This document shows positions 1 to 64,000 of a DNA stretch of 64,000 nucleotides, in pieces. Within the stretch, counting starts at the first letter, position 1. Every line of letters begins with the position of its first letter. A program made the translations under genes and the position numbers. Below the pieces are notes generated by a model that searched no databases, had not been told where the DNA came from, and saw only the letters and a list, made by a program, of their open reading frames with translations. This DNA comes from a virus, in IMG/VR virus record IMGVR_UViG_3300046706_000011, positions 26,507 through 90,506 of that record; one strand, given 5' to 3'.

Positions 1-168
1 CTGCCGGTCCGGGCGGACGGGGCCTACCTGGACCTTCCGAAGCGGACGCTGGGGGCCAACCCGTGGCACGGGGTCCGGCATCCGGTCGAGGGGGAGCCGG
101 TGACCGTGGACGTGGGCCTGGACGGCGGGGCCGAGACGGGCAGATCGCCCGAGCTTATTTCACTTTGA
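1..168 (+). CDS. 3' end of an upstream gene (partial), possibly the TraG/VirD4 coupling protein by synteny
   Basis: Open frame 1 (LPVRADGAYLDLPKR...PELISL*) ends in TGA at 166-168, just before the RHH-trbB pair. Trb loci usually have traG here. No diagnostic motif is visible. Confidence 0.3.
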   Translation: MPVRADGAYLDLPKRTLGANPWHGVRHPVEGEPVTVDVGLDGGAETGRSPELISL

Positions 169-179
169 CGAGGTACGCG

Positions 180-554
180 ATGAGGAAGGAACGGAAAGAG
201 GAGCGCACGGTGTCGTTCTTCGCGGGCGACCTGGAGTGGCTTGACCGGCAGGCGGCTCGGCGGAAGGCCGGGCGGAGCGCCCTGCTCGCCGAGATGATCG
301 CGGCGGCGCGGGGCGAGGCGGTCGAGGACGACGCGCTGAAGATGGTGGTGGAGCGCCTTGGCCGGGTGGAGGCGATGGTGAAGTCCCTGGCCGGGATCGC
401 GGTCGGGCTCGACCGCCACGCCCGGCGCACGCGGGCGATGGTGTCGCTGGACCAGCAGGTGGCGATCCTGGGCGAGGCGGCGCGGCCCAGGACGCTGGAA
501 CAATTGAAGCTGAGAACCGAGCAACTTGAGGAGGGATACATCCGTGAGATTTAG
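180..554 (+). CDS. CopG/ribbon-helix-helix protein preceding trbB
   Basis: ATG at 180 after GAGG. RTVSFFAGDLEWLDRQAARRKAGRSALLAEMI fits a strand-helix-helix pattern, in the usual traG-RHH-trbB position. Confidence 0.65.
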   Translation: MRKERKEERTVSFFAGDLEWLDRQAARRKAGRSALLAEMIAAARGEAVEDDALKMVVERLGRVEAMVKSLAGIAVGLDRHARRTRAMVSLDQQVAILGEAARPRTLEQLKLRTEQLEEGYIREI

Positions 555-1521
555 CCAAACAGCCCGTGCGACGACGTTCAACCTGCTCCTCAAGCTTCTG
601 GGGAGCGAGATCGTCGGCCACATGACGGACCCGCTGGTCGAGGACATCTTCCTGAACTCCAACGGGGCCGGGTTCGTCCGGTACGCCGGCAAGAAAACCA
701 AGCTGGGAGTGAGCGTCGATGGCGAGGCGATGAGCCTGATCATCGGCTATGCCGGGACCCTGGTCGGGATGACGGCGGACGGGGTCGCCCGGTTCGCGGT
801 GGACGGCAAGCTGCCGAGCGGGCAGCGGTTCCACGGGGTCGTCCCGCCCCGCGCGGCCCAGGGTCCGTACATCGTCATGCGAAACCCGCCGCGCACGATC
901 CACACGCTGGGCAGCTATGTCGATCAGGGGGTCATGACGGCGGCGGTGGCGGACCAGCTCCGGAGTGACGTGGACGATGCGAAGACCATCGTGATCGGGG
1001 GCGTCACGGGGGCGGGCAAGACCTCCCTGATGACCTGCCTCGTCAACACGGGCGCGGCGCGGGAAGCGCGCATCGTGCTGCTGGAGGACGCCGAGGAAGT
1101 CAACGTGGACGCCGTCGAGGATCGCATCGTCAAGTCCACGCTGGGCGGGACCATGGACGAGCTGGCCTACGACGCGCTCCGGGAACGGCCCGAGCGTATC
1201 TACATCGGCGAGGTTCGCGACCGGGCCATGAAGACGTGGCTTGAGGTCGTCGGCACGGGGCATCCGGGCTCGATGGTCACGCTCCACGCGGGCAGCCCGA
1301 GGGGTGTGATGGCCAGGGCCGAGCAGCTCGTCTCCGAGGCCGTGGTGGACGTCGCGGGCCAGCGCCCGGTGCTGTGCGACACCATCGACCGGGTCGTGGT
1401 CGTGGCGCTGGGCCGGGACGGGAAGCGCCGCGTGCCGGGCGTCTACGCGCCGGCCGGGCATAAGGACGGCCGCTATGAAATTCGCACTGTCGCGGGGGAC
1501 GAAGGTTGTGCTACAACTTAG
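544..1521 (+). CDS. trbB: TrbB/VirB11 secretion ATPase
   Basis: Walker A GGVTGAGKTS, Asp box LLEDAEE, Walker B ALRERPERIYIGEVRD, His box TGHPGSMVTLHA. GTG start after GAGGAGG. Confidence 0.92.
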   Translation: MRFSQTARATTFNLLLKLLGSEIVGHMTDPLVEDIFLNSNGAGFVRYAGKKTKLGVSVDGEAMSLIIGYAGTLVGMTADGVARFAVDGKLPSGQRFHGVVPPRAAQGPYIVMRNPPRTIHTLGSYVDQGVMTAAVADQLRSDVDDAKTIVIGGVTGAGKTSLMTCLVNTGAAREARIVLLEDAEEVNVDAVEDRIVKSTLGGTMDELAYDALRERPERIYIGEVRDRAMKTWLEVVGTGHPGSMVTLHAGSPRGVMARAEQLVSEAVVDVAGQRPVLCDTIDRVVVVALGRDGKRRVPGVYAPAGHKDGRYEIRTVAGDEGCATT

Positions 1522-1522
1522 C

Positions 1523-1539
1523 GGGCTACAATGTAGCCC
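1523..1539. promoter_or_regulatory. 17-bp perfect palindrome GGGCTACA-A-TGTAGCCC (operator) containing a TACAAT -10-like hexamer, upstream of trbC
   Basis: Seen directly. Related copies lie at 8971-8987 and 11928-11944. Confidence 0.65.
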
Positions 1540-1573
1540 ATTCCACGCAACACCCTGGAACGAGGATTTCGAC

Positions 1574-1912
1574 ATGCGGAACCTATCCAAGCTCCGTCAC
1601 CGCGAGGCCCTGGCCTGGACCTTCGCCCTGTGCCTGTTCGCGCTGTGGAGCGACCCGGCCTGGGCGCAGGTCGGCGGCGAGATACCCGGCGGGACGTACC
1701 TGATCTCGATGATGGACACGATCGTGTCCTTCATCCGGATGAACCTGGGTCCGATCGTGGTCGTCCTCGTCGTGTTCGCGGGGGTGTTCGGGTGCGCCGC
1801 GGGCGACTGGAACCGCGGCATGGGCCGGGTCGTCATGGGCCTCGTCGCCGGGGCGTTCATCGCCGGCTCGACGCTGTGGTGGCCGTGGGTCAAGACGTGG
1901 TTCACGGCATGA
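1574..1912 (+). CDS. trbC: TrbC/VirB2 major pilin
   Basis: Signal peptide ending PAWA-Q and two hydrophobic helices, 112 aa, located after trbB. Confidence 0.82.
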   Translation: MRNLSKLRHREALAWTFALCLFALWSDPAWAQVGGEIPGGTYLISMMDTIVSFIRMNLGPIVVVLVVFAGVFGCAAGDWNRGMGRVVMGLVAGAFIAGSTLWWPWVKTWFTA

Positions 1913-2202
1913 TCCGGGACGGCAGCATCCAGATCCTGGGTGCCGGCACCCTGCCCTACGTCTGGGGCGGGGTGCGGTTCTCGGTGTGGACGTTCCTGGC
2001 GCTCTGGGTCGTGGGCGCCGGGGCGGTCCAGCTCTACCTGACGCCGTTCGGGATGCTGAGGGGGCTGTCCGGGATCTTCGTGGTCGGGTCCATGGTCTGG
2101 TTCCTGGGCTGGGTCATGACCCAGAGGAACCCCTTCTTCCCGGAGGTCTTCGCGACGTGGCTCTGGCGCACGGTGCGCCGGGCGCATTCACTGAAGAGCT
2201 GA
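1909..2202 (+). CDS. trbD: TrbD/VirB3 inner-membrane protein
   Basis: ATGA overlap with trbC. 97 aa, two TM segments followed by RNPFFPEVF, between the pilin and VirB4 genes. Confidence 0.75.
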   Translation: MIRDGSIQILGAGTLPYVWGGVRFSVWTFLALWVVGAGAVQLYLTPFGMLRGLSGIFVVGSMVWFLGWVMTQRNPFFPEVFATWLWRTVRRAHSLKS

Positions 2203-2215
2203 GAGGATCTGAGAG

Positions 2216-4735
2216 TTGGGCGTCATCGCAGCGATGAGGGACATGCTCGCCGGAGGCGACTGGTACTTCTGGGACGAGTTGCCGTGGTCGAGCGGGATCG
2301 AGACGGGGGACGGCCCGTGCCGGGTCGTCGAGTGCCGGAACCGGTCCTGGATGTCGTGCCTGAGGCTCGACCCGCCGGACCTGGAGTGCGGGACGGAGGC
2401 GGACCGCCTGCGCCACGCGCTGCTCTTCCACGGCGCCCTGCGGGCCTTGGGCGGCGGGCACGTGGTCTGGATCGACGAGCACCACGACCCGGAGCGACCC
2501 TACCCGGCGGCGAAGCCGGCGAACCCGGCGGCGCGGCGGTTCGAGGAAGCGCGGGACCGGACCTACGGCGAGGTCGTCGGGCACTGGCGCTCGACCCACT
2601 ACCTGACGGTCCAGTGGCGCAAGCCGCCGCAGTGGATCGAGAAGCTGTCCCGGCTGGTCCTCGTGGCGCACCCCGGGGACCGTGCCCGGGACTACGGGCC
2701 GGCCTTCCAGGCGTTCAACGACCGGGTCGCGGGACTGGAGGGGCAGCTCGCCTTCCTCGGCGCGAAGGTGCTGGAGGGGGACGGCCTCGCGGCCTACCTG
2801 CACGACACGGTCAGCCGGGTCCGGCAGCCGGTGAGGTTCGGCAACTGGCAGGACTGGATCTCGCCGCAACTGGTGGACATGCCGATCAACGCCATGGAGC
2901 GGGACGACGGCGGGGCGCTGACCATCGGCGTCGGGGACGACAAGGAATACGTCGTCCCGGTCACGGTCCACAGCTACCCGGCGGGCGTCGATGCCGGGAT
3001 ACTCGACGGGACGGAGGACTTCGCCGGGGTGGCGTCACTGCCGATCACATACCGCCGCGTCACCCGGATCGCGATCCAGGCGAAGACCGAGGCGGTCAAG
3101 GACATGGCCGCGTTGCGCCGCAAGGCGGAGATGACCCGCCAGAACCTCCTGCGGACGACCCTCCAGCAGTTCTACCCGAACGCGCCCCAACGCCTGAACT
3201 ACGAGGCCGACCACGCCGCGCAGGAGGTCGAGGAATGGCTCAAGGACCTTGCGCGGGGCAAGACGCTGCGGTGCCAGAACACGACGACCTTCCTCGTCTA
3301 CCACCGGGACGCGGGGGTCGCGATGGAACAGGCGAGGATGATCCTGATGCACCTCCGGGAGACCGCGGGGCTCGTGGCCCAGGTCGGGCGGCTCGGCGCG
3401 CTGGAGAGCTTCCTGGGGACGGTGCCGGGCAACAGCGACCACGACTTCGTCCGGCCCTACACGAACACCTTGGCGAGCGGCGGTCTGGCGCCGCTGTCGA
3501 ACACCTGGGGCGGGCGGCGGCACGACCCGGTGCTCAAGGGTCCGCCGCTCCTGGTCGGCACGACGAACGAGTCGATCCGGCACCACGTCGTCCTGTCGCC
3601 CGAGGGCGACGGCATGGCGAGCCACGCGGTCATCACCGGCCCGTCCGGGTCGGGCAAGACGGCCGCCATCAACGAAATGTGCTTCGGTTTCCTGAAGTAC
3701 CGGGGCACGCGGGTATTCCGGATCGACAAGGGGCGGTCGGCCTACGTCTCGACCCTGTGCGCCGGGGGGACGATCATCGACCCGGTGCTGTCCGGCGAGG
3801 GTTTCCAGCCCCTGCGTTTCATCGCGGACTGGAAGGAGCGGGTCTGGGCGAAGGCATGGCTGACAGCCTACGTCCGGATGCGCGACCCGGCGCTGGCCAA
3901 CGACCCGGCGGTGGACGCGGCGATCAAGGACACGCTGGAGTGCCTGGGCAAGGCGCTCGACCCGGACGACCTGGACATGTCGGCGTTCGTCAACGCGCTG
4001 TCCCATCCGGGGTTGCAGGCGGCCCTTCGTCCCCTGACCCGCGACGGTTCGCTGGGCTACGTGTTCGACGCCATCGACCGCCGGTCCTACGACGCCGACT
4101 GGACCAGCGTCGAGCTGGACGAGCTGGTCGAGGACGAGGAGGTCGCCGGGCCGCTGATGGCGTACCTGTGGCACATGATCCGGCGGCTGTGCCACCGGGA
4201 CCGCCCGATGCTGATCCCCATCGACGAGGCGTGGATGGCGATGAAGGGACCGTTCAAGGACATGCTGAACAAGGGGATGAGGACGTTCCGGCGGGAGAAC
4301 GCGCGGGTCGTGTTCGCGTCGCAGAGTGCGGTGGACATCGCGTCGAGCGAGCTGGCGGGGATCATCGTGAACTCGTGCTCGCTGAAGATGGTCTTCCCGG
4401 ACAGCGCGATCGCCTCCCCCGAGGTCGCGGCGGCGTACATGGTCCTCCAGGTCCGCCCCCAGTGGATGGATCGGCTGAACTACCGGTTCCAGGGCGGGGA
4501 GCCCCGTTTCTGCCTCGTGATGCAGGACGGGGGCGCGCGGTTCATGCACTTCGACATGGAGGAGGAGACCGACCCGGAGGCGTTCTGGATGTGCTGCGCG
4601 ACCAACAGCGGGGCGGTGGCCGACGCGCTGCGCGTCCGGGACATGGGAGGTTCGTTCCTGGACGACTGGCTCGGCGAGAAGGTGCACGGCAAACGGGCGC
4701 GGCCTCCGGTCCCGGCCCTGGCGGCAGCCGAATGA
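2216..4735 (+). CDS. trbE: TrbE/VirB4 ATPase
   Basis: 839 aa. HAVITGPSGSGKT Walker A, IDKGRS, IDEAW Walker B, FRRENARVVFASQS. The start could instead be the ATG at 2234. Confidence 0.93.
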   Translation: MGVIAAMRDMLAGGDWYFWDELPWSSGIETGDGPCRVVECRNRSWMSCLRLDPPDLECGTEADRLRHALLFHGALRALGGGHVVWIDEHHDPERPYPAAKPANPAARRFEEARDRTYGEVVGHWRSTHYLTVQWRKPPQWIEKLSRLVLVAHPGDRARDYGPAFQAFNDRVAGLEGQLAFLGAKVLEGDGLAAYLHDTVSRVRQPVRFGNWQDWISPQLVDMPINAMERDDGGALTIGVGDDKEYVVPVTVHSYPAGVDAGILDGTEDFAGVASLPITYRRVTRIAIQAKTEAVKDMAALRRKAEMTRQNLLRTTLQQFYPNAPQRLNYEADHAAQEVEEWLKDLARGKTLRCQNTTTFLVYHRDAGVAMEQARMILMHLRETAGLVAQVGRLGALESFLGTVPGNSDHDFVRPYTNTLASGGLAPLSNTWGGRRHDPVLKGPPLLVGTTNESIRHHVVLSPEGDGMASHAVITGPSGSGKTAAINEMCFGFLKYRGTRVFRIDKGRSAYVSTLCAGGTIIDPVLSGEGFQPLRFIADWKERVWAKAWLTAYVRMRDPALANDPAVDAAIKDTLECLGKALDPDDLDMSAFVNALSHPGLQAALRPLTRDGSLGYVFDAIDRRSYDADWTSVELDELVEDEEVAGPLMAYLWHMIRRLCHRDRPMLIPIDEAWMAMKGPFKDMLNKGMRTFRRENARVVFASQSAVDIASSELAGIIVNSCSLKMVFPDSAIASPEVAAAYMVLQVRPQWMDRLNYRFQGGEPRFCLVMQDGGARFMHFDMEEETDPEAFWMCCATNSGAVADALRVRDMGGSFLDDWLGEKVHGKRARPPVPALAAAE

Positions 4736-5022
4736 GGGGGTCGGAATACCTTGCGCTGCGCGTCGCGGCCTGCACCGCGGTGATGGCGCTGGGCGGCGGC
4801 TTCGTGTTCGCGGTGGCGCGCTGGGTCCTGCCGTGGCTGATGGGTCGGGTTTCGCAGGCGTATCCGGGACCGCTCGCGGCGTTCGCCGGGATCGTGTTCG
4901 GGATGGGGGTGATTGTCCTTGTGAGTCATGGACTTCGGGTGATAGTGGGCTATACTCTACTACGCATCGACCGGCTGGCGGACGGCGGGTCGCGGATCAC
5001 CGACGAGGATGGGGGGGATTGA
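4732..5022 (+). CDS. small 2-TM membrane protein
   Basis: ATGA overlap with the trbE stop. MRGSEYLALRVAAC..., two hydrophobic segments. Confidence 0.55.
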   Translation: MRGSEYLALRVAACTAVMALGGGFVFAVARWVLPWLMGRVSQAYPGPLAAFAGIVFGMGVIVLVSHGLRVIVGYTLLRIDRLADGGSRITDEDGGD

Positions 5023-5023
5023 C

Positions 5024-5371
5024 ATGGATTGGCAGAAAATCAAGGCAACGGCTGGAGCCGTGACGGGGTCGGTTTGGCGGAATGGCCGCAATGTCCTGGC
5101 GTTTGCCGGCGCGGTATCCATCGGGGTCGATGCCTTGGTGCGTTCACAATTGGACGTGGCAACGGTCCCGTCGGTAACAATCGAACTAGGCAAATTCCTG
5201 GAGCTGAAGTACCAGATCGTGGCGATCACCTTGATTCCGTTGTTGGCGTTGATTGCGTTGTTGGCGTTCATTTCCATTACGCGCGGGTTCTGGGATGGGT
5301 TCATCGCCTTCACCGAGTCCACCGCATGGGACGCAACGAAGTGCGCGTTGGCGAAGCGGTTCCGCCGGTGA
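5024..5371 (+). CDS. small membrane protein, lower GC
   Basis: MDWQKIKATAG... with hydrophobic IVAITLIPLLALIALLAFISI. Its stop overlaps the next GTG (GTGA). Confidence 0.55.
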   Translation: MDWQKIKATAGAVTGSVWRNGRNVLAFAGAVSIGVDALVRSQLDVATVPSVTIELGKFLELKYQIVAITLIPLLALIALLAFISITRGFWDGFIAFTESTAWDATKCALAKRFRR

Positions 5372-6687
5372 CGACGGTTTCGCGCCTTGCCGCGGCGCTC
5401 ATCGCGGGGACGGTCCTCGCCGGGAGCGGCCCCGCCCTGGCACAGTTCCGGGTCGGCGGGCTCGTCCCGGTCGGAGCCGAGGACGTGGCCGCCATCGACG
5501 CGGCGCTGGACGAGATGCGGAGCGCCGGATGGACGGCGGAGGAAATGGACATCCGGCTTCGTCGGGAAGGCTACGTGCTGGACCGGGCGGTCCTGGACGG
5601 CGACGTGGCCGTGGCGGACGGCCGGGTCCGGGGCATGGTCGCCGAGGTGGCCGGCGCCGGGGACCCGGCGGGCGGGGACCCGGCGGGCGGGGACGGCCGG
5701 GCGCCGAACCGGCAGCCGACCCCCTTCGAGCGCGGACTCGCGGGCGTCGCGGGCAACGTCGGGAACACCGACGAGGAAATCCTGCGGGCGATGCAGGGCG
5801 GGAACTCCCAGCTCTGGGCGCGGATGACCGGCATCCTGTCGGGACGCTCGGTCACGAACCGGGCCAACCAAGTGATCGACGGAGCGACCGGTGCCGCCAC
5901 GCGCCCGATCCGGGAAGCCGGCGACGCCGCCGTGAACACCGTCATGCAGCCGATCGAGGACACCGTTGACACCGCCGCCCAGTCGGCCATGTGTTCCCTC
6001 GGCTCCGCCGCCCTGGGGGCTGCCGCCTCGCTCGTCAGCGCCGTGTTCAGCGGGGGCAAGGCCACGTACGGCGCCCAGGTCGCGCAATGGCTGACGGGGA
6101 TCAGCAGTCAAGTCTGCCTGGGCCAGCAGCTCGCGGTGCAGAAGCGCATGGTGGCGCTCCAGCAGCGCATGGTGGCGCCAATCGGACGTAACGTGGTCGG
6201 TCAGGCGGGCGGCGTCAGCGGCGTGGTGCTGGATTCCATCGGCCTCCTCGACGCGGAAGAGGTCGCCAGGGGCTACCAGGACGGCGCCAGCGCCGACCTC
6301 GCCCCCGGCGCCTCCCTGGCGATGCAGCGCCTCCTTCGCGCCCGGACGGATCAGGCGCGGCGTGCCGCGCTGGAGACGGCGGCGCTCAACGTCGCGGCGG
6401 AGCGGGCCTATTCGGATATGGCCGACCGGGCGCTCGACCTGAGCCAGTCGGCCCGGGGACAGACCTCGGCCGTCCAGGCGCTGGCCCAGTTGCAGCGGGC
6501 CAATGAGGGGGCGGCGGCGGCGCGGCATTCTTCCCAGATGGCCTTCAGCAACGCGGCCCTGGTAGCGGAAGAGGAGGACCGCGCGAGCGAGCGCCTTGCC
6601 GCCGCCCGCCGGGCGCGGTTCTATTCGGGCCTCGGCCCGTCCGGCAGCCAGGAAGCGGCGGCGCCGGGTTTCAACCTTTTCCAGTGA
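5368..6687 (+). CDS. trbJ: TrbJ/VirB5-like minor pilin with long N-terminal extension
   Basis: Signal peptide (PALA-Q). C-terminal LSQSARGQTSAVQALAQL and ...RRARF...FNLFQ resemble TrbJ. Located before trbK/trbL. Confidence 0.7.
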   Translation: MTTVSRLAAALIAGTVLAGSGPALAQFRVGGLVPVGAEDVAAIDAALDEMRSAGWTAEEMDIRLRREGYVLDRAVLDGDVAVADGRVRGMVAEVAGAGDPAGGDPAGGDGRAPNRQPTPFERGLAGVAGNVGNTDEEILRAMQGGNSQLWARMTGILSGRSVTNRANQVIDGATGAATRPIREAGDAAVNTVMQPIEDTVDTAAQSAMCSLGSAALGAAASLVSAVFSGGKATYGAQVAQWLTGISSQVCLGQQLAVQKRMVALQQRMVAPIGRNVVGQAGGVSGVVLDSIGLLDAEEVARGYQDGASADLAPGASLAMQRLLRARTDQARRAALETAALNVAAERAYSDMADRALDLSQSARGQTSAVQALAQLQRANEGAAAARHSSQMAFSNAALVAEEEDRASERLAAARRARFYSGLGPSGSQEAAAPGFNLFQ

Positions 6688-6696
6688 GGAGTCGTC

Positions 6697-6963
6697 ATGC
6701 GTGTTCGAACATGGGTCTTTGCGGCCGGTCTAGCCTTCTCTGGCATCTCGCCGGCCCTGGCCGGGGACCGGGATGTCCGGGAGCCGGCGCGGGAACGCGC
6801 GGCGCAGGCGGACCGGGCGGCGGACGCGCTGCCGGACCGGGAAGCGCGGGACGACGCGGAGGACCGCCGCGTCCTGGCCAACCGGGCTCGGTTCTACCAG
6901 GGCCTCGGCCGGCTTCGGGGCGGCGGGCGGCGGATCGACCCGTTCCCCGCCCGGGGGAACTGA
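6697..6963 (+). CDS. TrbK-like small exported protein (entry exclusion candidate)
   Basis: 88 aa with signal peptide, between trbJ and trbL. Shares the RARFYxGLG motif with the TrbJ C-terminus. No lipobox Cys. Confidence 0.5.
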   Translation: MRVRTWVFAAGLAFSGISPALAGDRDVREPARERAAQADRAADALPDREARDDAEDRRVLANRARFYQGLGRLRGGGRRIDPFPARGN

Positions 6964-6966
6964 CCC

Positions 6967-8238
6967 GTGGACGAGTTGCCGGGGTTCACGCTGACCCCCG
7001 ACCTCGGGTCCGGGGTCGGGAGCGCGGCGGCGGCCAGCCTCGACGCCATCGACCACGCCTACCTCATGGTCCAGGACCTGCTCAACGCCGGGTTCCCGTA
7101 CCTGGAGGGCGTGGTCTGGGCCTTGTTCGGGATGGCGGCCGGCTGGGCGGTGCTGGTGGGCGTCATCGACGTGGCGTCGGGCGGGAGCAACCCGGTCGCC
7201 CTGGTCACCGGGGCCTTCCTGCGCCTGGGGATCTTCGTGTGGCTGGCGGGGGTGTGGAAGACCTTCATCGACGCGGTCGGCAACTTCGCGCTCGACCTGG
7301 GCGTCCGGATCAGCGGATCGACGGTGCCGCGCGACCAACTGATGGTGCCGAGCCGCCTGTTCGCGCAGGGAAACGAGCAGGCCGCGAAGGTGATGGCGGC
7401 GAAGGACGCGCTGTGCGACGCCTGGAAGAGCTGCCTCATGACGTTCGGCGACCAGCTCCTGCTGGAGATCATCGCCATCGCGATCTGGGTGATGTTCGGG
7501 GTCCTGGTCCTGGCCATGGTCATGGCCGCGCTGTGGCTGAAGAAGGCCGGGCTGTTCAGCTTCCTGTTCCTGCCGGCGAGCCAAGTGAAGGCGACGGCGT
7601 TCCTGGCCGAGGGGTCCATCGCCGGGGTGTTCCAGGCGTTCATGTGGCTGGTCTTCATAACCTTGGTCGCGGGATGGGGGACCCAGGTCCTGGGGCTCCT
7701 GGCGCTGCCGGAGCACCCGGACGCGGCGAGCCTCGTCCCGGCGGTGCTGGTGGTGTCGTTCATGGCGGTGATGGCGTGGCAGTCCCGGAGCTACGCCTCG
7801 GGGCTGGTCTCGGGGGTCCCTCGGATCGGCGGCGAGGCGGTGACGGCGGCGGCGCGCAACGCGCTGGGCTGGGCGACCGGAGGGACGGCCATCGCGTCGC
7901 GCATGGAGTCCGTCGCCCATCGCGAGCGAAACAGCGTCCTGGGCGCGGCGCGGGACGGCTTCTCGGCCGCCCGCAGCCTCCCGGGCCGGGCGATGCAGGC
8001 GACGCGGGGCCGGGCGGCGGGGGCCGCTCCGGGTGGTGCACGGGCAGGAACGGCGGCGGCGCGGACCACGTCCCCCGGCGGTGGCGGAGGCAGCGCCTGG
8101 AACAACGGGCCGACGCCGAAGCAACAGCTTGCCGCCCGGCACCGGGGCGTTGACATCTCCGGGATGTCGCGGGGACAGGCGTCGCAGGCCCTGCATCGTC
8201 AGGGGAACATGGACCAGAGCTGGTACGAGGGGAAGTAA
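6967..8238 (+). CDS. trbL: TrbL/VirB6 polytopic membrane protein
   Basis: Multiple TM segments, ATAFLAEG motif, GLVSGVPRIGG followed by a Gly/Ala-rich tail typical of TrbL. Confidence 0.82.
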   Translation: MDELPGFTLTPDLGSGVGSAAAASLDAIDHAYLMVQDLLNAGFPYLEGVVWALFGMAAGWAVLVGVIDVASGGSNPVALVTGAFLRLGIFVWLAGVWKTFIDAVGNFALDLGVRISGSTVPRDQLMVPSRLFAQGNEQAAKVMAAKDALCDAWKSCLMTFGDQLLLEIIAIAIWVMFGVLVLAMVMAALWLKKAGLFSFLFLPASQVKATAFLAEGSIAGVFQAFMWLVFITLVAGWGTQVLGLLALPEHPDAASLVPAVLVVSFMAVMAWQSRSYASGLVSGVPRIGGEAVTAAARNALGWATGGTAIASRMESVAHRERNSVLGAARDGFSAARSLPGRAMQATRGRAAGAAPGGARAGTAAARTTSPGGGGGSAWNNGPTPKQQLAARHRGVDISGMSRGQASQALHRQGNMDQSWYEGK

Positions 8239-8240
8239 CC

Positions 8241-8951
8241 ATGGGCATGCCGAAGATCGTCACGCTGTTGACCAACCGCCTGCGCCTGGACCGCCCCCGG
8301 CGCGTCTTCTCGGTGCGCGCCGACGAAGTCCGCTCGACCCGCAGCGTCGGGCGGATGTGGATGGCGGCGGGCCTCGTGTTCGCCTACCTCTACGTGGACG
8401 AGCGCCATGCGCACCAGGAAACCCTGTCGCGGGCGCAACCCGTGCTGGTGTCGGTCCTGGGGCCGGACAGCCGCCCGGTGGCGACGTTCGCCGCGGACCA
8501 CATGGCGGACGACGGATGGGTCTCGGTCGCCAAGGCGGTCGCGGCGCAGCACGTCGTCCGGATGCGCGAGATGACGAACCCGATCGACGTGTCGCTGGCC
8601 CGGCTGGACGAAGGGCGGTACTTCGTGAAAGACGCCGCCGCCGCGAAATACGCGCGCTTCGTCGGCTCGCACCCCTACGACGACCTGGCGAAGCGCCGCC
8701 TGAACCGCCAGGTCCGGCTGGAGGAGGTCGGGCCGTCGCTGGAGTCCAGCCAGTCCCCGTCGTCCCGGCGGCTGCGGGTCATCGTCCAGTGGCCGGAGCG
8801 GACCTGGAGCGGGACCAAGCTGGAGCAGCAGGCGACGCGCGTCGGCTGGGTGGACGTCGAGCGGGTGGACCGCGTGCCGCCGGATTACCGGAAGGCCAAC
8901 CCGCTGGGGATCTTCGTGGTCGATTACGACACGGACACGCCCACGGGCTGA
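8241..8951 (+). CDS. trbF: TrbF/VirB8
   Basis: Single N-terminal TM, VQWPERTW, C-terminal NPLGIFV motif. Confidence 0.85.
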   Translation: MGMPKIVTLLTNRLRLDRPRRVFSVRADEVRSTRSVGRMWMAAGLVFAYLYVDERHAHQETLSRAQPVLVSVLGPDSRPVATFAADHMADDGWVSVAKAVAAQHVVRMREMTNPIDVSLARLDEGRYFVKDAAAAKYARFVGSHPYDDLAKRRLNRQVRLEEVGPSLESSQSPSSRRLRVIVQWPERTWSGTKLEQQATRVGWVDVERVDRVPPDYRKANPLGIFVVDYDTDTPTG

Positions 8952-8987
8952 TTGCGCCGGCCCGCTGAGCGGGCTATAATGTACTAC
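8952..8987 (+). promoter_or_regulatory. sigma70-type promoter TTGCGC-N17-TATAAT upstream of trbG, with operator-like GGGCTATAATGTACTAC over the -10
   Basis: -35 at 8952-8957 and -10 at 8975-8980, 17-nt spacer. Confidence 0.65.
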
Positions 8988-9009
8988 ACTTTCAAAGGCG
9001 GGACGGAAC

Positions 9010-10020
9010 GTGAAGAAACCCCTGGTTCTGATGACGGCCGGGTTGCTCGGGGCCTGCGCGTCGGGCTCGACCGCGCCGCCGCCGCTGGTGACCTACGTCC
9101 CGGCGATCCCGATCCCCCTGGCCCAGCCGGCGGCCCAGGCGGGCGCGGCGGGACCCCCGGCGACCCTGGTGAACCCCATCCCGACCCCGGAGCCGACCCG
9201 CTACAAGAGCCACGAGGCGGCGACGGCGGCGGCATCGCGCGCGGCGGTCGTCGATGCCCGCAGCGGGACGTTCGAGGGCGAGACCCTGAACTACCTGTAC
9301 CGGACGGGGCAGCGGTACAAGCTGGTGCTCGACGCGCCGAGCCACGAGGAATGGCAGGACGCCGGGGTGACCCAACTGTTCCTGGGACCGGGCGACGGGT
9401 CCGAGCCGGGGGTCTTCTTCGACGATCCGACGTGGTTCACGCAGGAGAAGCTGGCGAGCGGGATCGACCAGACCTCGATGCGGGCCAAGCGGGACCGGGC
9501 CCGGCAGGTCAGCGACGGCAAGTACCAGACCATCGTGACCCTCAAGTGCTGGAAGCCGGGCGCGGTGACGAACGCCTCGGTCACGACGCCGCAGCGCCCA
9601 TACCTGCTCCGGCTCCACTGCGCGACGCGCAAGGGGACCGGGGGCTACAACGCCACGGTCCAGTTCACCAGCGTCGGGGAGCAGGGCGTGCCCCCGGCCG
9701 AGGCCTTCGCGTCGGCCGAGGCGCCTGTCCCGGCCGGGTCGGGCCCGGTCGTGAAGGACACGGGCTACGCCGTGAGCGGTCCCGCCGAGTTCCGGCCGAG
9801 GGAATGGGCGGCGTGGAACGACGGGGCGGACACCCACGTCCGCCCGCCGGACTCGATACGGACCCGTCCGGTCCCGATGCTGCCGCCCGCGTCGCAGTTC
9901 GGCGTGGACCCGCAGACCGGCGAGTATTTCATCCGGGGGCTGCCGGCCGAGATCCGGTTCCCGTGGGGGCCGGAGCAACAGGTCGTCGTGAGAAGGACCA
10001 CCCAGGGAGAACCGCCGTGA
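9010..10020 (+). CDS. trbG: TrbG/VirB9-like core complex protein (lipoprotein signal)
   Basis: Lipobox LLGAC, VTNASVTTPQRPYLLRL and YAVSG..FRP..AWNDG..T patterns, located between trbF and trbI. Divergent. Confidence 0.72.
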   Translation: MKKPLVLMTAGLLGACASGSTAPPPLVTYVPAIPIPLAQPAAQAGAAGPPATLVNPIPTPEPTRYKSHEAATAAASRAAVVDARSGTFEGETLNYLYRTGQRYKLVLDAPSHEEWQDAGVTQLFLGPGDGSEPGVFFDDPTWFTQEKLASGIDQTSMRAKRDRARQVSDGKYQTIVTLKCWKPGAVTNASVTTPQRPYLLRLHCATRKGTGGYNATVQFTSVGEQGVPPAEAFASAEAPVPAGSGPVVKDTGYAVSGPAEFRPREWAAWNDGADTHVRPPDSIRTRPVPMLPPASQFGVDPQTGEYFIRGLPAEIRFPWGPEQQVVVRRTTQGEPP

Positions 10021-11288
10021 ACGACACCGACAGGGAAGACGCCGTGACCAAGGGCTCGGCACCGCTGGAGCGCCGGAAGCGGGGCGGGTGGGGCAGCGTG
10101 GTCAACCTGAAGGGGGTCGGCCTGATCGGGGCCGTCCTCGCCACCGGAGGCGTGGGCCTGTGGGCGGCCTGGGGCGTCCACGGGGAGGAGGAGCCGAAGA
10201 CGGTGGAAGCGAAGATCAATTCCGTGCCGTTCAACGCGGCGACCGCCCGTCCGATGCTGCCGCCCCCGATGGCGACCTCGGCGGAACCGGGGGCGTTGCC
10301 CCCCGCCGCCGGCCGCCCGGAGGACCGAGGGGGAGGGCGCGCGCCGCCGCCGCCCAAGCCGCCGCCGCCGCCCGTCCCGCGCCAGAACCGCCCGAAGTCC
10401 CTGGTGGCGGCGCCGGGGAACTGGGGGTCCGGGGCCACGCAGGCGACGGCGGTCTCACAGGCCCAGGCCGGGCGGGCGCGGGGTCGAGGCATGGACGACG
10501 ACGGGAACGACGACGGGGCCGCGATGGGATATTCCGGCGACGGCGAGGGAATGGACGACGGGGACGGTCACGGCGGCAGCCTGCGGTCCGAGCGGCGGCC
10601 AAGCGCCCCGGAGCGCGGGCGGGCCGGAAAGGAGCGGTTCTTCCGGGGCGAAGGGATGGGCGGGACGGCGCTCGACGTCCCCGGCGAGCTTCTTCCCGAG
10701 GTGGGCGGCTGCGTCCTGAAATCGGAGGAGTTCATCCCGGTCCAGGCCGAGCGGTTCACCAGCACCGCGCTGCCGGGCCGCATCCGGGTCCGCATCCCGC
10801 AGCCGGTCATGGGCCAGCACTTCCTCGGGAACGGGCGGGTCGAGGCGTGCGAGGCGATCCCGGCGTTCTCGACGATGTCGCTGGCGATCAACACGGCCGG
10901 GACGGCGCGCGGCGACACGCGGGTCCAGGCCTGCGCGCTGCGCCTGGACCTGAACGGCGGGGGGCGGCGGGTCCTGGGTTGCCAGCCGTCCCACGGCGGG
11001 GATGGGGCCGGCGGCATCGAGGCCGGGGTGGACTACGACCTGACCGGCCTGGGGGCGGCGATCCTGCTCGATGCGACGATGTCGGTCATAAATTCGCTCG
11101 GGGACCTGATCGCGGGCATTCCGGGCATCGCGCTCCAGGTCGGCGGCGAGCGGGTGGGTGCGATGGGAGACGAGATCATCCGGCAGGAGTTCGAGCGCCC
11201 CCCGACACTAACGATAGAGGCTGGTGCGTTGTTCGGAATTCAGCTAAATGCTGACCTGTCAATGCCACTGCGCAGGCGAGTCCGCTGA
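10017..11288 (+). CDS. trbI: TrbI/VirB10
   Basis: GTGA overlap with trbG. N-terminal TM, Pro-rich linker, STALPG, DGAGGI..GVD and C-terminal RPPTLTIEAG...NADL motifs. Confidence 0.85.
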   Translation: MNDTDREDAVTKGSAPLERRKRGGWGSVVNLKGVGLIGAVLATGGVGLWAAWGVHGEEEPKTVEAKINSVPFNAATARPMLPPPMATSAEPGALPPAAGRPEDRGGGRAPPPPKPPPPPVPRQNRPKSLVAAPGNWGSGATQATAVSQAQAGRARGRGMDDDGNDDGAAMGYSGDGEGMDDGDGHGGSLRSERRPSAPERGRAGKERFFRGEGMGGTALDVPGELLPEVGGCVLKSEEFIPVQAERFTSTALPGRIRVRIPQPVMGQHFLGNGRVEACEAIPAFSTMSLAINTAGTARGDTRVQACALRLDLNGGGRRVLGCQPSHGGDGAGGIEAGVDYDLTGLGAAILLDATMSVINSLGDLIAGIPGIALQVGGERVGAMGDEIIRQEFERPPTLTIEAGALFGIQLNADLSMPLRRRVR

Positions 11289-11636
11289 ATGCCCCGGAGA
11301 ACCGGAAAGATCACCGCCGATACGTCGTTCACGGGATTGCCGAGGGAGATGATCGACGCCGCCCTTGAGATTGCGGACAAGGAGTGGACCTACCCGAAAT
11401 ATGTATACGCGGACGCCATCCAGGAGTTGATCGACCGGCTGGACCGGGGCGAGGTGATCCAATGGCCCGCGTCTCGACCGAACACGGGGAAGAGGCCCTA
11501 CCATGTCCGGATCGATGTCGGGCTGATCAATCGGCTTCGTGAGACGTGCGAGAAACACAACGTCCGAAAGAACATCTTCTTCCTGGTTGCGCTGCGGGAG
11601 CACCTGAACCGCAACGGGTACCGCTTCGAGACTTGA
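11289..11636 (+). CDS. protein with two tandem ribbon-helix-helix-like motifs
   Basis: TSFTGLPREMIDAALEIA..KYVYADAIQELI and PYHVRIDVGLINRLRETCEKHNVRKNIFFLVALREHL. Confidence 0.55.
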   Translation: MPRRTGKITADTSFTGLPREMIDAALEIADKEWTYPKYVYADAIQELIDRLDRGEVIQWPASRPNTGKRPYHVRIDVGLINRLRETCEKHNVRKNIFFLVALREHLNRNGYRFET

Positions 11637-11661
11637 CCGGGACCGGTCGCCCCTGAGCGGT

Positions 11662-11877
11662 TCAGCCCGGCCCGGGGCGGACCGCGAGACGGCGTCGGAT
11701 GCGGCGGGGGGGCCGGTTCTCCCACCGGTCGAGCCAGCCGTCCACCGCGACGCCGACCCGGAAGGACAGCAGGCACACCAGCGCCGCCATGCCGGCGTCG
11801 ATGCCGGGCCTCAGGGACGGATCGACCTTCCAGGCCGTGCCGGCGACGGCGAGGGCGAACACCAAGACCAAATACAT
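11662..11877 (-). CDS. small 2-TM membrane protein
   Basis: ATG at 11877 with AGGAGAG RBS. MYLVLVFALAVAG..., 71 aa with a basic tail. Confidence 0.5.
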   Translation of the reverse strand: MYLVLVFALAVAGTAWKVDPSLRPGIDAGMAALVCLLSFRVGVAVDGWLDRWENRPPRRIRRRLAVRPGPG

Positions 11878-11908
11878 AACGGCTCTCCTAAGGTCATATA
11901 TCGAACGT

Positions 11909-11944
11909 TTGCGGTGGCGTTCAAACTGGAGTACAATGTAACCC
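11909..11944 (+). promoter_or_regulatory. sigma70-type promoter TTGCGG-N17-TACAAT with operator GGAGTACAATGTAACCC over the -10
   Basis: -35 at 11909-11914 and -10 at 11932-11937. The near-palindrome matches the 1523-1539 motif. Confidence 0.65.
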
Positions 11945-12161
11945 ACGGCGGGCCGGCGGGCGAACGAAATCCCTCGCGCAGGGGTGGACACAAAGTTGCC
12001 GCATTTGCTAAGGGAAGACGGATCGGAAGAATATTCGGTGACGGAGGAAGAAATGGTCCTGAATGGACGCCAATTGAGAAGACTTTTCAACACAGACGGT
12101 ATAGTTGGAAACCTGTCCGGACCGGGCGAATTCAGGACCGGGAACCTCGGAGGCCTGCGGC

Positions 12162-12851
12162 ATGGCTGACGACGCGCCGGGAGGCGACCCGTTCGAGGAC
12201 GGCGACGACGGGGGGTACATCCGGATCGAGGGCAGGGTCCCCAGCGTGGAGGACCGCGAGAAGATCGGGGCGGCGGCGGCGGCCATGGGAATGAGCAAGT
12301 GGCGCTTCGTCGGCCTCGCGGCGCTGGAACGGGCGACCGGGACGAGCCTGGACCCGGCCCGCCTTGAGCACGTCCTGGCGATCCAGGAATACGTCGAGGT
12401 CACCGGCCGAGCGCTGGTCCGGGGACTTGATGCCGTCCGGCGCGAGCTGGCGCTGTCCTCGACCGTCAGCGCCGGGCAGCACGACAAGATCCACGTCCGG
12501 CTGGGGCGGGCGCTGGACGCGCTTGAGGACGCGCGCCAACAGCTCGACGCATCGATGGCCGCGCACGCCCGCACCCAGGAGCTGCTTCTCGGGAAGGAGA
12601 CCCTGGTCGCGAAGCAGGCGCAGCACAACGGCGACCTGCTGGAGATCCTGCTGGAACGCCTGCCGAAGGCTGGCATCCCCGAGGCGGGGGGGCGGTATTC
12701 CTCGGCGCTGGCATCCACCGCCAGCCGCTTGGCGGAGCTCGTGAAGCAGTCGGACGGGAACTTCCGGCCTGCCTCGGCGGCGAGGTCGGACGACGGGGCC
12801 GACGGGTGCGTGGGTTGCCCGATGGCGACGCTGTCAACAACCGCCAGCTAA
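12162..12851 (+). CDS. RHH (MobC/DUF1778-like) N-terminus plus coiled-coil protein
   Basis: GGAGG RBS. IRIEGRVPSVEDREKIGAAAAAMGMSKWRFVGLAALE, followed by a helical heptad-rich region. Confidence 0.55.
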   Translation: MADDAPGGDPFEDGDDGGYIRIEGRVPSVEDREKIGAAAAAMGMSKWRFVGLAALERATGTSLDPARLEHVLAIQEYVEVTGRALVRGLDAVRRELALSSTVSAGQHDKIHVRLGRALDALEDARQQLDASMAAHARTQELLLGKETLVAKQAQHNGDLLEILLERLPKAGIPEAGGRYSSALASTASRLAELVKQSDGNFRPASAARSDDGADGCVGCPMATLSTTAS

Positions 12852-12910
12852 AGCAGGCGGCTTGTGAACTGAACCGTCGCGCACCTTTGCGCACAAATTA
12901 GAAGGCAGCC

Positions 12911-13543
12911 ATGGAAGACATCGCCCAAGAAAAGAAGCCGAGGCGGGGCCGGCGTCGGGGCCGCGTGGCCGACCCTGGGGGTCCGGGGGACGATGCCAAG
13001 ACCACGCAGACCACGACGATGCCGCGCTCCTTCTACTACGGCTTCGTCGTGCCCTACCTCGCCAAGAGGGCCGAGGCGGGGCTGCCGTCCACTTGGAACT
13101 GGCTGTCGATCGAGGCCGTGAGGCAGTTCATCGAGGACGACGACGGGGAGCCGGGGCCGGCTCCCGAGGCCGTCCACAACACGGACCGGCGGTTCGCGAC
13201 CCTGGAGCACGGCGGCGTGGCGCGCACGGTCTCGGAGTGGTCCAAGGTCCGGGGCATCCCCCGCCAGAAGATCCTCGCCCGGATGTCCCGGGGCTGGACC
13301 AGCGCCCAGGTGCTCGGCCTGGAGGAGGCGCCGACCCAGGCGAGGACGCTCACCGTCAACGGGGAGCGGGGCACCCTCGCGCACTGGACGAGCCGGTATC
13401 CGGTCAGTGCCGATCAGGTCAAGTATCGGCTCCGGCACGGCTGGAGCGACGAGGACGCGGTCCTGACGCCCCCCGGCGAACCCAGGGGGACGCGGGCGGC
13501 GTGGTCGCCGGCCGACATCAAGGCCTCCGGGGACGGCGCCTAG
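12911..13543 (+). CDS. putative DNA-binding protein with two phage-type G..T..(E/H)W....GI/V...RL..GW repeats
   Basis: TLEHGGVARTVSEWSKVRGIPRQKILARMSRGW and TLTVNGERGTLAHWTSRYPVSADQVKYRLRHGW. This module is usually seen C-terminal to phage HNH nucleases, but no HNH motif is present. Confidence 0.55.
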   Translation: MEDIAQEKKPRRGRRRGRVADPGGPGDDAKTTQTTTMPRSFYYGFVVPYLAKRAEAGLPSTWNWLSIEAVRQFIEDDDGEPGPAPEAVHNTDRRFATLEHGGVARTVSEWSKVRGIPRQKILARMSRGWTSAQVLGLEEAPTQARTLTVNGERGTLAHWTSRYPVSADQVKYRLRHGWSDEDAVLTPPGEPRGTRAAWSPADIKASGDGA

Positions 13544-13749
13544 TCGTCCGAGTTCAGGATGCGGGTGTTCTCCTCGATCCGGCGCGTGAACCGCTCAAGG
13601 TCCTTCGCGGTGGGCTGGCGCCCCTCCTCCTGCATCGTCTCCAGTTCCCGCCGCCATTCGTCGTAGGAGCGCTTCGCGTGCGGGTAGGCCTTCAGCGCGG
13701 CGATGGTCAGGTCCATGGCGCCGAGGATCAGGGCGACGGGGACGGTCAT
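13540..13749 (-). CDS. small lysis-module protein, 69 aa
   Basis: MTVPVALILGAMDLTIAAL..., ATGA-coupled to the upstream lipoprotein gene. Confidence 0.55.
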   Translation of the reverse strand: MTVPVALILGAMDLTIAALKAYPHAKRSYDEWRRELETMQEEGRQPTAKDLERFTRRIEENTRILNSDD

Positions 13750-14207
13750 GGGGCGGGTTCCTTCTCCGGGCCGTTCTCCGGGCCGTCCTCCAGGTCGGCG
13801 ACGACCTTGGCCTCCAGGTCGGCGCGCAGGCTGTCCAGCTCCTCGGTCACGCTCGCCAGGAAAGCGTCGTCGCCCTGGTCGAGCGCCATGTCCCCGAGTT
13901 CCTTCCAGCCGAGCGCCTCGTCGTTGACGCCCCTCAGGTCCAGGACGACCGCCCGGCACCGGGACTGGAGGGCCTTGGGCTTGCGCGAGCAGTCGCGCCG
14001 GTACTCCGCCGCGGCGGCGAGGGCGGCGTCGTAGGCGGCGACCGCCGTGTACCACGACTCGCGCGGGGTCCGCGGGGCCGGCGGGGCGGCGGCGCAGCCG
14101 GCCACCAGCAGGAAGACGGCGCAGGCGACGGCCAGGGCGAGCAGCGCCCACGGGGCGCTTCGGTCGGGCTCTCTCACGGGGGCCTCCGGGTTCGGGCGGG
14201 ACGGCAT
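13746..14207 (-). CDS. lipoprotein in lysis cassette (spanin-like candidate)
   Basis: Hydrophobic stretch ending LLVAGC and a helical body with two further Cys, directly after the endolysin. Confidence 0.55.
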   Translation of the reverse strand: MPSRPNPEAPVREPDRSAPWALLALAVACAVFLLVAGCAAAPPAPRTPRESWYTAVAAYDAALAAAAEYRRDCSRKPKALQSRCRAVVLDLRGVNDEALGWKELGDMALDQGDDAFLASVTEELDSLRADLEAKVVADLEDGPENGPEKEPAP

Positions 14208-15022
14208 CAATACTCCGGATAGTCCGGGTAGGCCGGGCGAGGCGGCGGGTACGGCGACCGGTTGCGCGTGAAGTAGGCCGCGAGGTAGGCGGTGCCGGTG
14301 GACGCGAGGGACGCGAAGAAGATCGCGGTCTCGGCGTCCATGGGGGTCTCGGGCATCCACTTGTCCCACAGGGCCTTGGCGACCCACGCGACCGGGACGC
14401 CCGCGAGGCCGCCCAGCGGGATGGCCTTGACCTTGCGCGTGGGCTCCGACGACGGCTGGTCCACGAGCGGCGGGACCGGGCGCTCCCCGGTCACGGGGTC
14501 CGATGCGGCCACGGCCGGTGACGGTGAGGGGGCCGGGGCCGGCACCCCGGGGACCGGCCGCGGGGCGGGGCGGGGCGGGGCCTCGTTCGACCCGCCGTAG
14601 GCCGCGTTGACCGCCGTCAGGATGGTCTCGTTGTCGTAGGGCACCGACCCGCACTCGACGCGGATCATCGCCGTGACGAGGGCGGCGAGCACGGACGGGT
14701 TCTCCAGGTCGAGCGCGTCCTCGGCGGCGACGCCGAGCGCCGCGCAGACGCTGGAGACGTAGGCCCCGGTGTCGTTGTCGTCCTCCGGCGGCGCCCACCG
14801 GGAGACGATGCCCTGGACGGTGCACAGCTTGTATTTCCGGTGGTAGGTCAGCAGGTTCCGGGCGCCGGCCCGGATGCCGTGGTGCGCATCGACGAAGGAC
14901 AGGAACTCGGCGTCGGCCTGGACCGGGGAGAGACCCTGCCAGCGGTCGGATGACTTCCTCAGGTTGAGCGGGTTCTGATTCCTTATACCCCTAGGGATGC
15001 CCTTGGTCTGGTATGCTTTCAA
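14207..15022 (-). CDS. putative endolysin (RGIRNxNP lysozyme-like family) with Pro-rich linker and C-terminal hydrophobic segments
   Basis: TTG start 8 nt after GGAGG. PRGIRNQNPLNLR, GIRA, TVQGIVSRWAPP, NDTGAY and AMIRVECG motifs. Confidence 0.75.
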   Translation of the reverse strand: MKAYQTKGIPRGIRNQNPLNLRKSSDRWQGLSPVQADAEFLSFVDAHHGIRAGARNLLTYHRKYKLCTVQGIVSRWAPPEDDNDTGAYVSSVCAALGVAAEDALDLENPSVLAALVTAMIRVECGSVPYDNETILTAVNAAYGGSNEAPPRPAPRPVPGVPAPAPSPSPAVAASDPVTGERPVPPLVDQPSSEPTRKVKAIPLGGLAGVPVAWVAKALWDKWMPETPMDAETAIFFASLASTGTAYLAAYFTRNRSPYPPPRPAYPDYPEY

Positions 15023-15531
15023 CGGACGTACCTCCGGAGCCCGATGCCGTCCGCCCTTCGGTCGATGAGGAAGGGCACGTCGGGCGGGTCCACGATGATG
15101 GGGAAGATCCTTTGCAGCGGGTTGCACGCGAAGGTCATGCGGATGCGGTAGGCTCCCGCGCCGTCATGGAGGTCGGGGGGCACCGGGATCGAGACCCGCC
15201 ACGTCATGACCTTCCCGATGTTGGACGCGGGCTCGGGCGGGTGGACGGCGCTCGCGAGCTGCGTGATGTAGCCGTCGATGATCCACCGGTAGGAGAAGCC
15301 GTCGCACAGCCTGAGGCGCCGGCCCGTCCACTCGACCAGGACCGTGGCGGCGCCGTCGTCGCGGACATCGACCGAGATGGCGCGGCCCACCATGTTCTCG
15401 ATGGGGGGCTCGTCGTCGGCGGCCCAGGCCGCGAACAGCACCGCCAGCCCCGCGAGGGCGGCGAACAGCAGCGGGGCGAGGACCTGGAACCGGCGTTCCG
15501 CGTACCCGATGCCCCTGGGACAAGCGGTCAT
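15019..15531 (-). CDS. membrane-anchored periplasmic protein, paralog A
   Basis: N-terminal TM, two Cys, C-terminal CNPLQRIFPI. Paralog of 15528-16097. Confidence 0.7.
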   Translation of the reverse strand: MTACPRGIGYAERRFQVLAPLLFAALAGLAVLFAAWAADDEPPIENMVGRAISVDVRDDGAATVLVEWTGRRLRLCDGFSYRWIIDGYITQLASAVHPPEPASNIGKVMTWRVSIPVPPDLHDGAGAYRIRMTFACNPLQRIFPIIVDPPDVPFLIDRRADGIGLRRYVR

Positions 15532-16097
15532 CGCGGTCGGCTCGACCGGTCGATCGCGAACGGCACGTCGGGCGGGTCGATGACGATGGGGAAGATCCTT
15601 TGCAGCGGGTTGCACGTGTACTCGACGTGGACCCGGTAGACGCCGACGTCATGGAAGTCCTTCGGGACGGTTATGGGGACCCTCCACCGGATGACCTGCC
15701 CGATCTCGCCGACTTGGGGCGGCGGGTACTGGATGTCCGGCAGGGGGGTTATGTACCCGTCGATGATCCACCGGACGGAGTTTCCGTGGCAGAGGCGCCG
15801 CCGGATCGCCATCCACTCGACGACCAGCCTGGCCGAGCCGTCCGGGGCGACCTCGGCGGAGACGACCTTGCCGGTCATGTTCTCCACGGGCGGGCTGGAG
15901 TCGAGCGCCCAGTAGGCGAACAGGCCGGAGAGCATCGCGAAGGCGCTGAGCAGCAGCGGGGCAAGGAACCGGAAGCGATGCTCGCCCCGGCCCAGGACCG
16001 GGACGTCCTTCGCCTCGGCCGGGGGATCGCCCGCGGGCAAGCCGGCGGGATGGGTGGGAAGGTCGGCGGGATGGGTGTGACCGGTTGGATCGCTCAT
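15528..16097 (-). CDS. membrane-anchored periplasmic protein, paralog B
   Basis: Same layout, sharing RWIIDGYIT and CNPLQRIFPI.DPPDVPF. ATGA coupling on both sides. Confidence 0.7.
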   Translation of the reverse strand: MSDPTGHTHPADLPTHPAGLPAGDPPAEAKDVPVLGRGEHRFRFLAPLLLSAFAMLSGLFAYWALDSSPPVENMTGKVVSAEVAPDGSARLVVEWMAIRRRLCHGNSVRWIIDGYITPLPDIQYPPPQVGEIGQVIRWRVPITVPKDFHDVGVYRVHVEYTCNPLQRIFPIVIDPPDVPFAIDRSSRPR

Positions 16098-16438
16098 GGC
16101 ATCGGGGCTCCCTTGAACAGCAGGGTGACGAGGCTCCCGAGGAACAGGGTGACCAGGACGCCCAACGGCGCCAGCATGTAGGTCTCGATCCTCTGGAACC
16201 GCTTCTCGGACGAGTCGCCGATCTCCCGGAGCTCCTTGTCGTAGTGCTCGCGGATCGCCTTGATCTCGCGGTCGTACTGCTCGCGGATCGCCCGGCAGTC
16301 CCGCTCGTTCTGGTCCCGGCAGGACTTGAGGTCGGCCTCGGCCCGCCGCTCGATCTCCTTCATCCGCCATTGGAGGAGGGAGAACTCGGCGGGTGACCCG
16401 GGGGATATCCCGGACCGGTCGTCGTCTCGGTCTGGCAT
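16094..16438 (-). CDS. coiled-coil protein with single C-terminal TM (XhlA-like holin candidate)
   Basis: Repeated AIRE.YD.E heptads, then MLAPLGVLVTLFLGSLVTLLF. First gene of the lysis cassette. Confidence 0.55.
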   Translation of the reverse strand: MPDRDDDRSGISPGSPAEFSLLQWRMKEIERRAEADLKSCRDQNERDCRAIREQYDREIKAIREHYDKELREIGDSSEKRFQRIETYMLAPLGVLVTLFLGSLVTLLFKGAPMP

Positions 16439-16511
16439 GGCGCTCTCCGGCCGCGGGGGTGCCCGCGGCCCTCGTGTTCGTCGGGTTGGGACGGTCCCGC
16501 CCGGCCGCCGG

Positions 16512-19500
16512 CTAGGCGACGGTGACCGTCCCGATGGCGTTGCCCAGGACGCAGCCGAACGCCGTCCCGGCCACCAGCTCGATCCGGAAGGTCTCCCCCG
16601 GGTCGGCCGCGGCGTCGGAGGAAACCTGGACGGGGATGTTGACGACCGTGTCGGACGACCCGAACGACACCGTCTGGTCCACGGCGGTATAGTCGGCGCC
16701 GGGGGTCGCGGCATGGGCGACGGTCCGGAAGCGCACCGAGCAGGCGCCGGCCCCGGCCTTGGTGACCGGGACCGTCACGGTGCCCCCCTCCGCCGCGGAC
16801 AGCGCGGCCGGGATGCCGACGAGCGGCGGGGGCTCCTCCGGCGGGGGCGCGGCGTAGGCGAGGTTCCCCGACCGCGGGGCGGCGTCGGCGTCGGGCAGCG
16901 CGGCGGTCCACTGGCGGACCGCCTGGACGAGGAGGCTCGCGGGGTTGGCCCCGGTCGGCTCGCCCGCCCCGATGCGCAGCGACGTGACCGTGAGCGGCGA
17001 GGCCGCGCCCGCGACGCCGACCGGGGTCTCGCCCCGCTTGGCGCCCGCGTCGAACAGGGCGAACCGGGCGGCGTGGTCCACGACCAGGAGCGCGGTGTGC
17101 GGGGCGCCCCGGACGTTGGCCCCGCCGACCAGGGTCGGCAGGTCCGCTCCCGCGGTGTGGAGGCGGGCGAGGACCACGCCGCCCTCCACGTTGACGACGT
17201 CGTTGTCCACGCCGCCGCTGGGGATGTCCTTGGACTGGAAGACGCGCTGGACCGTGGGCACGTCGCGCAGCCGGGCGAACCGGATGCCGAGGCTGTAGGT
17301 CCGCCGCTGGAACCACGTCCCGGTCGCGCGCAGGACGTCGGCGGCGCGCACGGTCTTGGCGGTCGCCCCCGGCGCGGGCACGATGGGCGAGCTGTACCCG
17401 GCGCCCGGCTCGACCTGGAGGTGGGCGACGTCGATGCCCGGCGGTTCGGACGGGGCGCCGAACTCCGCCGTGAAGTCGCCGGAGAACTCGTTCCCCGCCG
17501 CGACCGCGGCGGGGTTGCCCAGGGCGTCGGAGGGGAACAGCTCGATCTCGGCCCCGACCCCGGCCGACCCCGCCTGGGCGCGGTCCATGGAGACCGTGTA
17601 CCATCCGGGAAGGATCGGGTCGGCCTCGACGGCGGCGACGGTGCCGGTGTCGGACAGCACGACCGACCCGGCCCCGGACAGGCCGTAGACGGCCAGCATC
17701 CAGACGTTGTCGATGCCCTTGGTGCGCAGGGTCCAGTACGGGAGGCCGCCGACCGGCCGGACGATGGCCGAGAGCGTGAACTCCCCGGTCGGCATGTCGC
17801 TGTTCGACGCGGACAGCGCGAGCGTCATCTTGTGCGCGGTCGCGGTCCCGTCGATGCGCCAGCGCAGGGACCGGGTCCCGGTCGGGACCGCCGTCGCGGT
17901 GTCCAGGGCCTTGGTCGATGCCGTCGCGACGAAGCCGGGATCGACGCCGTCGTACAGGCGCTGCTCGGCGGCGGCCGGCTCGACCAGGAGTCCCGACGCG
18001 GCGGGGGTGAGGAAGTGGTGGCGGGGGGCGTTGGCCGCGACCGCCACCCAGGCCCCGGCGGCGTTCCGGGCGCGGGCGGCGCCGCCGCGGGTCAGGGACC
18101 ACTCGGCGGGGAGGGCGGCGCCGAACGTGTTCGCCACCGCCGCGACGGGTTCCTGACGGGCGGCGCGCCGCAGCGTGACGGCGCAGCGGCGCGGCCCCAG
18201 CACGGCCCCGGCCGGTCCGATCAGGTCGATGAAGAACGTCCGGTCCGCGGCCGTGGAGCGGGAGGCCAGCGCGACGTCGATCCGCGCCGCGTAGGACCCC
18301 GGCGCGAAGGTGACGGCGCCCCGCGCGCCGACGTAATCGACCCCGGCGACGGCGGTGGCGTCCACGGTGCGCCAGGAGACGCCGGGGCCGGTCGGCACCC
18401 CGGTCAGGCCGACGACCAGCGCGACGGTGGTCTCGGACGGCGGGACGGCGCGGGTCGGCTGGATGTCCAGGGCCGGCCGCACCACCTCCCGCCCCGCGGC
18501 GGACAGGTCGGTCGAGAACACCCGGGCCTCCGGGCCGGACAGGGACCGACGCCAGTACTTGAGCCGCCGGAGGACCACGGCCCCGGCGTTCGCGCCGGAC
18601 GGCTCCGCGCCGATCCGCAGGGCCGACAGGCTCGACGGGACGGCCCCGGCGCTGTCGGTGGCGAGCACCGTCCCGTCGCTCACGAGCCGGAACTCGTCGG
18701 GTCCGGCGACGACGACGACGGTCCGTTCCGAGCGCACGGCGGGGGACGGCCCGCTGAGTTGCGCCGAGAGGTTGACCTGCCCCGCCGCCGCCCCCGCGGT
18801 CGCGGCGGTGAAGGTCAGGCCGGTGGGTTCCTGGCGCAGGTCCAGCAGGTCCGGGCCGAAGCCGCTCAGGATGGCGGTCGGGGCGTCCGACAGGGGGGTG
18901 TACTGGAGGCCGAAGGTCTTCGCCCCCGGCCCCAGCCAGTCCGGGGCGCAGGCCAGCGCGTCGGGCGCGCGGGTGACGGCGACCGTCCCGTCGGTGAGGA
19001 TCGGCGAGGTGCAGTCCGGGCCGATCTCGGCGCCGAGGTAGGCGACCAGGATGCCCGACGTCCCGTCGCCCGCGTGGCTGCGCGTCCCGGACGCCGGCAG
19101 GAGCAGGAGGTTGCAGGCCGGGGCGGTGGTCCCGGCTTGGTAGGCCATGGTCATGCGCAGTTCCCAGAACCCGTCCCGGTCGGGCTCCAGGGACGCCGCG
19201 ACCCGGCTTCCGCCGGGCGTCGCGGCCCCGCCCCCGGCGGTCGTGAACAGGACGGTGGCGGTGGTGTTGGTCCGGTCGGTCAGGATGAACAGGCCGGTCT
19301 CGTACTGGGGGCCGAAGAACCGGAAGACGAACCGGAAGCTGACGGTCGCGTTGTCGCCGATCGGCGACATCAGCGCGGAACCGGAGGGCAGGCCGAAGCC
19401 GTGCTCCGCGGCGGCGGTCGTCGGGACGATCCGGGTGGCCCCGAGCCCGAACGGCGTCTGGACGGCGGGGTCGGTGCCGGCTGTGGCGGCGACCGGGGCG

Positions 19501-19784
19501 ATCCCGACCGTGCCGTCCGCCGCGCGGGAGCGGTGGACGAGCTGGGTGCGGGCCTGGGACTCGACCAGGGTCCCCAGGTAGTCGAAGGACGTCGGGTGCG
19601 TGTAGGGCCGCGGGACGTTGGCGGCGAAGGACGCCCAACGCCCGTCCCCGCCGCGCCCGAGCGCCGGCCCGGCCCGCGACAGCGTCCACTCCAGGGGCAC
19701 GGTCCCGTCCGCGAACCAGTCCTCGTCGGCGGGCGGCACGGTCGCGGCGGTCGGGAGCGACCCGATGAACAGCCAGGGCGTCAT
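16512..19784 (-). CDS. 1090-aa virion spike/adhesin made of two LamG-like fibre modules, each followed by a Calx-beta-like domain
   Basis: Duplicated (L/T)SR...G.W...AN.PR..GLLVE and SPI..T....TVRAAD motifs. Calx-beta-like TVDATAVAGVDY..G.VTF and TVAHAATPGADY...VSF..D...DPGETF.IEL. Confidence 0.7.
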   Translation of the reverse strand: MTPWLFIGSLPTAATVPPADEDWFADGTVPLEWTLSRAGPALGRGGDGRWASFAANVPRPYTHPTSFDYLGTLVESQARTQLVHRSRAADGTVGIAPVAATAGTDPAVQTPFGLGATRIVPTTAAAEHGFGLPSGSALMSPIGDNATVSFRFVFRFFGPQYETGLFILTDRTNTTATVLFTTAGGGAATPGGSRVAASLEPDRDGFWELRMTMAYQAGTTAPACNLLLLPASGTRSHAGDGTSGILVAYLGAEIGPDCTSPILTDGTVAVTRAPDALACAPDWLGPGAKTFGLQYTPLSDAPTAILSGFGPDLLDLRQEPTGLTFTAATAGAAAGQVNLSAQLSGPSPAVRSERTVVVVAGPDEFRLVSDGTVLATDSAGAVPSSLSALRIGAEPSGANAGAVVLRRLKYWRRSLSGPEARVFSTDLSAAGREVVRPALDIQPTRAVPPSETTVALVVGLTGVPTGPGVSWRTVDATAVAGVDYVGARGAVTFAPGSYAARIDVALASRSTAADRTFFIDLIGPAGAVLGPRRCAVTLRRAARQEPVAAVANTFGAALPAEWSLTRGGAARARNAAGAWVAVAANAPRHHFLTPAASGLLVEPAAAEQRLYDGVDPGFVATASTKALDTATAVPTGTRSLRWRIDGTATAHKMTLALSASNSDMPTGEFTLSAIVRPVGGLPYWTLRTKGIDNVWMLAVYGLSGAGSVVLSDTGTVAAVEADPILPGWYTVSMDRAQAGSAGVGAEIELFPSDALGNPAAVAAGNEFSGDFTAEFGAPSEPPGIDVAHLQVEPGAGYSSPIVPAPGATAKTVRAADVLRATGTWFQRRTYSLGIRFARLRDVPTVQRVFQSKDIPSGGVDNDVVNVEGGVVLARLHTAGADLPTLVGGANVRGAPHTALLVVDHAARFALFDAGAKRGETPVGVAGAASPLTVTSLRIGAGEPTGANPASLLVQAVRQWTAALPDADAAPRSGNLAYAAPPPEEPPPLVGIPAALSAAEGGTVTVPVTKAGAGACSVRFRTVAHAATPGADYTAVDQTVSFGSSDTVVNIPVQVSSDAAADPGETFRIELVAGTAFGCVLGNAIGTVTVA

Positions 19785-19787
19785 CGG

Positions 19788-21242
19788 TCACGCCGTCCGG
19801 TAGTAGATGGCGAACGCAAGGTCGGCGCAGTCGGCGGACGGGTTGGACAGGGTCAGGGACAGCTCGCTGCCGGCCGGGGTCGGGATGACCTGGGAGACCA
19901 CGGCCTCGCCCGGCGTGGCGGAGGCGGTCCCCGCCAGCCCGCCCGCGCCCTGGGCGTCGGAACCGACGACCACGCCGCCGGCCCGGACCTGGAAGGCGAC
20001 GGTGCCGGACGCGGTCCGGGTCCGCACGCTGGTGACGGCGACGTCGGCGGGCGTGCCGAGGACGAGGACGTAGTCCTTGGCCTCCGGGCTCCCGACGAGC
20101 CCGGGGACCACCCCCGGCAGGCCGAGGATGCGCCGCCCGTTGGTCTCCAGGTCGTTGCCGAGCCGGGGCGCGGGGTCCTGCACGAGGGCCGCGAGGCCGG
20201 CGGGCGGGACGTCGGAGCCGCGCCACGTCCCGTCGTCGGAGCGCCGGAGGTACTGGCCGGGGGTGGCGTCGGCGGACAGGACGCCCGCGAGGTCGGACAG
20301 GGCGGGCGGGCGGAACGTGACGCTGTAGGAGGTGCCGTCCGCCGACAGCGTGGTGGCGAAGCGGGCGGCCTCCAGGGACAGGGTCCGGAACTGGAGGTCG
20401 GCGCCGGACTTCTGGCGGAAGAGCTGGACCGCGCCGGTCCCGACGTTGGACGCGGTGTTGGCCTCGCCGCCGGGGGTCCCGGCCCCCGTGGCGCTGACGA
20501 CGACGTCGTTGGCGTCCTGGGTGACGGTGATGCCGACGCCGGGCCGGATGCCGCGGAACTCCAGGTTGGCGCCGGACTTGCGCGCGAACACGCCGACCGA
20601 GGTGCCCGACCCGGCGTTGGAGGCGGTGTTGGCCTCGCCCGGCGCGGGGACGGTGATCGTCACGTCGTCCGGGTTCTCGGCGATGCTCACCGAGCCGTTG
20701 GCCTTGAGGCGGCGGAACTCCAGGGTCGAGCCGTTCCGCTGCTTGAAGACCGTGGCGCCGCCCGTGCCGACGTTGGCCCCGTCCACCGACCCGCCCCCGG
20801 CCGCGCCCGGCCCCCAGCTCCCGTCCGCGAACCGGGTCAGCACCTGCCCGTTCGACGCGCCCGACACGGCGACGTCCTGGAGGTCGTCGAGCAGCCGGAC
20901 GCCGCCGCCGGTCGAGGGGATGTCGGCGTCGATCTCCTGGATCGCGCGGGCGATGACGAGGACGGCGTCCACGTCGCCCGGCTCCGGGACCGGATAGCCG
21001 CGCAGGGGCGTGAAGCTGGTCGTGATCCAGTAGGACGCCCCCGCCCGCGTGACGCCCTGGTACGGCGCGGAGAGCACGACCTCGGTGTCGGACGGGACGG
21101 AGGCGACCGTGTACGAGGCCCGCTCGCCCGACAGGACGAGCATGGCGCCGGGCTCGACGGCGGCCGTCCAGGCGGTCCCGTCGCCCCGGACCGTCGAGGA
21201 GTTGCTGGTGACCGAGACGGTGCCGGCGCGGTATTGCATCAA
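19788..21242 (-). CDS. tail fibre protein
   Basis: N-terminal YRAGTVSVT...TV.G.GTAW tail-attachment motif, LDDLQDV..S.A.NGQVL repeats and three (GE)ANTASNVG..F..K.G..L.FR repeats. Confidence 0.75.
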   Translation of the reverse strand: MMQYRAGTVSVTSNSSTVRGDGTAWTAAVEPGAMLVLSGERASYTVASVPSDTEVVLSAPYQGVTRAGASYWITTSFTPLRGYPVPEPGDVDAVLVIARAIQEIDADIPSTGGGVRLLDDLQDVAVSGASNGQVLTRFADGSWGPGAAGGGSVDGANVGTGGATVFKQRNGSTLEFRRLKANGSVSIAENPDDVTITVPAPGEANTASNAGSGTSVGVFARKSGANLEFRGIRPGVGITVTQDANDVVVSATGAGTPGGEANTASNVGTGAVQLFRQKSGADLQFRTLSLEAARFATTLSADGTSYSVTFRPPALSDLAGVLSADATPGQYLRRSDDGTWRGSDVPPAGLAALVQDPAPRLGNDLETNGRRILGLPGVVPGLVGSPEAKDYVLVLGTPADVAVTSVRTRTASGTVAFQVRAGGVVVGSDAQGAGGLAGTASATPGEAVVSQVIPTPAGSELSLTLSNPSADCADLAFAIYYRTA

Positions 21243-21297
21243 ATCACTCCGGACAGGGGGAGGCCCGCCCCGGGGAGCGGGTCCGGGATGGGGGAGG

Positions 21298-21741
21298 TCA
21301 CGCCTTCGGGGGCTCCGGGGGCGGCGTGCCGATGCCGTCGAGGACCGCGGCGGCCTGGGCCACGGCGGCGTCGATGGCGGCGGCGCCGGGGGCGGCGCGC
21401 ACCTGGGCCTTGGCCGCGACGCTGACCTGCTCGACGGCGGCGGCGACCTGCTGCCACTGGCGGTTCATGTCCAGCCACAGGGCGGCGAGGTCCCCGGCGG
21501 TCGGCGCCGTGGCGCCGGTCTCCGCCGCGAGGTAGGGGAAGCGGTCCATGTCGATGGGGGTCCCGGCGGCCTGGGCGGCGAGGTAGGCTTCCGCCTCGGC
21601 GCGCTTGTCCGCGTAGATCTGGTGCTTGCCGGGGGTCGCGAACCGGGCGCGGGTGCGGTCGGCGGCTTGGTCGATGGCGACCTCGCCGCGGTGGCGCAGC
21701 AGGGCGAGGTTCTTGGCGGCGACGATGCGGGACAGGGTCAC
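21298..21741 (-). CDS. tail fibre assembly chaperone-like protein
   Basis: IYADKRAEAEAY...FPYLAAE pattern, located between J and the fibre gene. Confidence 0.55.
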   Translation of the reverse strand: MTLSRIVAAKNLALLRHRGEVAIDQAADRTRARFATPGKHQIYADKRAEAEAYLAAQAAGTPIDMDRFPYLAAETGATAPTAGDLAALWLDMNRQWQQVAAAVEQVSVAAKAQVRAAPGAAAIDAAVAQAAAVLDGIGTPPPEPPKA

Positions 21742-22199
21742 GTCGCGGTGATCTCCACGCGATAGGGCAGGAACGGGAAGTGCCGGACCTCGACCACGTA
21801 GGTGCCCGGATCGGCGGCGGCGAACACGAAGCCGCCGCCCTCGACCTCCTGGACGGTCGTCTCGACCAGCGGGTCCGGGGCGTCGATGACGATCGTGCAG
21901 GGATCGGGCAGGCCGGTCAGGACGGACTCGTCCACGCCGCCCGCCTCGACGGCGGCCTTGGAGACCTGGACCTGCATCGCGGGGCGGTCGAGCACGGCCA
22001 GCCGCCCGGCGAGCGTCCCGACGTAGTGGAGGTCCGGGTCGGCGGCCCGATCGATGATGGCGTGCTCCTCCCCGCCCCAGACGGCGAGGTTGGCGGCGAG
22101 CTGCGCGTCGAGCATGTCCGTCCCGCCGGAGATCCCGCCGGCCGACACGACGAGCCCGCTGTCGATGCGGTAGACGGCGAAGGGGACGGCCCCGGTCAA
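21738..22199 (-). CDS. small tail-associated protein downstream of J
   Basis: TTGA overlap with the J stop. PFAVYRIDSGLVV...FPFLPYRVEITAT. Confidence 0.55.
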   Translation of the reverse strand: MTGAVPFAVYRIDSGLVVSAGGISGGTDMLDAQLAANLAVWGGEEHAIIDRAADPDLHYVGTLAGRLAVLDRPAMQVQVSKAAVEAGGVDESVLTGLPDPCTIVIDAPDPLVETTVQEVEGGGFVFAAADPGTYVVEVRHFPFLPYRVEITAT

Positions 22200-25100
22200 C
22201 GCTTGTACTCCACGACGGTGATGGTGGCGCCCGCCACCGTCGTCCAGACGCTTCCGGTGTCGAGCTTCTGGTAGATGAAGGTGGTCGTGCTGCCGGCGGG
22301 GCGGTTGGTGACGGCTTGGTCCATGATGACGGTGCCGGACGCGCCGGAGGCGACGGCGATCTGCGCCCCGTTGGCGACGATGCGGACGGACTCCACGGTG
22401 ATGTTCGGGGTCGCGACCAGCCCGTTGGCGATGACGTGCATGGGGCCGCCCGTGGTGCTGACCATGGCGACGGCCCCGGACCGGGAATAGGCCATGGCCG
22501 TGACGGCCCCGGCGCGGATCTTGCCGGTGCTGACGGCCTCGCCGTTGATGTTGAACTCGCCGACGATGTTGACGCCCAGCCCGTTGGCGGTCAGCACCTC
22601 CTGGCCGAAGCGGTTCCGGACGTAGAGGCCGTCGAGGTCGAGGTTCGGCGTCTGGCTGATCTGCCCGACGATCACGCGGTCGATGCCGTTCGCGTCGATG
22701 AAGAGGAAGCGGCGCCAGCCCGCCCGCCCGCCCTGGATGTGCAGGTGGCCGTAGCCCGGCATGACCTGCCCGACGATGACGTCGTCGGCCTGGATGGTCC
22801 CGCCCCACAGCTTGTCGAAGGCCATGTTTATGATGTGGCCGTCGTGCAGGACGGCGTTGGCGATGTGCGCCCCGTTGATGGTGGCGGTGCCGATCTGGGC
22901 GCTGTTGGTGATGAGCGTCCCGGTGCTCAGTTCCCGCGCGCTGATGGTGTTGGCCTGGATGCGGTTGGCGTGGACCGTGCCGGTCCGGATGGTGTCCCCG
23001 TCGATCACGGTCAGGCCGAAGTGGCAGTACAGGAAGACGCCGCCCGCGTAGTAGCCCACGACGACGTTGCTGGGGGATGCCTGGACGGCCGGGTCGGTCG
23101 TCGCGGCGATGCCCCCGGCGCCGGGATACCAGTAGAGGTACAGGAGCGGGCCGGTGAACTGGGCGCTGCCGGCGACGATGCCCTCCGTCGCGTTGCCGGT
23201 CCCGGCGTCGTTCGGATAGGTCGCGAAGCCGGCCGACCACGCGACGGTGTTGGTCTCCTTGCGGGCCTCGAACTGGATGCCGACGAAATCGACGGCCCGG
23301 CTCCCGACGGCGAGGCTGTTGGCGCGGATGCTCCCGGTCGCGATGGTGCCGCCGTTGATCTTGGTGTTGTCGCCGCCGAAGCGCCAGCTCGCCAGCGTCG
23401 TCCCGCCGGATATGGCGATCCGGCCGGGGTCGATCTGGGTGGTGCCGGCGTTGATGGCCAGCGCCGGGTCGCCGCCGCCCTGGACGATCTGCGACAGTTG
23501 CCGCCCGTCCACGGTGACCGAGCCCGAGAGCACCGAGCCCGCCCGGATCTTGGAGGCGTCGAGGCTCGCGATCTTGGCGTCGTCGATCGTGCCGTCCTTG
23601 ATGAAGGCGTTGGATATGCTGAGTTCCTGGTAGTCGGCTTCCTCGACCTTGCGGGCGCGGCCCAGGACGCCGCCGGTCGTCGATGCCGGGTAGAAGCCCG
23701 ATCGGTTCCCGGAGCGGTCCACCGCGCGTATCCAGTACCAGCGGGTCTCCCCGGCCGGCATTCCCTCGCGGGCGAAGGTGGTCCCGGGCGCATGGGCGAC
23801 GAGTCCGGACTGCGCGCGGTCGTCGGCCGGCGCCTCCCAGACCTCCATGTGGCTGAAGTCGGGGGCCGGGTGCCGGGCCCATTGGAGCCAGACGGTCCGG
23901 AAGCTGGAGACCGCGGCCAGCGTCTCGGGGGTGGCCGGGGCCTCGGTGTCGCCGCCGATGGTGATGGAGACCGGGTCGCTGTAGGGCGAGGCGTTCGAGA
24001 TGTTGTCCGTGGCGCGGACCTTGACCGAGTAGGTCGCCCCCGCGTCCACGACCCACTCGTAGGCCGGCTGGTCGGCGAGGTAGTAGACATAGTCGCCGCC
24101 GGCCTGGGCGATGGCGACGCCGTACTGGAGGAAGTCGCCCTCGGTGTTCGCGTTCCAGGTGGCGCGCAGCCGGTACGTCGGGGTGCCGTCCGGGCCGACC
24201 GTCGCGGAGGTCGTGAGCGCGATGCCGGTCGGGACGGCGGGCGGGATGAAGTCGGGCGGCTTGACACCGCCCACGGCGACCCGGAACTCGGCCGAGACGT
24301 TGAGCCCGGTCTTGCCGAAGCTGTCGTAGGCCGCGACGCGGACGAACCGGACGGAGGACTCCGGGACCCGGACCACGGCGTAGGTGCTGTCGCCCTCGTA
24401 GGCCAGGGTCGCGGGGCCGGGGGCGTATCCCGTGGCCTCGCCGAGCCACACCAGGGTGCCGGCGTAGTCCAGGTCCCCGGGGCGGTCGAAGCTGACGAAG
24501 ATGCTCCCGACGCCGGGCAGGATCTGGAGGTTGGTCGGCTGCGCGGGCGCCGGGTTGCTGACGTCGAGGTCGGCGGGGCGCGAGTAGTTTCCCCACTTGT
24601 CGCGCATCAGCACTTCGAACCGGAAGGCCCGGTAGGGTCCCCCGGCGGACCGGGCGTTCTTCTCGAAGGTGAAGGCGTAGCGGGTCTCGTTCGTGTGGTC
24701 GGTGAAGACGAGCGCCCCGGAGGGGCCGTAGACCCGGACCTCGAAGTCCCGGAAGATCGCGTCGAGGTACCCGGCGCCGGCCGCCGGTTCCTGGCCGACC
24801 GGGTAGGCGCCGCGGATCGCGGTCGCGCGCCACACGAAGACGGGGTCGCGCCCGCCGAAGACGGTGTCGTTGCCCTGGCCCTCAAGCTCAAGCCCGGTCG
24901 GGCGCAGCAGGGTGATGGGGGACTCGTTGAGGATGTCCACCCGGAGGATGGCGGGCAGGCTCATGGAGCCCGCGAAGTTGACCGCCAGGACGTGGAAGGT
25001 GTAGGAGCCGGCGCCCTCGCCGTAGATCGTCGCGGTGGTCGAGGGGTTCTCGGGAAGGGCCTGCCACGCGCCGAGGTTCTTCTGCCAGCGGACGACGTAG

Positions 25101-27103
25101 CCGCGCACGAAGGGGTCGGGGGAACCGGTCCAGGTGACCTGGAGGGCGTCGGTGAAGCCGGTCGGGGTCGAGATGTACTCGCGGGTGACGTTGACGTCGG
25201 AGGGCGGCGCGACGACGCCGGGGTTCGGCAGGCGGGTGAACGGGGGGCGCTCGAACTGGATGCCCTGCTCGACGCGGGCGTACTTGGTCGGGTCGTGGAT
25301 GATGGCGCTGACCGAGAACTCCAGGTCGTCGTCTTCCTTGATGCCCAGGATCTTGAACGGCCTCGGGGCGAGGAGCGTGGAGGTGACGATCCAGCTCGAC
25401 TCGGGGAGGGGTGCGGCGCTGAAAGCCGGCGATACCGTCAGGCTCTCGTGGGTGCCGGGTCCGAGCGCGACGTTGCGGGTCTCGACCGTGCCGTTCGGCA
25501 GGGTCGCCATCAGCTTGTAGCTGCTGCCCGCCTCGATGGGGAAGGGCGCGTCGAGCCGGACGACGGACGGGCTGGCGCTGACGACCTTGCCGCCCGAGCG
25601 GAGGTTGGCGTAGTCGGGGTCCGCGACCGCCGCGACGGTGCCGGGATTGACGTTCAGGTGGTTGAGCGAGCACTTGTACCCAAGTCCCTCCGACTGGGTC
25701 TTCTCGGTGTCGAGCGTCCACTTGCCGAGCCGGTGGGCCTGCCCGCGCGAGGTGCAGGCGAAGGCGTTGATCTCGACGGGGTTCCAGCCGTAGCGCTCGA
25801 TGCCGTCGGCGTCCTCGACGGTCTCGATGCTCTGCTCGTAGCTCGCCTCCTTGTCGAGGTAGCTGACCAGGGCGACCGTGTGGCGGGCCTTGAGCGCCGC
25901 GCCCGTGTACTCGAAGCCGTCCACGGTGTCGGCCTGGGAGACCAGGACGTCCGGGTCGCGCGGCATGTCGGCGACGACCGAGACGGCCCCGGCGCTCCAG
26001 TAGGTCATGGCGCGGAAGCTGGAGGCCAGCGCGTTGATGACCGAGTACGCCTCGGTCCGGGAATTCAGGACGAAGTTCGCGGAGAAGCGGGGCTCGAACC
26101 CGCCGAACCCGTCCGGGACGCGCTCGGTGCAGTAGCGCGAGATCTCGTAGAGCGCCCACTTGTCCACCTGCGAGTCCTGCATCCCCGCGCCGGCCGGGTG
26201 GGTGAGGAGGTGGTAGTAGAGCCACGCCGGGTCGTCGGTCCACTGCCGCTTGAAGGCGCCGTCCCAGAAGGACGACAGGTAGGTGCGCGTCTCGCCGTCC
26301 AGGATGGTCGGGACGCGGACGATCCAGCCCTTCCAGTCGTACGCGCGGCTGGGCACGTTGTTGCCGAACAGCTCGCCGTCCACCTGGACGCCGACGAGCG
26401 CGGTGCGCCGGTAGGTCAGCGCGAGGTCCACCAGCTCCGTGAAGCTGTCGAAGTTCAGCGTGTTCTGCTCGGTGGCGAGCGTGCTGTCGGGGGTCAGGCG
26501 CCAGACCTGGACGTCCCAGGGGCCGGCGCCGCCGAGCGGGAGGCGGTAGGACTCCTGGTACGCCCCCATGTTCTTGCCGTCGATGGCCTGGGGGTAGTCG
26601 GTCCAGGAGGCGGTCGGGGTGACGCGGCGGATGCGGACGACGAAATCGACGCGGCTGCCGTTGGTGTCGCCCGTGACGGTGTCCTGCCGGAAGATCGACG
26701 GCAGGCCGACCGTGACCCGCACGGCGTTGGCGTCGAGGTTGCTGATGCGGCGGGTGACGGCGAAGGCGGCGCCGGCCTTGACGGTGACGCCGACCGAATG
26801 GGGGGTCTCGACCGCCGGGAAGCCCCGGACCCAGTCCTGGTCGGACGTGCCCGTCCGCTGCTCCCACGAGACGCCGGTGAAGTTGAAGCTGCCGTCGATG
26901 TTCTGGAGCGGGGTCCGGTCGAAGAAGATCGACTTGGCACCGTTGGCGAGCCCGACGCACTCGCCCTCGCAGATCGCGTCGAGGATGCGCGCGGTGGCCT
27001 TCGACCGGAGGGTGTTCGCGGCCTCGATCGGAGTTCTTGGCGCCGTGCTTCCGCTCGACGACGACCCGCCCTTGGCGCCGTGGATGCGGTAGCCGTCCGT
27101 CAT
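22196..27103 (-). CDS. central tail fibre / host specificity protein (lambda gpJ/TipJ-like)
   Basis: 1635 aa. IHGAKGG, DAICEGEC.GL, WTDDPAW, VPDGFGGFEPRF, FACTSRGQAHRLGKW, FN3-like repeats and IxAxxI repeats. Confidence 0.93.
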   Translation of the reverse strand: MTDGYRIHGAKGGSSSSGSTAPRTPIEAANTLRSKATARILDAICEGECVGLANGAKSIFFDRTPLQNIDGSFNFTGVSWEQRTGTSDQDWVRGFPAVETPHSVGVTVKAGAAFAVTRRISNLDANAVRVTVGLPSIFRQDTVTGDTNGSRVDFVVRIRRVTPTASWTDYPQAIDGKNMGAYQESYRLPLGGAGPWDVQVWRLTPDSTLATEQNTLNFDSFTELVDLALTYRRTALVGVQVDGELFGNNVPSRAYDWKGWIVRVPTILDGETRTYLSSFWDGAFKRQWTDDPAWLYYHLLTHPAGAGMQDSQVDKWALYEISRYCTERVPDGFGGFEPRFSANFVLNSRTEAYSVINALASSFRAMTYWSAGAVSVVADMPRDPDVLVSQADTVDGFEYTGAALKARHTVALVSYLDKEASYEQSIETVEDADGIERYGWNPVEINAFACTSRGQAHRLGKWTLDTEKTQSEGLGYKCSLNHLNVNPGTVAAVADPDYANLRSGGKVVSASPSVVRLDAPFPIEAGSSYKLMATLPNGTVETRNVALGPGTHESLTVSPAFSAAPLPESSWIVTSTLLAPRPFKILGIKEDDDLEFSVSAIIHDPTKYARVEQGIQFERPPFTRLPNPGVVAPPSDVNVTREYISTPTGFTDALQVTWTGSPDPFVRGYVVRWQKNLGAWQALPENPSTTATIYGEGAGSYTFHVLAVNFAGSMSLPAILRVDILNESPITLLRPTGLELEGQGNDTVFGGRDPVFVWRATAIRGAYPVGQEPAAGAGYLDAIFRDFEVRVYGPSGALVFTDHTNETRYAFTFEKNARSAGGPYRAFRFEVLMRDKWGNYSRPADLDVSNPAPAQPTNLQILPGVGSIFVSFDRPGDLDYAGTLVWLGEATGYAPGPATLAYEGDSTYAVVRVPESSVRFVRVAAYDSFGKTGLNVSAEFRVAVGGVKPPDFIPPAVPTGIALTTSATVGPDGTPTYRLRATWNANTEGDFLQYGVAIAQAGGDYVYYLADQPAYEWVVDAGATYSVKVRATDNISNASPYSDPVSITIGGDTEAPATPETLAAVSSFRTVWLQWARHPAPDFSHMEVWEAPADDRAQSGLVAHAPGTTFAREGMPAGETRWYWIRAVDRSGNRSGFYPASTTGGVLGRARKVEEADYQELSISNAFIKDGTIDDAKIASLDASKIRAGSVLSGSVTVDGRQLSQIVQGGGDPALAINAGTTQIDPGRIAISGGTTLASWRFGGDNTKINGGTIATGSIRANSLAVGSRAVDFVGIQFEARKETNTVAWSAGFATYPNDAGTGNATEGIVAGSAQFTGPLLYLYWYPGAGGIAATTDPAVQASPSNVVVGYYAGGVFLYCHFGLTVIDGDTIRTGTVHANRIQANTISARELSTGTLITNSAQIGTATINGAHIANAVLHDGHIINMAFDKLWGGTIQADDVIVGQVMPGYGHLHIQGGRAGWRRFLFIDANGIDRVIVGQISQTPNLDLDGLYVRNRFGQEVLTANGLGVNIVGEFNINGEAVSTGKIRAGAVTAMAYSRSGAVAMVSTTGGPMHVIANGLVATPNITVESVRIVANGAQIAVASGASGTVIMDQAVTNRPAGSTTTFIYQKLDTGSVWTTVAGATITVVEYKR

Positions 27104-27729
27104 ACCGGCATCTTCTCGGTGTAGATGCCGGCGCTGATCACCAATCCGCCCACCAGCATCCTCCCGCCCACGATGGGAATGGGGTTGCCCTGGAGGGTGG
27201 TGTTGACCTGCCCGCCGAGGAGGAAGGAGGGCCGGTCCTCGGGACGCTCATACCCGCTCAGGCTGGGCGTCTTGGGGATCGGCGTCAGGAGCTGGGCGAT
27301 GCCCCCGAAGGTGAGGGCAGCCCCGAACAGGGCGACGGTGCCCCAGGAGAGCGAGGAGAAGACGCCGCCGGTGAGGCCCGCGATGGCGCCGAACGTGCCG
27401 CCCGACGCGATGGCCGCGACCGAGATCAGGGCGATGCCGAGGATGGTCTTTCCCAGGCCGCTGCGCTTGCGGCCCGTGACGGTCGGGACGATGTGGACGG
27501 GCCTTCCCGGCGGCAGTTGGAAAGCCAGCAGGTCCTCGGTCAGCCTCTCGCCGGTCCTCGCGGCGCCGACGACGATGCGGTAGGCGCCCTTGGCGAGTTC
27601 GGCGCGGAAGCCGGGCAGGTTGGCGGCCAGCGCGCGGACGACCTCCTGGACGGACGAGGCTTCGAACGAGAAGGGTCCCTTGAACCGGGACCGGAGGCGG
27701 CCGTGCAGGAAGACCCGTCGAAGCGTCAT
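27100..27729 (-). CDS. tail assembly protein (lambda gpI-like)
   Basis: RRVFLHGRL..RF, VHIVP, C-terminal SF..G.VNT..QGNPIPI..GRMLVGG.VISA. Confidence 0.88.
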   Translation of the reverse strand: MTLRRVFLHGRLRSRFKGPFSFEASSVQEVVRALAANLPGFRAELAKGAYRIVVGAARTGERLTEDLLAFQLPPGRPVHIVPTVTGRKRSGLGKTILGIALISVAAIASGGTFGAIAGLTGGVFSSLSWGTVALFGAALTFGGIAQLLTPIPKTPSLSGYERPEDRPSFLLGGQVNTTLQGNPIPIVGGRMLVGGLVISAGIYTEKMPV

Positions 27730-27737
27730 CGGGACCC

Positions 27738-28538
27738 TTACCCTTCGTAACGGAGGTAGTTCGTGACGTACTCAAGCCACGGCGCGGCGGGCTCGCGGCG
27801 GGACAGGCGGCGGCGCAGGTGGTGAAGTATTGTCCCGTCCCCAAGGTAGACGCCGCCGTGGTTGGTGACCGGGGCCTGGACCTGGGCGAGGAACACGTCG
27901 CCCGCGCGCAGCTCGTCGCGCCCGATGGGGCGGAACCCGGCGGCGGCGAAGTTCTCCAGGTACAGGTTCTTGGGCACCAGGGGGTTCCCCGCGTCGTCCC
28001 GGTCGGTCCACCATGCGAAGTCGCGCGGGAAGTCGGGCAGGGCGACGGGGGCGCCGAACGCCTGGGCGACGATGCCGAACTCGTCGGCCCGGTAGAAGTC
28101 CCGGATCAGGGAATAGCAGTCGAGGATGCCGTGGACGAAGGGGCGCCCGACCAGAGGCGCCACGGGGATGCCGTCCCCCCACCACAGGACGGTCTCGTGG
28201 CTGAGTTTGTCAATAACCGTAACCAGCCCCCAGGGGCAAGACATTTGTGCCTGCTGGGCCATGTCGGCGGCGGACGGGCCGGCGAGCAGGGGACCGTCCT
28301 GGGGGTCGAAGTCGCCCGCGGCCAGCGCGTGGGAGTGGATGACGGCCCTGACTTCGCCCCGGTAGCGGTCCTCGTCGGCGGTGGCGATCGCGAACGCCTC
28401 GGTGGGCTCGGGGTGGACGTTGTCGAGCGGGACGTACTCCCCGTCCTCGATGACGATGCCGACCGACTCCCGCGGCGCCTCGATCTCGGCATGGTGGCGG
28501 GCGGCGGCGGACGCGGCCGGGAAGATGGCGTCGAACAT
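27738..28538 (-). CDS. tail assembly protein (lambda gpK-like, JAB/MPN plus NlpC/P60)
   Basis: PRESVG, VIHSH, PSAAD (JAB); GRPFVHGILDCYSLIRD and NHGGVYLGDG.ILHH (NlpC/P60). Confidence 0.9.
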   Translation of the reverse strand: MFDAIFPAASAAARHHAEIEAPRESVGIVIEDGEYVPLDNVHPEPTEAFAIATADEDRYRGEVRAVIHSHALAAGDFDPQDGPLLAGPSAADMAQQAQMSCPWGLVTVIDKLSHETVLWWGDGIPVAPLVGRPFVHGILDCYSLIRDFYRADEFGIVAQAFGAPVALPDFPRDFAWWTDRDDAGNPLVPKNLYLENFAAAGFRPIGRDELRAGDVFLAQVQAPVTNHGGVYLGDGTILHHLRRRLSRREPAAPWLEYVTNYLRYEG

Positions 28539-28657
28539 GGCGGGCTTTCTGGCTGCCGGTGGGTGATACCCCTTTATCCTCCGGGGCGTGGGCAAAAAAA
28601 ACGGGTTTTCCGTGAAAAAAGTCCTTGGCGCTTCGACATTGTGGGGGTAACGTCCAT

Positions 28658-28680
28658 TTGTTCATTGATTCATTGAACAA
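28658..28680. promoter_or_regulatory. near-perfect 23-bp palindrome TTGTTCATTGATTCATTGAACAA (operator candidate) in an AT-rich divergent intergenic region
   Basis: Seen directly, upstream of the moron RBS (AGGAGA) and ATG 28702. Confidence 0.5.
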
Positions 28681-28701
28681 TCTGTACCCAGGAGAAACAC
28701 G

Positions 28702-29202
28702 ATGAAGACGGCCACCGCAGCATCTTCCGCCCCGAACAGGCTCATCGCCCCCGCCCTGGCCGCCTGCCTTCTGGCCGCGTGCCAGCCCCCTGCCGAGCGG
28801 GTCGCCACCACCCAGGACACCGTCACCCTCGACGGCGTGACCATGCACTCCATCGCGTCCCCGCCCCCGGCCGGCGAAGGGCTGACCGGGGCCGCCGCCG
28901 GGACCCTGCTCTCGGCGCTGACGCCCCCCGCCGTCGCCGCCGCGCTGCCCCCGTCGGACATCCCTCTTGTCCAGCGTGCCTTGATCCGCGCCCACTCGGC
29001 GTCGCCGGGAGAGCGCATCGAATGGAGCAACGGCGACACCGGCAACCACGGCGCGGTGATCCCGTCCGCGATGTTCCGCGACGGCTCCGGCGGCCCCTGC
29101 CGCGCGGTCGTCCACCTAGCCCATGTGGCGGGGCGCGAGCTGTGGGGCGACGCGACGGCGTGCCGGCAGCCGGACGGGACCTGGGCGCGGGGGCTGTCGT
29201 GA
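28702..29202 (+). CDS. lipoprotein with 17-kDa surface antigen (RT0821/Lpp0805-like) domain
   Basis: Lipobox LLAAC, IEWSNGDTGNHGAVIP, GPCR and TACRQPDGTW. Confidence 0.8.
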   Translation: MKTATAASSAPNRLIAPALAACLLAACQPPAERVATTQDTVTLDGVTMHSIASPPPAGEGLTGAAAGTLLSALTPPAVAAALPPSDIPLVQRALIRAHSASPGERIEWSNGDTGNHGAVIPSAMFRDGSGGPCRAVVHLAHVAGRELWGDATACRQPDGTWARGLS

Positions 29203-29264
29203 CCGCCCCGGCGCCCAGGCCCTTGCGAACGTCCAGACAAACATCCATGCAGGGAAACGCAGCC

Positions 29265-29435
29265 ATGATCGACATATTCATCGGCAAGCTCGCGGAGATC
29301 GTCACCGGCCTCCTGTGGGCGATCCTGGCGGTCGCCGCGGCTTGGCTCCTGGCGCGATGGCTCCTGGCCCCCGACTACGTGGCCCTGGTCGCTGCCGACG
29401 CGGTGAGGGGTTCGTTCGTCGGGGTCGGGCGTTGA
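29265..29435 (+). CDS. small hydrophobic protein
   Basis: MIDIFIGKLAEIVTGLLWAILAVAAAWLLA..., 56 aa. Confidence 0.45.
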   Translation: MIDIFIGKLAEIVTGLLWAILAVAAAWLLARWLLAPDYVALVAADAVRGSFVGVGR

Positions 29436-29539
29436 CCGCGCATCGCCGCGGGATCGGGGGCTCCGGCCCCCTTCCCACGGGAGGAACAAACGAATTTCCC
29501 GTTCACAAACGCCCTCGGGCCTCCCACGGAGAAAATCTG

Positions 29540-29854
29540 GTGACGCACATTCCACGGTACGACGACGAGATCCCGGACGCGGCGACGGCGCTGTCCAACC
29601 TGCTGTCGCGGGTCGAGTCCGAGGTCTGCGACCCGGCCGCCTACGGCTTCCGGATCGAGGACCCGGAGCATCCCTGGCACAGGGACGTGATGGAGGCGCG
29701 CGACGCCCTGTACAAGGCCGAGCGCGACCGGGACCGGAAACGATCCGGCCTGGACGAGACCGTCGATTGGGCGGGACGGGTGATGATGGCGGCCACGGGA
29801 CTGCTCGCCGGGATGCTCCTCGGCGGGATCGTGAACGCGATGATGGCGGGCTGA
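29540..29854 (+). CDS. hypothetical protein with C-terminal TM
   Basis: GTG after GGAGA, 104 aa. Confidence 0.5.
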   Translation: MTHIPRYDDEIPDAATALSNLLSRVESEVCDPAAYGFRIEDPEHPWHRDVMEARDALYKAERDRDRKRSGLDETVDWAGRVMMAATGLLAGMLLGGIVNAMMAG

Positions 29855-29864
29855 GGGGGAAGAC

Positions 29865-30047
29865 ATGACGGGAATGGCACGGGTTCGCTCGGCCGCCGCG
29901 TATTGGCGGGCTCGGGCGCTGGAGCACCTGGACCGCATCGAGAAGTTCAGGTTGGATGAGACGACCGAGGACTATCACAACGGCGAGGCCGCGTTCTGCC
30001 TCGCCAACGCCGAACGGCTTGAGCGGATGGGGGACGGGAGTCGATGA
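29865..30047 (+). CDS. hypothetical protein
   Basis: GAGG RBS, ATGA-coupled to the next gene. Confidence 0.5.
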   Translation: MTGMARVRSAAAYWRARALEHLDRIEKFRLDETTEDYHNGEAAFCLANAERLERMGDGSR

Positions 30048-30430
30048 GACGGATCGCGATCGCCGCCCTGGTCCTGGCCGCGTGGCCGGGACCGGGAACC
30101 GCCGCCCCGCGCGAGAGCCTGGGCAAGGAGGCCTACCGGTGCCTCACCAAGGGGGAGGCCGTCGATATCATGGAGGAGACGGGGAAGCTGATGGTCCTGC
30201 TCGACCGCGAGATCCCGAGGGCGCGGCGGACGGAGCGGGCGGCGGTGCGCCGGGAGATCGAGGGCGCGTGCCTGGAGTCCGGCGCCGAGGCCGACTGGTG
30301 CCGCAGGATCGTGCTCGGGGGCGACGCCGCCCTGGAGCGCCGCGCGTGCCTGGAGGACGGCCTGGACCCGGACTCCTGCGGGACCGTTTCCCATTCGGGG
30401 ACGCCGGGCGAGGAGGAGGTTCCGCGATGA
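30044..30430 (+). CDS. small secreted Cys-containing protein
   Basis: Signal peptide MRRIAIAALVLAAW, five Cys. Confidence 0.55.
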   Translation: MRRIAIAALVLAAWPGPGTAAPRESLGKEAYRCLTKGEAVDIMEETGKLMVLLDREIPRARRTERAAVRREIEGACLESGAEADWCRRIVLGGDAALERRACLEDGLDPDSCGTVSHSGTPGEEEVPR

Positions 30431-30624
30431 CATCGACGTGGACGGCGGACGACGTGGTGACGCTCCGGCGGATGCACCACTGGACCCAGGAGGACCTTGC
30501 GGCGGTGTCCGGGTACAGCACCAAGACCATCGTCGCGTTCGAGACCGACCGCAGGACCATTCAGAAACGGCACGAGATCCTGTTCGGCTTCCTCCAGAGA
30601 TTTGGACCGCTTTGTGATGGCTAA
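30427..30624 (+). CDS. Cro/XRE-type helix-turn-helix protein
   Basis: LRRMHHWTQEDLAAVSGYSTKTIVAFETDRR, strong GAGGAGG RBS. Confidence 0.8.
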   Translation: MTSTWTADDVVTLRRMHHWTQEDLAAVSGYSTKTIVAFETDRRTIQKRHEILFGFLQRFGPLCDG

Positions 30625-31552
30625 ACCATTGGAAAACAACGAAACCGTTTCAACGGCTGTTCCCCAGCCGTTGGTCCGGCCGGACCCACGGGCATACCGG
30701 CGAACCATGGACGATGATGACCAGGACCTCTTCCCCGGCATGTCCACCGCACCGGCCCTGGGGCTGCCGGCCGATGGTGACATTGTTCACTCCGACGCCT
30801 TGGATATCCTGGCGGGGCTCGCCGCGGGGACTGCATCCCTCATCGTCACGGACCCGCCTTACGGAATTGCCTACCACTCAAACTACTATAGGGGAAGAAA
30901 CCCGCATGCGCCCATCTCGCAGGATTGGGATTTCCAGATCGGCGCCTTCTTTGCGGAGGCCTCCCGTGCCCTTGTCGATGGCGGGGCCATCTACCTGTTC
31001 ACTCGCTGGGATGTATACCCGTTGTGGTATAAGGAAATTCCAAAGGCCCTCTCCTTGAAGAATGCCATCGTCTGGAAGAAAGACAACTGGTCGAGCGGCG
31101 ATCTGTACGGCAACTTTGGCAATCAGTATGAAATCGTCATGTTCTTGACCAAGGGGCGGCACAGCCTGCGCGGCAAGCGATGGCCGAATATCTGGGAGTT
31201 TCCGCGTATCCCCGCCAAACGACTGAGAATGCCGGCGGAGAAGCCGGTCGGCCTGTACGAACGCGCCATCCTGTCATCCAGCGACAAGGGGGACTTGGTC
31301 GTGGACCCGTTCTGCGGCTCCGGGACGGCGGCCGAGGCCGCCCGCCGAGCAGGCCGGCGCTTTCTCCTCGGTGACATCGACCCGAAGATGGTCAGCATGG
31401 CGCGGGAACGTGTCGGTCTCTCCACCCCGACGGTCCAGGACGAACCGGGACGCAAGGCGCCGCCATGCCCGGTATTCTCGGTGGAACCGCCCGATATCTC
31501 GCTATGGGGGTTGCATCCGGAAGATGTTCTGCACTCGCGAACGGGGCGGTGA
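30617..31552 (+). CDS. orphan N6-adenine/N4-cytosine DNA methyltransferase, beta class
   Basis: IVTDPPY (motif IV) precedes PAEKP and VVDPFCGSGT (motif I). No adjacent restriction endonuclease. Start uncertain (30617 or 30707). Confidence 0.9.
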   Translation: MAKPLENNETVSTAVPQPLVRPDPRAYRRTMDDDDQDLFPGMSTAPALGLPADGDIVHSDALDILAGLAAGTASLIVTDPPYGIAYHSNYYRGRNPHAPISQDWDFQIGAFFAEASRALVDGGAIYLFTRWDVYPLWYKEIPKALSLKNAIVWKKDNWSSGDLYGNFGNQYEIVMFLTKGRHSLRGKRWPNIWEFPRIPAKRLRMPAEKPVGLYERAILSSSDKGDLVVDPFCGSGTAAEAARRAGRRFLLGDIDPKMVSMARERVGLSTPTVQDEPGRKAPPCPVFSVEPPDISLWGLHPEDVLHSRTGR

Positions 31553-31602
31553 AACGCGACGGGCTCCATCAAGCGGGGGAGGAGCGGGAACCCTCGATAG
31601 GG

Positions 31603-32307
31603 TTACGACTTTCCGCTACCGATACCTGGGAAGCCTCCGTACGGAAGTGGTATAGCCCCGAACCGCTTGCGGCAATCCGAAAGGCGTTTCCCGCACCGAT
31701 CCTGGGCGGGGTCGCCAGTCGGGTTGCCGTTCGGCAGGAACATGGCGGCGCCGGCGTAGGGACAGGCATGTGGATCGGATGAATAGGTGAAGCTACCACC
31801 GTTCCAAAAGCGGTACCTCCATGGGCAGTGGTTCTTGGTCGCGACCCGGCCCGGTATCTGGCGGCCCTGCTGGTCGAGGTCGGCGGCCAGCTCCCACCGG
31901 ATCATCGTCTTGTTCTGGAGGACCTTGCGCTCGATGCGGAAGATGTCGGGCGGGAAGTGCTGGTTCGGGTCGGCCTGGGGCTGGCCGTCGAGGTACTTGA
32001 CGAAGGTCCGCCAGCGGATCACCCGCGCGCCGCGCAGGTCGTCGAAGGACACGACCGCCGCCGCGATGAGCACGTCCTTGGCGACGGTCAGGGTCGGGGT
32101 CGGCAGCGAGCCCTGGGCGGCCTTCTCGAAGCCGTCCGCGTCGATCGGCAACGGGATGTATTGCTGTCCCTTCCAGCGCACGGCTTGGCCGTCCAGGGTT
32201 CCGGGGACGTAGTTCAGGACGCCGCCCCCGATGCTGGTCATGTCGATTTGATAGAGCCGGATCTCGGCGCCGGGGTCGAGGCGTTGGATGTCTGCGGCGA
32301 TGGGCAT
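31603..32307 (-). CDS. minor tail protein (lambda gpL-like)
   Basis: RTFVKYLD, four C-terminal Cys (CPWRYR, CPY, DRCGKRLSDC.KRFG) and LPYGGFPG. Confidence 0.92.
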   Translation of the reverse strand: MPIAADIQRLDPGAEIRLYQIDMTSIGGGVLNYVPGTLDGQAVRWKGQQYIPLPIDADGFEKAAQGSLPTPTLTVAKDVLIAAAVVSFDDLRGARVIRWRTFVKYLDGQPQADPNQHFPPDIFRIERKVLQNKTMIRWELAADLDQQGRQIPGRVATKNHCPWRYRFWNGGSFTYSSDPHACPYAGAAMFLPNGNPTGDPAQDRCGKRLSDCRKRFGAIPLPYGGFPGIGSGKS

Positions 32308-32314
32308 GGTGGGC

Positions 32315-32671
32315 TTAGGTTCCGAGGTCGTGGACTTGTTCGAGGGAGGCGTCGATGTCCCAGCGGCCTGGCACGTCCTTGACCGGCGACCACGAGTACT
32401 GCGGGCACACCCACTTCTGGGCGGTCGAGTAGCCGGTGGGGACCCACCAGAACCACGTGACGCCCTGGTGGGTCGCGAAGAAGTTCCGCAGCGTCTGCAT
32501 CTCCTGGGTGGAGCGCGCCCGCCACTGGACGGAGACCTTGGTGGTGAGGGCGTTCAGGCCGTCCAGGGATCGCAGGCTGTAGCCGTCCTGGAACGAGACG
32601 ACCCGGCGACGCGGCTCCTCCTGGAACGAGGGGCTGTAGGCCATCGGGATTGAGGGAAGGGTCAGCGCCAT
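32315..32671 (-). CDS. minor/distal tail protein (lambda gpM-like)
   Basis: F.DGY..R..DGLN and FF..H.G...F.W.P patterns, directly after the TMP. Confidence 0.85.
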   Translation of the reverse strand: MALTLPSIPMAYSPSFQEEPRRRVVSFQDGYSLRSLDGLNALTTKVSVQWRARSTQEMQTLRNFFATHQGVTWFWWVPTGYSTAQKWVCPQYSWSPVKDVPGRWDIDASLEQVHDLGT

Positions 32672-32692
32672 GGATTGATCTACCGTATTTTA

Positions 32693-35600
32693 TTAGGAAT
32701 TGCTTAAAAGGCCACCGTTCCTACGCTCCTTAATCAGCTTATCGTTCATCGCCTGCTCGATCTGGCGCGCGATGGCCCGGCCCTGGCGCTCGGCGGCGCC
32801 CTGGTCCATGCCCTGCTGGGCGGTGACGTTCACGGTGATGTTGTTGGTCGCCCCGCCTCCGCCGGCCGGCGCGAGGTTGGCCATCTGGCCCGGCGTGAAC
32901 ACCCCCTCGCCCTTCTTCAGCACGGCGGGGACCTCGTTGCCGGCGAGCCCGCCCGCGTGGTATCGGATCAGAGACGACACCGACGGCATGGGCCGGAGAC
33001 CGGGGACCTCGCGCCCGACGACCCCGCCGGCATGGAACGAGGGGATGGCGCGAAGCGGCCCGCCCTCGACGCCGATGATCCCGCCCCCGTGCTTCTGCGA
33101 CATCATCATGCCGCCGCCCATCACCGCCGCGTTGGCGGCGAACATGCCCCCGCCGCCGCCGAACATCATGGCCAGGGGTTGGATGATCGCCATCCGGATC
33201 GCCATGCGCGCGAGGTCGGCCGCGATGGACTTCGCCATGTCCGCGAACGCCTCCCGCGCGGACTTCGCCCCCGTGACGATGTCCACGAGCGCGTCCTCGA
33301 AGTGCATCAGCCCGCCGTAGGCCGCCTGCCGCATCGCCTCGTTGCCGGTCATCATCGAGTTGGCGAGCTGGTCGAGCGAGTCGTTCATGCGGGACAGGCG
33401 GTCGGCCGACACCGCGGTGTCGCCGGCAAGCCGGATCTGGCTCTGGCTCAGTTCGTCGGTCGCCGCCCCGTTGGCCGCGATGAGTTCGTTCTCCTTCTGG
33501 ATCTCGGCCATGCGGCGGAGCCGTTCCTCGCCGAACAGGCTCATCGCCTCCATCTGCCGGTTGGTGCCCTCGACCTCCAGTTGGCCGAGGCGGATGCGAT
33601 CCTCGGACTCGCGGGTCCAGTCCCCCATGGCGCGATCGCCCGCGGAGGCGACGAACTGCCGGCCCCGGTCGCTCTCCGGGTCGGCGCCCTGGCCGAGCAG
33701 GTCCTGCCGCGCCCCGGCCTCGGCCAGGGCGCGGATGCGAGCCTCGCCCACCTTATCGTAGGCGGCCCGCACCTCGTCGAGGGAACCAACGTAGCGTCGG
33801 TTGGCCGCGACTTCGCCCGCGATGCGCTCGTCCTGGGCGGCCTCGCGCCGCTTCTCGATCAGTTCCTCCAGGCTCCGGACGGCGGCTTGGTCGGAGGAGA
33901 TCCCGAGGTCGGCCGCCATGCGGCGGGCCTCGATGGCGTCCTTCTCGCGGTTGACGGCGTCCACGCCCTGGTCGTGGGCGGCGGCGAGTTCCAGGACCGC
34001 CTTGGTATCCTCGCGCAGGCCGAACTTCGCGGCCTCGAACTTCGTCGCCTTCTGGACGTCGTAGAGGGTCCCGACCAAGCCCTCCAGCGCGGCCTTCTGG
34101 TCCTTGGTCAGCTTCTCGGAGAAGCCGTGGACCTTGTTCATGATCTCCTGGGACCGCGTCGCCTGCTCGACGGCGCTGGCCGTGCCCCCGTAGGCGGAGG
34201 CGAGCTGGCGCTGCGCGTCGATGGACTGCCCGAGTTCTCGGCTCTTTTCCCCGAAGGTGTCCTGGGGCGTCCGGCCGGTCTTGTTCTGCTGGCGGATGCG
34301 GTACTGGAGCCCCGCCCGCTCCCCGCGCTGCTCGACGATCTTCTGGTCCGCCGCGCTCAGCGGTGCGTCCGGGCCGTAGCCCCGTTCGCGCCGGAGGTCG
34401 CCGATCGCGTCCTCGCGGCCCGCCTTGACCGCGGCGGCGACCGACTTGATGCCGCCGACGCCGGCCTGCCGAGCCACCGCGCGGGTCTGGATGACCTCGT
34501 CCTCAAGCTGCTTCTGGGCCTGGAGGTCGAGGTCGGAAAGCGCCTTTCTTCCCTGCATCATGAACGGCAGGTTCTCGGGCCGGGGACCCGGCCTGTTGCC
34601 GGCGGCGACCTGGGCCGGGAACTGGGCGAGCGCCGCGATGCGCTCCGGCCCCTGCGTGGTCGCCTGGATCTGCGACGCCATGGCGTTGGAGTCGATCTCG
34701 CGCTGCTGGCTCGCGACCTTGAGCTGGATCGCCTCCAGTTCCTCAGCGCGGTTGTGCGCGGCCACCAAGGCGTAGATGGCCGACGCGGCGCGACCCGTGA
34801 TGTCGATCCCGGCCTCCAGGACCTTGTTGCGCGCGTCCTGGGCGTCCTTCTCGTCCTGGACCGCGTCGGTGCCCTTCTTGTGGGCCTCGGCCATCCGGTT
34901 GGACAGCTCGATCTCGGAGCGCAGCGTCTGGAGGATCGGGCCGGCCGACAGCATGTCGCGCGCCGCGTTGAGCTGCCGGTAGGACTCGCGAAGCTTGTCC
35001 ACGTCCTCGGGCAGCATCTGGCCCTCGGGCAGGCGCTGCTTGCCGGCCACTTCCCCCTGCATGCGCGAGATGTCGCCGCGCAGGGCGTCGTTGCCGGGAT
35101 CGGCCCGGAGCTTCGCCTGGGTCTCCTCGATCCGGACGTTCAGGTCCGCGATCTCCTTCTTGGTCTGCTCGGAGACGCGGAACTCAAGCGGCTTGGTCTG
35201 GGAGATGATCTCAAGCTCGCGCTTGACCCCGACCATCGCCTCCTTGCTGGACTGGAACTGCCGCCCGAGCCTTTCCTGGCCCTCGATCTGTTTCCGGATC
35301 TCGGCGGTCTGCTTCTCCAGTTCCTTGGTGGACCGCTGCTGGTCGGTGAGCGCGTCGGCGGCGGGCGAGGCCGCGCCGCTCCCGCCCAGGGCCTTCTCGG
35401 CGGCCTTGCGGCGTTCCTCGGCCTCGCGGATCTGCCGTTCGACCTGGGCGGTGTTGTACATCGCCGCCCGGCTGTCCTCCTGGGTCGGCCCGAAGGTGGA
35501 CTGCCCGCCAGGCGAGGCGCGCCGCTCGACGGACGCCTCGGACTCCATCAGGGCGCGGCGCTGCGCCAGCTCTTTCTCAAGCTCCGCCTGGACATCCCTG

Positions 35601-37189
35601 GACGAGTCCACGATGGCCTTTGCCCGGTCCACCGCCGCCTTCTTCTCGTCGCCGGAGGCCGACGCGATCTGCCGATGGAGCTGCTCGATGTCGGCGAGCG
35701 ACTTGGCGTGCCCCTTGGCGGTGGCGTCAACCGCCTGGAGGCCCTTGTTGGTCTGGACCAACGCGAGGACGCCGGCCGCCAGGGCGGCGGCGAGGGCGAG
35801 CAGGGGATGGCCTGCGAGGGCGACGCCGAGGCTGGCCAGCGAGGTCGCAAGGCCGCCGATCGCGCCGACGACACCGATCACCCAGCCGGCCAGCTTGATG
35901 GCGATGAGCCCCTCGACCACCAGCATGACGGTCTGGATGTTCTCGGCGAGGACCTTGAATGCCGCCACGAGGTTCTCGACGGCGGTCTTGAGCATGCCGC
36001 CCAGTTCCTCCGAGAGCTTGCGGCCCTCGATCCCGTTGAGGAAGCGCGCAAGGTCCTGGGCGCCCTCTGCGGCGGCCTTGAGGAAACCCGCCTCCGAGAC
36101 GCGGTTCTTGAACTCATCGAAGGCGTTGGACAGCCGGTTGAACGCCGCCCCGGCCCCGTCCAGCGCCCCGGTGAGCGGGAACTTCTCGGCCACGGCCCGA
36201 CCGAAGGTGTCGAAGAACGCGCGCGCGGAGACCTGCCCCTGGTCCATCGCCTTGCCGAGCTGCTCGACGCTCATGCCCATGGCGCGGGCGGCGAGGTTGA
36301 CCGCCCCCGGAAGCTGCTCCCCGAGCTGTTCCTTCAGCTCCCCAGCCTGGACGGTGCCGCGGCTGGCGATCTGGGCCAGGGCCAGGAACGCCCGGCTCGC
36401 GTCTTCCGGGCTCTTGCCCAGCACGGACATCGCCTGGGCCACCGCGAAGAACGTGTCCTTGGCCTTGGCCATGTCCACGTTGGACCCCGCCACCGCCGCC
36501 GTGAAGCCGACATACTGCTTGCCGGTCGAGAGCAGGTTGAGGCCGAGGCGCTGGCTCTCGGCGCGCAGGCGCTCCATCTCCTGGGCGCCCTTGGCGCTTG
36601 ACCCGGTGGCGACGTCGAGCCCGGTCCGAAGGCTCTGGAAGGCCATGCCGACCTGGGCGACGTCCCGCACCAGGACGCCGGCCCCGATTCCGGCCAGGAC
36701 GCCTTTGAGCGACACGACGGAATCCTCAAGGCGTCCAAAGGCATTCCGCAGGTTGTTGACGTGCTGGACGGCGCCGGAGGTGTCCAGGTTCAGCCTGGGG
36801 ACGGACGTGGCGGCATCCGCGCCGCTGGTCCTCGGCGGGCGGGGCGCCGTGAGGACCCGCGCGGCGTCGGCCCGCCTCTCGGTGGCGCGGCTCTCGGCGT
36901 TCAGGGCTTCCTGCCGGGCGGCCGACTCCCGCCGCACCGCGTCCGTCTTGCGCTGCTCGGCCTGCTCGACGGAACGCGCCTCCGCCTCGGCCGCGCGGCT
37001 GGCCTGCCCGGCGCCGGGCGCCGGGTCCGGCCGGCGCATGGGGCGGATCGCGTTCAGCTTCTCGACCGCCGCCACGGCCGCCTCGGCGCGGGCCTTGATG
37101 GCGTCGAGCGCACCCTGGACCATGCGGGACCCCGTCAGCGCTCGCGAGGAGTCGATGACGATCTGAAGGGTCTCTTGCCTATCGGCCAT
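32693..37189 (-). CDS. tail tape measure protein
   Basis: 1498 aa. Tape-measure N-domain (ALAQIASRGTVQAGEL..QLGE.LPGA), coiled-coil body, lambda-type C-region (FADMAKSIAADLARM; HAGG..EVPAVL.KGEGV). Confidence 0.93.
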   Translation of the reverse strand: MADRQETLQIVIDSSRALTGSRMVQGALDAIKARAEAAVAAVEKLNAIRPMRRPDPAPGAGQASRAAEAEARSVEQAEQRKTDAVRRESAARQEALNAESRATERRADAARVLTAPRPPRTSGADAATSVPRLNLDTSGAVQHVNNLRNAFGRLEDSVVSLKGVLAGIGAGVLVRDVAQVGMAFQSLRTGLDVATGSSAKGAQEMERLRAESQRLGLNLLSTGKQYVGFTAAVAGSNVDMAKAKDTFFAVAQAMSVLGKSPEDASRAFLALAQIASRGTVQAGELKEQLGEQLPGAVNLAARAMGMSVEQLGKAMDQGQVSARAFFDTFGRAVAEKFPLTGALDGAGAAFNRLSNAFDEFKNRVSEAGFLKAAAEGAQDLARFLNGIEGRKLSEELGGMLKTAVENLVAAFKVLAENIQTVMLVVEGLIAIKLAGWVIGVVGAIGGLATSLASLGVALAGHPLLALAAALAAGVLALVQTNKGLQAVDATAKGHAKSLADIEQLHRQIASASGDEKKAAVDRAKAIVDSSRDVQAELEKELAQRRALMESEASVERRASPGGQSTFGPTQEDSRAAMYNTAQVERQIREAEERRKAAEKALGGSGAASPAADALTDQQRSTKELEKQTAEIRKQIEGQERLGRQFQSSKEAMVGVKRELEIISQTKPLEFRVSEQTKKEIADLNVRIEETQAKLRADPGNDALRGDISRMQGEVAGKQRLPEGQMLPEDVDKLRESYRQLNAARDMLSAGPILQTLRSEIELSNRMAEAHKKGTDAVQDEKDAQDARNKVLEAGIDITGRAASAIYALVAAHNRAEELEAIQLKVASQQREIDSNAMASQIQATTQGPERIAALAQFPAQVAAGNRPGPRPENLPFMMQGRKALSDLDLQAQKQLEDEVIQTRAVARQAGVGGIKSVAAAVKAGREDAIGDLRRERGYGPDAPLSAADQKIVEQRGERAGLQYRIRQQNKTGRTPQDTFGEKSRELGQSIDAQRQLASAYGGTASAVEQATRSQEIMNKVHGFSEKLTKDQKAALEGLVGTLYDVQKATKFEAAKFGLREDTKAVLELAAAHDQGVDAVNREKDAIEARRMAADLGISSDQAAVRSLEELIEKRREAAQDERIAGEVAANRRYVGSLDEVRAAYDKVGEARIRALAEAGARQDLLGQGADPESDRGRQFVASAGDRAMGDWTRESEDRIRLGQLEVEGTNRQMEAMSLFGEERLRRMAEIQKENELIAANGAATDELSQSQIRLAGDTAVSADRLSRMNDSLDQLANSMMTGNEAMRQAAYGGLMHFEDALVDIVTGAKSAREAFADMAKSIAADLARMAIRMAIIQPLAMMFGGGGGMFAANAAVMGGGMMMSQKHGGGIIGVEGGPLRAIPSFHAGGVVGREVPGLRPMPSVSSLIRYHAGGLAGNEVPAVLKKGEGVFTPGQMANLAPAGGGGATNNITVNVTAQQGMDQGAAERQGRAIARQIEQAMNDKLIKERRNGGLLSNS

Positions 37190-37517
37190 CGGCGGCCTCC
37201 TGTGTGGGCGGGTCCGGGGGCGGCGGGGCCTCGCCGCGGCCGGTCGGGCGGACCCTCATGAGCGCGGCCTTCAGGTTCTCGGCGAGGGCGGCCCTGTCGT
37301 CCGTCGTCTTGGCGGGCCTCCGGAGCAGGTCGTCGAGCCTCGGGAAGTGCTTGGCGTCGCAGCGCTGCATGTACGCGCCGTGCCACGCGGCCCACAGGTC
37401 CCTCTCGCGCGCGGCCCCCTCGGCATCGACGTGGGCCTCGACGCAGATGCGCGTCTCGTTCGGGGTGAGGGACCAGAACGCGCCGGGCTGGATGCCCGCG
37501 CGGAAGGCCGCCTTCAT
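37179..37517 (-). CDS. tail assembly chaperone, T part (expressed as G-T by -1 frameshift)
   Basis: GIQP..FWSLTP.E motif, in the -1 frame relative to the upstream chaperone, immediately before the TMP. Confidence 0.8.
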   Translation of the reverse strand: MKAAFRAGIQPGAFWSLTPNETRICVEAHVDAEGAARERDLWAAWHGAYMQRCDAKHFPRLDDLLRRPAKTTDDRAALAENLKAALMRVRPTGRGEAPPPPDPPTQEAADGR

Positions 37518-37525
37518 GGCGCGGA

Positions 37526-37864
37526 TCAGGCCGTCTTCCCCGCCGTCCCCGGAGGGTTTCCCGGGTCCTCCACCTTGGCCGGCGGGTCCTTGGCGCCGAA
37601 CCAGCAGTAGTTGATCGCGTCGGTCACCGCCTCGATGGCCGGGGCGAGGGGGGGGGACATCTCCATGATGCGCTCTGGCGTCATGTCCGGATGGCGGCCC
37701 GCCATGGCGACGGCCATGACGACCGACAGGTGGGACGGGTTGGTCAGGTTGTAGCCGTCCGGGAACTTCTCCCGGATCTCGGCGACGGCGTTCCAGTCGA
37801 GCCGCATCGTGTAGGGGATGCCGTCGATCTCGTGCGTGACGGTGCCGCGGGTGGGGTTCGTCAT
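37526..37864 (-). CDS. tail assembly chaperone G (GTA-gp10-like)
   Basis: MTNPTRG.V..EIDG..Y.MRLDWNAVAEI, located between the tail tube and the TMP. Confidence 0.8.
   Translation of the reverse strand: MTNPTRGTVTHEIDGIPYTMRLDWNAVAEIREKFPDGYNLTNPSHLSVVMAVAMAGRHPDMTPERIMEMSPPLAPAIEAVTDAINYCWFGAKDPPAKVEDPGNPPGTAGKTA
37556..37562 (-). other. -1 programmed frameshift slippery site G-GGA-AAC
   Basis: In-frame X XXY YYZ heptamer. The -1 frame is open (GKPSGDGGEDGLIRA) into the ATG at 37517. Confidence 0.8.
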
Positions 37865-37949
37865 GGACCTTCGGGGTTCGGGTTGGCGGGCTGGGCGTGG
37901 ACGGGTCCCACGCCCGGTTCTCGTGGCCGGGGGATCGTCGCGCATGCGG

Positions 37950-38351
37950 TCAGATCTGTTGGAGGAGGTGGAGCTTCCAGGTCGGCATGTCGAAGCGCCG
38001 GGGCTCGGCGACCTCGCCTAGGCCCTCGACCGGGTCGGCCGGGACCATGACGGTCGCGTGCTCGACGCCGCCCCGGTCGGCCAGCGCGACGACGTTCCCG
38101 GTGCGCCCGGTCACGCGGACCGGGTCGCCGACCGAGAACGGGACCAGCGGGTCCCCCGGCGATAGTTCCCAGGGCTCGCAGATGTACGACGCCGGCATGC
38201 CGGTGTCGAGGTCGAGGCCGTACAGGAAGACGACGTAGAGCACGTCCACCGGCCCGCCCCGGACGTCGAACACGATGCCGGGGCCGCGGCCGATGACGTG
38301 GACCGGGTCGCCCACGGAGAGGCGGACCCGGCCGGGGAGGGTGCCGGTCAT
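37950..38351 (-). CDS. hypothetical protein with two SH3/KOW-like repeats
   Basis: LSVGDPVHV.GRG.GIV and FSVGDPVRV.GRTGNV. Confidence 0.55.
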   Translation of the reverse strand: MTGTLPGRVRLSVGDPVHVIGRGPGIVFDVRGGPVDVLYVVFLYGLDLDTGMPASYICEPWELSPGDPLVPFSVGDPVRVTGRTGNVVALADRGGVEHATVMVPADPVEGLGEVAEPRRFDMPTWKLHLLQQI

Positions 38352-38361
38352 GGGGTTGGCC

Positions 38362-38790
38362 TTACGGAGGTGTCGTGCCCCAAGTGATCGCGTTGGTGAT
38401 CTCCAGCGTGACCGCAAGTGTTGAAAGTGCATCAACACCACCACTTACGGTATACTGGGATACGAACGCCAGGAATGTCGCCGTCGTATGCGCGACGTCC
38501 GAGAACGTGATCCGGTAGTTTCGGCGGGTCTGCGCCGCGCGGTCTGATCGCAACTGGACCTGCCCTGGGTCGGCGGGGGCGAAGTTCATCTCCAACGAGA
38601 TGTTCCCTTCGTCCATCAGGCCGAGGACTTTTTCCTTACCCGTGCTGCTGAGGGTGGTGGCGTCGATCACCGTGGCGGTGCCGCCGGGGCCGGTGAAGGA
38701 GCGGATTTCCGCTATGGGTGTATAGGTGCCGGGAGTCGCGGTCTCGTAGGCTATGACCGTGCCCTGTGCGTTGAAAGCTGCCGAGGGAAT
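38362..38790 (-). CDS. major tail tube protein (apparent ATT start)
   Basis: (I)PSAAFNAQGT, EIRSFTGPGG.A.VIDATTLSS..KEK..GL.DEG, AFV..Y..SGGVD...TLEIT. GGAGG lies 6 nt before ATT. Confidence 0.88.
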   Translation of the reverse strand: MPSAAFNAQGTVIAYETATPGTYTPIAEIRSFTGPGGTATVIDATTLSSTGKEKVLGLMDEGNISLEMNFAPADPGQVQLRSDRAAQTRRNYRITFSDVAHTTATFLAFVSQYTVSGGVDALSTLAVTLEITNAITWGTTPP

Positions 38791-38830
38791 AATAGGCCTC
38801 CATTACAATCGGTGGTGATTTTCGGGCAAC

Positions 38831-38854
38831 AAAAAACCCCGCCGAAGCGGGGTT
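38831..38854 (-). terminator. rho-independent terminator
   Basis: Minus strand AACCCCGC-TTCG-GCGGGGTT followed by a T run. Confidence 0.8.
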
Positions 38855-38878
38855 CTCTGCCTTCTGACCAGCCTGGGA

Positions 38879-39120
38879 TCAGGCCAGATGTTTCCAATGC
38901 TACCTTGACTTGATCTTGCCGACCGAAGTGGGGCACAAGCCATAGTCGGCGGCGATTTTTCGGTCTGACCGAGGATCTTCTCGGATCGCGAGCACCTGAT
39001 GCTCAGTCAGCTTTGCCTGACCAGCCGTTTCTCCTCGCGCACCCCGACCCTTGGACACCATGTCATCCACGTTGTCCTGATGGCACCCAAACGGGTTTCC
39101 CGTGTTAACGCAATTCCGTC
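38879..39120 (-). pseudogene. HNH homing endonuclease remnant
   Basis: CVN...HQDNVDDMVSKGR..GE...AKLT..QV.AIR..IA..YG. In-frame TAG at 38900-38902 before the typical WKHL ending. N-terminal HNH part missing. Confidence 0.7.
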
Positions 39121-39131
39121 CGGCGTCCGCA

Positions 39132-39157
39132 TAAAAAAACCCCGCTTGCAGGCGGGG
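39132..39157 (-). terminator. rho-independent terminator
   Basis: Minus strand CCCCGC-CTGCAA-GCGGGG followed by TTTTTTT. Confidence 0.78.
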
Positions 39158-39271
39158 CGTGGCGAGGCTCGGACAGGGCAAGGAACCCTGGATGTGACAA
39201 ACCTGTCCTTGCCCACACTGTAAAGCACACGGGGTTTCCGTGTGAAGCGATTTCCTCGGCAAGGAACCACG

Positions 39272-39676
39272 TCAGGCGTGGCTGTCAGTGTACTCGAAGG
39301 GCACGCGGACGACGGTCTGCCGATTGCCGTAGTCGTCGCGCCCGGCGTCGCTGATGGCGGCGGCACCCAGGCGCAGGCCCCCGGCGAACGCCTTGCCCTC
39401 CAGGATCTGGACGGCGGCGACGGACAGGGCGTCGGCCTCGGCCGTGCCCTTGCCGCCCTGGACGAGCACCTGGACGACGACGAACCCGAACCGAGCCCAG
39501 TGCACGACGTTGCCGGTCCACGACTGCGGGACCGAGCCGTTGTGCTGGAGCGCGACCCGGACGAAGGGCGCCACGGGGGTCTGGCCGGCGTCCTCGTCGT
39601 GGTCGATGGGGGTGCGGGCGGCCCACTGGGTCGTGAACAGGCCGACGACGGCGGCGCGGGCCTCGGCGGGGGTCAT
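39272..39676 (-). CDS. tail terminator protein (DUF4128-like)
   Basis: PFVRV, G.VVVQV....G.G...AD.L and V.VPFEY patterns, just upstream of the tube gene. Confidence 0.75.
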   Translation of the reverse strand: MTPAEARAAVVGLFTTQWAARTPIDHDEDAGQTPVAPFVRVALQHNGSVPQSWTGNVVHWARFGFVVVQVLVQGGKGTAEADALSVAAVQILEGKAFAGGLRLGAAAISDAGRDDYGNRQTVVRVPFEYTDSHA

Positions 39677-39882
39677 CCGTCCACGTCCCGGTCCCGGTCC
39701 CCGTCCCCGTCCCTGGTCCCGTCCCGGAGGGCTTCGTCCTCGACCTCCGCCTCCAGGGCCTCCAGCTCCGTCCGCTCGGCGTCGGTGAACTCCGTCGGCA
39801 TGGTCCCGGAGGAGATGAAGGTGACGCCCTCGTGGTCGAAGACGTGGCGGATGTATTTCTTCAGCAGCGCCTTGTAATCCAT
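39673..39882 (-). CDS. small acidic hypothetical protein
   Basis: GGGAG RBS, MDYKALLKKYIRHV..EGVTF, ATGA coupling. Confidence 0.6.
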   Translation of the reverse strand: MDYKALLKKYIRHVFDHEGVTFISSGTMPTEFTDAERTELEALEAEVEDEALRDGTRDGDGDRDRDVDG

Positions 39883-39896
39883 GTCGTCGTTCTCCC

Positions 39897-40364
39897 CTAT
39901 CTCTTCAGTACCGTGCGGACCCCGACCTGGATCGCGCCTTGAACGAACCCGGCCGGCGCCTGGGACGAATGCCCCTCATTCAACCTCTGGATGTAGTCCA
40001 GGTTGTTGCACACCCATATCTTTTGCCCGATGCGGAACCGGGCGGTGACCTGCCCCATCCTCGCCATGGTCTGGGTCCCGGACGGGTCGGGCTGGTCCAC
40101 GGTATCGTTGCTCGGCACCTCCAGGGATGGAAGCCAGTTCGCCCGCGCCCGGCCCCCGGTGTAGTTGCGGCCCACGAACCCCCGGTCGCCGCGCTTCTTC
40201 CCCCGGTTGGCCGCCCACAGCTCCGGGTTTCCCACGGGCGTGCGCAGGACCAGCTCGCGGTCGATGGCGAAGGCCAGTTGGCGGACCGTCTTGGACACGT
40301 CCTCCAGGACCTTGGCGTTCCAGGCGTCGAGGCCGACGATGAACTGGGACAGGTTGCCTGCCAT
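39897..40364 (-). CDS. neck/tail completion protein (HK97 gp10-like)
   Basis: RTPV, GGRARANW, NNLDYIQRLNEGHSSQAPAGFV. Confidence 0.85.
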   Translation of the reverse strand: MAGNLSQFIVGLDAWNAKVLEDVSKTVRQLAFAIDRELVLRTPVGNPELWAANRGKKRGDRGFVGRNYTGGRARANWLPSLEVPSNDTVDQPDPSGTQTMARMGQVTARFRIGQKIWVCNNLDYIQRLNEGHSSQAPAGFVQGAIQVGVRTVLKR

Positions 40365-40365
40365 A

Positions 40366-40563
40366 TCAGCCGTCCTCCCCGTCGTCCACGGCCGGGGCCT
40401 CGTGGACCTGCCGGGGCTTCTCCCTGCGGAAAGAGTCCAGTTCGTCCCACAGGGCCATCAGGAGCGATGCCGGGCAGGCGTGCCCGGCCTCGACCAGCCA
40501 GCGCGCCTCCCGCTCCACGTCGTCTCGGGTGATCCGGGTCGCTTCCGTGTCGGCCATGGTCAT
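40366..40563 (-). CDS. hypothetical protein
   Basis: 65 aa, translationally coupled within the operon. Confidence 0.45.
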   Translation of the reverse strand: MTMADTEATRITRDDVEREARWLVEAGHACPASLLMALWDELDSFRREKPRQVHEAPAVDDGEDG

Positions 40564-40919
40564 CTCCGCAGGACGAGGTCGTAGTAGAAGTCCGGGTCGC
40601 CGCGCACCGCCGCGACGTTCCAGACGATGCCCCGGTGGTCGGTGAGTCGGTCGCCCTCGTCGGCCGCCGCGAGGTCGCGGGCGCGGACCAGGGCGCGCAG
40701 GTCGCTCGACAGGACGTCGGTGCCGGCGATCTCGGCCAGCTCGAAGTCCAGCAGGAAGCAGTCGAGCACGGTGACGGCGACGGTGCGGGGCACGGTCCCG
40801 GTCGCGGGGTCGTAGGCGCCCTGGGTGATGTGTTGGTAGGTCACGGTCTTCAGGCGGGAGGCGAGCCGGGTCCAGGCTTGGTCCAGCCCGTTCCGGATCG
40901 CGGCGTCGATGTCGGCCAT
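40560..40919 (-). CDS. head closure protein
   Basis: G.YDPATG and I.GT.V...D patterns, after the adaptor gene. Confidence 0.75.
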   Translation of the reverse strand: MADIDAAIRNGLDQAWTRLASRLKTVTYQHITQGAYDPATGTVPRTVAVTVLDCFLLDFELAEIAGTDVLSSDLRALVRARDLAAADEGDRLTDHRGIVWNVAAVRGDPDFYYDLVLRR

Positions 40920-40938
40920 GGCGTCGGGCTCCCGGAGG

Positions 40939-41529
40939 TCAGCGGAGGATGGGTCCGAGGGACGCCCCCGAGCCGGACCCGACGTAGTCGCCCCAATGGC
41001 GCAGCATGGCGGCGACCTCCGCCGGGACGAGGCGGGTCGCGGCGGCCGTCGCCTCGGCCTGGGCCTGGATGGTCGCGGCGGTCGCGGTCGCCATCTTGAT
41101 CCCGATGGGGCCGAGGGTGATCTCCTGGACCTGCTGCTCGGTGCTCCCGGCCGCGGCGCCGGTCCCGGCGGCCTGGGCGTCGAGGAGGGCGACCTGGTCC
41201 TGGGCGAGCCTGAGGGCGAGGACGGCGGCGGCGAGCCGCACCGCGTCGGGCACCTTGTCGAGGGGGAATGCGCGGTAGTCCGGGCCGACCACCCCCCGGC
41301 GCGGCCAGCCGAGCGGCTGGTCGCCGTGGAGCGGCCGGCCGCGCCAGGACATGGTGGCGTCGAGCAGGCGGGTGGCGGACACCAGCGCCCGCTCCTGGTC
41401 CGGGGGATCGATCAGGTCCCAGGCGTCGGCGTTGACGCCGGCCGCGTGGAACGCGGTCGCGAAGGTGCGGCTGGCATAGGACGAGGCGGTCGGGTCGCGC
41501 CCGGTCCCGGTTTCGACGACGAGCGCCAT
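40939..41529 (-). CDS. head-tail adaptor (DnaT-like family)
   Basis: MALVVETGTG...A.SY, E.AL..AT..LD, QPL.WPR and VP..V..A...LAL. Confidence 0.82.
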   Translation of the reverse strand: MALVVETGTGRDPTASSYASRTFATAFHAAGVNADAWDLIDPPDQERALVSATRLLDATMSWRGRPLHGDQPLGWPRRGVVGPDYRAFPLDKVPDAVRLAAAVLALRLAQDQVALLDAQAAGTGAAAGSTEQQVQEITLGPIGIKMATATAATIQAQAEATAAATRLVPAEVAAMLRHWGDYVGSGSGASLGPILR

Positions 41530-41545
41530 GGCCGGCCCCGCCCGG

Positions 41546-41737
41546 TCAATTGCCGACGCGGACGGTGTCGAGGCCGCCGACGCCGAGCACCACGCCGACC
41601 AGCCACAGCGCGACCAGGACGACGACCGCGATGTTCAGCAGGTTCTTCAGGCGCGGTTCCATCGGGACGTAGGCGTTGACCAGCCACATGGCTATTCCGA
41701 CCACGACGACGGTGATGATCAGGGAGATGATGGACAC
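41546..41737 (-). CDS. small 2-TM membrane protein (Thivi_2564-like)
   Basis: IISLIITVVVVGIAMWLVNAYVPM...KNLLNIAVVVLVALWL. Confidence 0.7.
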   Translation of the reverse strand: MSIISLIITVVVVGIAMWLVNAYVPMEPRLKNLLNIAVVVLVALWLVGVVLGVGGLDTVRVGN

Positions 41738-41807
41738 GGGACGGACTCCTTGTTCAGGGTGCGAAGGGAGGGGGGCTCGGGATCGGCCGGGACCGGCCGC
41801 CTGGAAC

Positions 41808-42155
41808 CTAGGGGATGAGGTTGCGCAGGACCCGGAACTCCCCGGTGAAGGCGGTCGCGACGTCCCCGGCGGCGTCGGAGATCTGGACCTCGTGGTAGTA
41901 GGACCCGGACAGCGCGCTGGTGTCGGCCGGGTCGAGGTCCACCGTGAAGGCCCCGTTGAAGGCGTCCGTGACGGTGATCCCGGCGCCGACCGCCTTGGCC
42001 AGGACGGGTGTCCGGGAAAACCGCGCGACGGTTCCCCTGGACGCCTGCCACGACACGGCGGCGTCGGTGATGTCGAGCGGGACCGGCGGCGACGCGCCGT
42101 TGGTGATGGTGAAGTGCAGGCGCTTGGTGTCGCCCGCGAACATCTGGAACGTCAT
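41808..42155 (-). CDS. BppU-N-like fibre adaptor protein
   Basis: GDT...FT, PLDIT.A, GI.VTDA.NG...V.L.P.DT..L.G.YY.EVQ. Confidence 0.65.
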   Translation of the reverse strand: MTFQMFAGDTKRLHFTITNGASPPVPLDITDAAVSWQASRGTVARFSRTPVLAKAVGAGITVTDAFNGAFTVDLDPADTSALSGSYYHEVQISDAAGDVATAFTGEFRVLRNLIP

Positions 42156-45100
42156 GCAACCTTGACCTCGCCCTGGAGTTCGATGTCGTAGGCCACGGTC
42201 CCCGTCAGCCAGACCACGCCGGACACGTCGGCGGCGTGCGGGCTGATGGCCCGGCCGGCGAGCGCCGTCCGGCACGGGGGAAGGCGCGCCGCCGAGAGCA
42301 CGGTGAACTGGGGCCGGGCGGCGGACCCGACGGACGCGACCGCCGTCCGGGGAACGGTCGCCGTGGAGGTCCCCTGGAACTGCGGGGTGGTCGCGGTCCC
42401 GGTGGCCGAGGCCCTGGCCGGGGGCACGGCGGCGGCCGACGCGGCGGTGACCGGGACGGGGCGGCGGGTCGCCGCGGCGGACGACCGCGCGAACGGGACG
42501 ACGTTGGACCCGGCGCCCGACCGGTCCGGGATGGTGCGCGCGGCCGAGGCCTCGGCCCGGGCCTTCGGCACCGTCGCGGACGACGGGCCGGAGGTCCCGG
42601 GAAGCGCCGCGAAGCCGGTGGCGGCGGCCGAGGGCCGGGGAAGCGTGGACGGCGACGAACCGGTGCGGGCCGGGTGCGCACGCAGGGCGGTCGCGGCCGA
42701 CCGGGCGGCCGGGACGGCGGCGGCGGCGGCGGCGGTCCTGGGGGGTATCGTGCGCGCCGCGGCGGCGGTCGCCCCCGCCCTCGGGACGGTTCCCTGGGAG
42801 GTGCCGGCGATGCCCGGCGATGTCCGGGACCCCGTCGCGGCGGCCGAGGGCCGGGGAAGCGTGGACGGCGACGAACCGGTCCGGGCGGGGATGGTGCGCA
42901 GGGCGGTCGCGGCCGACGCCGCCGCCGGCACGGTTCCCTGGGAGGCCCCGGAGATGCCGGGGGCCGACCGGGACGCGGTCGCCGACGTCGCGGCCCGCGG
43001 CACGGCGGACGGGGACGTGCCGGTGACGGGCGGGATGGTCCTCAGGGCGGCGGACGCCGTCGTCGGGACCGGCACGGCGGCGGACGCGGCCCCGGTGCGG
43101 GCCGGGGCGGCGCGCGTCGCCGTCGCCGCGGCCGAGGCCTTCGGGAGGGTGGCCGCCCCGGTCGCCGTGCGGGCCGGGATGGTGCGCAGGGCGGTCGCGT
43201 CCGCCTGGGCGGCCGGGACGGCGGAGGCCGCGACGCCCGTGGTGTTCGTCGGCGCCGCCCCGGCCGCCGCCGCGAGGTGGGCGGCCATGCGGCCGGTGGA
43301 CAGGACCTTGTCGTAGACCGCGAGTTCCGCGACCAGGCCGACCCAGGGCCGGAAGTCGAGGTAGCCGGCGAGGAGCGGGTTGGCCGTCCCGAGGTTGACC
43401 GTGGTCGCGGAGGCCAGGACTTGGCTCGCGTTCACGTACGCCTTGAGCGGCGTGGTCGCGTCGGTCGGGTCGTAGGTGACGTGGACGAGCTGCCAGACCC
43501 CGTGCCCGGGGCCGGTCCACGTCGCGTTGGGACCGTAGGTGTTGACCGAGTACGCCGTCGCGCTGTCCGTGTGGCACAGCGCCATGTACTGGCCGCCGCT
43601 CTTGCTCCCGATCTCCCAGGCGCCGACGTAGGTGGAGCCGAGGCCGTCCGCCCGGACCCAGCACTCGATGGTCTTGGCCTTCGTGCCGTCGATGCCGAGC
43701 GCGGTCGCGGTCGCGGAGGTGGAGGTGACGTAGTCGCCGTCGCCGACGAACTCGAAGGCGGTCGAGGCGGTGGGCTGCCCGGACAGGGGGCCGGCGGCGG
43801 ATCGGTTCGCCGTCGTCAACCCGCTGGTCGTGGCCGTGAACCCGTTCCCGGAAGCGTCGGGGACCGTCCCGGTCGTGGTATCGAAGCGCCAGAACAGGCG
43901 CGGGGCGTCGGCGAGGACTTCGGCGGCGTAGCCCTGGGACGGCGGGGCCGACCGGGCGCCGAGGGTCGAGGTGGTCGCCTTGGGGACCGTCGCGGGCGAT
44001 GCCGCCGTGCGCGCCGGGATGGTGCGTGTCGCCGCCGAGGCCGTGGACGCCATGGGGACGGTCGCCCCGGATGACGCCGTGCGCGTCGGGACTGCACGGG
44101 CCGCCGTCGCCGCCGTGGAACCCCTGGGGAGGATGGACTGGACCGACCCCACGGTGCCGGGGACTCCCCGGAGACCGGTCGCCGAGGCCCTGGCCGGGGG
44201 CGCGGCGGCGGACGACGCGGCGGTGCGGGCCGGGATCGTGCGGGTCGCCGCCGAGGCCGTGGAACCCATGGGGGCCGTGGCGCTCCCCGTGCCGGTCCGG
44301 GCCGGGACCGTCCGGGCCGCCGCCGCCGTGGCCGTGGCCTTCGGCGCGGTCGCGGCCCCGGTCGCCGTGCGGGCCGGGATGGTGCGGGACCCGGTCGCGG
44401 CGGCCGTCGCCTTGGGCACGGTCGCGGCACCCGTCGCGACTCGGCCCGTCGCGCCCAAGGTGCCGAACTCCGACGTGAACTCGCTGGTGAACTCGTCGCC
44501 CGTCCCGGAGCCGGAGAGCCGGAGGACCGGGTCGGCGTCGTAGGCCGCGACCTGGGAGGCGTCCCAGGCGACCCCGGGGACGACGCCGACCTCGTAGATC
44601 CGGCCCTGGAAGTTCCAGCGGTCGGCGGCGATGGCCATGCGGCCGATGTCGAACGCGGCGGTGTCGAGGGTGTTGAGCGCGGCGACGAACTGCTGGCGCA
44701 GCGTCCCGTCCACGTAGGTCCTCAGCGTGGTCCCGTCGTAGGTCAGGACCGCCGTGTGGACGGTGTTGACCGTCGGCGTGATTGCGATCTCGGCGTTCTG
44801 CGGGGTCGTGCCGGTGTTCGCCAGCCACAGGTCGGACGGCGGGTTGGTCGGGCTGGCCTGCCGGAAGGAGAGGAAGCTGCCGGCGCCGCTTCCGCCGTAG
44901 TGGAACAGGCCGCCCGTGTAGGTCCCCAGCGTCGCGTCGTTGGCGTAGGCCTGGCTGCTCGCCCTGAACCGGCAGAACACGGTCCGCGTCGCGCCGCCGC
45001 CGGCACCGAGCGCGGTCCCGGACAGGCCGGTGGCGGCGTAGCTGTTGATGTTCTTGGCGCAGGACAGGTAGGCGCCGAGGGCGTCGGTCGCGCGCGCGGC

Positions 45101-46129
45101 GGCGGACTGGATCGTGGCGTTCCCGGTCCCCGGGGCGGCGAGGTTGACGGCGGCGCCGGAAGTCTCCTGGAAGGCCCAGTAGCCGGTCGCGCCGGCCATC
45201 TGCCCGGTGCGGGCCAGCACCAGGGTCCCGGCCGGCTTGGCGGCCGAGCGGTTGGGAACCCCCGTCCGGGCGGCGGCGCCGGCGGCGGACGGGCGCGGGC
45301 AGGAGGCCGCCGCCGCGCCGCTCCTCGCGGACGACAGGGCGAGGGCGGCGAACGAGAACGACCGGGCCGAGACCGGGCGGAGGAACTGGTAGGGCGCCCT
45401 GTGGAGTTCCCGGTGCTCGGCGTCGGACAGGGTCCGGTTCCACAGCCCGGCCCAGTACAGCATGCCGTTCACGCTCTCGCCGGGGGACTTGGCGCTGCGG
45501 TTGAGCAGCGAGACGGTGTCCCCGGTGCTGAACAGGACCGGCCCGGAGGTCAGCGAGTTGACGTCGATGGGGAGCGGGACGCCGTTCTGGTAGAAGGCGG
45601 CGGCGGTCCCGTTGGCCGACGCCGCGAGGGTCGAGCGCCCGGTCAGCGCGACCGCGCCGTCCGCCGGGGCGAAGGTGGTGTTGGATGTCGTGTTCTGGGC
45701 GACGAACACGCCGATGCGCGACCCCGTGCTGCTGCGCACCAGGGCGAGGGTCGAGAACGGCGCCGTGAACGTGTTGAACCGGTACGGGATCGACAGGTAC
45801 TTCGTCGTGACCGCCGAGGTCCGCACGTCGGCGTGGACCGCGATCGTGTAGGCGGTCGCGATCGTCTTGGCCGTCGCCGACAGCGGGTGGTACCAGCCCG
45901 TGGTGCTGGCGGACGACGGGCTGTTGAACCCCCGCCCCCCGGCCCCGGTCGCGATGCGCGACGTGGTCGAGATCGGGAGCGCCGGGGACCCCGACACGAG
46001 GTCGGGCGCGTTGGCCTCGTTCCCGACCGCGAAGTACACGAGGCCGCGCGCCAGCGGGTGCGCCCAGTCCACCTGGACGGGACCCTGGGGCTGCTGCGCC
46101 CAGCGGGACGGGAGGATCAGGGCGGGCAT
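42152..46129 (-). CDS. 1325-aa virion fibre with three LamG/ConA-like domains and ~24-aa Ala/Thr/Ser repeats
   Basis: WNRTLSDAE, HTAVLTYDGTTL..YVDG and WQLVHVTYD..ELAVYDKVLS motifs, with RTIPARTATGAAT.PKA repeats. Confidence 0.75.
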   Translation of the reverse strand: MPALILPSRWAQQPQGPVQVDWAHPLARGLVYFAVGNEANAPDLVSGSPALPISTTSRIATGAGGRGFNSPSSASTTGWYHPLSATAKTIATAYTIAVHADVRTSAVTTKYLSIPYRFNTFTAPFSTLALVRSSTGSRIGVFVAQNTTSNTTFAPADGAVALTGRSTLAASANGTAAAFYQNGVPLPIDVNSLTSGPVLFSTGDTVSLLNRSAKSPGESVNGMLYWAGLWNRTLSDAEHRELHRAPYQFLRPVSARSFSFAALALSSARSGAAAASCPRPSAAGAAARTGVPNRSAAKPAGTLVLARTGQMAGATGYWAFQETSGAAVNLAAPGTGNATIQSAAARATDALGAYLSCAKNINSYAATGLSGTALGAGGGATRTVFCRFRASSQAYANDATLGTYTGGLFHYGGSGAGSFLSFRQASPTNPPSDLWLANTGTTPQNAEIAITPTVNTVHTAVLTYDGTTLRTYVDGTLRQQFVAALNTLDTAAFDIGRMAIAADRWNFQGRIYEVGVVPGVAWDASQVAAYDADPVLRLSGSGTGDEFTSEFTSEFGTLGATGRVATGAATVPKATAAATGSRTIPARTATGAATAPKATATAAAARTVPARTGTGSATAPMGSTASAATRTIPARTAASSAAAPPARASATGLRGVPGTVGSVQSILPRGSTAATAARAVPTRTASSGATVPMASTASAATRTIPARTAASPATVPKATTSTLGARSAPPSQGYAAEVLADAPRLFWRFDTTTGTVPDASGNGFTATTSGLTTANRSAAGPLSGQPTASTAFEFVGDGDYVTSTSATATALGIDGTKAKTIECWVRADGLGSTYVGAWEIGSKSGGQYMALCHTDSATAYSVNTYGPNATWTGPGHGVWQLVHVTYDPTDATTPLKAYVNASQVLASATTVNLGTANPLLAGYLDFRPWVGLVAELAVYDKVLSTGRMAAHLAAAAGAAPTNTTGVAASAVPAAQADATALRTIPARTATGAATLPKASAAATATRAAPARTGAASAAVPVPTTASAALRTIPPVTGTSPSAVPRAATSATASRSAPGISGASQGTVPAAASAATALRTIPARTGSSPSTLPRPSAAATGSRTSPGIAGTSQGTVPRAGATAAAARTIPPRTAAAAAAVPAARSAATALRAHPARTGSSPSTLPRPSAAATGFAALPGTSGPSSATVPKARAEASAARTIPDRSGAGSNVVPFARSSAAATRRPVPVTAASAAAVPPARASATGTATTPQFQGTSTATVPRTAVASVGSAARPQFTVLSAARLPPCRTALAGRAISPHAADVSGVVWLTGTVAYDIELQGEVKVA

Positions 46130-46135
46130 GGGCGC

Positions 46136-46564
46136 CTACGCCGACTGGGCCGAGGCGCCCAGGTAGGAGGCCGTCCCGGCGGTCAGGGCCGCGCCGGTCG
46201 AGTTCTTCACGCGGACCTGGAGGTAGGGCGGCACCGTTCCGCCGAAGGCCGTGGCGACGGGCAGGATGCGCTTGTAGGTCCCGGCCCCGGCGGCGGCCAG
46301 CGCGAGCGAGCCGAGCCAGCGGTCGTTGGCGTCGTCGTCGAAGTCGCTGTTGTCGATCGACGCCTTGCCGTAGACCTCGACGATGCCGGTGGCCGTGGCG
46401 CCGCTCGCGGTCGTCACGACGACCTCGACCAGGAGGTCCACGTACAGGTTCGCGGTGTTGTCGATGGCGGCCGAGGTCGCCGAGCTGCCGTTGGCGAGCG
46501 TGGCGAGGCCGGTGACGGTGAGGGACTGGGCGGCGGCGTACTGGAGCTTAAGCGTCTGGGGCAC
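46136..46564 (-). CDS. small beta-rich virion protein
   Basis: TLANG..ATS.AIDNT.NLY.D, within the fibre cluster. Confidence 0.6.
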   Translation of the reverse strand: MPQTLKLQYAAAQSLTVTGLATLANGSSATSAAIDNTANLYVDLLVEVVVTTASGATATGIVEVYGKASIDNSDFDDDANDRWLGSLALAAAGAGTYKRILPVATAFGGTVPPYLQVRVKNSTGAALTAGTASYLGASAQSA

Positions 46565-47018
46565 GGCGGGCCTCCGCGACGTCGAGGTGGTGGACCGGGC
46601 CGAGGCCGAGCTCGGCGGCGCGGCTGACCGTCGCGTCGCCGAGCGCCATCATGTCGGCCTTGTGCTGCGCCGTCATGGCCCCGGCCGCCACCATCGTGTC
46701 GAGCATGCCGGACACGGCGGCGCGGATCTCGGGCTCGTCCATGCGGATCTCGTCGAAGCTGTTGGGCGCGAGGGTCTGGAGGATGGTGACCGCGGTTCCC
46801 CGGTGGAAGTCGTCGGGGGCGTTGGCCGCGACCGCCTGGACGGCGGGCCAGATGCCGTGGAGCAGGACGTAGCGACGGACGTCCACCGTGCGCACGACCT
46901 GCCGGCCGGGCCGGGACGGGGCGTTGAGGGCGTCCGCCGCCTCGGCGTCGGACAGGGCGGCGTAGCCGAGGCCCAGGGGGTCGTCGGCCAGCTCTCGGGC
47001 CAGGGCGGGGATGTCCAT
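46548..47018 (-). CDS. phage protein (fibre chaperone-like)
   Basis: L..EL..DPLGLGY..SD..AA..LN and C-terminal SRA.ELGLG.V. Confidence 0.6.
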   Translation of the reverse strand: MDIPALARELADDPLGLGYAALSDAEAADALNAPSRPGRQVVRTVDVRRYVLLHGIWPAVQAVAANAPDDFHRGTAVTILQTLAPNSFDEIRMDEPEIRAAVSGMLDTMVAAGAMTAQHKADMMALGDATVSRAAELGLGPVHHLDVAEARRAPDA

Positions 47019-47030
47019 GCGGGGATGGTC

Positions 47031-48599
47031 CTAGGTTTCGGTGTAGGTGACGTTGCCGGCGAGGGCGTTCCCGGTCCCGCCGCCGTTGGCGACGCCGCCC
47101 GCGTTCCGGATGACGTTGTAGGCGCAGGCGGTGTAGGTGCAGCCGAACAGGTCGATGCCGTCGCCGGTCGTGTCGCTGACGGCGTTGCCGACGACGCTGA
47201 GGCCGACGAGGTTGATGGCGAGGATGCCGGGGTCGGCCCCCGTGCCGGAGACGACGTTGTTGGCGACGGTGCCGACCTTGATCCCGACGCCCAGGTCCTC
47301 CAGCCGGATGCCGGCGGCGGCGGTGCCGGACACCTTGTTGGCGGCGACGACGACCTCGGTGGAGTCGTTGACGAGGATGCCGTTCGCGCCGACGCCGTCG
47401 ATCACGTTGCCGGTCACCGTGACGCCGTCCGCGTTGCCGACGTAGATGCCTTCCAGGGAGGCCGCGTTGCCCCGGACCGTGTTGCCGGTGATCGCGTAGT
47501 GCTTGGCGCGGACGGTGCCGTCCACCCCGGAGGTGCCGATGCCGCGCCCGACGCCGGTCAGGTCGATGGTGTTCCCGGTGATCGAGACCATCTCGACGGC
47601 GCCCCAGGTCGAGATGGCGGCTTGGTCGGGCGAGTACGACCCGCCCGAGTGGTCGGTGGCGGCGCGGTCGAAGATGACGGTGTTCCCGGTGATCGCGACG
47701 CCGTGGGTGGTGATGGCGCAGATGCCCCACCAGGAGTTCCCCGCGACGACGTTCCCGGAGATCGAGACGTCGGCGACGCTCTCGGTGACGATGCCGCGCC
47801 GGTAGTGCCCGAGGACGACGTTCCCGGCGATGGTGGTCGCGCGGTCCCGGTAGGTCGGCGTCTGGTCCGGGCTGGCCTCCGGGAGCGCCTCGGTGTGGAT
47901 GCCGATGCGCCCGTCCTGCCCGGCCTTGAGCGAGACGACGTTGTTGGTGATGGTCGCGCCGTAGCCCCAGGTGACGATGCCGTCGCCCCGGTCCTCGCCG
48001 TCGGTGTCGGTGGTGTCCGCGGGACCCAGCCCGGCGCCGAGCATGTCGAGCAGGAAGTTGCCCGAGATGACGTGCCCGCCGTGCTCGCCCGTGTAGGGAT
48101 CGACCGCGATGCCGTCGATCCAGCTGACGATGGTGTTGTCCACGACCCGGACGTTCGACGCGAAGATGCGGATGCACGAGGCGTTGCCGAACGCGGTGGT
48201 CCGGTCGGACAGCAGGTCGGGGTTCTCGAAGCGGAGGCCCTGGACGGTGCAGCCGGCGGCGCGGACCTCCAGGGCGTGGGTGGTGGCCATGGTGGACGTG
48301 CGGACCTGGATGACGCCGCCCGCGCCGAGGAACCTCTGCTTGGCGGTGGCCATGGTCAGCTTGTTGGTGATCCGGTAGGTCCCGGCGGGCAGGACCACGT
48401 CCTTGCCGGTGGCGAGCGCGGCGTTGACGGCCGCCGTGTCGTCGGTCGTGCCGTCGCCCGCCGCGCCGTGGCTCCGGACGGAGACCGCGCCCAGCCCCTC
48501 CGCCGTGTCGAGGAAGTCCTGGATGTCGCCGGCCGAGATGCCGCCGGCCACGCCGGTCGGCATCAGGGCCTTGAGTTCGGCGAAGGTCCTGGCGGTCAT
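47031..48599 (-). CDS. right-handed beta-helix (pectate-lyase-like) spike/depolymerase
   Basis: VSVRSHGAAGDGTTDDTAAV.AA...G..V.LP.GTY.I, followed by many I(T/S)GN PbH1 repeats. Confidence 0.85.
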   Translation of the reverse strand: MTARTFAELKALMPTGVAGGISAGDIQDFLDTAEGLGAVSVRSHGAAGDGTTDDTAAVNAALATGKDVVLPAGTYRITNKLTMATAKQRFLGAGGVIQVRTSTMATTHALEVRAAGCTVQGLRFENPDLLSDRTTAFGNASCIRIFASNVRVVDNTIVSWIDGIAVDPYTGEHGGHVISGNFLLDMLGAGLGPADTTDTDGEDRGDGIVTWGYGATITNNVVSLKAGQDGRIGIHTEALPEASPDQTPTYRDRATTIAGNVVLGHYRRGIVTESVADVSISGNVVAGNSWWGICAITTHGVAITGNTVIFDRAATDHSGGSYSPDQAAISTWGAVEMVSITGNTIDLTGVGRGIGTSGVDGTVRAKHYAITGNTVRGNAASLEGIYVGNADGVTVTGNVIDGVGANGILVNDSTEVVVAANKVSGTAAAGIRLEDLGVGIKVGTVANNVVSGTGADPGILAINLVGLSVVGNAVSDTTGDGIDLFGCTYTACAYNVIRNAGGVANGGGTGNALAGNVTYTET

Positions 48600-48624
48600 C
48601 GGCCCGCTCCCGCGTGCGCCGCCG

Positions 48625-49038
48625 TCACGCGGTCGGCTGGGTGATGGTCAGGGACGAGATCGAGACGTTGCCGCCCGCGATGATGTCGGTGGCGTTCAGG
48701 TTGAGCTGCTGGCCGGTGGTCCCCGCGGTGCCCTGGTAGACGACGGTCGTCCCGTTGGACTGGAAGAGGCGGAAGAAGCTCGCGGTCCCGGAGGAATCGG
48801 CCGAGCTGTCGGCGGTGATGGCGTTGGCGGTCGCGACCCGGTCCGAGCCGCTGGCGGCGGGCGCCCCGAAGGCGGTCGCGGACAGGGTCAGCTCGGCGAG
48901 CAGGGTGTTGCCCGAGAGCGCGGTGTTGGCGGTCGCGGGCTCGGTCCCGGAATAGATGCGCAGGAGGCCGCTGTTGCACAGCGCGGTCAGGGCGTTGAGC
49001 ATGGCGTCGGCGGCGGTGGTGGTCAGCTTCATGGCCAT
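48625..49038 (-). CDS. small virion structural protein
   Basis: LRIYSGT.PATA..A..G.TLLA, GTA.FFR and C-terminal V.ISS.TIT pattern of phage fibre-cluster proteins. Confidence 0.7.
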   Translation of the reverse strand: MAMKLTTTAADAMLNALTALCNSGLLRIYSGTEPATANTALSGNTLLAELTLSATAFGAPAASGSDRVATANAITADSSADSSGTASFFRLFQSNGTTVVYQGTAGTTGQQLNLNATDIIAGGNVSISSLTITQPTA

Positions 49039-49059
49039 GGTGGCGGGCTCCGGTCATGG

Positions 49060-49081
49060 AAAAGGCCGCCGGGGGCGGCCT
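49060..49081 (-). terminator. possible terminator hairpin
   Basis: Minus strand GGCCGCC-CCC-GGCGGCC followed by TTTT. Confidence 0.45.
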
Positions 49082-49106
49082 CGGGGGTGGAGGAAGGGGC
49101 CTGGGC

Positions 49107-49484
49107 TCAGGGTTGCGGGTCCGGTCCCGGCGGGACGGGGTCCGCCTGGCCTACCAGCGGTAGGCCACTGGGCGGCTCGGGCGAGCAGACCAGCCGCAGG
49201 TACCGGCCGCGCAGGACCGGGTCGGCGGCGCGCGGGTCGGTGACGTGCCGGACCCGGTAGGTCGTGCCGTCGAACTCGACCGCCATGCCGGGCTTGGCGC
49301 CGCGCACGGCCGCGCAGACGATCTGGTGCGAGGCGCCGAAGCGCGCGGCGTCCTCGGGCTTGAGGGGCGTGCACGACGCGCCGACCCGGCGGCCGGCGAG
49401 CGTGATCTCGCGCCGGCCGCTGTCGGCGTAGCGCTGGTCCTGGACCGGGACCGAGTAGGGGACGGGAGCTTGGTCGTCGGTCAT
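49107..49484 (-). CDS. hypothetical protein (head-closure-like beta barrel) with Pro-rich tail
   Basis: SHQI, PGM.VEFDG.TYRV..V.DP, YLRL.C; ATGA coupling. Confidence 0.5.
   Translation of the reverse strand: MTDDQAPVPYSVPVQDQRYADSGRREITLAGRRVGASCTPLKPEDAARFGASHQIVCAAVRGAKPGMAVEFDGTTYRVRHVTDPRAADPVLRGRYLRLVCSPEPPSGLPLVGQADPVPPGPDPQP
49147..49167. repeat. 21-bp palindrome TGGCCTACC-AGC-GGTAGGCCA, copy 1 of 4
   Basis: Seen directly. Confidence 0.9.
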
Positions 49485-49957
49485 GTCGTCGCCTGCCCGA
49501 GCTGGCGGATGGGGAGGGACACGGTCCGCTCGAAGACCTGGCCGCCCATGGCGGTGACGGTGCTGGTCAGGCGGTGGGTCTCGCCGGCGCCGTTCCAGCG
49601 CGGACTGGCCTTCTCGGCGTCGGCGACCTTGAACCAGACCGAGACGTTCTTCTGGTCGTTGGTGGTCGCGTGGATGAGCAGGCCGGCGGTGACCGCGACC
49701 GGGTCCAGGGCCAGGACGGAGGTCGCGATGCGGTCCCCGATGCCGTCCATCTCGACCGCCCAGTTGATCGTGTAGACCTTCAGCTCGGACGGGTCGAGGG
49801 GCGAGGGGAAGGCGACCGTCCCGGTGCCGTTTCCGGCGTCGGCGGTGCGCCACGGGGGGGCTAGGACGTGGACCACGGCTCCGTCGTCTCCTGTCAACAA
49901 GATCTTGCCGGCTGTCTGGGTGCGCAGGTATCCGCCCTGGAGGAGCAGCAGTGCCAT
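49481..49957 (-). CDS. fibre adaptor-like protein
   Basis: AAGGA RBS, LDPSE...Y.INW, V.VW and T...GQ..ERT..L.I patterns. Confidence 0.6.
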   Translation of the reverse strand: MALLLLQGGYLRTQTAGKILLTGDDGAVVHVLAPPWRTADAGNGTGTVAFPSPLDPSELKVYTINWAVEMDGIGDRIATSVLALDPVAVTAGLLIHATTNDQKNVSVWFKVADAEKASPRWNGAGETHRLTSTVTAMGGQVFERTVSLPIRQLGQATT

Positions 49958-50007
49958 GGTGCGCGTCCTTCGGCAGTGGTCCCCGCCCACCGGGGCCGGG
50001 GAGGATG

Positions 50008-53000
50008 TCAGACGATGATGATGTCCATGGGCGACGGCACCGCCGGGACGGCGGGCGTCGCGGAGGCCGGCCCCACGGCGAGGAGCGGGGCCGAGACCGC
50101 CGTCAGGGTGGCCGCGCCCGCGATCGAGGGCTCGGCCGCGCCCTCCTGCGACATCGGCCAGTGGTAGGTCGGGAAGAACCCGGGCACCTCGTTGGGCCGG
50201 GTCCCGGCGGCGAGCGCCTGGAGCTGCGCGTCGGTCGGGATGGTCCCGGAGCACCAGATCCAGTCCGAGTAGCTGGCCGGCGCGAACCCGGAGGCCGGGT
50301 TTCCGACCCGCGCGCCGAGCTGGAGGACTTGGCAGACCGAGGTGGCCTGGAGGCTCGGGACCGTGCCGGTCCTGGTCGTCGGCTTGGTCGCGCCCCAGAC
50401 GACCTGGACGTCGGCGGTGGACGTGGCGATGACGCCGATGTAGTACCAGGAGCCCACGGCGACGTCGGCGGTGCCGGAGCTTTCCCGGTAGCTCGACCCG
50501 TCCGGGAGGATCGAGGAGGCGAAGACCTTGGTGGCGGTCCCGGTCCCGGTGACGAGGCGGACCCGCCCGGCCCCGGCCCCGCCGGGCGCCGCCGTCAGCC
50601 CGAAGTCGGCGACGTAGACGCCCCCGACCGTCGCGGTGTCGAACCGTATCCAGCCCCCGACGTACCACGAGTAGTTCGCGGTCCGCAGCCCGAGCGACAG
50701 GGCGTTGAGCTGGAAATACTGGGTCGTGCCGTTGAGCCGGCGCGCGGTCCGCGAGGACGGGAGCACCCGCTCGACCGACACGGCGTTGACGGAGGACGTC
50801 CCGGTGCCGGTCCGTTGGAACTGGACCCAGGTCGTCGAGGCCGCGGCGGTGAACGCGACGCGGTTCGACCCCGCGGCGGCCGAGGCCGCCGCCACGGTCT
50901 CGGCGCCGCCCGCCGTCGTCCCGACCGAGACCACGGGCAGGACCGCGGCGGCCAGCACCTCGAACGTCAGCCAGTAGGTCCCCCCGGGCACGGTCGCGAA
51001 CGACTGGCGGGCGTAGGTCGCGCCGGTCGCGACCCCGTTGATCGTCACGGTCGCGCCGCCCGTGGCGGTCCCCGCGCCGCCGGTCGTCCAGCTCCCGGCC
51101 GCGACCAGGTTCCCGCTCGGCGCGTCGCGCAGGAGCCGGATCTCGACGATCCGCACGGTCCCGGACACCGGCAGGGTGAACGCGCCGTCCGTCACGGCCA
51201 GGGGCGTCAGGGCGGTGCCGACGTTGGGCTGGTTGACCGAGGCCGCCGCCATGCCCGGCACGGCGACGGTGACCGACTGGTCGGCGGCGACGCTCTCCAC
51301 CTTGGTGTCCGGGTTGTATTCCTGCTTGCCGAGCCAGAGCGCGAGGTAGTAGTTCCCGTTCCGCTTCTGCATGAGCGCGGTGTAGGCGTCGGTGGTGGCG
51401 CCGGTCACGGCGACGTCGAGCGGGACCGTGGCGAAGGACGCCCCGGGGTCGCGCAGGAGGGCGGTCAGGTTCTTGACCGCGGCGAAGGCCGCCTTGGGCG
51501 TCCCGTCGGGCTGGAGCAGGCCGAAGTTGTGGGCGAAGTTCAGCGGGTCGGTGCCCTGGTCGAGGAGGTCGTAGAGGTAGGAGCGGACGATGTCGCGGTG
51601 GAAGTAGTTGAAGAGGAACAGGCGCGGCATGTACTTCGCGACCACGGCCTCCGGGGCGCCCTTGTGGCCCGAGGTCGAGTCCACCGCGTCGTGCCAGCCG
51701 CACTCGCAGTTGAACAACGGCTTCGCCGGGCCGCAGGCCACGCGGGCGACGTTGTGGATCTGGTAGTCGATGCCGCCGTTGGCGTATCCGTTGAGCACCG
51801 AGCCGAAGCCGCCGCCCTCCGGGTGGCGCCCGCTGTAGGCGATGCGGAGGTTCCCGTAGTCCAGGGAGGCCGACAGGTTCCCGACCGCGGCGGCGGTGGC
51901 CGGGTCGGGCAGGCTCGGGCCGACGACGGGGATCGCGGCGGTCGCGGCGTCGCCCTTGAGCCGGGCGTAGAGGGACTGCTGGTAGGCGGCGGACGTGGCG
52001 GCGAGGTTGTTCGTGGTCGTTATGTAGTTGCCCTCGACGCTCGACGCCCGGGGCGCGCCGATGGTGGCGGCGACGAAGCCGTGGACCTGGTCTGCGGTCT
52101 GGAGGGTTGAGTCGGCGAGGAATCCGGCCCGGACCCCGGAGTTGGCGTTGAGGTCCTGGACGCGGGTGGCGAGCGTGGCGTTGGCGAGGGCGACGGGCTC
52201 CCGGACGTGCCGGATGCCGGCCTCGGCCAGCCGGGGCTTGACGACGGTCTCGTAGACCGGGCTGTAGGCGGCGGCCGTCATCCGGGTGTTGACCCCGATG
52301 GAGTCCACGAAGGCGTCGGCCGGGCCGAACGCCCTCGGGGCGGCGGTGCGCAGGCGGACGATCCGGACGTTGCCGTCCAGGGACAGGGGGACCGAGGCGT
52401 TCGCGATCGTCAGGTTGGCGAAGTTGGCGTCGGTGTTGGGCACGTTGACCGCGGCGGCGGCGAGGCCGGGGACGGCCAGCGTGACGGCCTGGGGCGCGGC
52501 GGCCGTCTCGACCTTGGTGTCGGGGTTGCTTTCCTGCTTGCCGACCCAGAGCGCGAGGTAGAACAGGCCGGTGCGCTTCTGCATGAGCGCCGAGAACACG
52601 TTCGTGGTGACGCCGGACAGGGTGAAGGCGAGCGGGTCGGGGACGAATTCCGGCCCTGGGTCCTTCAGGACGGCGATCAGGTTCTTGAGCGCGGTCCCGG
52701 AGGCCTTGAGCGTGCCGTCCGAGCGGACGAGCCCGAAGGCGCGCTCGATGTCGAGGCTCCGGGACGGCTCGTCGAGCAGCTCGTACATGTAGGACCGGAC
52801 GACGGCCTTGTGGAAGTAGTGGTAGAGGAACATGCGCGGCATGTAACGCGCGACCAGGTTCGCCGGGGTGCCCGTGTGGCCGCTGGTGGAGTTGATCGCG
52901 TCGTGCCAGCCGCACTCGGTGGCGATGATCGGCTTGTTCCCGCAGGTGACCCGCCCGACGTTGATGACCGTGTAGTCGAGCGAGCCGTTGGCGACCCCGT

Positions 53001-54795
53001 TGAGCACCGATCCCCAGCCGCTGGTCTCCGGGTTCCGGCCGCCGTAGTAATGGTGGACGTTGCCGAAGTCCATGTGGGCGGACAGGTCGCCGGCCGTGTT
53101 CGCCGCCGTCCGGTCGGTGAAGCTCGGCCCGATGACGGGGACGCCGGCCGTCGATGGCGCCCCCTTGACCCTGGCGTAGAGGGCGGGCTGGTGCGCCTGG
53201 ACGGTCGCGGGGACGCCGTTCGGCTCGTTCATGCCCTCGAAGCAGCGGACCTGGGGCAGGCCGACGTTGGCGGCGGCGTAGGTCCAGGCTTGGTCCACGG
53301 TCTGCTGGAGGGCGTTGGTCACGAGGCTCGCGGTGATGCCCTGCTGGGCCTTGAGTTCCTGGAGGCGGGGCGGGACGATCGTGGTGTCGGACATGACGAT
53401 GCCCTCGCGCACGTTGCGCACGCCGATCTCCGCGAGCCGGGGCTTGACGACGGTCTCGTAGGTCGTGGCGTAGTCGGTGCTGGCGAGGTGGACGTTGACC
53501 CCGATGGAGTCCACGAAGGCGTCGGCCATGGTGGCGCGGCCGGTGGCGGTGGGGGGCGTCGTGGGGGTCGGGGCGGCGGTGGCCTGGGCGATCTGGACGA
53601 TGCGGACGAAGCCGTCCACGGAGAGCGAGAAGGTGTCGGCGACCGGATCGACGGCCAGCGCCGAGAAGTTTGCGTCGGTGTTGGGCCGGTTGACGGACGC
53701 CGAGGCGATGCCGGGGACGGCGACCGTGACGGCCTGCGCGGCGGCGGGCTGCTCGACCCTGGTGTCCGGGTTGCTTTCCTGCTTGCCGAGCCAGAGCGCG
53801 AGGTAGAACCGGCCGTCGCGCTTCTGCATCAGCGCGGAGTAGACGTCGGCGGTGCTGCCCGACAGCGTGAAGTTGAGCGACCCCGGCGTGAACGCCGCGC
53901 CGGGGTCCTGGAGGACCTGGATCATGTTCCGGAGCGCGGTCCCGGACGCCTTGAGGGTCCCGTCCGAGCGGACGAGCCCGAACTTGCGCTCGATGTCGAT
54001 GCTCGCCTGGGCCTCGTCCAGCAGCTCGTACACGAACGATCGGACGACGGCCTTGTGGAAATAGTGGAAGAGGAGCATGCGCGGCATGTACTTGGCGACG
54101 AGCGGCGCCGGGGTGCCGAGGTGGCCGCTCGTGGAGTTGACCTCGTCGTGCCAGCCGCATTCGGTGGCGATGATCGGCTTGTTCCCGCAGGTCGCCCGGG
54201 CCGTGTTGATGATCGAGTAGTCGAGGGAGCCGTTGGCGACCCCGTTGCGGATCGATCCCCAGCCGCCGGTCTCGGGGTTCCGGCCGCCGTAGTACTGGTG
54301 GACGTTCCCATAGTCCATGTAGGCGCTGATGTCGCCGCACTGCTCGGCGGGACCCCAGTCGGTGAAGCTCGGGCCGATGACGGGCAGGTTGGCGGTCGCG
54401 GCCGTGTTCCGGAACCGGTTGAACAGGGCCTGCTGGTGCGCCCCGACCGTGAGCGTCTGGCCGTTGGAGTTCGGCTCGTTGGTCCCCTCGATGTAGGCGA
54501 TCTGCGGATACCCGACCGTGGCCGCCCAGGTCCAGGCCTGGTCCACGGTCTGCTGCGCGCCGTTGGAGAGGAGGCTGGCGGTTATGCCGTAGTTGTCGCG
54601 GAGTTCCTGGAGCCGCGGGGGAATGGTCGTGTTGGTGTGCTGGATGCCCTCGCGGACGTAGCGGACGCCGATCTCGTCGAGCCGGGGCTTGACGACGGTC
54701 TCGTAGACCGGGTTGTACGAGGCGTTGATGAGGTGGACGTTGACCCCGATGGAGTCAACGAAGGCGTCCGCGGCCCGCGCGGCGACGACAGGCAT
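50008..54795 (-). CDS. 1595-aa protein with three tandem clan GH-A (GH5/GH39-like) glycoside hydrolase domains plus CBM-like and LamG-like domains
   Basis: Three copies of ADAFVDSIGVN; NEP (two copies), NVH.Y, ECGWH, Y.L.D..FGL...DGT.K. Confidence 0.82.
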   Translation of the reverse strand: MPVVAARAADAFVDSIGVNVHLINASYNPVYETVVKPRLDEIGVRYVREGIQHTNTTIPPRLQELRDNYGITASLLSNGAQQTVDQAWTWAATVGYPQIAYIEGTNEPNSNGQTLTVGAHQQALFNRFRNTAATANLPVIGPSFTDWGPAEQCGDISAYMDYGNVHQYYGGRNPETGGWGSIRNGVANGSLDYSIINTARATCGNKPIIATECGWHDEVNSTSGHLGTPAPLVAKYMPRMLLFHYFHKAVVRSFVYELLDEAQASIDIERKFGLVRSDGTLKASGTALRNMIQVLQDPGAAFTPGSLNFTLSGSTADVYSALMQKRDGRFYLALWLGKQESNPDTRVEQPAAAQAVTVAVPGIASASVNRPNTDANFSALAVDPVADTFSLSVDGFVRIVQIAQATAAPTPTTPPTATGRATMADAFVDSIGVNVHLASTDYATTYETVVKPRLAEIGVRNVREGIVMSDTTIVPPRLQELKAQQGITASLVTNALQQTVDQAWTYAAANVGLPQVRCFEGMNEPNGVPATVQAHQPALYARVKGAPSTAGVPVIGPSFTDRTAANTAGDLSAHMDFGNVHHYYGGRNPETSGWGSVLNGVANGSLDYTVINVGRVTCGNKPIIATECGWHDAINSTSGHTGTPANLVARYMPRMFLYHYFHKAVVRSYMYELLDEPSRSLDIERAFGLVRSDGTLKASGTALKNLIAVLKDPGPEFVPDPLAFTLSGVTTNVFSALMQKRTGLFYLALWVGKQESNPDTKVETAAAPQAVTLAVPGLAAAAVNVPNTDANFANLTIANASVPLSLDGNVRIVRLRTAAPRAFGPADAFVDSIGVNTRMTAAAYSPVYETVVKPRLAEAGIRHVREPVALANATLATRVQDLNANSGVRAGFLADSTLQTADQVHGFVAATIGAPRASSVEGNYITTTNNLAATSAAYQQSLYARLKGDAATAAIPVVGPSLPDPATAAAVGNLSASLDYGNLRIAYSGRHPEGGGFGSVLNGYANGGIDYQIHNVARVACGPAKPLFNCECGWHDAVDSTSGHKGAPEAVVAKYMPRLFLFNYFHRDIVRSYLYDLLDQGTDPLNFAHNFGLLQPDGTPKAAFAAVKNLTALLRDPGASFATVPLDVAVTGATTDAYTALMQKRNGNYYLALWLGKQEYNPDTKVESVAADQSVTVAVPGMAAASVNQPNVGTALTPLAVTDGAFTLPVSGTVRIVEIRLLRDAPSGNLVAAGSWTTGGAGTATGGATVTINGVATGATYARQSFATVPGGTYWLTFEVLAAAVLPVVSVGTTAGGAETVAAASAAAGSNRVAFTAAASTTWVQFQRTGTGTSSVNAVSVERVLPSSRTARRLNGTTQYFQLNALSLGLRTANYSWYVGGWIRFDTATVGGVYVADFGLTAAPGGAGAGRVRLVTGTGTATKVFASSILPDGSSYRESSGTADVAVGSWYYIGVIATSTADVQVVWGATKPTTRTGTVPSLQATSVCQVLQLGARVGNPASGFAPASYSDWIWCSGTIPTDAQLQALAAGTRPNEVPGFFPTYHWPMSQEGAAEPSIAGAATLTAVSAPLLAVGPASATPAVPAVPSPMDIIIV

Positions 54796-54822
54796 TCTGG
54801 ATGTCCTTCGATGGTCCTGGGG

Positions 54823-54926
54823 GTTGCGGCGCTGAGGCGTTGCGGCGCGACGGTGCCGCGGCGTTGCGACGTTACGGCGCCGCGGCGTTGAGGCGTTGCG
54901 ACGTTACGGCGCGACGGCGCTGAGGC
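54823..54926. repeat. 13-unit degenerate 8-bp tandem array (consensus about GYTRCGGC)
   Basis: gttgcggc gctgaggc gttgcggc gcgacggt gccgcggc gttgcgac gttacggc gccgcggc gttgaggc gttgcgac gttacggc gcgacggc gctgaggc. Confidence 0.85.
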
Positions 54927-57606
54927 CGCGCAGGTCGTAGCCGCCGCCGCGCGCGACCTTGAGCGCCTTGAGCTTCTGGCGGGCGAGGCGGACGCGGGCG
55001 TCGGTCGGGGCGCAATAGTGCTGGTACATGTCGAGGGCGAACATGATCTGGATGAAGTAGGCGGTCGCGCCGGTCGAGACGTTGGCGGCGGTGCGCATGA
55101 CGTGGCCGGGCGCCCCGAACACGCTGTTGTGCGACAGGTGGCCGGAGATGGCGGCGCCGCCCGCGTCGAAGGTGACCGGGGGTCCGTTCAGCGTGGTGGA
55201 GAGCTTGGCGGTGGTCCCGGAGGCCTGGACCGTGTAGTAGACCTGCCCCCGGACCAGCCCCGCCGGGATCTTGGTCATGTCGATGACCGTGGCGGGCTCG
55301 TCGAACTTGTGGACCCCGGTTATGGTGACGACCTGCCCGTTGGCGACGGTGAAGTGCGGGAAGAGCGGGGTCCCGAAGTCGATGGTCTGGTTGTCGGTCG
55401 TGAAGGTGACGCGGTGCGGCCCGCCGCCCCACTGGATGTGGTAGGCCCAGATCCGGCGGTCCTGGTTGGTCGCCCCGGTCCCGGCGCTGTCGGTGATGTG
55501 GTAGTACTCGTCGATCTGCGCCGGGTCGGGCTTCATCAGGTACACGTCGTCGTCGTGCCACCCGCCCGCGAGCACGGTCGGGGTGTGCGCCCACCACTCG
55601 GCCCACTCGCGCACCCTCGGGTTCTCGGTGATGCCGTGGCCGTAGGCGAGCGCGTGCAGCCCGAAGGCGTGCATCCAGACCTTGGTCTCGGGCTCCTGGC
55701 TGGAGCTGTAGGGCAGGGTCCTGACGTCGGTGAAGTTGCGCCCGTCCGGGTTGGGCCAGATGGTGGTCCTCCAGCGGTCCTGCTCGTAGACCTGCTCGGG
55801 GATGACCTCGTGCCAGTGGTTCCACATCGCCGTGACGAGCTGGTGGTGCGGGTCGGCCGGGTTGCCGATGGCCATGGCGTTGACGATGGGGCGGACGCCG
55901 TGGGCGACGCCGCGGACCTGCCCGCTCTTGACGATGCCGCCGACCTGGAGGTTGGGGCCGGCGCGGGTGATCAGGGTGGTGAAGAAGCCGAAGGCGGGGT
56001 CCGAGAAGGCGCCGGGCAGGGTCGCCTCGGCGTAGACGAGGTCGAGCATGTGCTGGTCGCCCTCGGTGAGGTAGGTCCACCACGCGACCTGCGGGAAGTG
56101 CGCGGCGTCCTGGTTCCGGATGTAGGCGTTGAGGTTCTTGTCGGTCGGCCCGCTGGGGCGCGCGCCGCTCCAGACCGAGGCGCCCAGGACGGTCGGGTTC
56201 GGGTTGCGGGCGGGCGGCAGGTAGCAGATGATCTTGCGCGTCGTGCGGTTGAAGGCATGGCCGCCGAGCGCGGCCATGCCCCAGGCGTTGACGCGGGCGA
56301 GCTGGGACTGGCTGACGGCCTCGGCGACCGGCCGGCGGGCGTGGGCGACCATGGCCCAGCAGAAGGGCAGGCTGGTGGTCCAGCTCAGGTTGGCGTTGTC
56401 GCCGACCTCGTCCTGGTCCGGGTTCAGGATGCCGCGGCCCTGGGGCGCGAAGGTCGGGGCGGCCTGGGCGGCGTAGGACGGGTTGTTGGTGTCGTAGGGC
56501 GGGAAGAACCTGGTCGCCACGCCGTAGGCGGTGTTCTGCCGGTAGACCAGGACCGGCGGGGTGACGAAGCTGTCGGTCGCGACGTCGTACCAGTCCATCC
56601 TCCCGGTCGGGCCGGGCGAGGCGTAGAAGCCGCCGACGTAGCTGTCCCGGTTGGCCCACCCGGCGGTCGGGGAGGCCAGCGAGGCGCCCCGGACCACGGT
56701 CCCGTTGACCTTGAGGTCGATGCTGGCCTGGACGCCCTGCTCGTCGGCCGGGATCGCGCCGTCCGACCAGCCGAACATCGAGCGGAAGACGAACTCGATG
56801 CGGGCCGGGCTGTTGGCGGTCCCCCTCCAGGCGCGGGCATAGAGGAACGCGCCGAGGTTGGCGTCGGCCGATCCGTCCGCCTTGGCCGCCATGGCGGTGG
56901 CCCGCCACTCGGTGACCAGCCGCCCGGCCATGACGGTCTCGATCCACGCGGCGTTGCCGGCGCCGAGCATGTCGGCCGACCGGAAGTACTTCGGCCCGCG
57001 CTGCGCGGTCAGGACCCCGGCGACGGTTCGCCCGGTCCAGGAGGTGAACGCCCATTCGAGCGCGACCCTGGATGTGACGGCGGACGGGGCGGTGTGGAGC
57101 GGCGCGTCGTGGGCGGTCCACGGCCCGGAGACGCGGCGCCAGGAGAGCGTCTTGGTCCCGCCGACCGGGATGGAGGCGGGGACGACCATGCGGACCTGGG
57201 CGTGCTTGAGGGAACCGTCCGTCCAGAACACGCGGTTGGAGACCTGGAGCGGGATGGCCGCGCCGTCGATGGTGGCGGTCAGGCTGGTCCCGTCCGGGAC
57301 GTCGCCCTTCGCGAAGGCCTGCCCGGCGCTGAGTTCCTGGTTGGCCCAGGTCGGGACCGTGTCGCCGTTCTCGACGGTCGTGCTGAACAGCAGCGTCCCG
57401 CCGGCCGGATCGACGGGGGCCGGGGCGGGGACGGCCCGGGACCCGGCGGCGGCCGTCCGCGCCATGGGGACGGCGGACGGGGACGTCGAGGGCGGCGGGA
57501 CGGGCGGGGGCGGGACGACCGGGGGCGGCCCGGCGGCGACGCGCAGGACGCCGCCCCCGGGGCCGCGGAACAGGCCGCCGCCGGGGGACCGGACGAGCCG
57601 GGGCAC
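54904..57606 (-). CDS. 900-aa protein, possible polysaccharide lyase-like (YetA/PcRGLX-type N-terminal barrel plus helical core)
   Basis: GQAFAKGDVP.G..L...PLQ...W.DGSLKHA and an aromatic-rich helical core (D.AH.P....YLTEGD...LD). Confidence 0.5.
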   Translation of the reverse strand: MPRLVRSPGGGLFRGPGGGVLRVAAGPPPVVPPPPVPPPSTSPSAVPMARTAAAGSRAVPAPAPVDPAGGTLLFSTTVENGDTVPTWANQELSAGQAFAKGDVPDGTSLTATIDGAAIPLQVSNRVFWTDGSLKHAQVRMVVPASIPVGGTKTLSWRRVSGPWTAHDAPLHTAPSAVTSRVALEWAFTSWTGRTVAGVLTAQRGPKYFRSADMLGAGNAAWIETVMAGRLVTEWRATAMAAKADGSADANLGAFLYARAWRGTANSPARIEFVFRSMFGWSDGAIPADEQGVQASIDLKVNGTVVRGASLASPTAGWANRDSYVGGFYASPGPTGRMDWYDVATDSFVTPPVLVYRQNTAYGVATRFFPPYDTNNPSYAAQAAPTFAPQGRGILNPDQDEVGDNANLSWTTSLPFCWAMVAHARRPVAEAVSQSQLARVNAWGMAALGGHAFNRTTRKIICYLPPARNPNPTVLGASVWSGARPSGPTDKNLNAYIRNQDAAHFPQVAWWTYLTEGDQHMLDLVYAEATLPGAFSDPAFGFFTTLITRAGPNLQVGGIVKSGQVRGVAHGVRPIVNAMAIGNPADPHHQLVTAMWNHWHEVIPEQVYEQDRWRTTIWPNPDGRNFTDVRTLPYSSSQEPETKVWMHAFGLHALAYGHGITENPRVREWAEWWAHTPTVLAGGWHDDDVYLMKPDPAQIDEYYHITDSAGTGATNQDRRIWAYHIQWGGGPHRVTFTTDNQTIDFGTPLFPHFTVANGQVVTITGVHKFDEPATVIDMTKIPAGLVRGQVYYTVQASGTTAKLSTTLNGPPVTFDAGGAAISGHLSHNSVFGAPGHVMRTAANVSTGATAYFIQIMFALDMYQHYCAPTDARVRLARQKLKALKVARGGGYDLRGLSAVAP

Positions 57607-57607
57607 C

Positions 57608-59197
57608 CTAGACCTCGTACCCGGTGAAGGTGACCTGGAGGCCGAGCGCCCCGGTGCCGGCGGCGCTGACGTTGATCTGGCAGACGGCGGATTTGGCGAC
57701 GGTCTGCTGGACGAAGGACGTGGCGGTGGCCGTGCTGGTGTTGGCGGCGACGGTCTGGGGAGCGCTGAAGATCGAGGTGCCGACGACGACGTCCAGGGTC
57801 GTGGCGGTGCTGCCGACCGTGGGCGTGTAGACCTCGACCGAGGTCAGGCGCATGGCGAGCGGCCACTTGAACTTGCGGATCGCGATGCCGGTGGCGACGG
57901 GCGTGCTCTCGCCGAACACCGGGACGAGGACGGCGCGCGTGGACAGGAAGGCGACGGCGTCGCCGGCCGCGTTGAAGCGGACGACCTGCCCCTCGGTCCC
58001 GGCGAGCTCGTTGGTCGTGGCGTAGGAGCCGATGGTATCGACGGTGCGCGCCGGGTTCATGTAGACGGCGGTGGAGGTGCCGGCGACCGCCTCGGCCTGG
58101 GTCGCGAAGGTGCCGGCGGTCCCGCCGCCGCCGCCGGCCGCGGACAGGACGCCGGCCCCGTCGATGGCGAGGCCGGTGCCGACCTTGACGCCGCCGAGCA
58201 CCGAGGCCGTGGCGGCGGGCAGGGTGTAGGGGGTGGCCGGGACGACGGAGAGGGTTCCGGAGCCGTCCGAGGTCAGGCCGGTCCCGACCCGGACGATGCC
58301 GGCGGTAGTGGTGCTGGCGACCGGCTGGGCCGAGGACAGGACGCCCGCGCCGTCGATGGCGAGGCCGGTGCCGACCTTGACGCCGCCGAGCACGGACGCC
58401 GTCGCGGTGGGCAGCGCGTAGGCGGCGGCGAGCAGGCCGTTGACGTCCACGGTGAGCCCGGCGCCGACCCGGACCCCGCCGAGCGTCGCGGCGGATGCGG
58501 GCGGCAGGACGTAGGTCCCGCCCGAGAGCAGCGAGGCGCGGACCTTGCGCAGGCCGCCGGCCGCGCTGTCCAGGCTGACGAGGTAGTGGTTGTTGAGGTT
58601 GGGGGCGGTGTCCTCGGACTGGCCGGCGATGTCCAGGGAGACGGCCCGGTCGGCGGCCTGGGTCCCGCCGCCGGCCAGGCCGGGGCCGGCGGCGACCGAC
58701 CGGGAGGCCGGGACGAGGCCGGTGGCCGCGACGGTGACCGTGCTGGTCGCGGCGTTGGTGCTGACGGCGATGTTGGCGCCGGGGGCGACGTTGAGGGTCT
58801 GGGCGGGCGCGGTCGCCGTGACCGAGGACTGGCCGGGGACCGCCACGGTGCCGAAGGTGTTGGGCGGGACGGCGGTCGCGGCGGGCAGGCGGTCGAGGCG
58901 GACGCGGCGGGCGGCGTTGGCGCTGGCGTCCAGGGTGACGACGTAGTCGGCCGAGGCGGACGGGGCGGTGTCCTCGGTCAGGGCGGCGACGTCGAGGCGC
59001 AGGGTCCGGTCGGCGGTGAGGTCGCCGCCGCCCGCGATGCCGCCCTCGGTCAGGATCGACCGGGTCTCCGGGGCGAGGCCGTCCACCAGGACGCCGCGCA
59101 GCATCTTCCGGTCGGCGCCGTTGCGCACGACGTAGAGCGTGTCGCCGTCGTCCGGGGAGATCTCCTCGGGAAGCTGGTCGAGCCTCTGGTCAGCCAT
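57608..59197 (-). CDS. head/virion fibre protein with Y.LP.ATASVLGGVKVG repeats
   Basis: Four repeats. N-terminus paralogous to 59243-62062. Confidence 0.75.
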   Translation of the reverse strand: MADQRLDQLPEEISPDDGDTLYVVRNGADRKMLRGVLVDGLAPETRSILTEGGIAGGGDLTADRTLRLDVAALTEDTAPSASADYVVTLDASANAARRVRLDRLPAATAVPPNTFGTVAVPGQSSVTATAPAQTLNVAPGANIAVSTNAATSTVTVAATGLVPASRSVAAGPGLAGGGTQAADRAVSLDIAGQSEDTAPNLNNHYLVSLDSAAGGLRKVRASLLSGGTYVLPPASAATLGGVRVGAGLTVDVNGLLAAAYALPTATASVLGGVKVGTGLAIDGAGVLSSAQPVASTTTAGIVRVGTGLTSDGSGTLSVVPATPYTLPAATASVLGGVKVGTGLAIDGAGVLSAAGGGGGTAGTFATQAEAVAGTSTAVYMNPARTVDTIGSYATTNELAGTEGQVVRFNAAGDAVAFLSTRAVLVPVFGESTPVATGIAIRKFKWPLAMRLTSVEVYTPTVGSTATTLDVVVGTSIFSAPQTVAANTSTATATSFVQQTVAKSAVCQINVSAAGTGALGLQVTFTGYEV

Positions 59198-59242
59198 GCG
59201 GGGGCCTCGCTGGGCTGGGGGGCGGGGACGGGCGCGGCGGCA

Positions 59243-62062
59243 TCAGGTCGTCTTGGTCTTCTCGACCAGCGTCCAGTTCGCCGTGTCCATCACGAACAGG
59301 GCGCTCTCCCCGGCGCCGGCCAGGGTGGTCAGGACGGTCCCGTTGTGGTTGGCGATGCTCAGGGCGAAGGCACCGGTCGAGGACGGGGTCCGCGAGACCT
59401 TCATGACGGCCCCGGCGGGAACGCGGGGGATGGCGTAGGCGGCGTCGAACACGTCGTCGATGGTGCGCGCGAGCGTGACGGTCCGGACCGCGGTGAGCGG
59501 GCTGACGAAGCGCTGCCAGCTCCCGTGCTTGAGCAGGTACAGGGTGTTGGCCGGGGTCCCGGCGGTGACCGGGACGGCCTCGTCGCCGCCCCAGGCGCAG
59601 TAGCCGCCGGAGACGCCCCCGACGACGTTGTTGAAGGTGCGCAGCGGCCCCTGGTAGGTCGAGTCCGACTTGCCCAGCGCATGCCAGCACAGGTCGTCGA
59701 GGTTGTAGTGCTCGGTCGATCCGGTGCGGCGCAGGGTGATGTTGTGGAAGTGGCCGTAGGCGCCGTCCATGGTCACGTTGCCGTCGCAGCCGAACAGGGA
59801 GGTGCGCACGGTGCCGGTCTTCTTGACCATGGAGATGTGCATGCCGCGCACCTCCAGGTGGGCTTGGGCGAAGGAGGAGAACAGCACGCCGTTGGCGACC
59901 CCGTTGGCGGTCTGGTCGAACCGGGTGTCGGCCATGGTGCCGCCGTTGAAGGTGGTGGTGGCGAGGCTGTCGGTGTGGACGACGACGCCGAAGCCGGCGG
60001 CGTTGGCGGTCGGGGTGATGCCCTCGAAGTTGACCGAGTTGATGACGGTGCCGTTGCACGAGGAAAGGTGGATGGCGCGGCGGCACTTGATCCACTCGAC
60101 GTTGAGCTGGTTGAACGTGGTCTGGCCGGTCGAGAGCATGAGCACGCCGCCGTTGCAGGGCGCGCTGGTGCCGTTGCCGGTGATGTACATGTTGTTGATC
60201 TGCGACCCGGTGCCGCGCCGGGAGCAGAAGCCCCAGCCGGTGTTGGCCGCGACGTTGATCTCGATGTGGTTGTACTGGTTGCTGTAGGAGCCGCCGCCGC
60301 TCGCCCCGGTCGGGTCCGGGCTGTCCTGGCAGATGCCGATCCAGGCGTTGCGGATGGTGATGTTGTCGAACCGGTTGAACAGCGCGTCGCGCAGGCGGAG
60401 CGCGGCGTGGGGGTCGGTGATCGTGTAGTCGAAGGTGGCGCCGGTCGTCTGGATCGCGGCGTACTCCAGCTCCAGGTTCATGACCGTGTTGTGCCGGCAG
60501 CCGTTGAGCCGGATGATCGAGACGCCCGAGGCCTGCTGGACCAGGGTGGCGCCCTCGCCGTCGAGGACGCGGACGTCGGCGTGGCCGCCGGCCAGGGTCA
60601 GCTCGCCGCTGATCTCGACGGTCCCGCCGCCGAGCGCGACCTTGCCGGAGCCCTGGGCCTGCATCGCGTTGATCGCGGCCTGGATGGCGGCGGTGTTGGC
60701 GGTCCGGACGGCGGCGGACTGGCCGGTGCCGCGGGTGACGCCGGTCGGGCGGATGACGCCGTCGCTCGGGGTCCCGCCGGACGACGCGACGCTGATCGTG
60801 CCGTCCACCGCGGCGATGATCCCGGACCCGACCTTGACGCCGCCCAGGACGGAGGCGGTGGCGGGCGGCAGGGTGTAGCTCGATCCCCCGGTGACCGTGA
60901 CGCTGCCGGCGCCGTCGATGGCGAGGCCCGCGCCGAGCTTGATCCCGCCGAGGACCGAGGCGCTGGCGGTGGGCAGGGAATACGGGGCGGCGACCGAGAT
61001 CGCGCCGTCCCCGGCGATCGTGACGTTGGCGCCCTGGCGGACGCCGCCGAGCGTCGTGGTGGTGGCGATGGGCAGGACGTAGGCGGAGCCCTGGGGCGGG
61101 GCGGACAGGACCCCGGCGCCGTCGATGGTCAGGCCGGTCCCGACCTTGACGCCGCCGAGCACGCTCGCGGAGGCCGTGGGCAGGGAATAGGGCGCCCCGG
61201 CGCTGATCGTGCCGTCCCCGGACACGGCGATGTTGGCGCCGACCTTGACGCCGCCCAGGCTGACCGAGGTCGCGGGCTGGATGGTGTAGTTGAGGGTCAG
61301 GACGCCGTTGGCGTCCACGGCGAGGCCGGACCCGGCGATGACGCCGCCGAGCGCGCTGCCGGTGGCCTTGGGCAGGACGTAGGTCCCGCCGGAGAGCAGC
61401 GAGGCGCGCAGCTTCCGGACCGTGCCGGTGCCCGTGTCGAGCGAGACGAGGTAGTGGTTGGCGAGCGTCGGCGCCGTGTCCTCGGACTGGCCGGCGATGT
61501 CGAGGGCGATCGAGCGGTTGGCGGAGAGGTCGCCGCCGCCGGTCAGGCCCGGCCCGGCCGACACGCTGAGCGCGGTCGGGACGACCCCGGTCGCGGCGAT
61601 GGTCACGGTGTCGGTGACGCTGCTGGTGGTGATGGCGATGTTGGCGCCGGGGGCGAGGTTGAGGGTGTCGGTGTTGCCGTCCGCGATGATGGTGGGCTGG
61701 CCGGCGACGGCGACGCGGTCGAAGGTCTGCTGGGACTGGGTCGTCACCGGCAGTCGGTCGATGCGGACCTTGCGGGGCTGCCCGGCGGCGGTCTCGTGGA
61801 CGAGCACGAAGTCGGCGGCGGCGACCGGCGACAGGTTCTCGGCGAGGCCCGGCACGTCGAGCGCGACGGTGCGGTCGGCCGACAGGTTCCCGCCGCCGGA
61901 CAGGCCGGGGCCGGTCGCGACGGCGCGGGACTCGCGGACGAGGCCCGAGACCAGGGTCCCGCGCTTGACCTTGATGTCGCCCCCCTCACGCACGGCGTAC
62001 AGGAAGTCGCCGTCCTGGGGGAGCAGTTGCTCGGGAAGCTGGTCGAGGGTCTGGTCCGCCAT
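59243..62062 (-). CDS. fibre protein with Y.LP.A...LGGVK repeats and C-terminal beta-helix (depolymerase-like) domain
   Basis: Six repeats, then NTAAIQAAIN....G.GKV.L..G...I and beta-helix-like sequence. Confidence 0.78.
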   Translation of the reverse strand: MADQTLDQLPEQLLPQDGDFLYAVREGGDIKVKRGTLVSGLVRESRAVATGPGLSGGGNLSADRTVALDVPGLAENLSPVAAADFVLVHETAAGQPRKVRIDRLPVTTQSQQTFDRVAVAGQPTIIADGNTDTLNLAPGANIAITTSSVTDTVTIAATGVVPTALSVSAGPGLTGGGDLSANRSIALDIAGQSEDTAPTLANHYLVSLDTGTGTVRKLRASLLSGGTYVLPKATGSALGGVIAGSGLAVDANGVLTLNYTIQPATSVSLGGVKVGANIAVSGDGTISAGAPYSLPTASASVLGGVKVGTGLTIDGAGVLSAPPQGSAYVLPIATTTTLGGVRQGANVTIAGDGAISVAAPYSLPTASASVLGGIKLGAGLAIDGAGSVTVTGGSSYTLPPATASVLGGVKVGSGIIAAVDGTISVASSGGTPSDGVIRPTGVTRGTGQSAAVRTANTAAIQAAINAMQAQGSGKVALGGGTVEISGELTLAGGHADVRVLDGEGATLVQQASGVSIIRLNGCRHNTVMNLELEYAAIQTTGATFDYTITDPHAALRLRDALFNRFDNITIRNAWIGICQDSPDPTGASGGGSYSNQYNHIEINVAANTGWGFCSRRGTGSQINNMYITGNGTSAPCNGGVLMLSTGQTTFNQLNVEWIKCRRAIHLSSCNGTVINSVNFEGITPTANAAGFGVVVHTDSLATTTFNGGTMADTRFDQTANGVANGVLFSSFAQAHLEVRGMHISMVKKTGTVRTSLFGCDGNVTMDGAYGHFHNITLRRTGSTEHYNLDDLCWHALGKSDSTYQGPLRTFNNVVGGVSGGYCAWGGDEAVPVTAGTPANTLYLLKHGSWQRFVSPLTAVRTVTLARTIDDVFDAAYAIPRVPAGAVMKVSRTPSSTGAFALSIANHNGTVLTTLAGAGESALFVMDTANWTLVEKTKTT

Positions 62063-62077
62063 GGCCCGCGCCCGCCG

Positions 62078-62581
62078 TCACGGGGCGGTCGGTTCGGCCT
62101 GGCCTACCAGCGGTAGGCCACTGGCCGGCGTCGCGGGGGCGGGCTCGGCCTGGCCTACCGCTGGTAGGCCACTGGGCGGTTCCGGGGCCGGCGGCTGCGC
62201 AGGGGCCGGTTCCGGGGGGGGCGGTTCGGTCGGGGCGGCGGCGCGGGCCGGCTCGGCGGGTCCCTTCGGCTCGGCAGCGGCCGGGTTCAGGGCGATGAGC
62301 ACGGCCTCGCCGCCGACGACCTCGACGTCCAGGACGCCGACCAGCTCGCGCACGCCGTCGCCCACGTCGGCGTCGCAGCGCACGGTGACCTGGGCGGTCC
62401 CGGGGCGGCCCACGGCGACGATGTCCCCGGCCATCCCGGCGTCGAGGGTGGAGACGGTGACGACGCCGGGGTCGCTGGTCTCCCAGCGCGGGTCGCCGTC
62501 GATGGTGGCTGCGTTGCCGTAGCGGTCCTGGAGGGAGACGGCGACTCGGGTCTTCTGGTCGGCGGTCAGTACGAACGGCAT
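62078..62581 (-). CDS. Ig-like (Big_2-type) virion protein with Pro-rich tail
   Basis: DRYGN.A, WETSDP.VVTV, A.G.PGTA.VTV. Confidence 0.7.
   Translation of the reverse strand: MPFVLTADQKTRVAVSLQDRYGNAATIDGDPRWETSDPGVVTVSTLDAGMAGDIVAVGRPGTAQVTVRCDADVGDGVRELVGVLDVEVVGGEAVLIALNPAAAEPKGPAEPARAAAPTEPPPPEPAPAQPPAPEPPSGLPAVGQAEPAPATPASGLPLVGQAEPTAP
62100..62120. repeat. 21-bp palindrome, copy 2
   Basis: TGGCCTACC-AGC-GGTAGGCCA. Confidence 0.9.
62151..62171. repeat. 21-bp palindrome, copy 3 (inverted spacer)
   Basis: TGGCCTACC-GCT-GGTAGGCCA. Confidence 0.9.
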
Positions 62582-62587
62582 GGGGCG

Positions 62588-62758
62588 TCATCCTTTCGAG
62601 CGGACCGGGCCGACCGTGAACGTCACGGTCGGCGGCGGGTCCTCGGGGGAAGGGGGAGGGGGATCGGGCGGCCGGGGCTTCACGACCGCCTCGACGCGCA
62701 GGCCTTCGATCGCGCCCGCGCGGAGCAGGGCGGCGAAGGCCTCGGCGAGGTCCGTCAT
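62588..62758 (-). CDS. small Pro-rich hypothetical protein, 56 aa
   Basis: MTDLAEAFAALL...TVTFTVGPVRSKG fills the gap between two co-oriented genes. Confidence 0.5.
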   Translation of the reverse strand: MTDLAEAFAALLRAGAIEGLRVEAVVKPRPPDPPPPSPEDPPPTVTFTVGPVRSKG

Positions 62759-62768
62759 GGCCGCGCGG

Positions 62769-63002
62769 TCAGGACGTCGCGACGGCGGCGCCGAGCAGGA
62801 CGCGCAGCCAGGACGTGCCGTTCGAGTAGGCGAGGCAGGGCGCCCCGGCGGCGCCGTTCGTCACGGAGATGATCCGCCCCTTGTTCTCGGCGGCGGACGG
62901 GACGGTGGCGACCGTGTACTCGGGCGCGGCGAGCGCCTTGGCAAGGGACCTGGAGCCGATCTGGCCCCACCGCGGGTCGTTGGTCAGGGCCATCGCGGTC
63001 AC
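62769..63002 (-). CDS. small capsid-decoration-like protein
   Basis: YTVATVPSA...G....VTNGA.G.P.LAYSNGT.W.R motif, two genes downstream of the capsid gene. Confidence 0.6.
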   Translation of the reverse strand: MTAMALTNDPRWGQIGSRSLAKALAAPEYTVATVPSAAENKGRIISVTNGAAGAPCLAYSNGTSWLRVLLGAAVATS

Positions 63003-63832
63003 TCCTGGGACGGCTTGGAGGAACGCGCGGGGGAGCGCCGGGGCGACTCAGCCTTCGGCCTGGGGGCCTTCTCGCCGGGCTCGTCCGGTTCGGGGGCCGG
63101 CTCAGGGGCCGGTTCCGGCTCGGGGGACGGCTCCGGGGCTGGCTCGGGCTCGGGGGGCGGCTCGGGGGACGGCGGCTCGGCCTGGCCTACCAGCGGTAGG
63201 CCACTGGGCTTGACCTCCGGGGTCAGGGACTCCTCCGGGATGTCCCGCTCGGTCGGCACGGCGCCCTCCTCGACGATCCGCCGGACGGTCTCGGGGTCGT
63301 CGTCCAGGGACGGCGCGACCGGGTCCTGCGCGGTCTGCTCGGAGACCGAGGTGTCGGAGTCCGGGCGTTCCTCCCAGGGCTCGGAGACGCGCACGCTCCC
63401 GTCGAGGTTCGGCGAGCGGGGGTCCTCGTAGGGGGCGGACGCCTTCCTGCGGGAGCCTTCCTGGCCCTTCAGGGTGCGGTCGTTGCCGGCCTCGTCATGG
63501 TCGGGGATCGCCTTGGTCTTGGCGTCGCGGAAGTGGGCGTTCTGGAGCTGCCAGCGCTCCTCGTCGGTCGGGACGCGGTCGCGGTTGCGCTCGGCCTGCT
63601 CCATGGCCTTGCGCTCGCGCTCCGGGTCGGCGTCGGCCGGGATGTTGATGAACTGGCCGACGTCGGCGTAGGGCGGGGAGCCGAGCAGGTCGGAGTTCTC
63701 GGTGAACTCCTGGATGCGGTCGGGCGGGTAGCGCTCGGCGAGCGGCTTTTGCTGCTCGGCGTCGTCGCGGGCCTTGGCGTCGGCCTCGGCCTCCTGTTGG
63801 CGGCGGGCGCGGTTGAACGCGGACATTCCCAT
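62999..63832 (-). CDS. acidic, Pro-rich protein immediately downstream of the capsid gene
   Basis: AGGAG RBS, MGMSAFNRAR N-terminus and PEPAPEP low-complexity tail. Confidence 0.65.
   Translation of the reverse strand: MGMSAFNRARRQQEAEADAKARDDAEQQKPLAERYPPDRIQEFTENSDLLGSPPYADVGQFINIPADADPERERKAMEQAERNRDRVPTDEERWQLQNAHFRDAKTKAIPDHDEAGNDRTLKGQEGSRRKASAPYEDPRSPNLDGSVRVSEPWEERPDSDTSVSEQTAQDPVAPSLDDDPETVRRIVEEGAVPTERDIPEESLTPEVKPSGLPLVGQAEPPSPEPPPEPEPAPEPSPEPEPAPEPAPEPDEPGEKAPRPKAESPRRSPARSSKPSQE
63183..63203. repeat. 21-bp palindrome, copy 4
   Basis: TGGCCTACC-AGC-GGTAGGCCA. Confidence 0.9.
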
Positions 63833-63893
63833 GATGTGCTCCTGTTCCGGTGCTTGGGGCGGGGGACGGGCGGGACGGCCCCGCCCGGACCCG

Positions 63894-64000
63894 TCAGCTC
63901 GCCGCGCTGGTCAAGCGGTGGCGGAACAGCACCATCCTTATTGACTTGGCGTCGTATACCCTGGACCAGCTCGCGCCGGTCGCAAGGACGGTGTTGTCCG
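63894..64000 (-). CDS. C-terminus of major capsid protein (SPP1 gp13-like), partial
   Basis: Translated by hand as DNTVLATGASWSRVYDAKSIRMVLFRHRLTSAAS*, matching the N..LA...W.RVY..K.I..V...H ending of this coat family. Confidence 0.75.
   Translation of the reverse strand, partial: DNTVLATGASWSRVYDAKSIRMVLFRHRLTSAAS

Follow-up and report, generated by a model that had tools for sequence, protein, structure and literature searches.

A divergent Trb-type conjugation module adjoining the late genes of a soil siphovirus

Phage-plasmids of the P1, N15, SSU5 and VP882 types combine virion genes with plasmid-type functions, and P1-like elements acquire mob/oriT only once phage genes are lost (PMC10879196). 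Phage-ICE tandems, such as the Streptococcus SMphage-Tn5252 type, place phage and conjugation modules side by side with co-transfer possible, retain two integrases together with attL, attM and attR, and have been documented in 612 cases from seven phyla (PMC13651849). A 2025 review states that neither a conjugative phage-plasmid nor a conjugative prophage is known (PMC12282955).

The window described here, that is, the whole stretch of DNA analyzed, comprises 64 kb at the end of the 90.5-kb IMG/VR record IMGVR_UViG_3300046706_000011 (record positions 26,507-90,506), a metagenomic, unclosed contig with the status 'linear' and a CheckV completeness of 88%. It probably derives from an uncultured, large and temperate siphovirus from soil with a genome of >100 kb, and its host is probably a high-GC alphaproteobacterium. 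This genome size is consistent with the lineage, as relatives of its gpJ sit on contigs of 106-137 kb and the related provirus G001 (3300034069_002149) is 143 kb. Like the Trb (MPF-T, P-type) plasmids of alphaproteobacteria, the locus keeps the order T4CP, trbB, C, D, E, (J), L, F, G, I; unlike them, its module is extremely divergent and is flanked by phage genes instead of a plasmid backbone. With the phage-plasmids it shares virion genes, plasmid-type functions, a repressor and the lack of any integrase that we could find, but the contig has neither partition genes nor a plasmid replication initiator. The adjacency of phage and conjugation modules is that of the phage-ICE tandems; however, no integrases or att sites of their kind were found on the contig, and the present adjacency is conserved across deep divergence. 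The Rhizobium siphoviruses RHEph10, vB_RleS_L338C and RHph_N1_10 (110-117 kb) share the lambda-type tail tip, with L, K, I, J and two downstream genes 35-40% identical and in the same order (J proteins, 36%). No similarity is detectable in terminase, portal, capsid or replication genes, and these phages have no T4SS (annotated region) and nothing like the 22-kb fibre block that separates adaptor from capsid here.

The conjugation genes lie at the left end of the window, co-oriented on the plus strand and mostly spaced by -11 to +13 nt (overlaps or gaps). The window opens with the 3' end of a VirD4/TraG-type coupling protein gene (1-168; Pfam T4SS-DNA_transf, E=1.3e-36; TrwB_AAD_bind, 2e-16) that begins upstream of the window at contig position 25157. 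Just upstream of this gene, in the same orientation and also outside the window, is a relaxase gene (contig 22918-24930) whose product retains an intact His triad (HxDxxxHxH motif) as HDDTDHPHAH and matches Pfam Relaxase at E=3e-4 (21.5 bits vs a cut-off of 24.6). A search for relaxase and VirD4, as advised by the first-pass annotation, located both upstream of the trb genes, the relaxase as a candidate with a profile score below the cut-off. A small ORF (g029; 210-554; 78% identical to its homologue in L004) separates the coupling protein gene from trbB and possibly encodes an accessory or regulatory protein. It is followed by the TrbB/VirB11 ATPase (544-1521; Pfam T2SSE, E=4e-24), the TrbC/VirB2 pilin (1574-1912; Pfam TrbC, E=1.5e-8), an ORF assigned to VirB3 by position, with no family match (1909-2202; 87% identical in L004), and the TrbE/VirB4 ATPase (2216-4735; weak matches to Pfam AAA_10 and the TraG P-loop). 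Next come a TrbJ/VirB5-position protein with a signal peptide and a coiled coil (5368-6687) and a small secreted protein with a signal peptide in the TrbK position (6697-6963). The series ends with TrbL/VirB6 (6967-8238; Pfam TrbL, 1.4e-9), TrbF/VirB8 (8241-8951; Pfam VirB8, 2.8e-8), TrbG/VirB9 (9031-10020; Pfam CagX, 4e-7, weak at 30.5 bits vs a cut-off of 34.2) and TrbI/VirB10 (10017-11288; Pfam TrbI, 2e-9). The TrbL, VirB8, TrbI, TrbC and T2SSE matches all exceed their Pfam cut-offs. The intact trb operon proposed at first pass thus holds by family match for B, C, E, L, F, G (weakly) and I, while J and K were identified by position and signal peptide, with no family match in Pfam or PHROG searches. 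No TraF-like S26 peptidase was found with the Trb module.

A motif scan found a predicted operator palindrome, GGGCTACAWTGTAGCCC, at 1523-1539, 8971-8987 and 11928-11944, with a further copy at contig 22835 in the 795-nt gap that precedes the relaxase gene. Three sites have <=3 mismatches, vs 0.03 expected, and the fourth is weaker; no site was found beyond the transfer region. The Trb proteins are as divergent as first suggested. VirB4 has nine full-length homologues, all metagenomic and 58-61% identical, and one 568-aa fragment at 88%; all other proteins, including any named TrbE, are <=28% identical to it. Its Walker A and B motifs (GPSGSGKS and DEAW) are invariant across this clade. In the VirB4 tree the present protein groups on the Trb side with 100% support, on a branch of length 2.85. 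The clade was not found in 185,579 prokaryote species genomes or, by megablast, in PLSDB.

The remainder of the window is a siphovirus late region, read mostly on the minus strand. Its lysis cassette (13540-16363, -) comprises a small membrane protein (13540-13749), a lipoprotein/spanin-like protein with a lipobox in its sequence (13746-14207), an endolysin/transglycosylase (14207-15022; phrog_873 endolysin, E=1.5e-50) the paralogues g047 and g048, and also g049, and is kept in G001-G005. The distal fibre genes (16512-22199, -), which have homologues in Rhizobium phages, encode a 1090-aa Calx-beta protein (Pfam, 5e-17), a 483-aa tail fibre (PHROG) and two small conserved proteins. The tail tip consists of gpJ (22196-27103, -), gpI (27100-27729, -) and gpK (27738-28538, -), with matches to FNIII-A_GpJ (2.5e-30), Phage-tail_3, Lambda_tail_I and NLPC_P60. 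Between gpK and gpL a moron island is called on the opposite strand (28702-30624, +), where GC drops to 0.649 and relatives have a TnpB gene. The stretch 31603-41529 (-) contains gpL, gpM, chaperones, tail terminator, Neck1, head closure Hc1 and adaptor Ad1 (Pfam Phage_tail_L, 7e-46; Phage_min_tail, 9e-18; PHROGs 179, 169, 161 and 477), together with the tape measure (32693-37189; Pfam TMP_3, 1.7e-28) and a major-tail candidate (37950-38444, -). A 22-kb fibre/lectin/glycanase-like block (41808-63826, -), collinear in G001 and G002, lies between the adaptor and the capsid gene; it encodes a LamG protein of 1325 aa, a beta-helix spike of 522 aa, a GH5-like protein of 1595 aa, proteins of 900 and 529 aa, a head-fibre-like protein of 939 aa and g087-g090. 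The window closes on the 3'-terminal 34 codons of the gene for the major capsid protein (63894-63998, -), whose translation matches the C-termini of L103 and the G002 MCP. Because the contig stops inside this gene, the late region is incomplete at its capsid end. The capsid-to-lysis operon that had been described as apparently intact is not so, since Pfam searches of the 90.5-kb contig, window included, found no portal, scaffold or terminase, and the suggested search for terminase and portal accordingly returned neither. In the close relative L103, portal, scaffold and MCP lie directly upstream, and a portal is also encoded by G001, along with a TerL that contains an intein. An F-type tailocin, which would have tail genes but no head, connector or packaging genes, was rejected on account of the adaptor, head-closure and neck genes and the partial MCP gene. 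That the contig is unclosed and stops short of terminase, portal and the bulk of the capsid gene, so that its left 26 kb is not seen to join packaging genes, weighs against a single element.

The two gene sets had been described as head to head; they converge, tail to tail. T4SS genes on the plus strand finish at 11288 and accessory plus-strand genes at 13543, while the minus-strand late operon finishes at 13540, so that g043 and g044 overlap by 4 nt at their 3' ends. The junction genes are the RHH-like g040 (11349-11636, +), the membrane protein gene g041 (11662-11877, -), g042 (12162-12851, +) and g043 (12911-13543, +), all without a Pfam match, and there is no recombinase among them. An independent Logan contig spans 5349-15126 with zero differences, at a depth of 11.7 over the T4SS part and 10.6 over the phage part. 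Being bridged in this way at equal depth, and collinear in a divergent relative (G002, below), the trb-phage linkage is not the misassembly that had been flagged as a risk. Words shared around the Trb module reach 14 nt at most, vs 13-17 nt in controls. Searches with the Phage_integrase and Recombinase profiles found no tyrosine integrase or large serine recombinase in the 90.5 kb or in G001-G004. Neither an integrase on the contig nor att-like repeats above chance around the Trb module were thus found to bound the phage part, on a contig that is short of the full genome by about 12% or more. The sole recombinase on the contig is the 206-aa serine resolvase of a low-GC, IS607-like insertion, adjoining TnpB and lying outside the window; within the window, profile searches agreed with the first reading in finding neither housekeeping genes nor a tyrosine integrase or transposase.

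Our comparison of the linkage among relatives relies on G002 (IMG/VR 3300045996_003284; 74 kb), as the records of the others stop near the lysis genes. Both G001 and G002 share a collinear structural and lysis module with the present element at 28-70% identity. G002, with a GC of 0.60 vs 71% here and a gpJ 51% identical, is collinear from VirD4/TrbB through lysis, tail and head to scaffold and MCP (phrog_247, E=4e-101), its VirD4 and Trb operon likewise converging on the lysis end; a relative with the same layout, as the first-pass annotation had proposed to seek, therefore exists. Unlike the present ones, the Trb proteins of G002 are of canonical alphaproteobacterial type and a mere 24-32% identical. 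Its cassette is only 27% identical to the present one and 53-82% identical to that of Skermanella rosea plasmid pSR-1, which has no adjoining phage; being nearer to pSR-1's, it indicates that Trb cassettes have been exchanged. The G001 record differs in having no T4SS, and it stops 3.2 kb beyond the lysis genes. If that end were an att site, the Trb modules of G000 and G002 would fall just outside the prophage, an observation that counts against one element. Against L004, dN/dS was 0.24-0.32 for VirB11, VirB3 and VirB4 (VirB11 0.32, VirB3 0.24), 0.56 for the pilin and 0.21-0.24 for tail genes including the tail tip, while dS was 0.22-0.31 in T4SS genes vs 0.21-0.32 in tail genes. These values show purifying selection, as judged from substitution ratios, on T4SS genes that co-diverge with the tail genes. 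The linkage conserved in G002, the matching dS and the lack of att repeats and integrase bear out the view that this is not a recent ICE insertion. Both modules are similarly GC-rich, as was first noticed (0.713 for conjugation genes vs 0.70-0.74 for structural genes; 0.69-0.77 across the window), and this agreement only shows a common host background.

The left flank of the contig looks phage-like in its repressor fold, its DnaB gene and g011, whose homologues are found at a constant position within the head module in five relatives; CI-like repressors and DnaB occur on ICEs and plasmids too. The model of g001 (pLDDT 81.6) has a CI/LexA/186-repressor fold, matching LexA, lambda CI and 186 CI (Foldseek prob 1.0) with an rmsd of 3.3-3.5 A to the lambda CI C-domain, and on this prediction g001 would supply the CI/LexA-type repressor of a temperate phage. 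RecA-mediated self-cleavage is doubtful, since its sequence has no obvious Ser-Lys dyad. The flank also encodes a weak DUF1376-like protein, and an element-specific 21-bp repeat is found both at its extreme left end and in the late genes. No cargo or metabolic genes were found in the left 26 kb. As for the plasmid nature and circularity raised at first pass, six-frame searches gave no ParA (AAA_31) or ParB (ParB_N), the contig has no recognizable plasmid Rep, and the record is linear. Finding neither an integrase nor plasmid replication and partition genes also weighs against a single element.

We lean slightly towards the reading that a complete Trb-type (MPF-T) module is part of the siphovirus genome, occupying a cargo site with the early/immunity region on one side and the lysis end of the late operon on the other. 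As annotated, the module appears to comprise relaxase, VirD4, TrbB, pilin and VirB3/4/6/8/9/10 under its own predicted operator regulation. In the lysogenic (repressed) state, the relaxase would nick a putative oriT in the ~0.8-kb gap upstream of its gene, and the coupling protein and Trb channel would pass one strand of the entire element to a recipient through cell contact, a route that needs no phage receptor. Upon induction, this DNA would instead be packaged into capsids (lineage capacity 106-143 kb) and exit by lysis. Trb cassettes would be exchangeable, with G002 having another, pSR-1-like cassette at the equivalent position. Of the dual spread by virion and conjugation first put forward, the linkage is real and conserved, while the plasmid nature found no ParA, ParB or Rep to uphold it.

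We judge it rather unlikely that two elements merely adjoin, a siphovirus prophage having integrated beside the Trb operon of a conjugative plasmid or ICE, at the operon's 3' end (either a phage-ICE tandem or a conjugative replicon bearing a prophage); the conjugative element would in that case account for the left 40 kb, and phage early genes and an integrase would lie beyond the unseen terminase. The documented tandems offer a precedent, the G002 cassette matches the phage-free pSR-1 cassette gene for gene, the provirus G001 has no T4SS up to its record end, Trb cassettes are 27% identical while the phages share 50%, the operator set is confined to the transfer region and not common to the phage genes, and the contig is unclosed. 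Yet neither kind of integrase and no att-like flanking repeat turned up, the junction genes are small RHH/HTH proteins, and the left 26 kb has none of the plasmid or cargo genes sought. Moreover, two elements 10% apart in GC and at ~50% protein identity agree in adjacency and orientation, dS is equal in both modules, the VirB4 clade occurs in none of the species genomes searched, and the 21-bp repeat is common to the left end and the late genes.

Exaptation of T4SSs is recurrent, and the Trb system of a single phage could serve lysogens otherwise, through adhesion/biofilm pili, mobilization of other DNA or protein secretion. We consider this improbable, because relaxase and VirD4 are DNA-transfer-specific parts and here lie directly upstream in the same orientation, with the His triad intact and the operator shared; no effector-like genes were seen. 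An assembly chimera, or a decayed, tailocin-like tail remnant on a conjugative element, might be suspected of a metagenomic contig in which Pfam matched no capsid, portal or terminase, but is very improbable and largely refuted by the bridging contig at equal depth, the collinear G002, the adaptor, head-closure and neck genes with the capsid gene 3' end, the genes directly upstream in L103 and the purifying selection on tail genes.

With the Trb module read as part of the siphovirus genome, the wider proposal, plausible though a little short of probable, is that of a soil siphovirus lineage in which a conjugation system is a standing part of the genome, giving two horizontal routes, and in which the cassette can be replaced from resident plasmids. 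If true, the element would qualify as a conjugative phage, of which no example has been found according to the 2025 review (PMC12282955).

A complete, maintained Trb system is joined to a large siphovirus genome on the 90,506-bp IMG/VR contig (G000), and we regard this physical and evolutionary linkage, which is unusual, as solid. The contig, of which bases 26507-90506 form the window, has an overall GC of 0.707 and a CheckV completeness of 88%. Candidate hosts are Azospirillaceae or other high-GC Alphaproteobacteria. Because the high GC produces many spurious ORFs, genes were called with a codon-bias model, and the resulting 90 genes were annotated with Pfam and PHROGs. On the circularity check proposed in the first-pass annotation, IMG/VR lists the record as linear, and no terminal direct or inverted repeat was found at the contig ends. 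Neither half had a megablast match in PLSDB or INPHARED.

Immediately outside the left window edge is a candidate relaxase of 670 aa, which has the His triad HDDTDHPHAH and a Pfam Relaxase match of only E=3e-4. After it comes the gene for a VirD4-type coupling protein (E=1e-36), whose final 168 nt begin the window. The + strand then carries TrbB/VirB11, the TrbC/VirB2 pilin, an ORF in the VirB3 position, TrbE/VirB4, two secreted proteins assigned by position (a coiled-coil one as TrbJ, a small one as TrbK), TrbL/VirB6, TrbF/VirB8, TrbG/VirB9 (a weak match) and TrbI/VirB10. Most of these genes overlap or lie a few nt apart, and the Trb operon read from the sequence at first pass is borne out for VirB2/4/6/8/10/11 and, more weakly, for VirB9. 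A 17-bp palindrome, GGGCTACAWTGTAGCCC, is found 5' of the relaxase gene, trbC, trbG and the RHH-like genes after trbI and is confined to those sites within the contig (0.03 sites expected from shuffled sequence). The restriction of this predicted operator to the transfer module suggests that the module would be run by its own regulatory circuit.

The late operon, on the - strand, extends from the right window end to 13540 (Pfam and PHROGs) and converges on the Trb operon, rather than lying head to head with it as originally described. First in transcription order are the last 34 codons of the major capsid gene (63894-63998), followed by 22 kb of large fibre, lectin and glycanase-like genes; the head-tail adaptor, head closure, Neck1 and tail terminator; a major-tail candidate, chaperones, the tape measure (1498 aa), gpM and gpL; a 3-kb moron island on the opposite strand; gpK, gpI, gpJ (1635 aa) and fibres; and, at the operon end, an endolysin, a lipoprotein and a small membrane protein. 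We identify the capsid gene through G002, a divergent 74-kb relative in which a 330-aa ORF, preceded by a scaffolding protein and directly upstream of the homologue of g090, matches phrog_247 'major head protein' at 4e-101 and has a C-terminus that aligns with the translated last 105 nt of our contig. A closer relative (L103, GC 0.71) continues beyond our contig end with capsid, scaffold, a small moron island and portal. The 143-kb provirus relative G001 has a portal matching a solved portal at 8e-41 and, upstream of it, a presumed TerL of 1036 aa (L086, a locus of G001, 11825-14935) with an intein matching DnaB and DnaX mini-inteins. Neither portal nor terminase was found in our own contig. 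The capsid-to-lysis operon is thus real, but it was first read as apparently intact and is broken at the capsid gene. An F-type tailocin was rejected because connector and capsid genes are present.

Several features of the late region deserve mention in their own right. The 22-kb block (window 41808-63826; GC3 0.97-0.99) places very large receptor-binding genes between capsid and head-tail adaptor, which is an unusual location, and it is kept in G001 and G002; its products may be head-attached fibres. The moron island (window 28600-31600, GC 0.649) divides gpK from gpL, and several relatives have a TnpB gene near this site, in the gpL-gpK interval or just upstream of gpM. L103 has a further - strand island in its head module (6693-8267), between portal-associated genes and the scaffold gene, with a sugar-transferase-like gene and two lipoprotein genes, one homologous to the moron g057. 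In the lysis region, g047 and g048 (window 15019-16040) are tandem 170-aa paralogues that both match one and the same gene in G002, and likewise in G001. ARAGORN called a tRNA-Pro(GGG) of 97 nt at window 43172-43268, on the + strand inside the - strand gene g076; it has no Rfam tRNA match and is probably spurious. PDB sequence searches with the 1595-aa and 900-aa proteins, g001, g004 and a 427-aa ORF of G001 gave nothing useful.

Five lines of evidence establish that the linkage between the Trb and phage genes is real. First, window 5349-15126 is bridged with zero differences by a Logan contig whose run is probably the source, from the TrbJ-position gene through TrbI and the junction into a partial endolysin gene, at a depth of 11.7 on the T4SS side vs 10.6 on the phage side, which makes the misassembly considered at first pass very unlikely. 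Short contigs of both modules, roughly 87-99% identical, also occur in two soil runs of a separate study; none of the sequencing runs listed was an RNA holder. Second, G002 (GC 0.60), from a separate metagenome, is collinear from VirD4/TrbB through lysis, tail, connectors and fibres to scaffold and capsid, with structural proteins 28-70% identical to ours. Third, both modules are under purifying selection: against close fragments of the T4SS (L004, 76-88% aa identity) and of the tail (L005, 89-93%), dN/dS is 0.24-0.32 for VirB11, VirB3 and VirB4, 0.56 for the pilin and 0.21-0.24 for gpJ, gpI and gpK, and dS is equal across modules (T4SS 0.22-0.31 vs tail 0.21-0.32). Fourth, neither a tyrosine integrase nor a large serine recombinase was found in our contig or in G001-G004, and direct repeats flanking the Trb module do not exceed chance (14 nt vs 13-17 nt in controls), so the integrase and att sites that could have bounded the phage part did not appear. 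Fifth, the tetranucleotide composition of the cassette correlates with that of its own phage at r 0.99 in G000 and 0.97 in G002, and the homologous Skermanella cassette has a GC of 0.673 vs 0.600 in G002.

On this evidence a single fused phage-conjugation element has, in our judgement, a somewhat better than even chance of being the correct reading. The main rival, in which a prophage sits next to the Trb genes of a conjugative plasmid or ICE, as a tandem or by insertion, seems less likely to us. Phage-ICE tandems were reported in 2026 (PMC13651849), and G001, classed as a provirus and without a T4SS, has a record that ends 3.2 kb past its lysis genes; were that end an att site, the Trb modules would fall immediately beyond the prophage boundary. 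The records of three further relatives (G003-G005) likewise end in or near the lysis genes. Such a juxtaposition has to contend with the absence of both recombinase and att repeats, the absence of plasmid backbone and cargo genes, an arrangement kept across deep divergence, the equal dS of the two modules, and a VirB4 clade that is not in sequenced genomes. The trb-phage linkage first proposed recurs in G002; of the interpretation as a conjugative phage-plasmid, the Trb-siphovirus linkage stands but the plasmid markers do not.

The record ends form a pattern of their own: four independent assemblies (G001, G003, G004 and G005) stop inside the lysis genes or a few kb beyond them, where the Trb module begins in G000 and G002. 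Assembly may be interrupted there by shared or variable sequence.

Among the matches listed by a word-index search, which misses distant VirB4s, nine homologues of our VirB4, all metagenomic, have 58-61% identity and one 568-aa fragment has 88%, and all remaining matches are at <=28%; the divergence suspected for the Trb proteins thus extends to a highly unusual VirB4. A search with the clade alignment did not find the clade among 185,579 species genomes (GTDB) or in IMG/VR, and recovered only one 4-kb contig, from a metagenome collection. Single-protein IMG/VR scans with VirB4, the adaptor Ad1 and DnaB returned nothing, or just a 35% DnaB match. A maximum-likelihood tree from a quick search, which carries a long-branch warning, places the clade on the Trb side with 100% support, at the end of a branch of 2.85 substitutions per site and in a polytomy with ordinary TrbEs; it does not separate a sister relationship to the clade of G002 from other placements.

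The Trb proteins of G002 are only 24-32% identical to ours and match, gene for gene, those of the Skermanella rosea plasmid pSR-1 at 53-82% identity, where the cassette lies beside ordinary plasmid cargo without phage. Since the G002 cassette is far from ours and close to that of pSR-1, either the two phages gained Trb systems independently at one site or one cassette was replaced from a plasmid. Different cassettes at the same genomic position in two deeply diverged relatives point to a Trb and phage combination that would have been repeatedly selected rather than formed by accident. The G002 and pSR-1 cassettes have in common a TraF-like S26 peptidase and an unusual ~640-aa protein in the TrbJ/VirB5 position (5566-7479 of the G002 locus L079; 22493-24418 of the pSR-1 locus L091; 53% identical). 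The G002 protein is a right-handed beta-helix (Pfam Beta_helix 5.5e-28), and this protein may be a pilus-tip adhesin or glycan depolymerase.

The left 26 kb of the contig encodes the regulator g001, followed by ~1.1 kb without clear coding signal, and DnaB, a DUF1376-like protein, an SNase-family nuclease, a C5 methyltransferase and a run of small - strand genes, the last two being pentapeptide-repeat proteins that adjoin the relaxase gene. An IS607-like insertion at contig 6964-9950 (in locus L001), with a 206-aa serine resolvase and TnpB/OrfB_IS605, stands out by its 55-61% GC within 71% GC. We favour the assignment of this region to the phage, on three observations. The model of g001 (pLDDT 81.6) matches LexA, lambda CI and 186 CI, with an rmsd of 3.3-3.5 A to the lambda CI C-domain; homologues of g011 are found in five relatives, always at one position of the head module; and an element-specific 21-bp motif, ACCAGCGGTAGGCCACTGGGC, occurs in five copies in one orientation. 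Four copies lie in late genes (window 49153-49173, 62106-62126, 62157-62177 and 63189-63209), within the 3' tails of g081, g087 (twice) and g090 and encoding PSGLP(L/A)VGQA(E/D)P, and the fifth, at the far left end (contig 48-68), is non-coding and follows the g001 terminator. The motif was not found in G001 or G002 at the DNA or peptide level. ICEs too can carry CI-like repressors and DnaB, so these genes do not settle a phage origin. Neither ParA nor ParB was found in the contig, and the plasmid status first proposed accordingly loses its defining phage-plasmid markers.

Between g001 and dnaB (contig 1100-2300) every frame is without coding-type GC3, and this stretch may be an origin or regulatory region. 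The two neighbouring pentapeptide-repeat proteins (contig 21281-22122; 8281-9122 of locus L002) lie beside a putative oriT gap and are possibly DNA mimics. Small ORFs, the C5 methyltransferase and the SNase-family nuclease come after them on that strand, a layout that resembles the anti-defence leading region of conjugative plasmids; g008-g026 may form such a region.

Mobile elements are commonly classed by their route of transfer, through virions or by conjugation. Reviews state that no conjugative phage-plasmid or prophage is known (PMC12282955), P1-like elements acquired mob/oriT only once phage genes had been lost (PMC10879196), and a 2026 preprint names 'conjugative phage-plasmids' only in passing; in the literature we found no tailed-phage lineage described as having a complete T4SS. 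The Methylobacterium indicum plasmid pVL1_2 was considered as a relative and set aside as a different lineage, because its MCP is just 39% identical and its baseplate is that of a myovirus. If the fused reading is true, a dual-route element would be bound neither by the host range that receptors impose on phages nor by the need of plasmids for cell contact. Through it, plasmids and phages could exchange genes directly, as the 53-82% identity between a Trb cassette and that of the Skermanella plasmid illustrates, and such elements would confound virus/plasmid classifiers.
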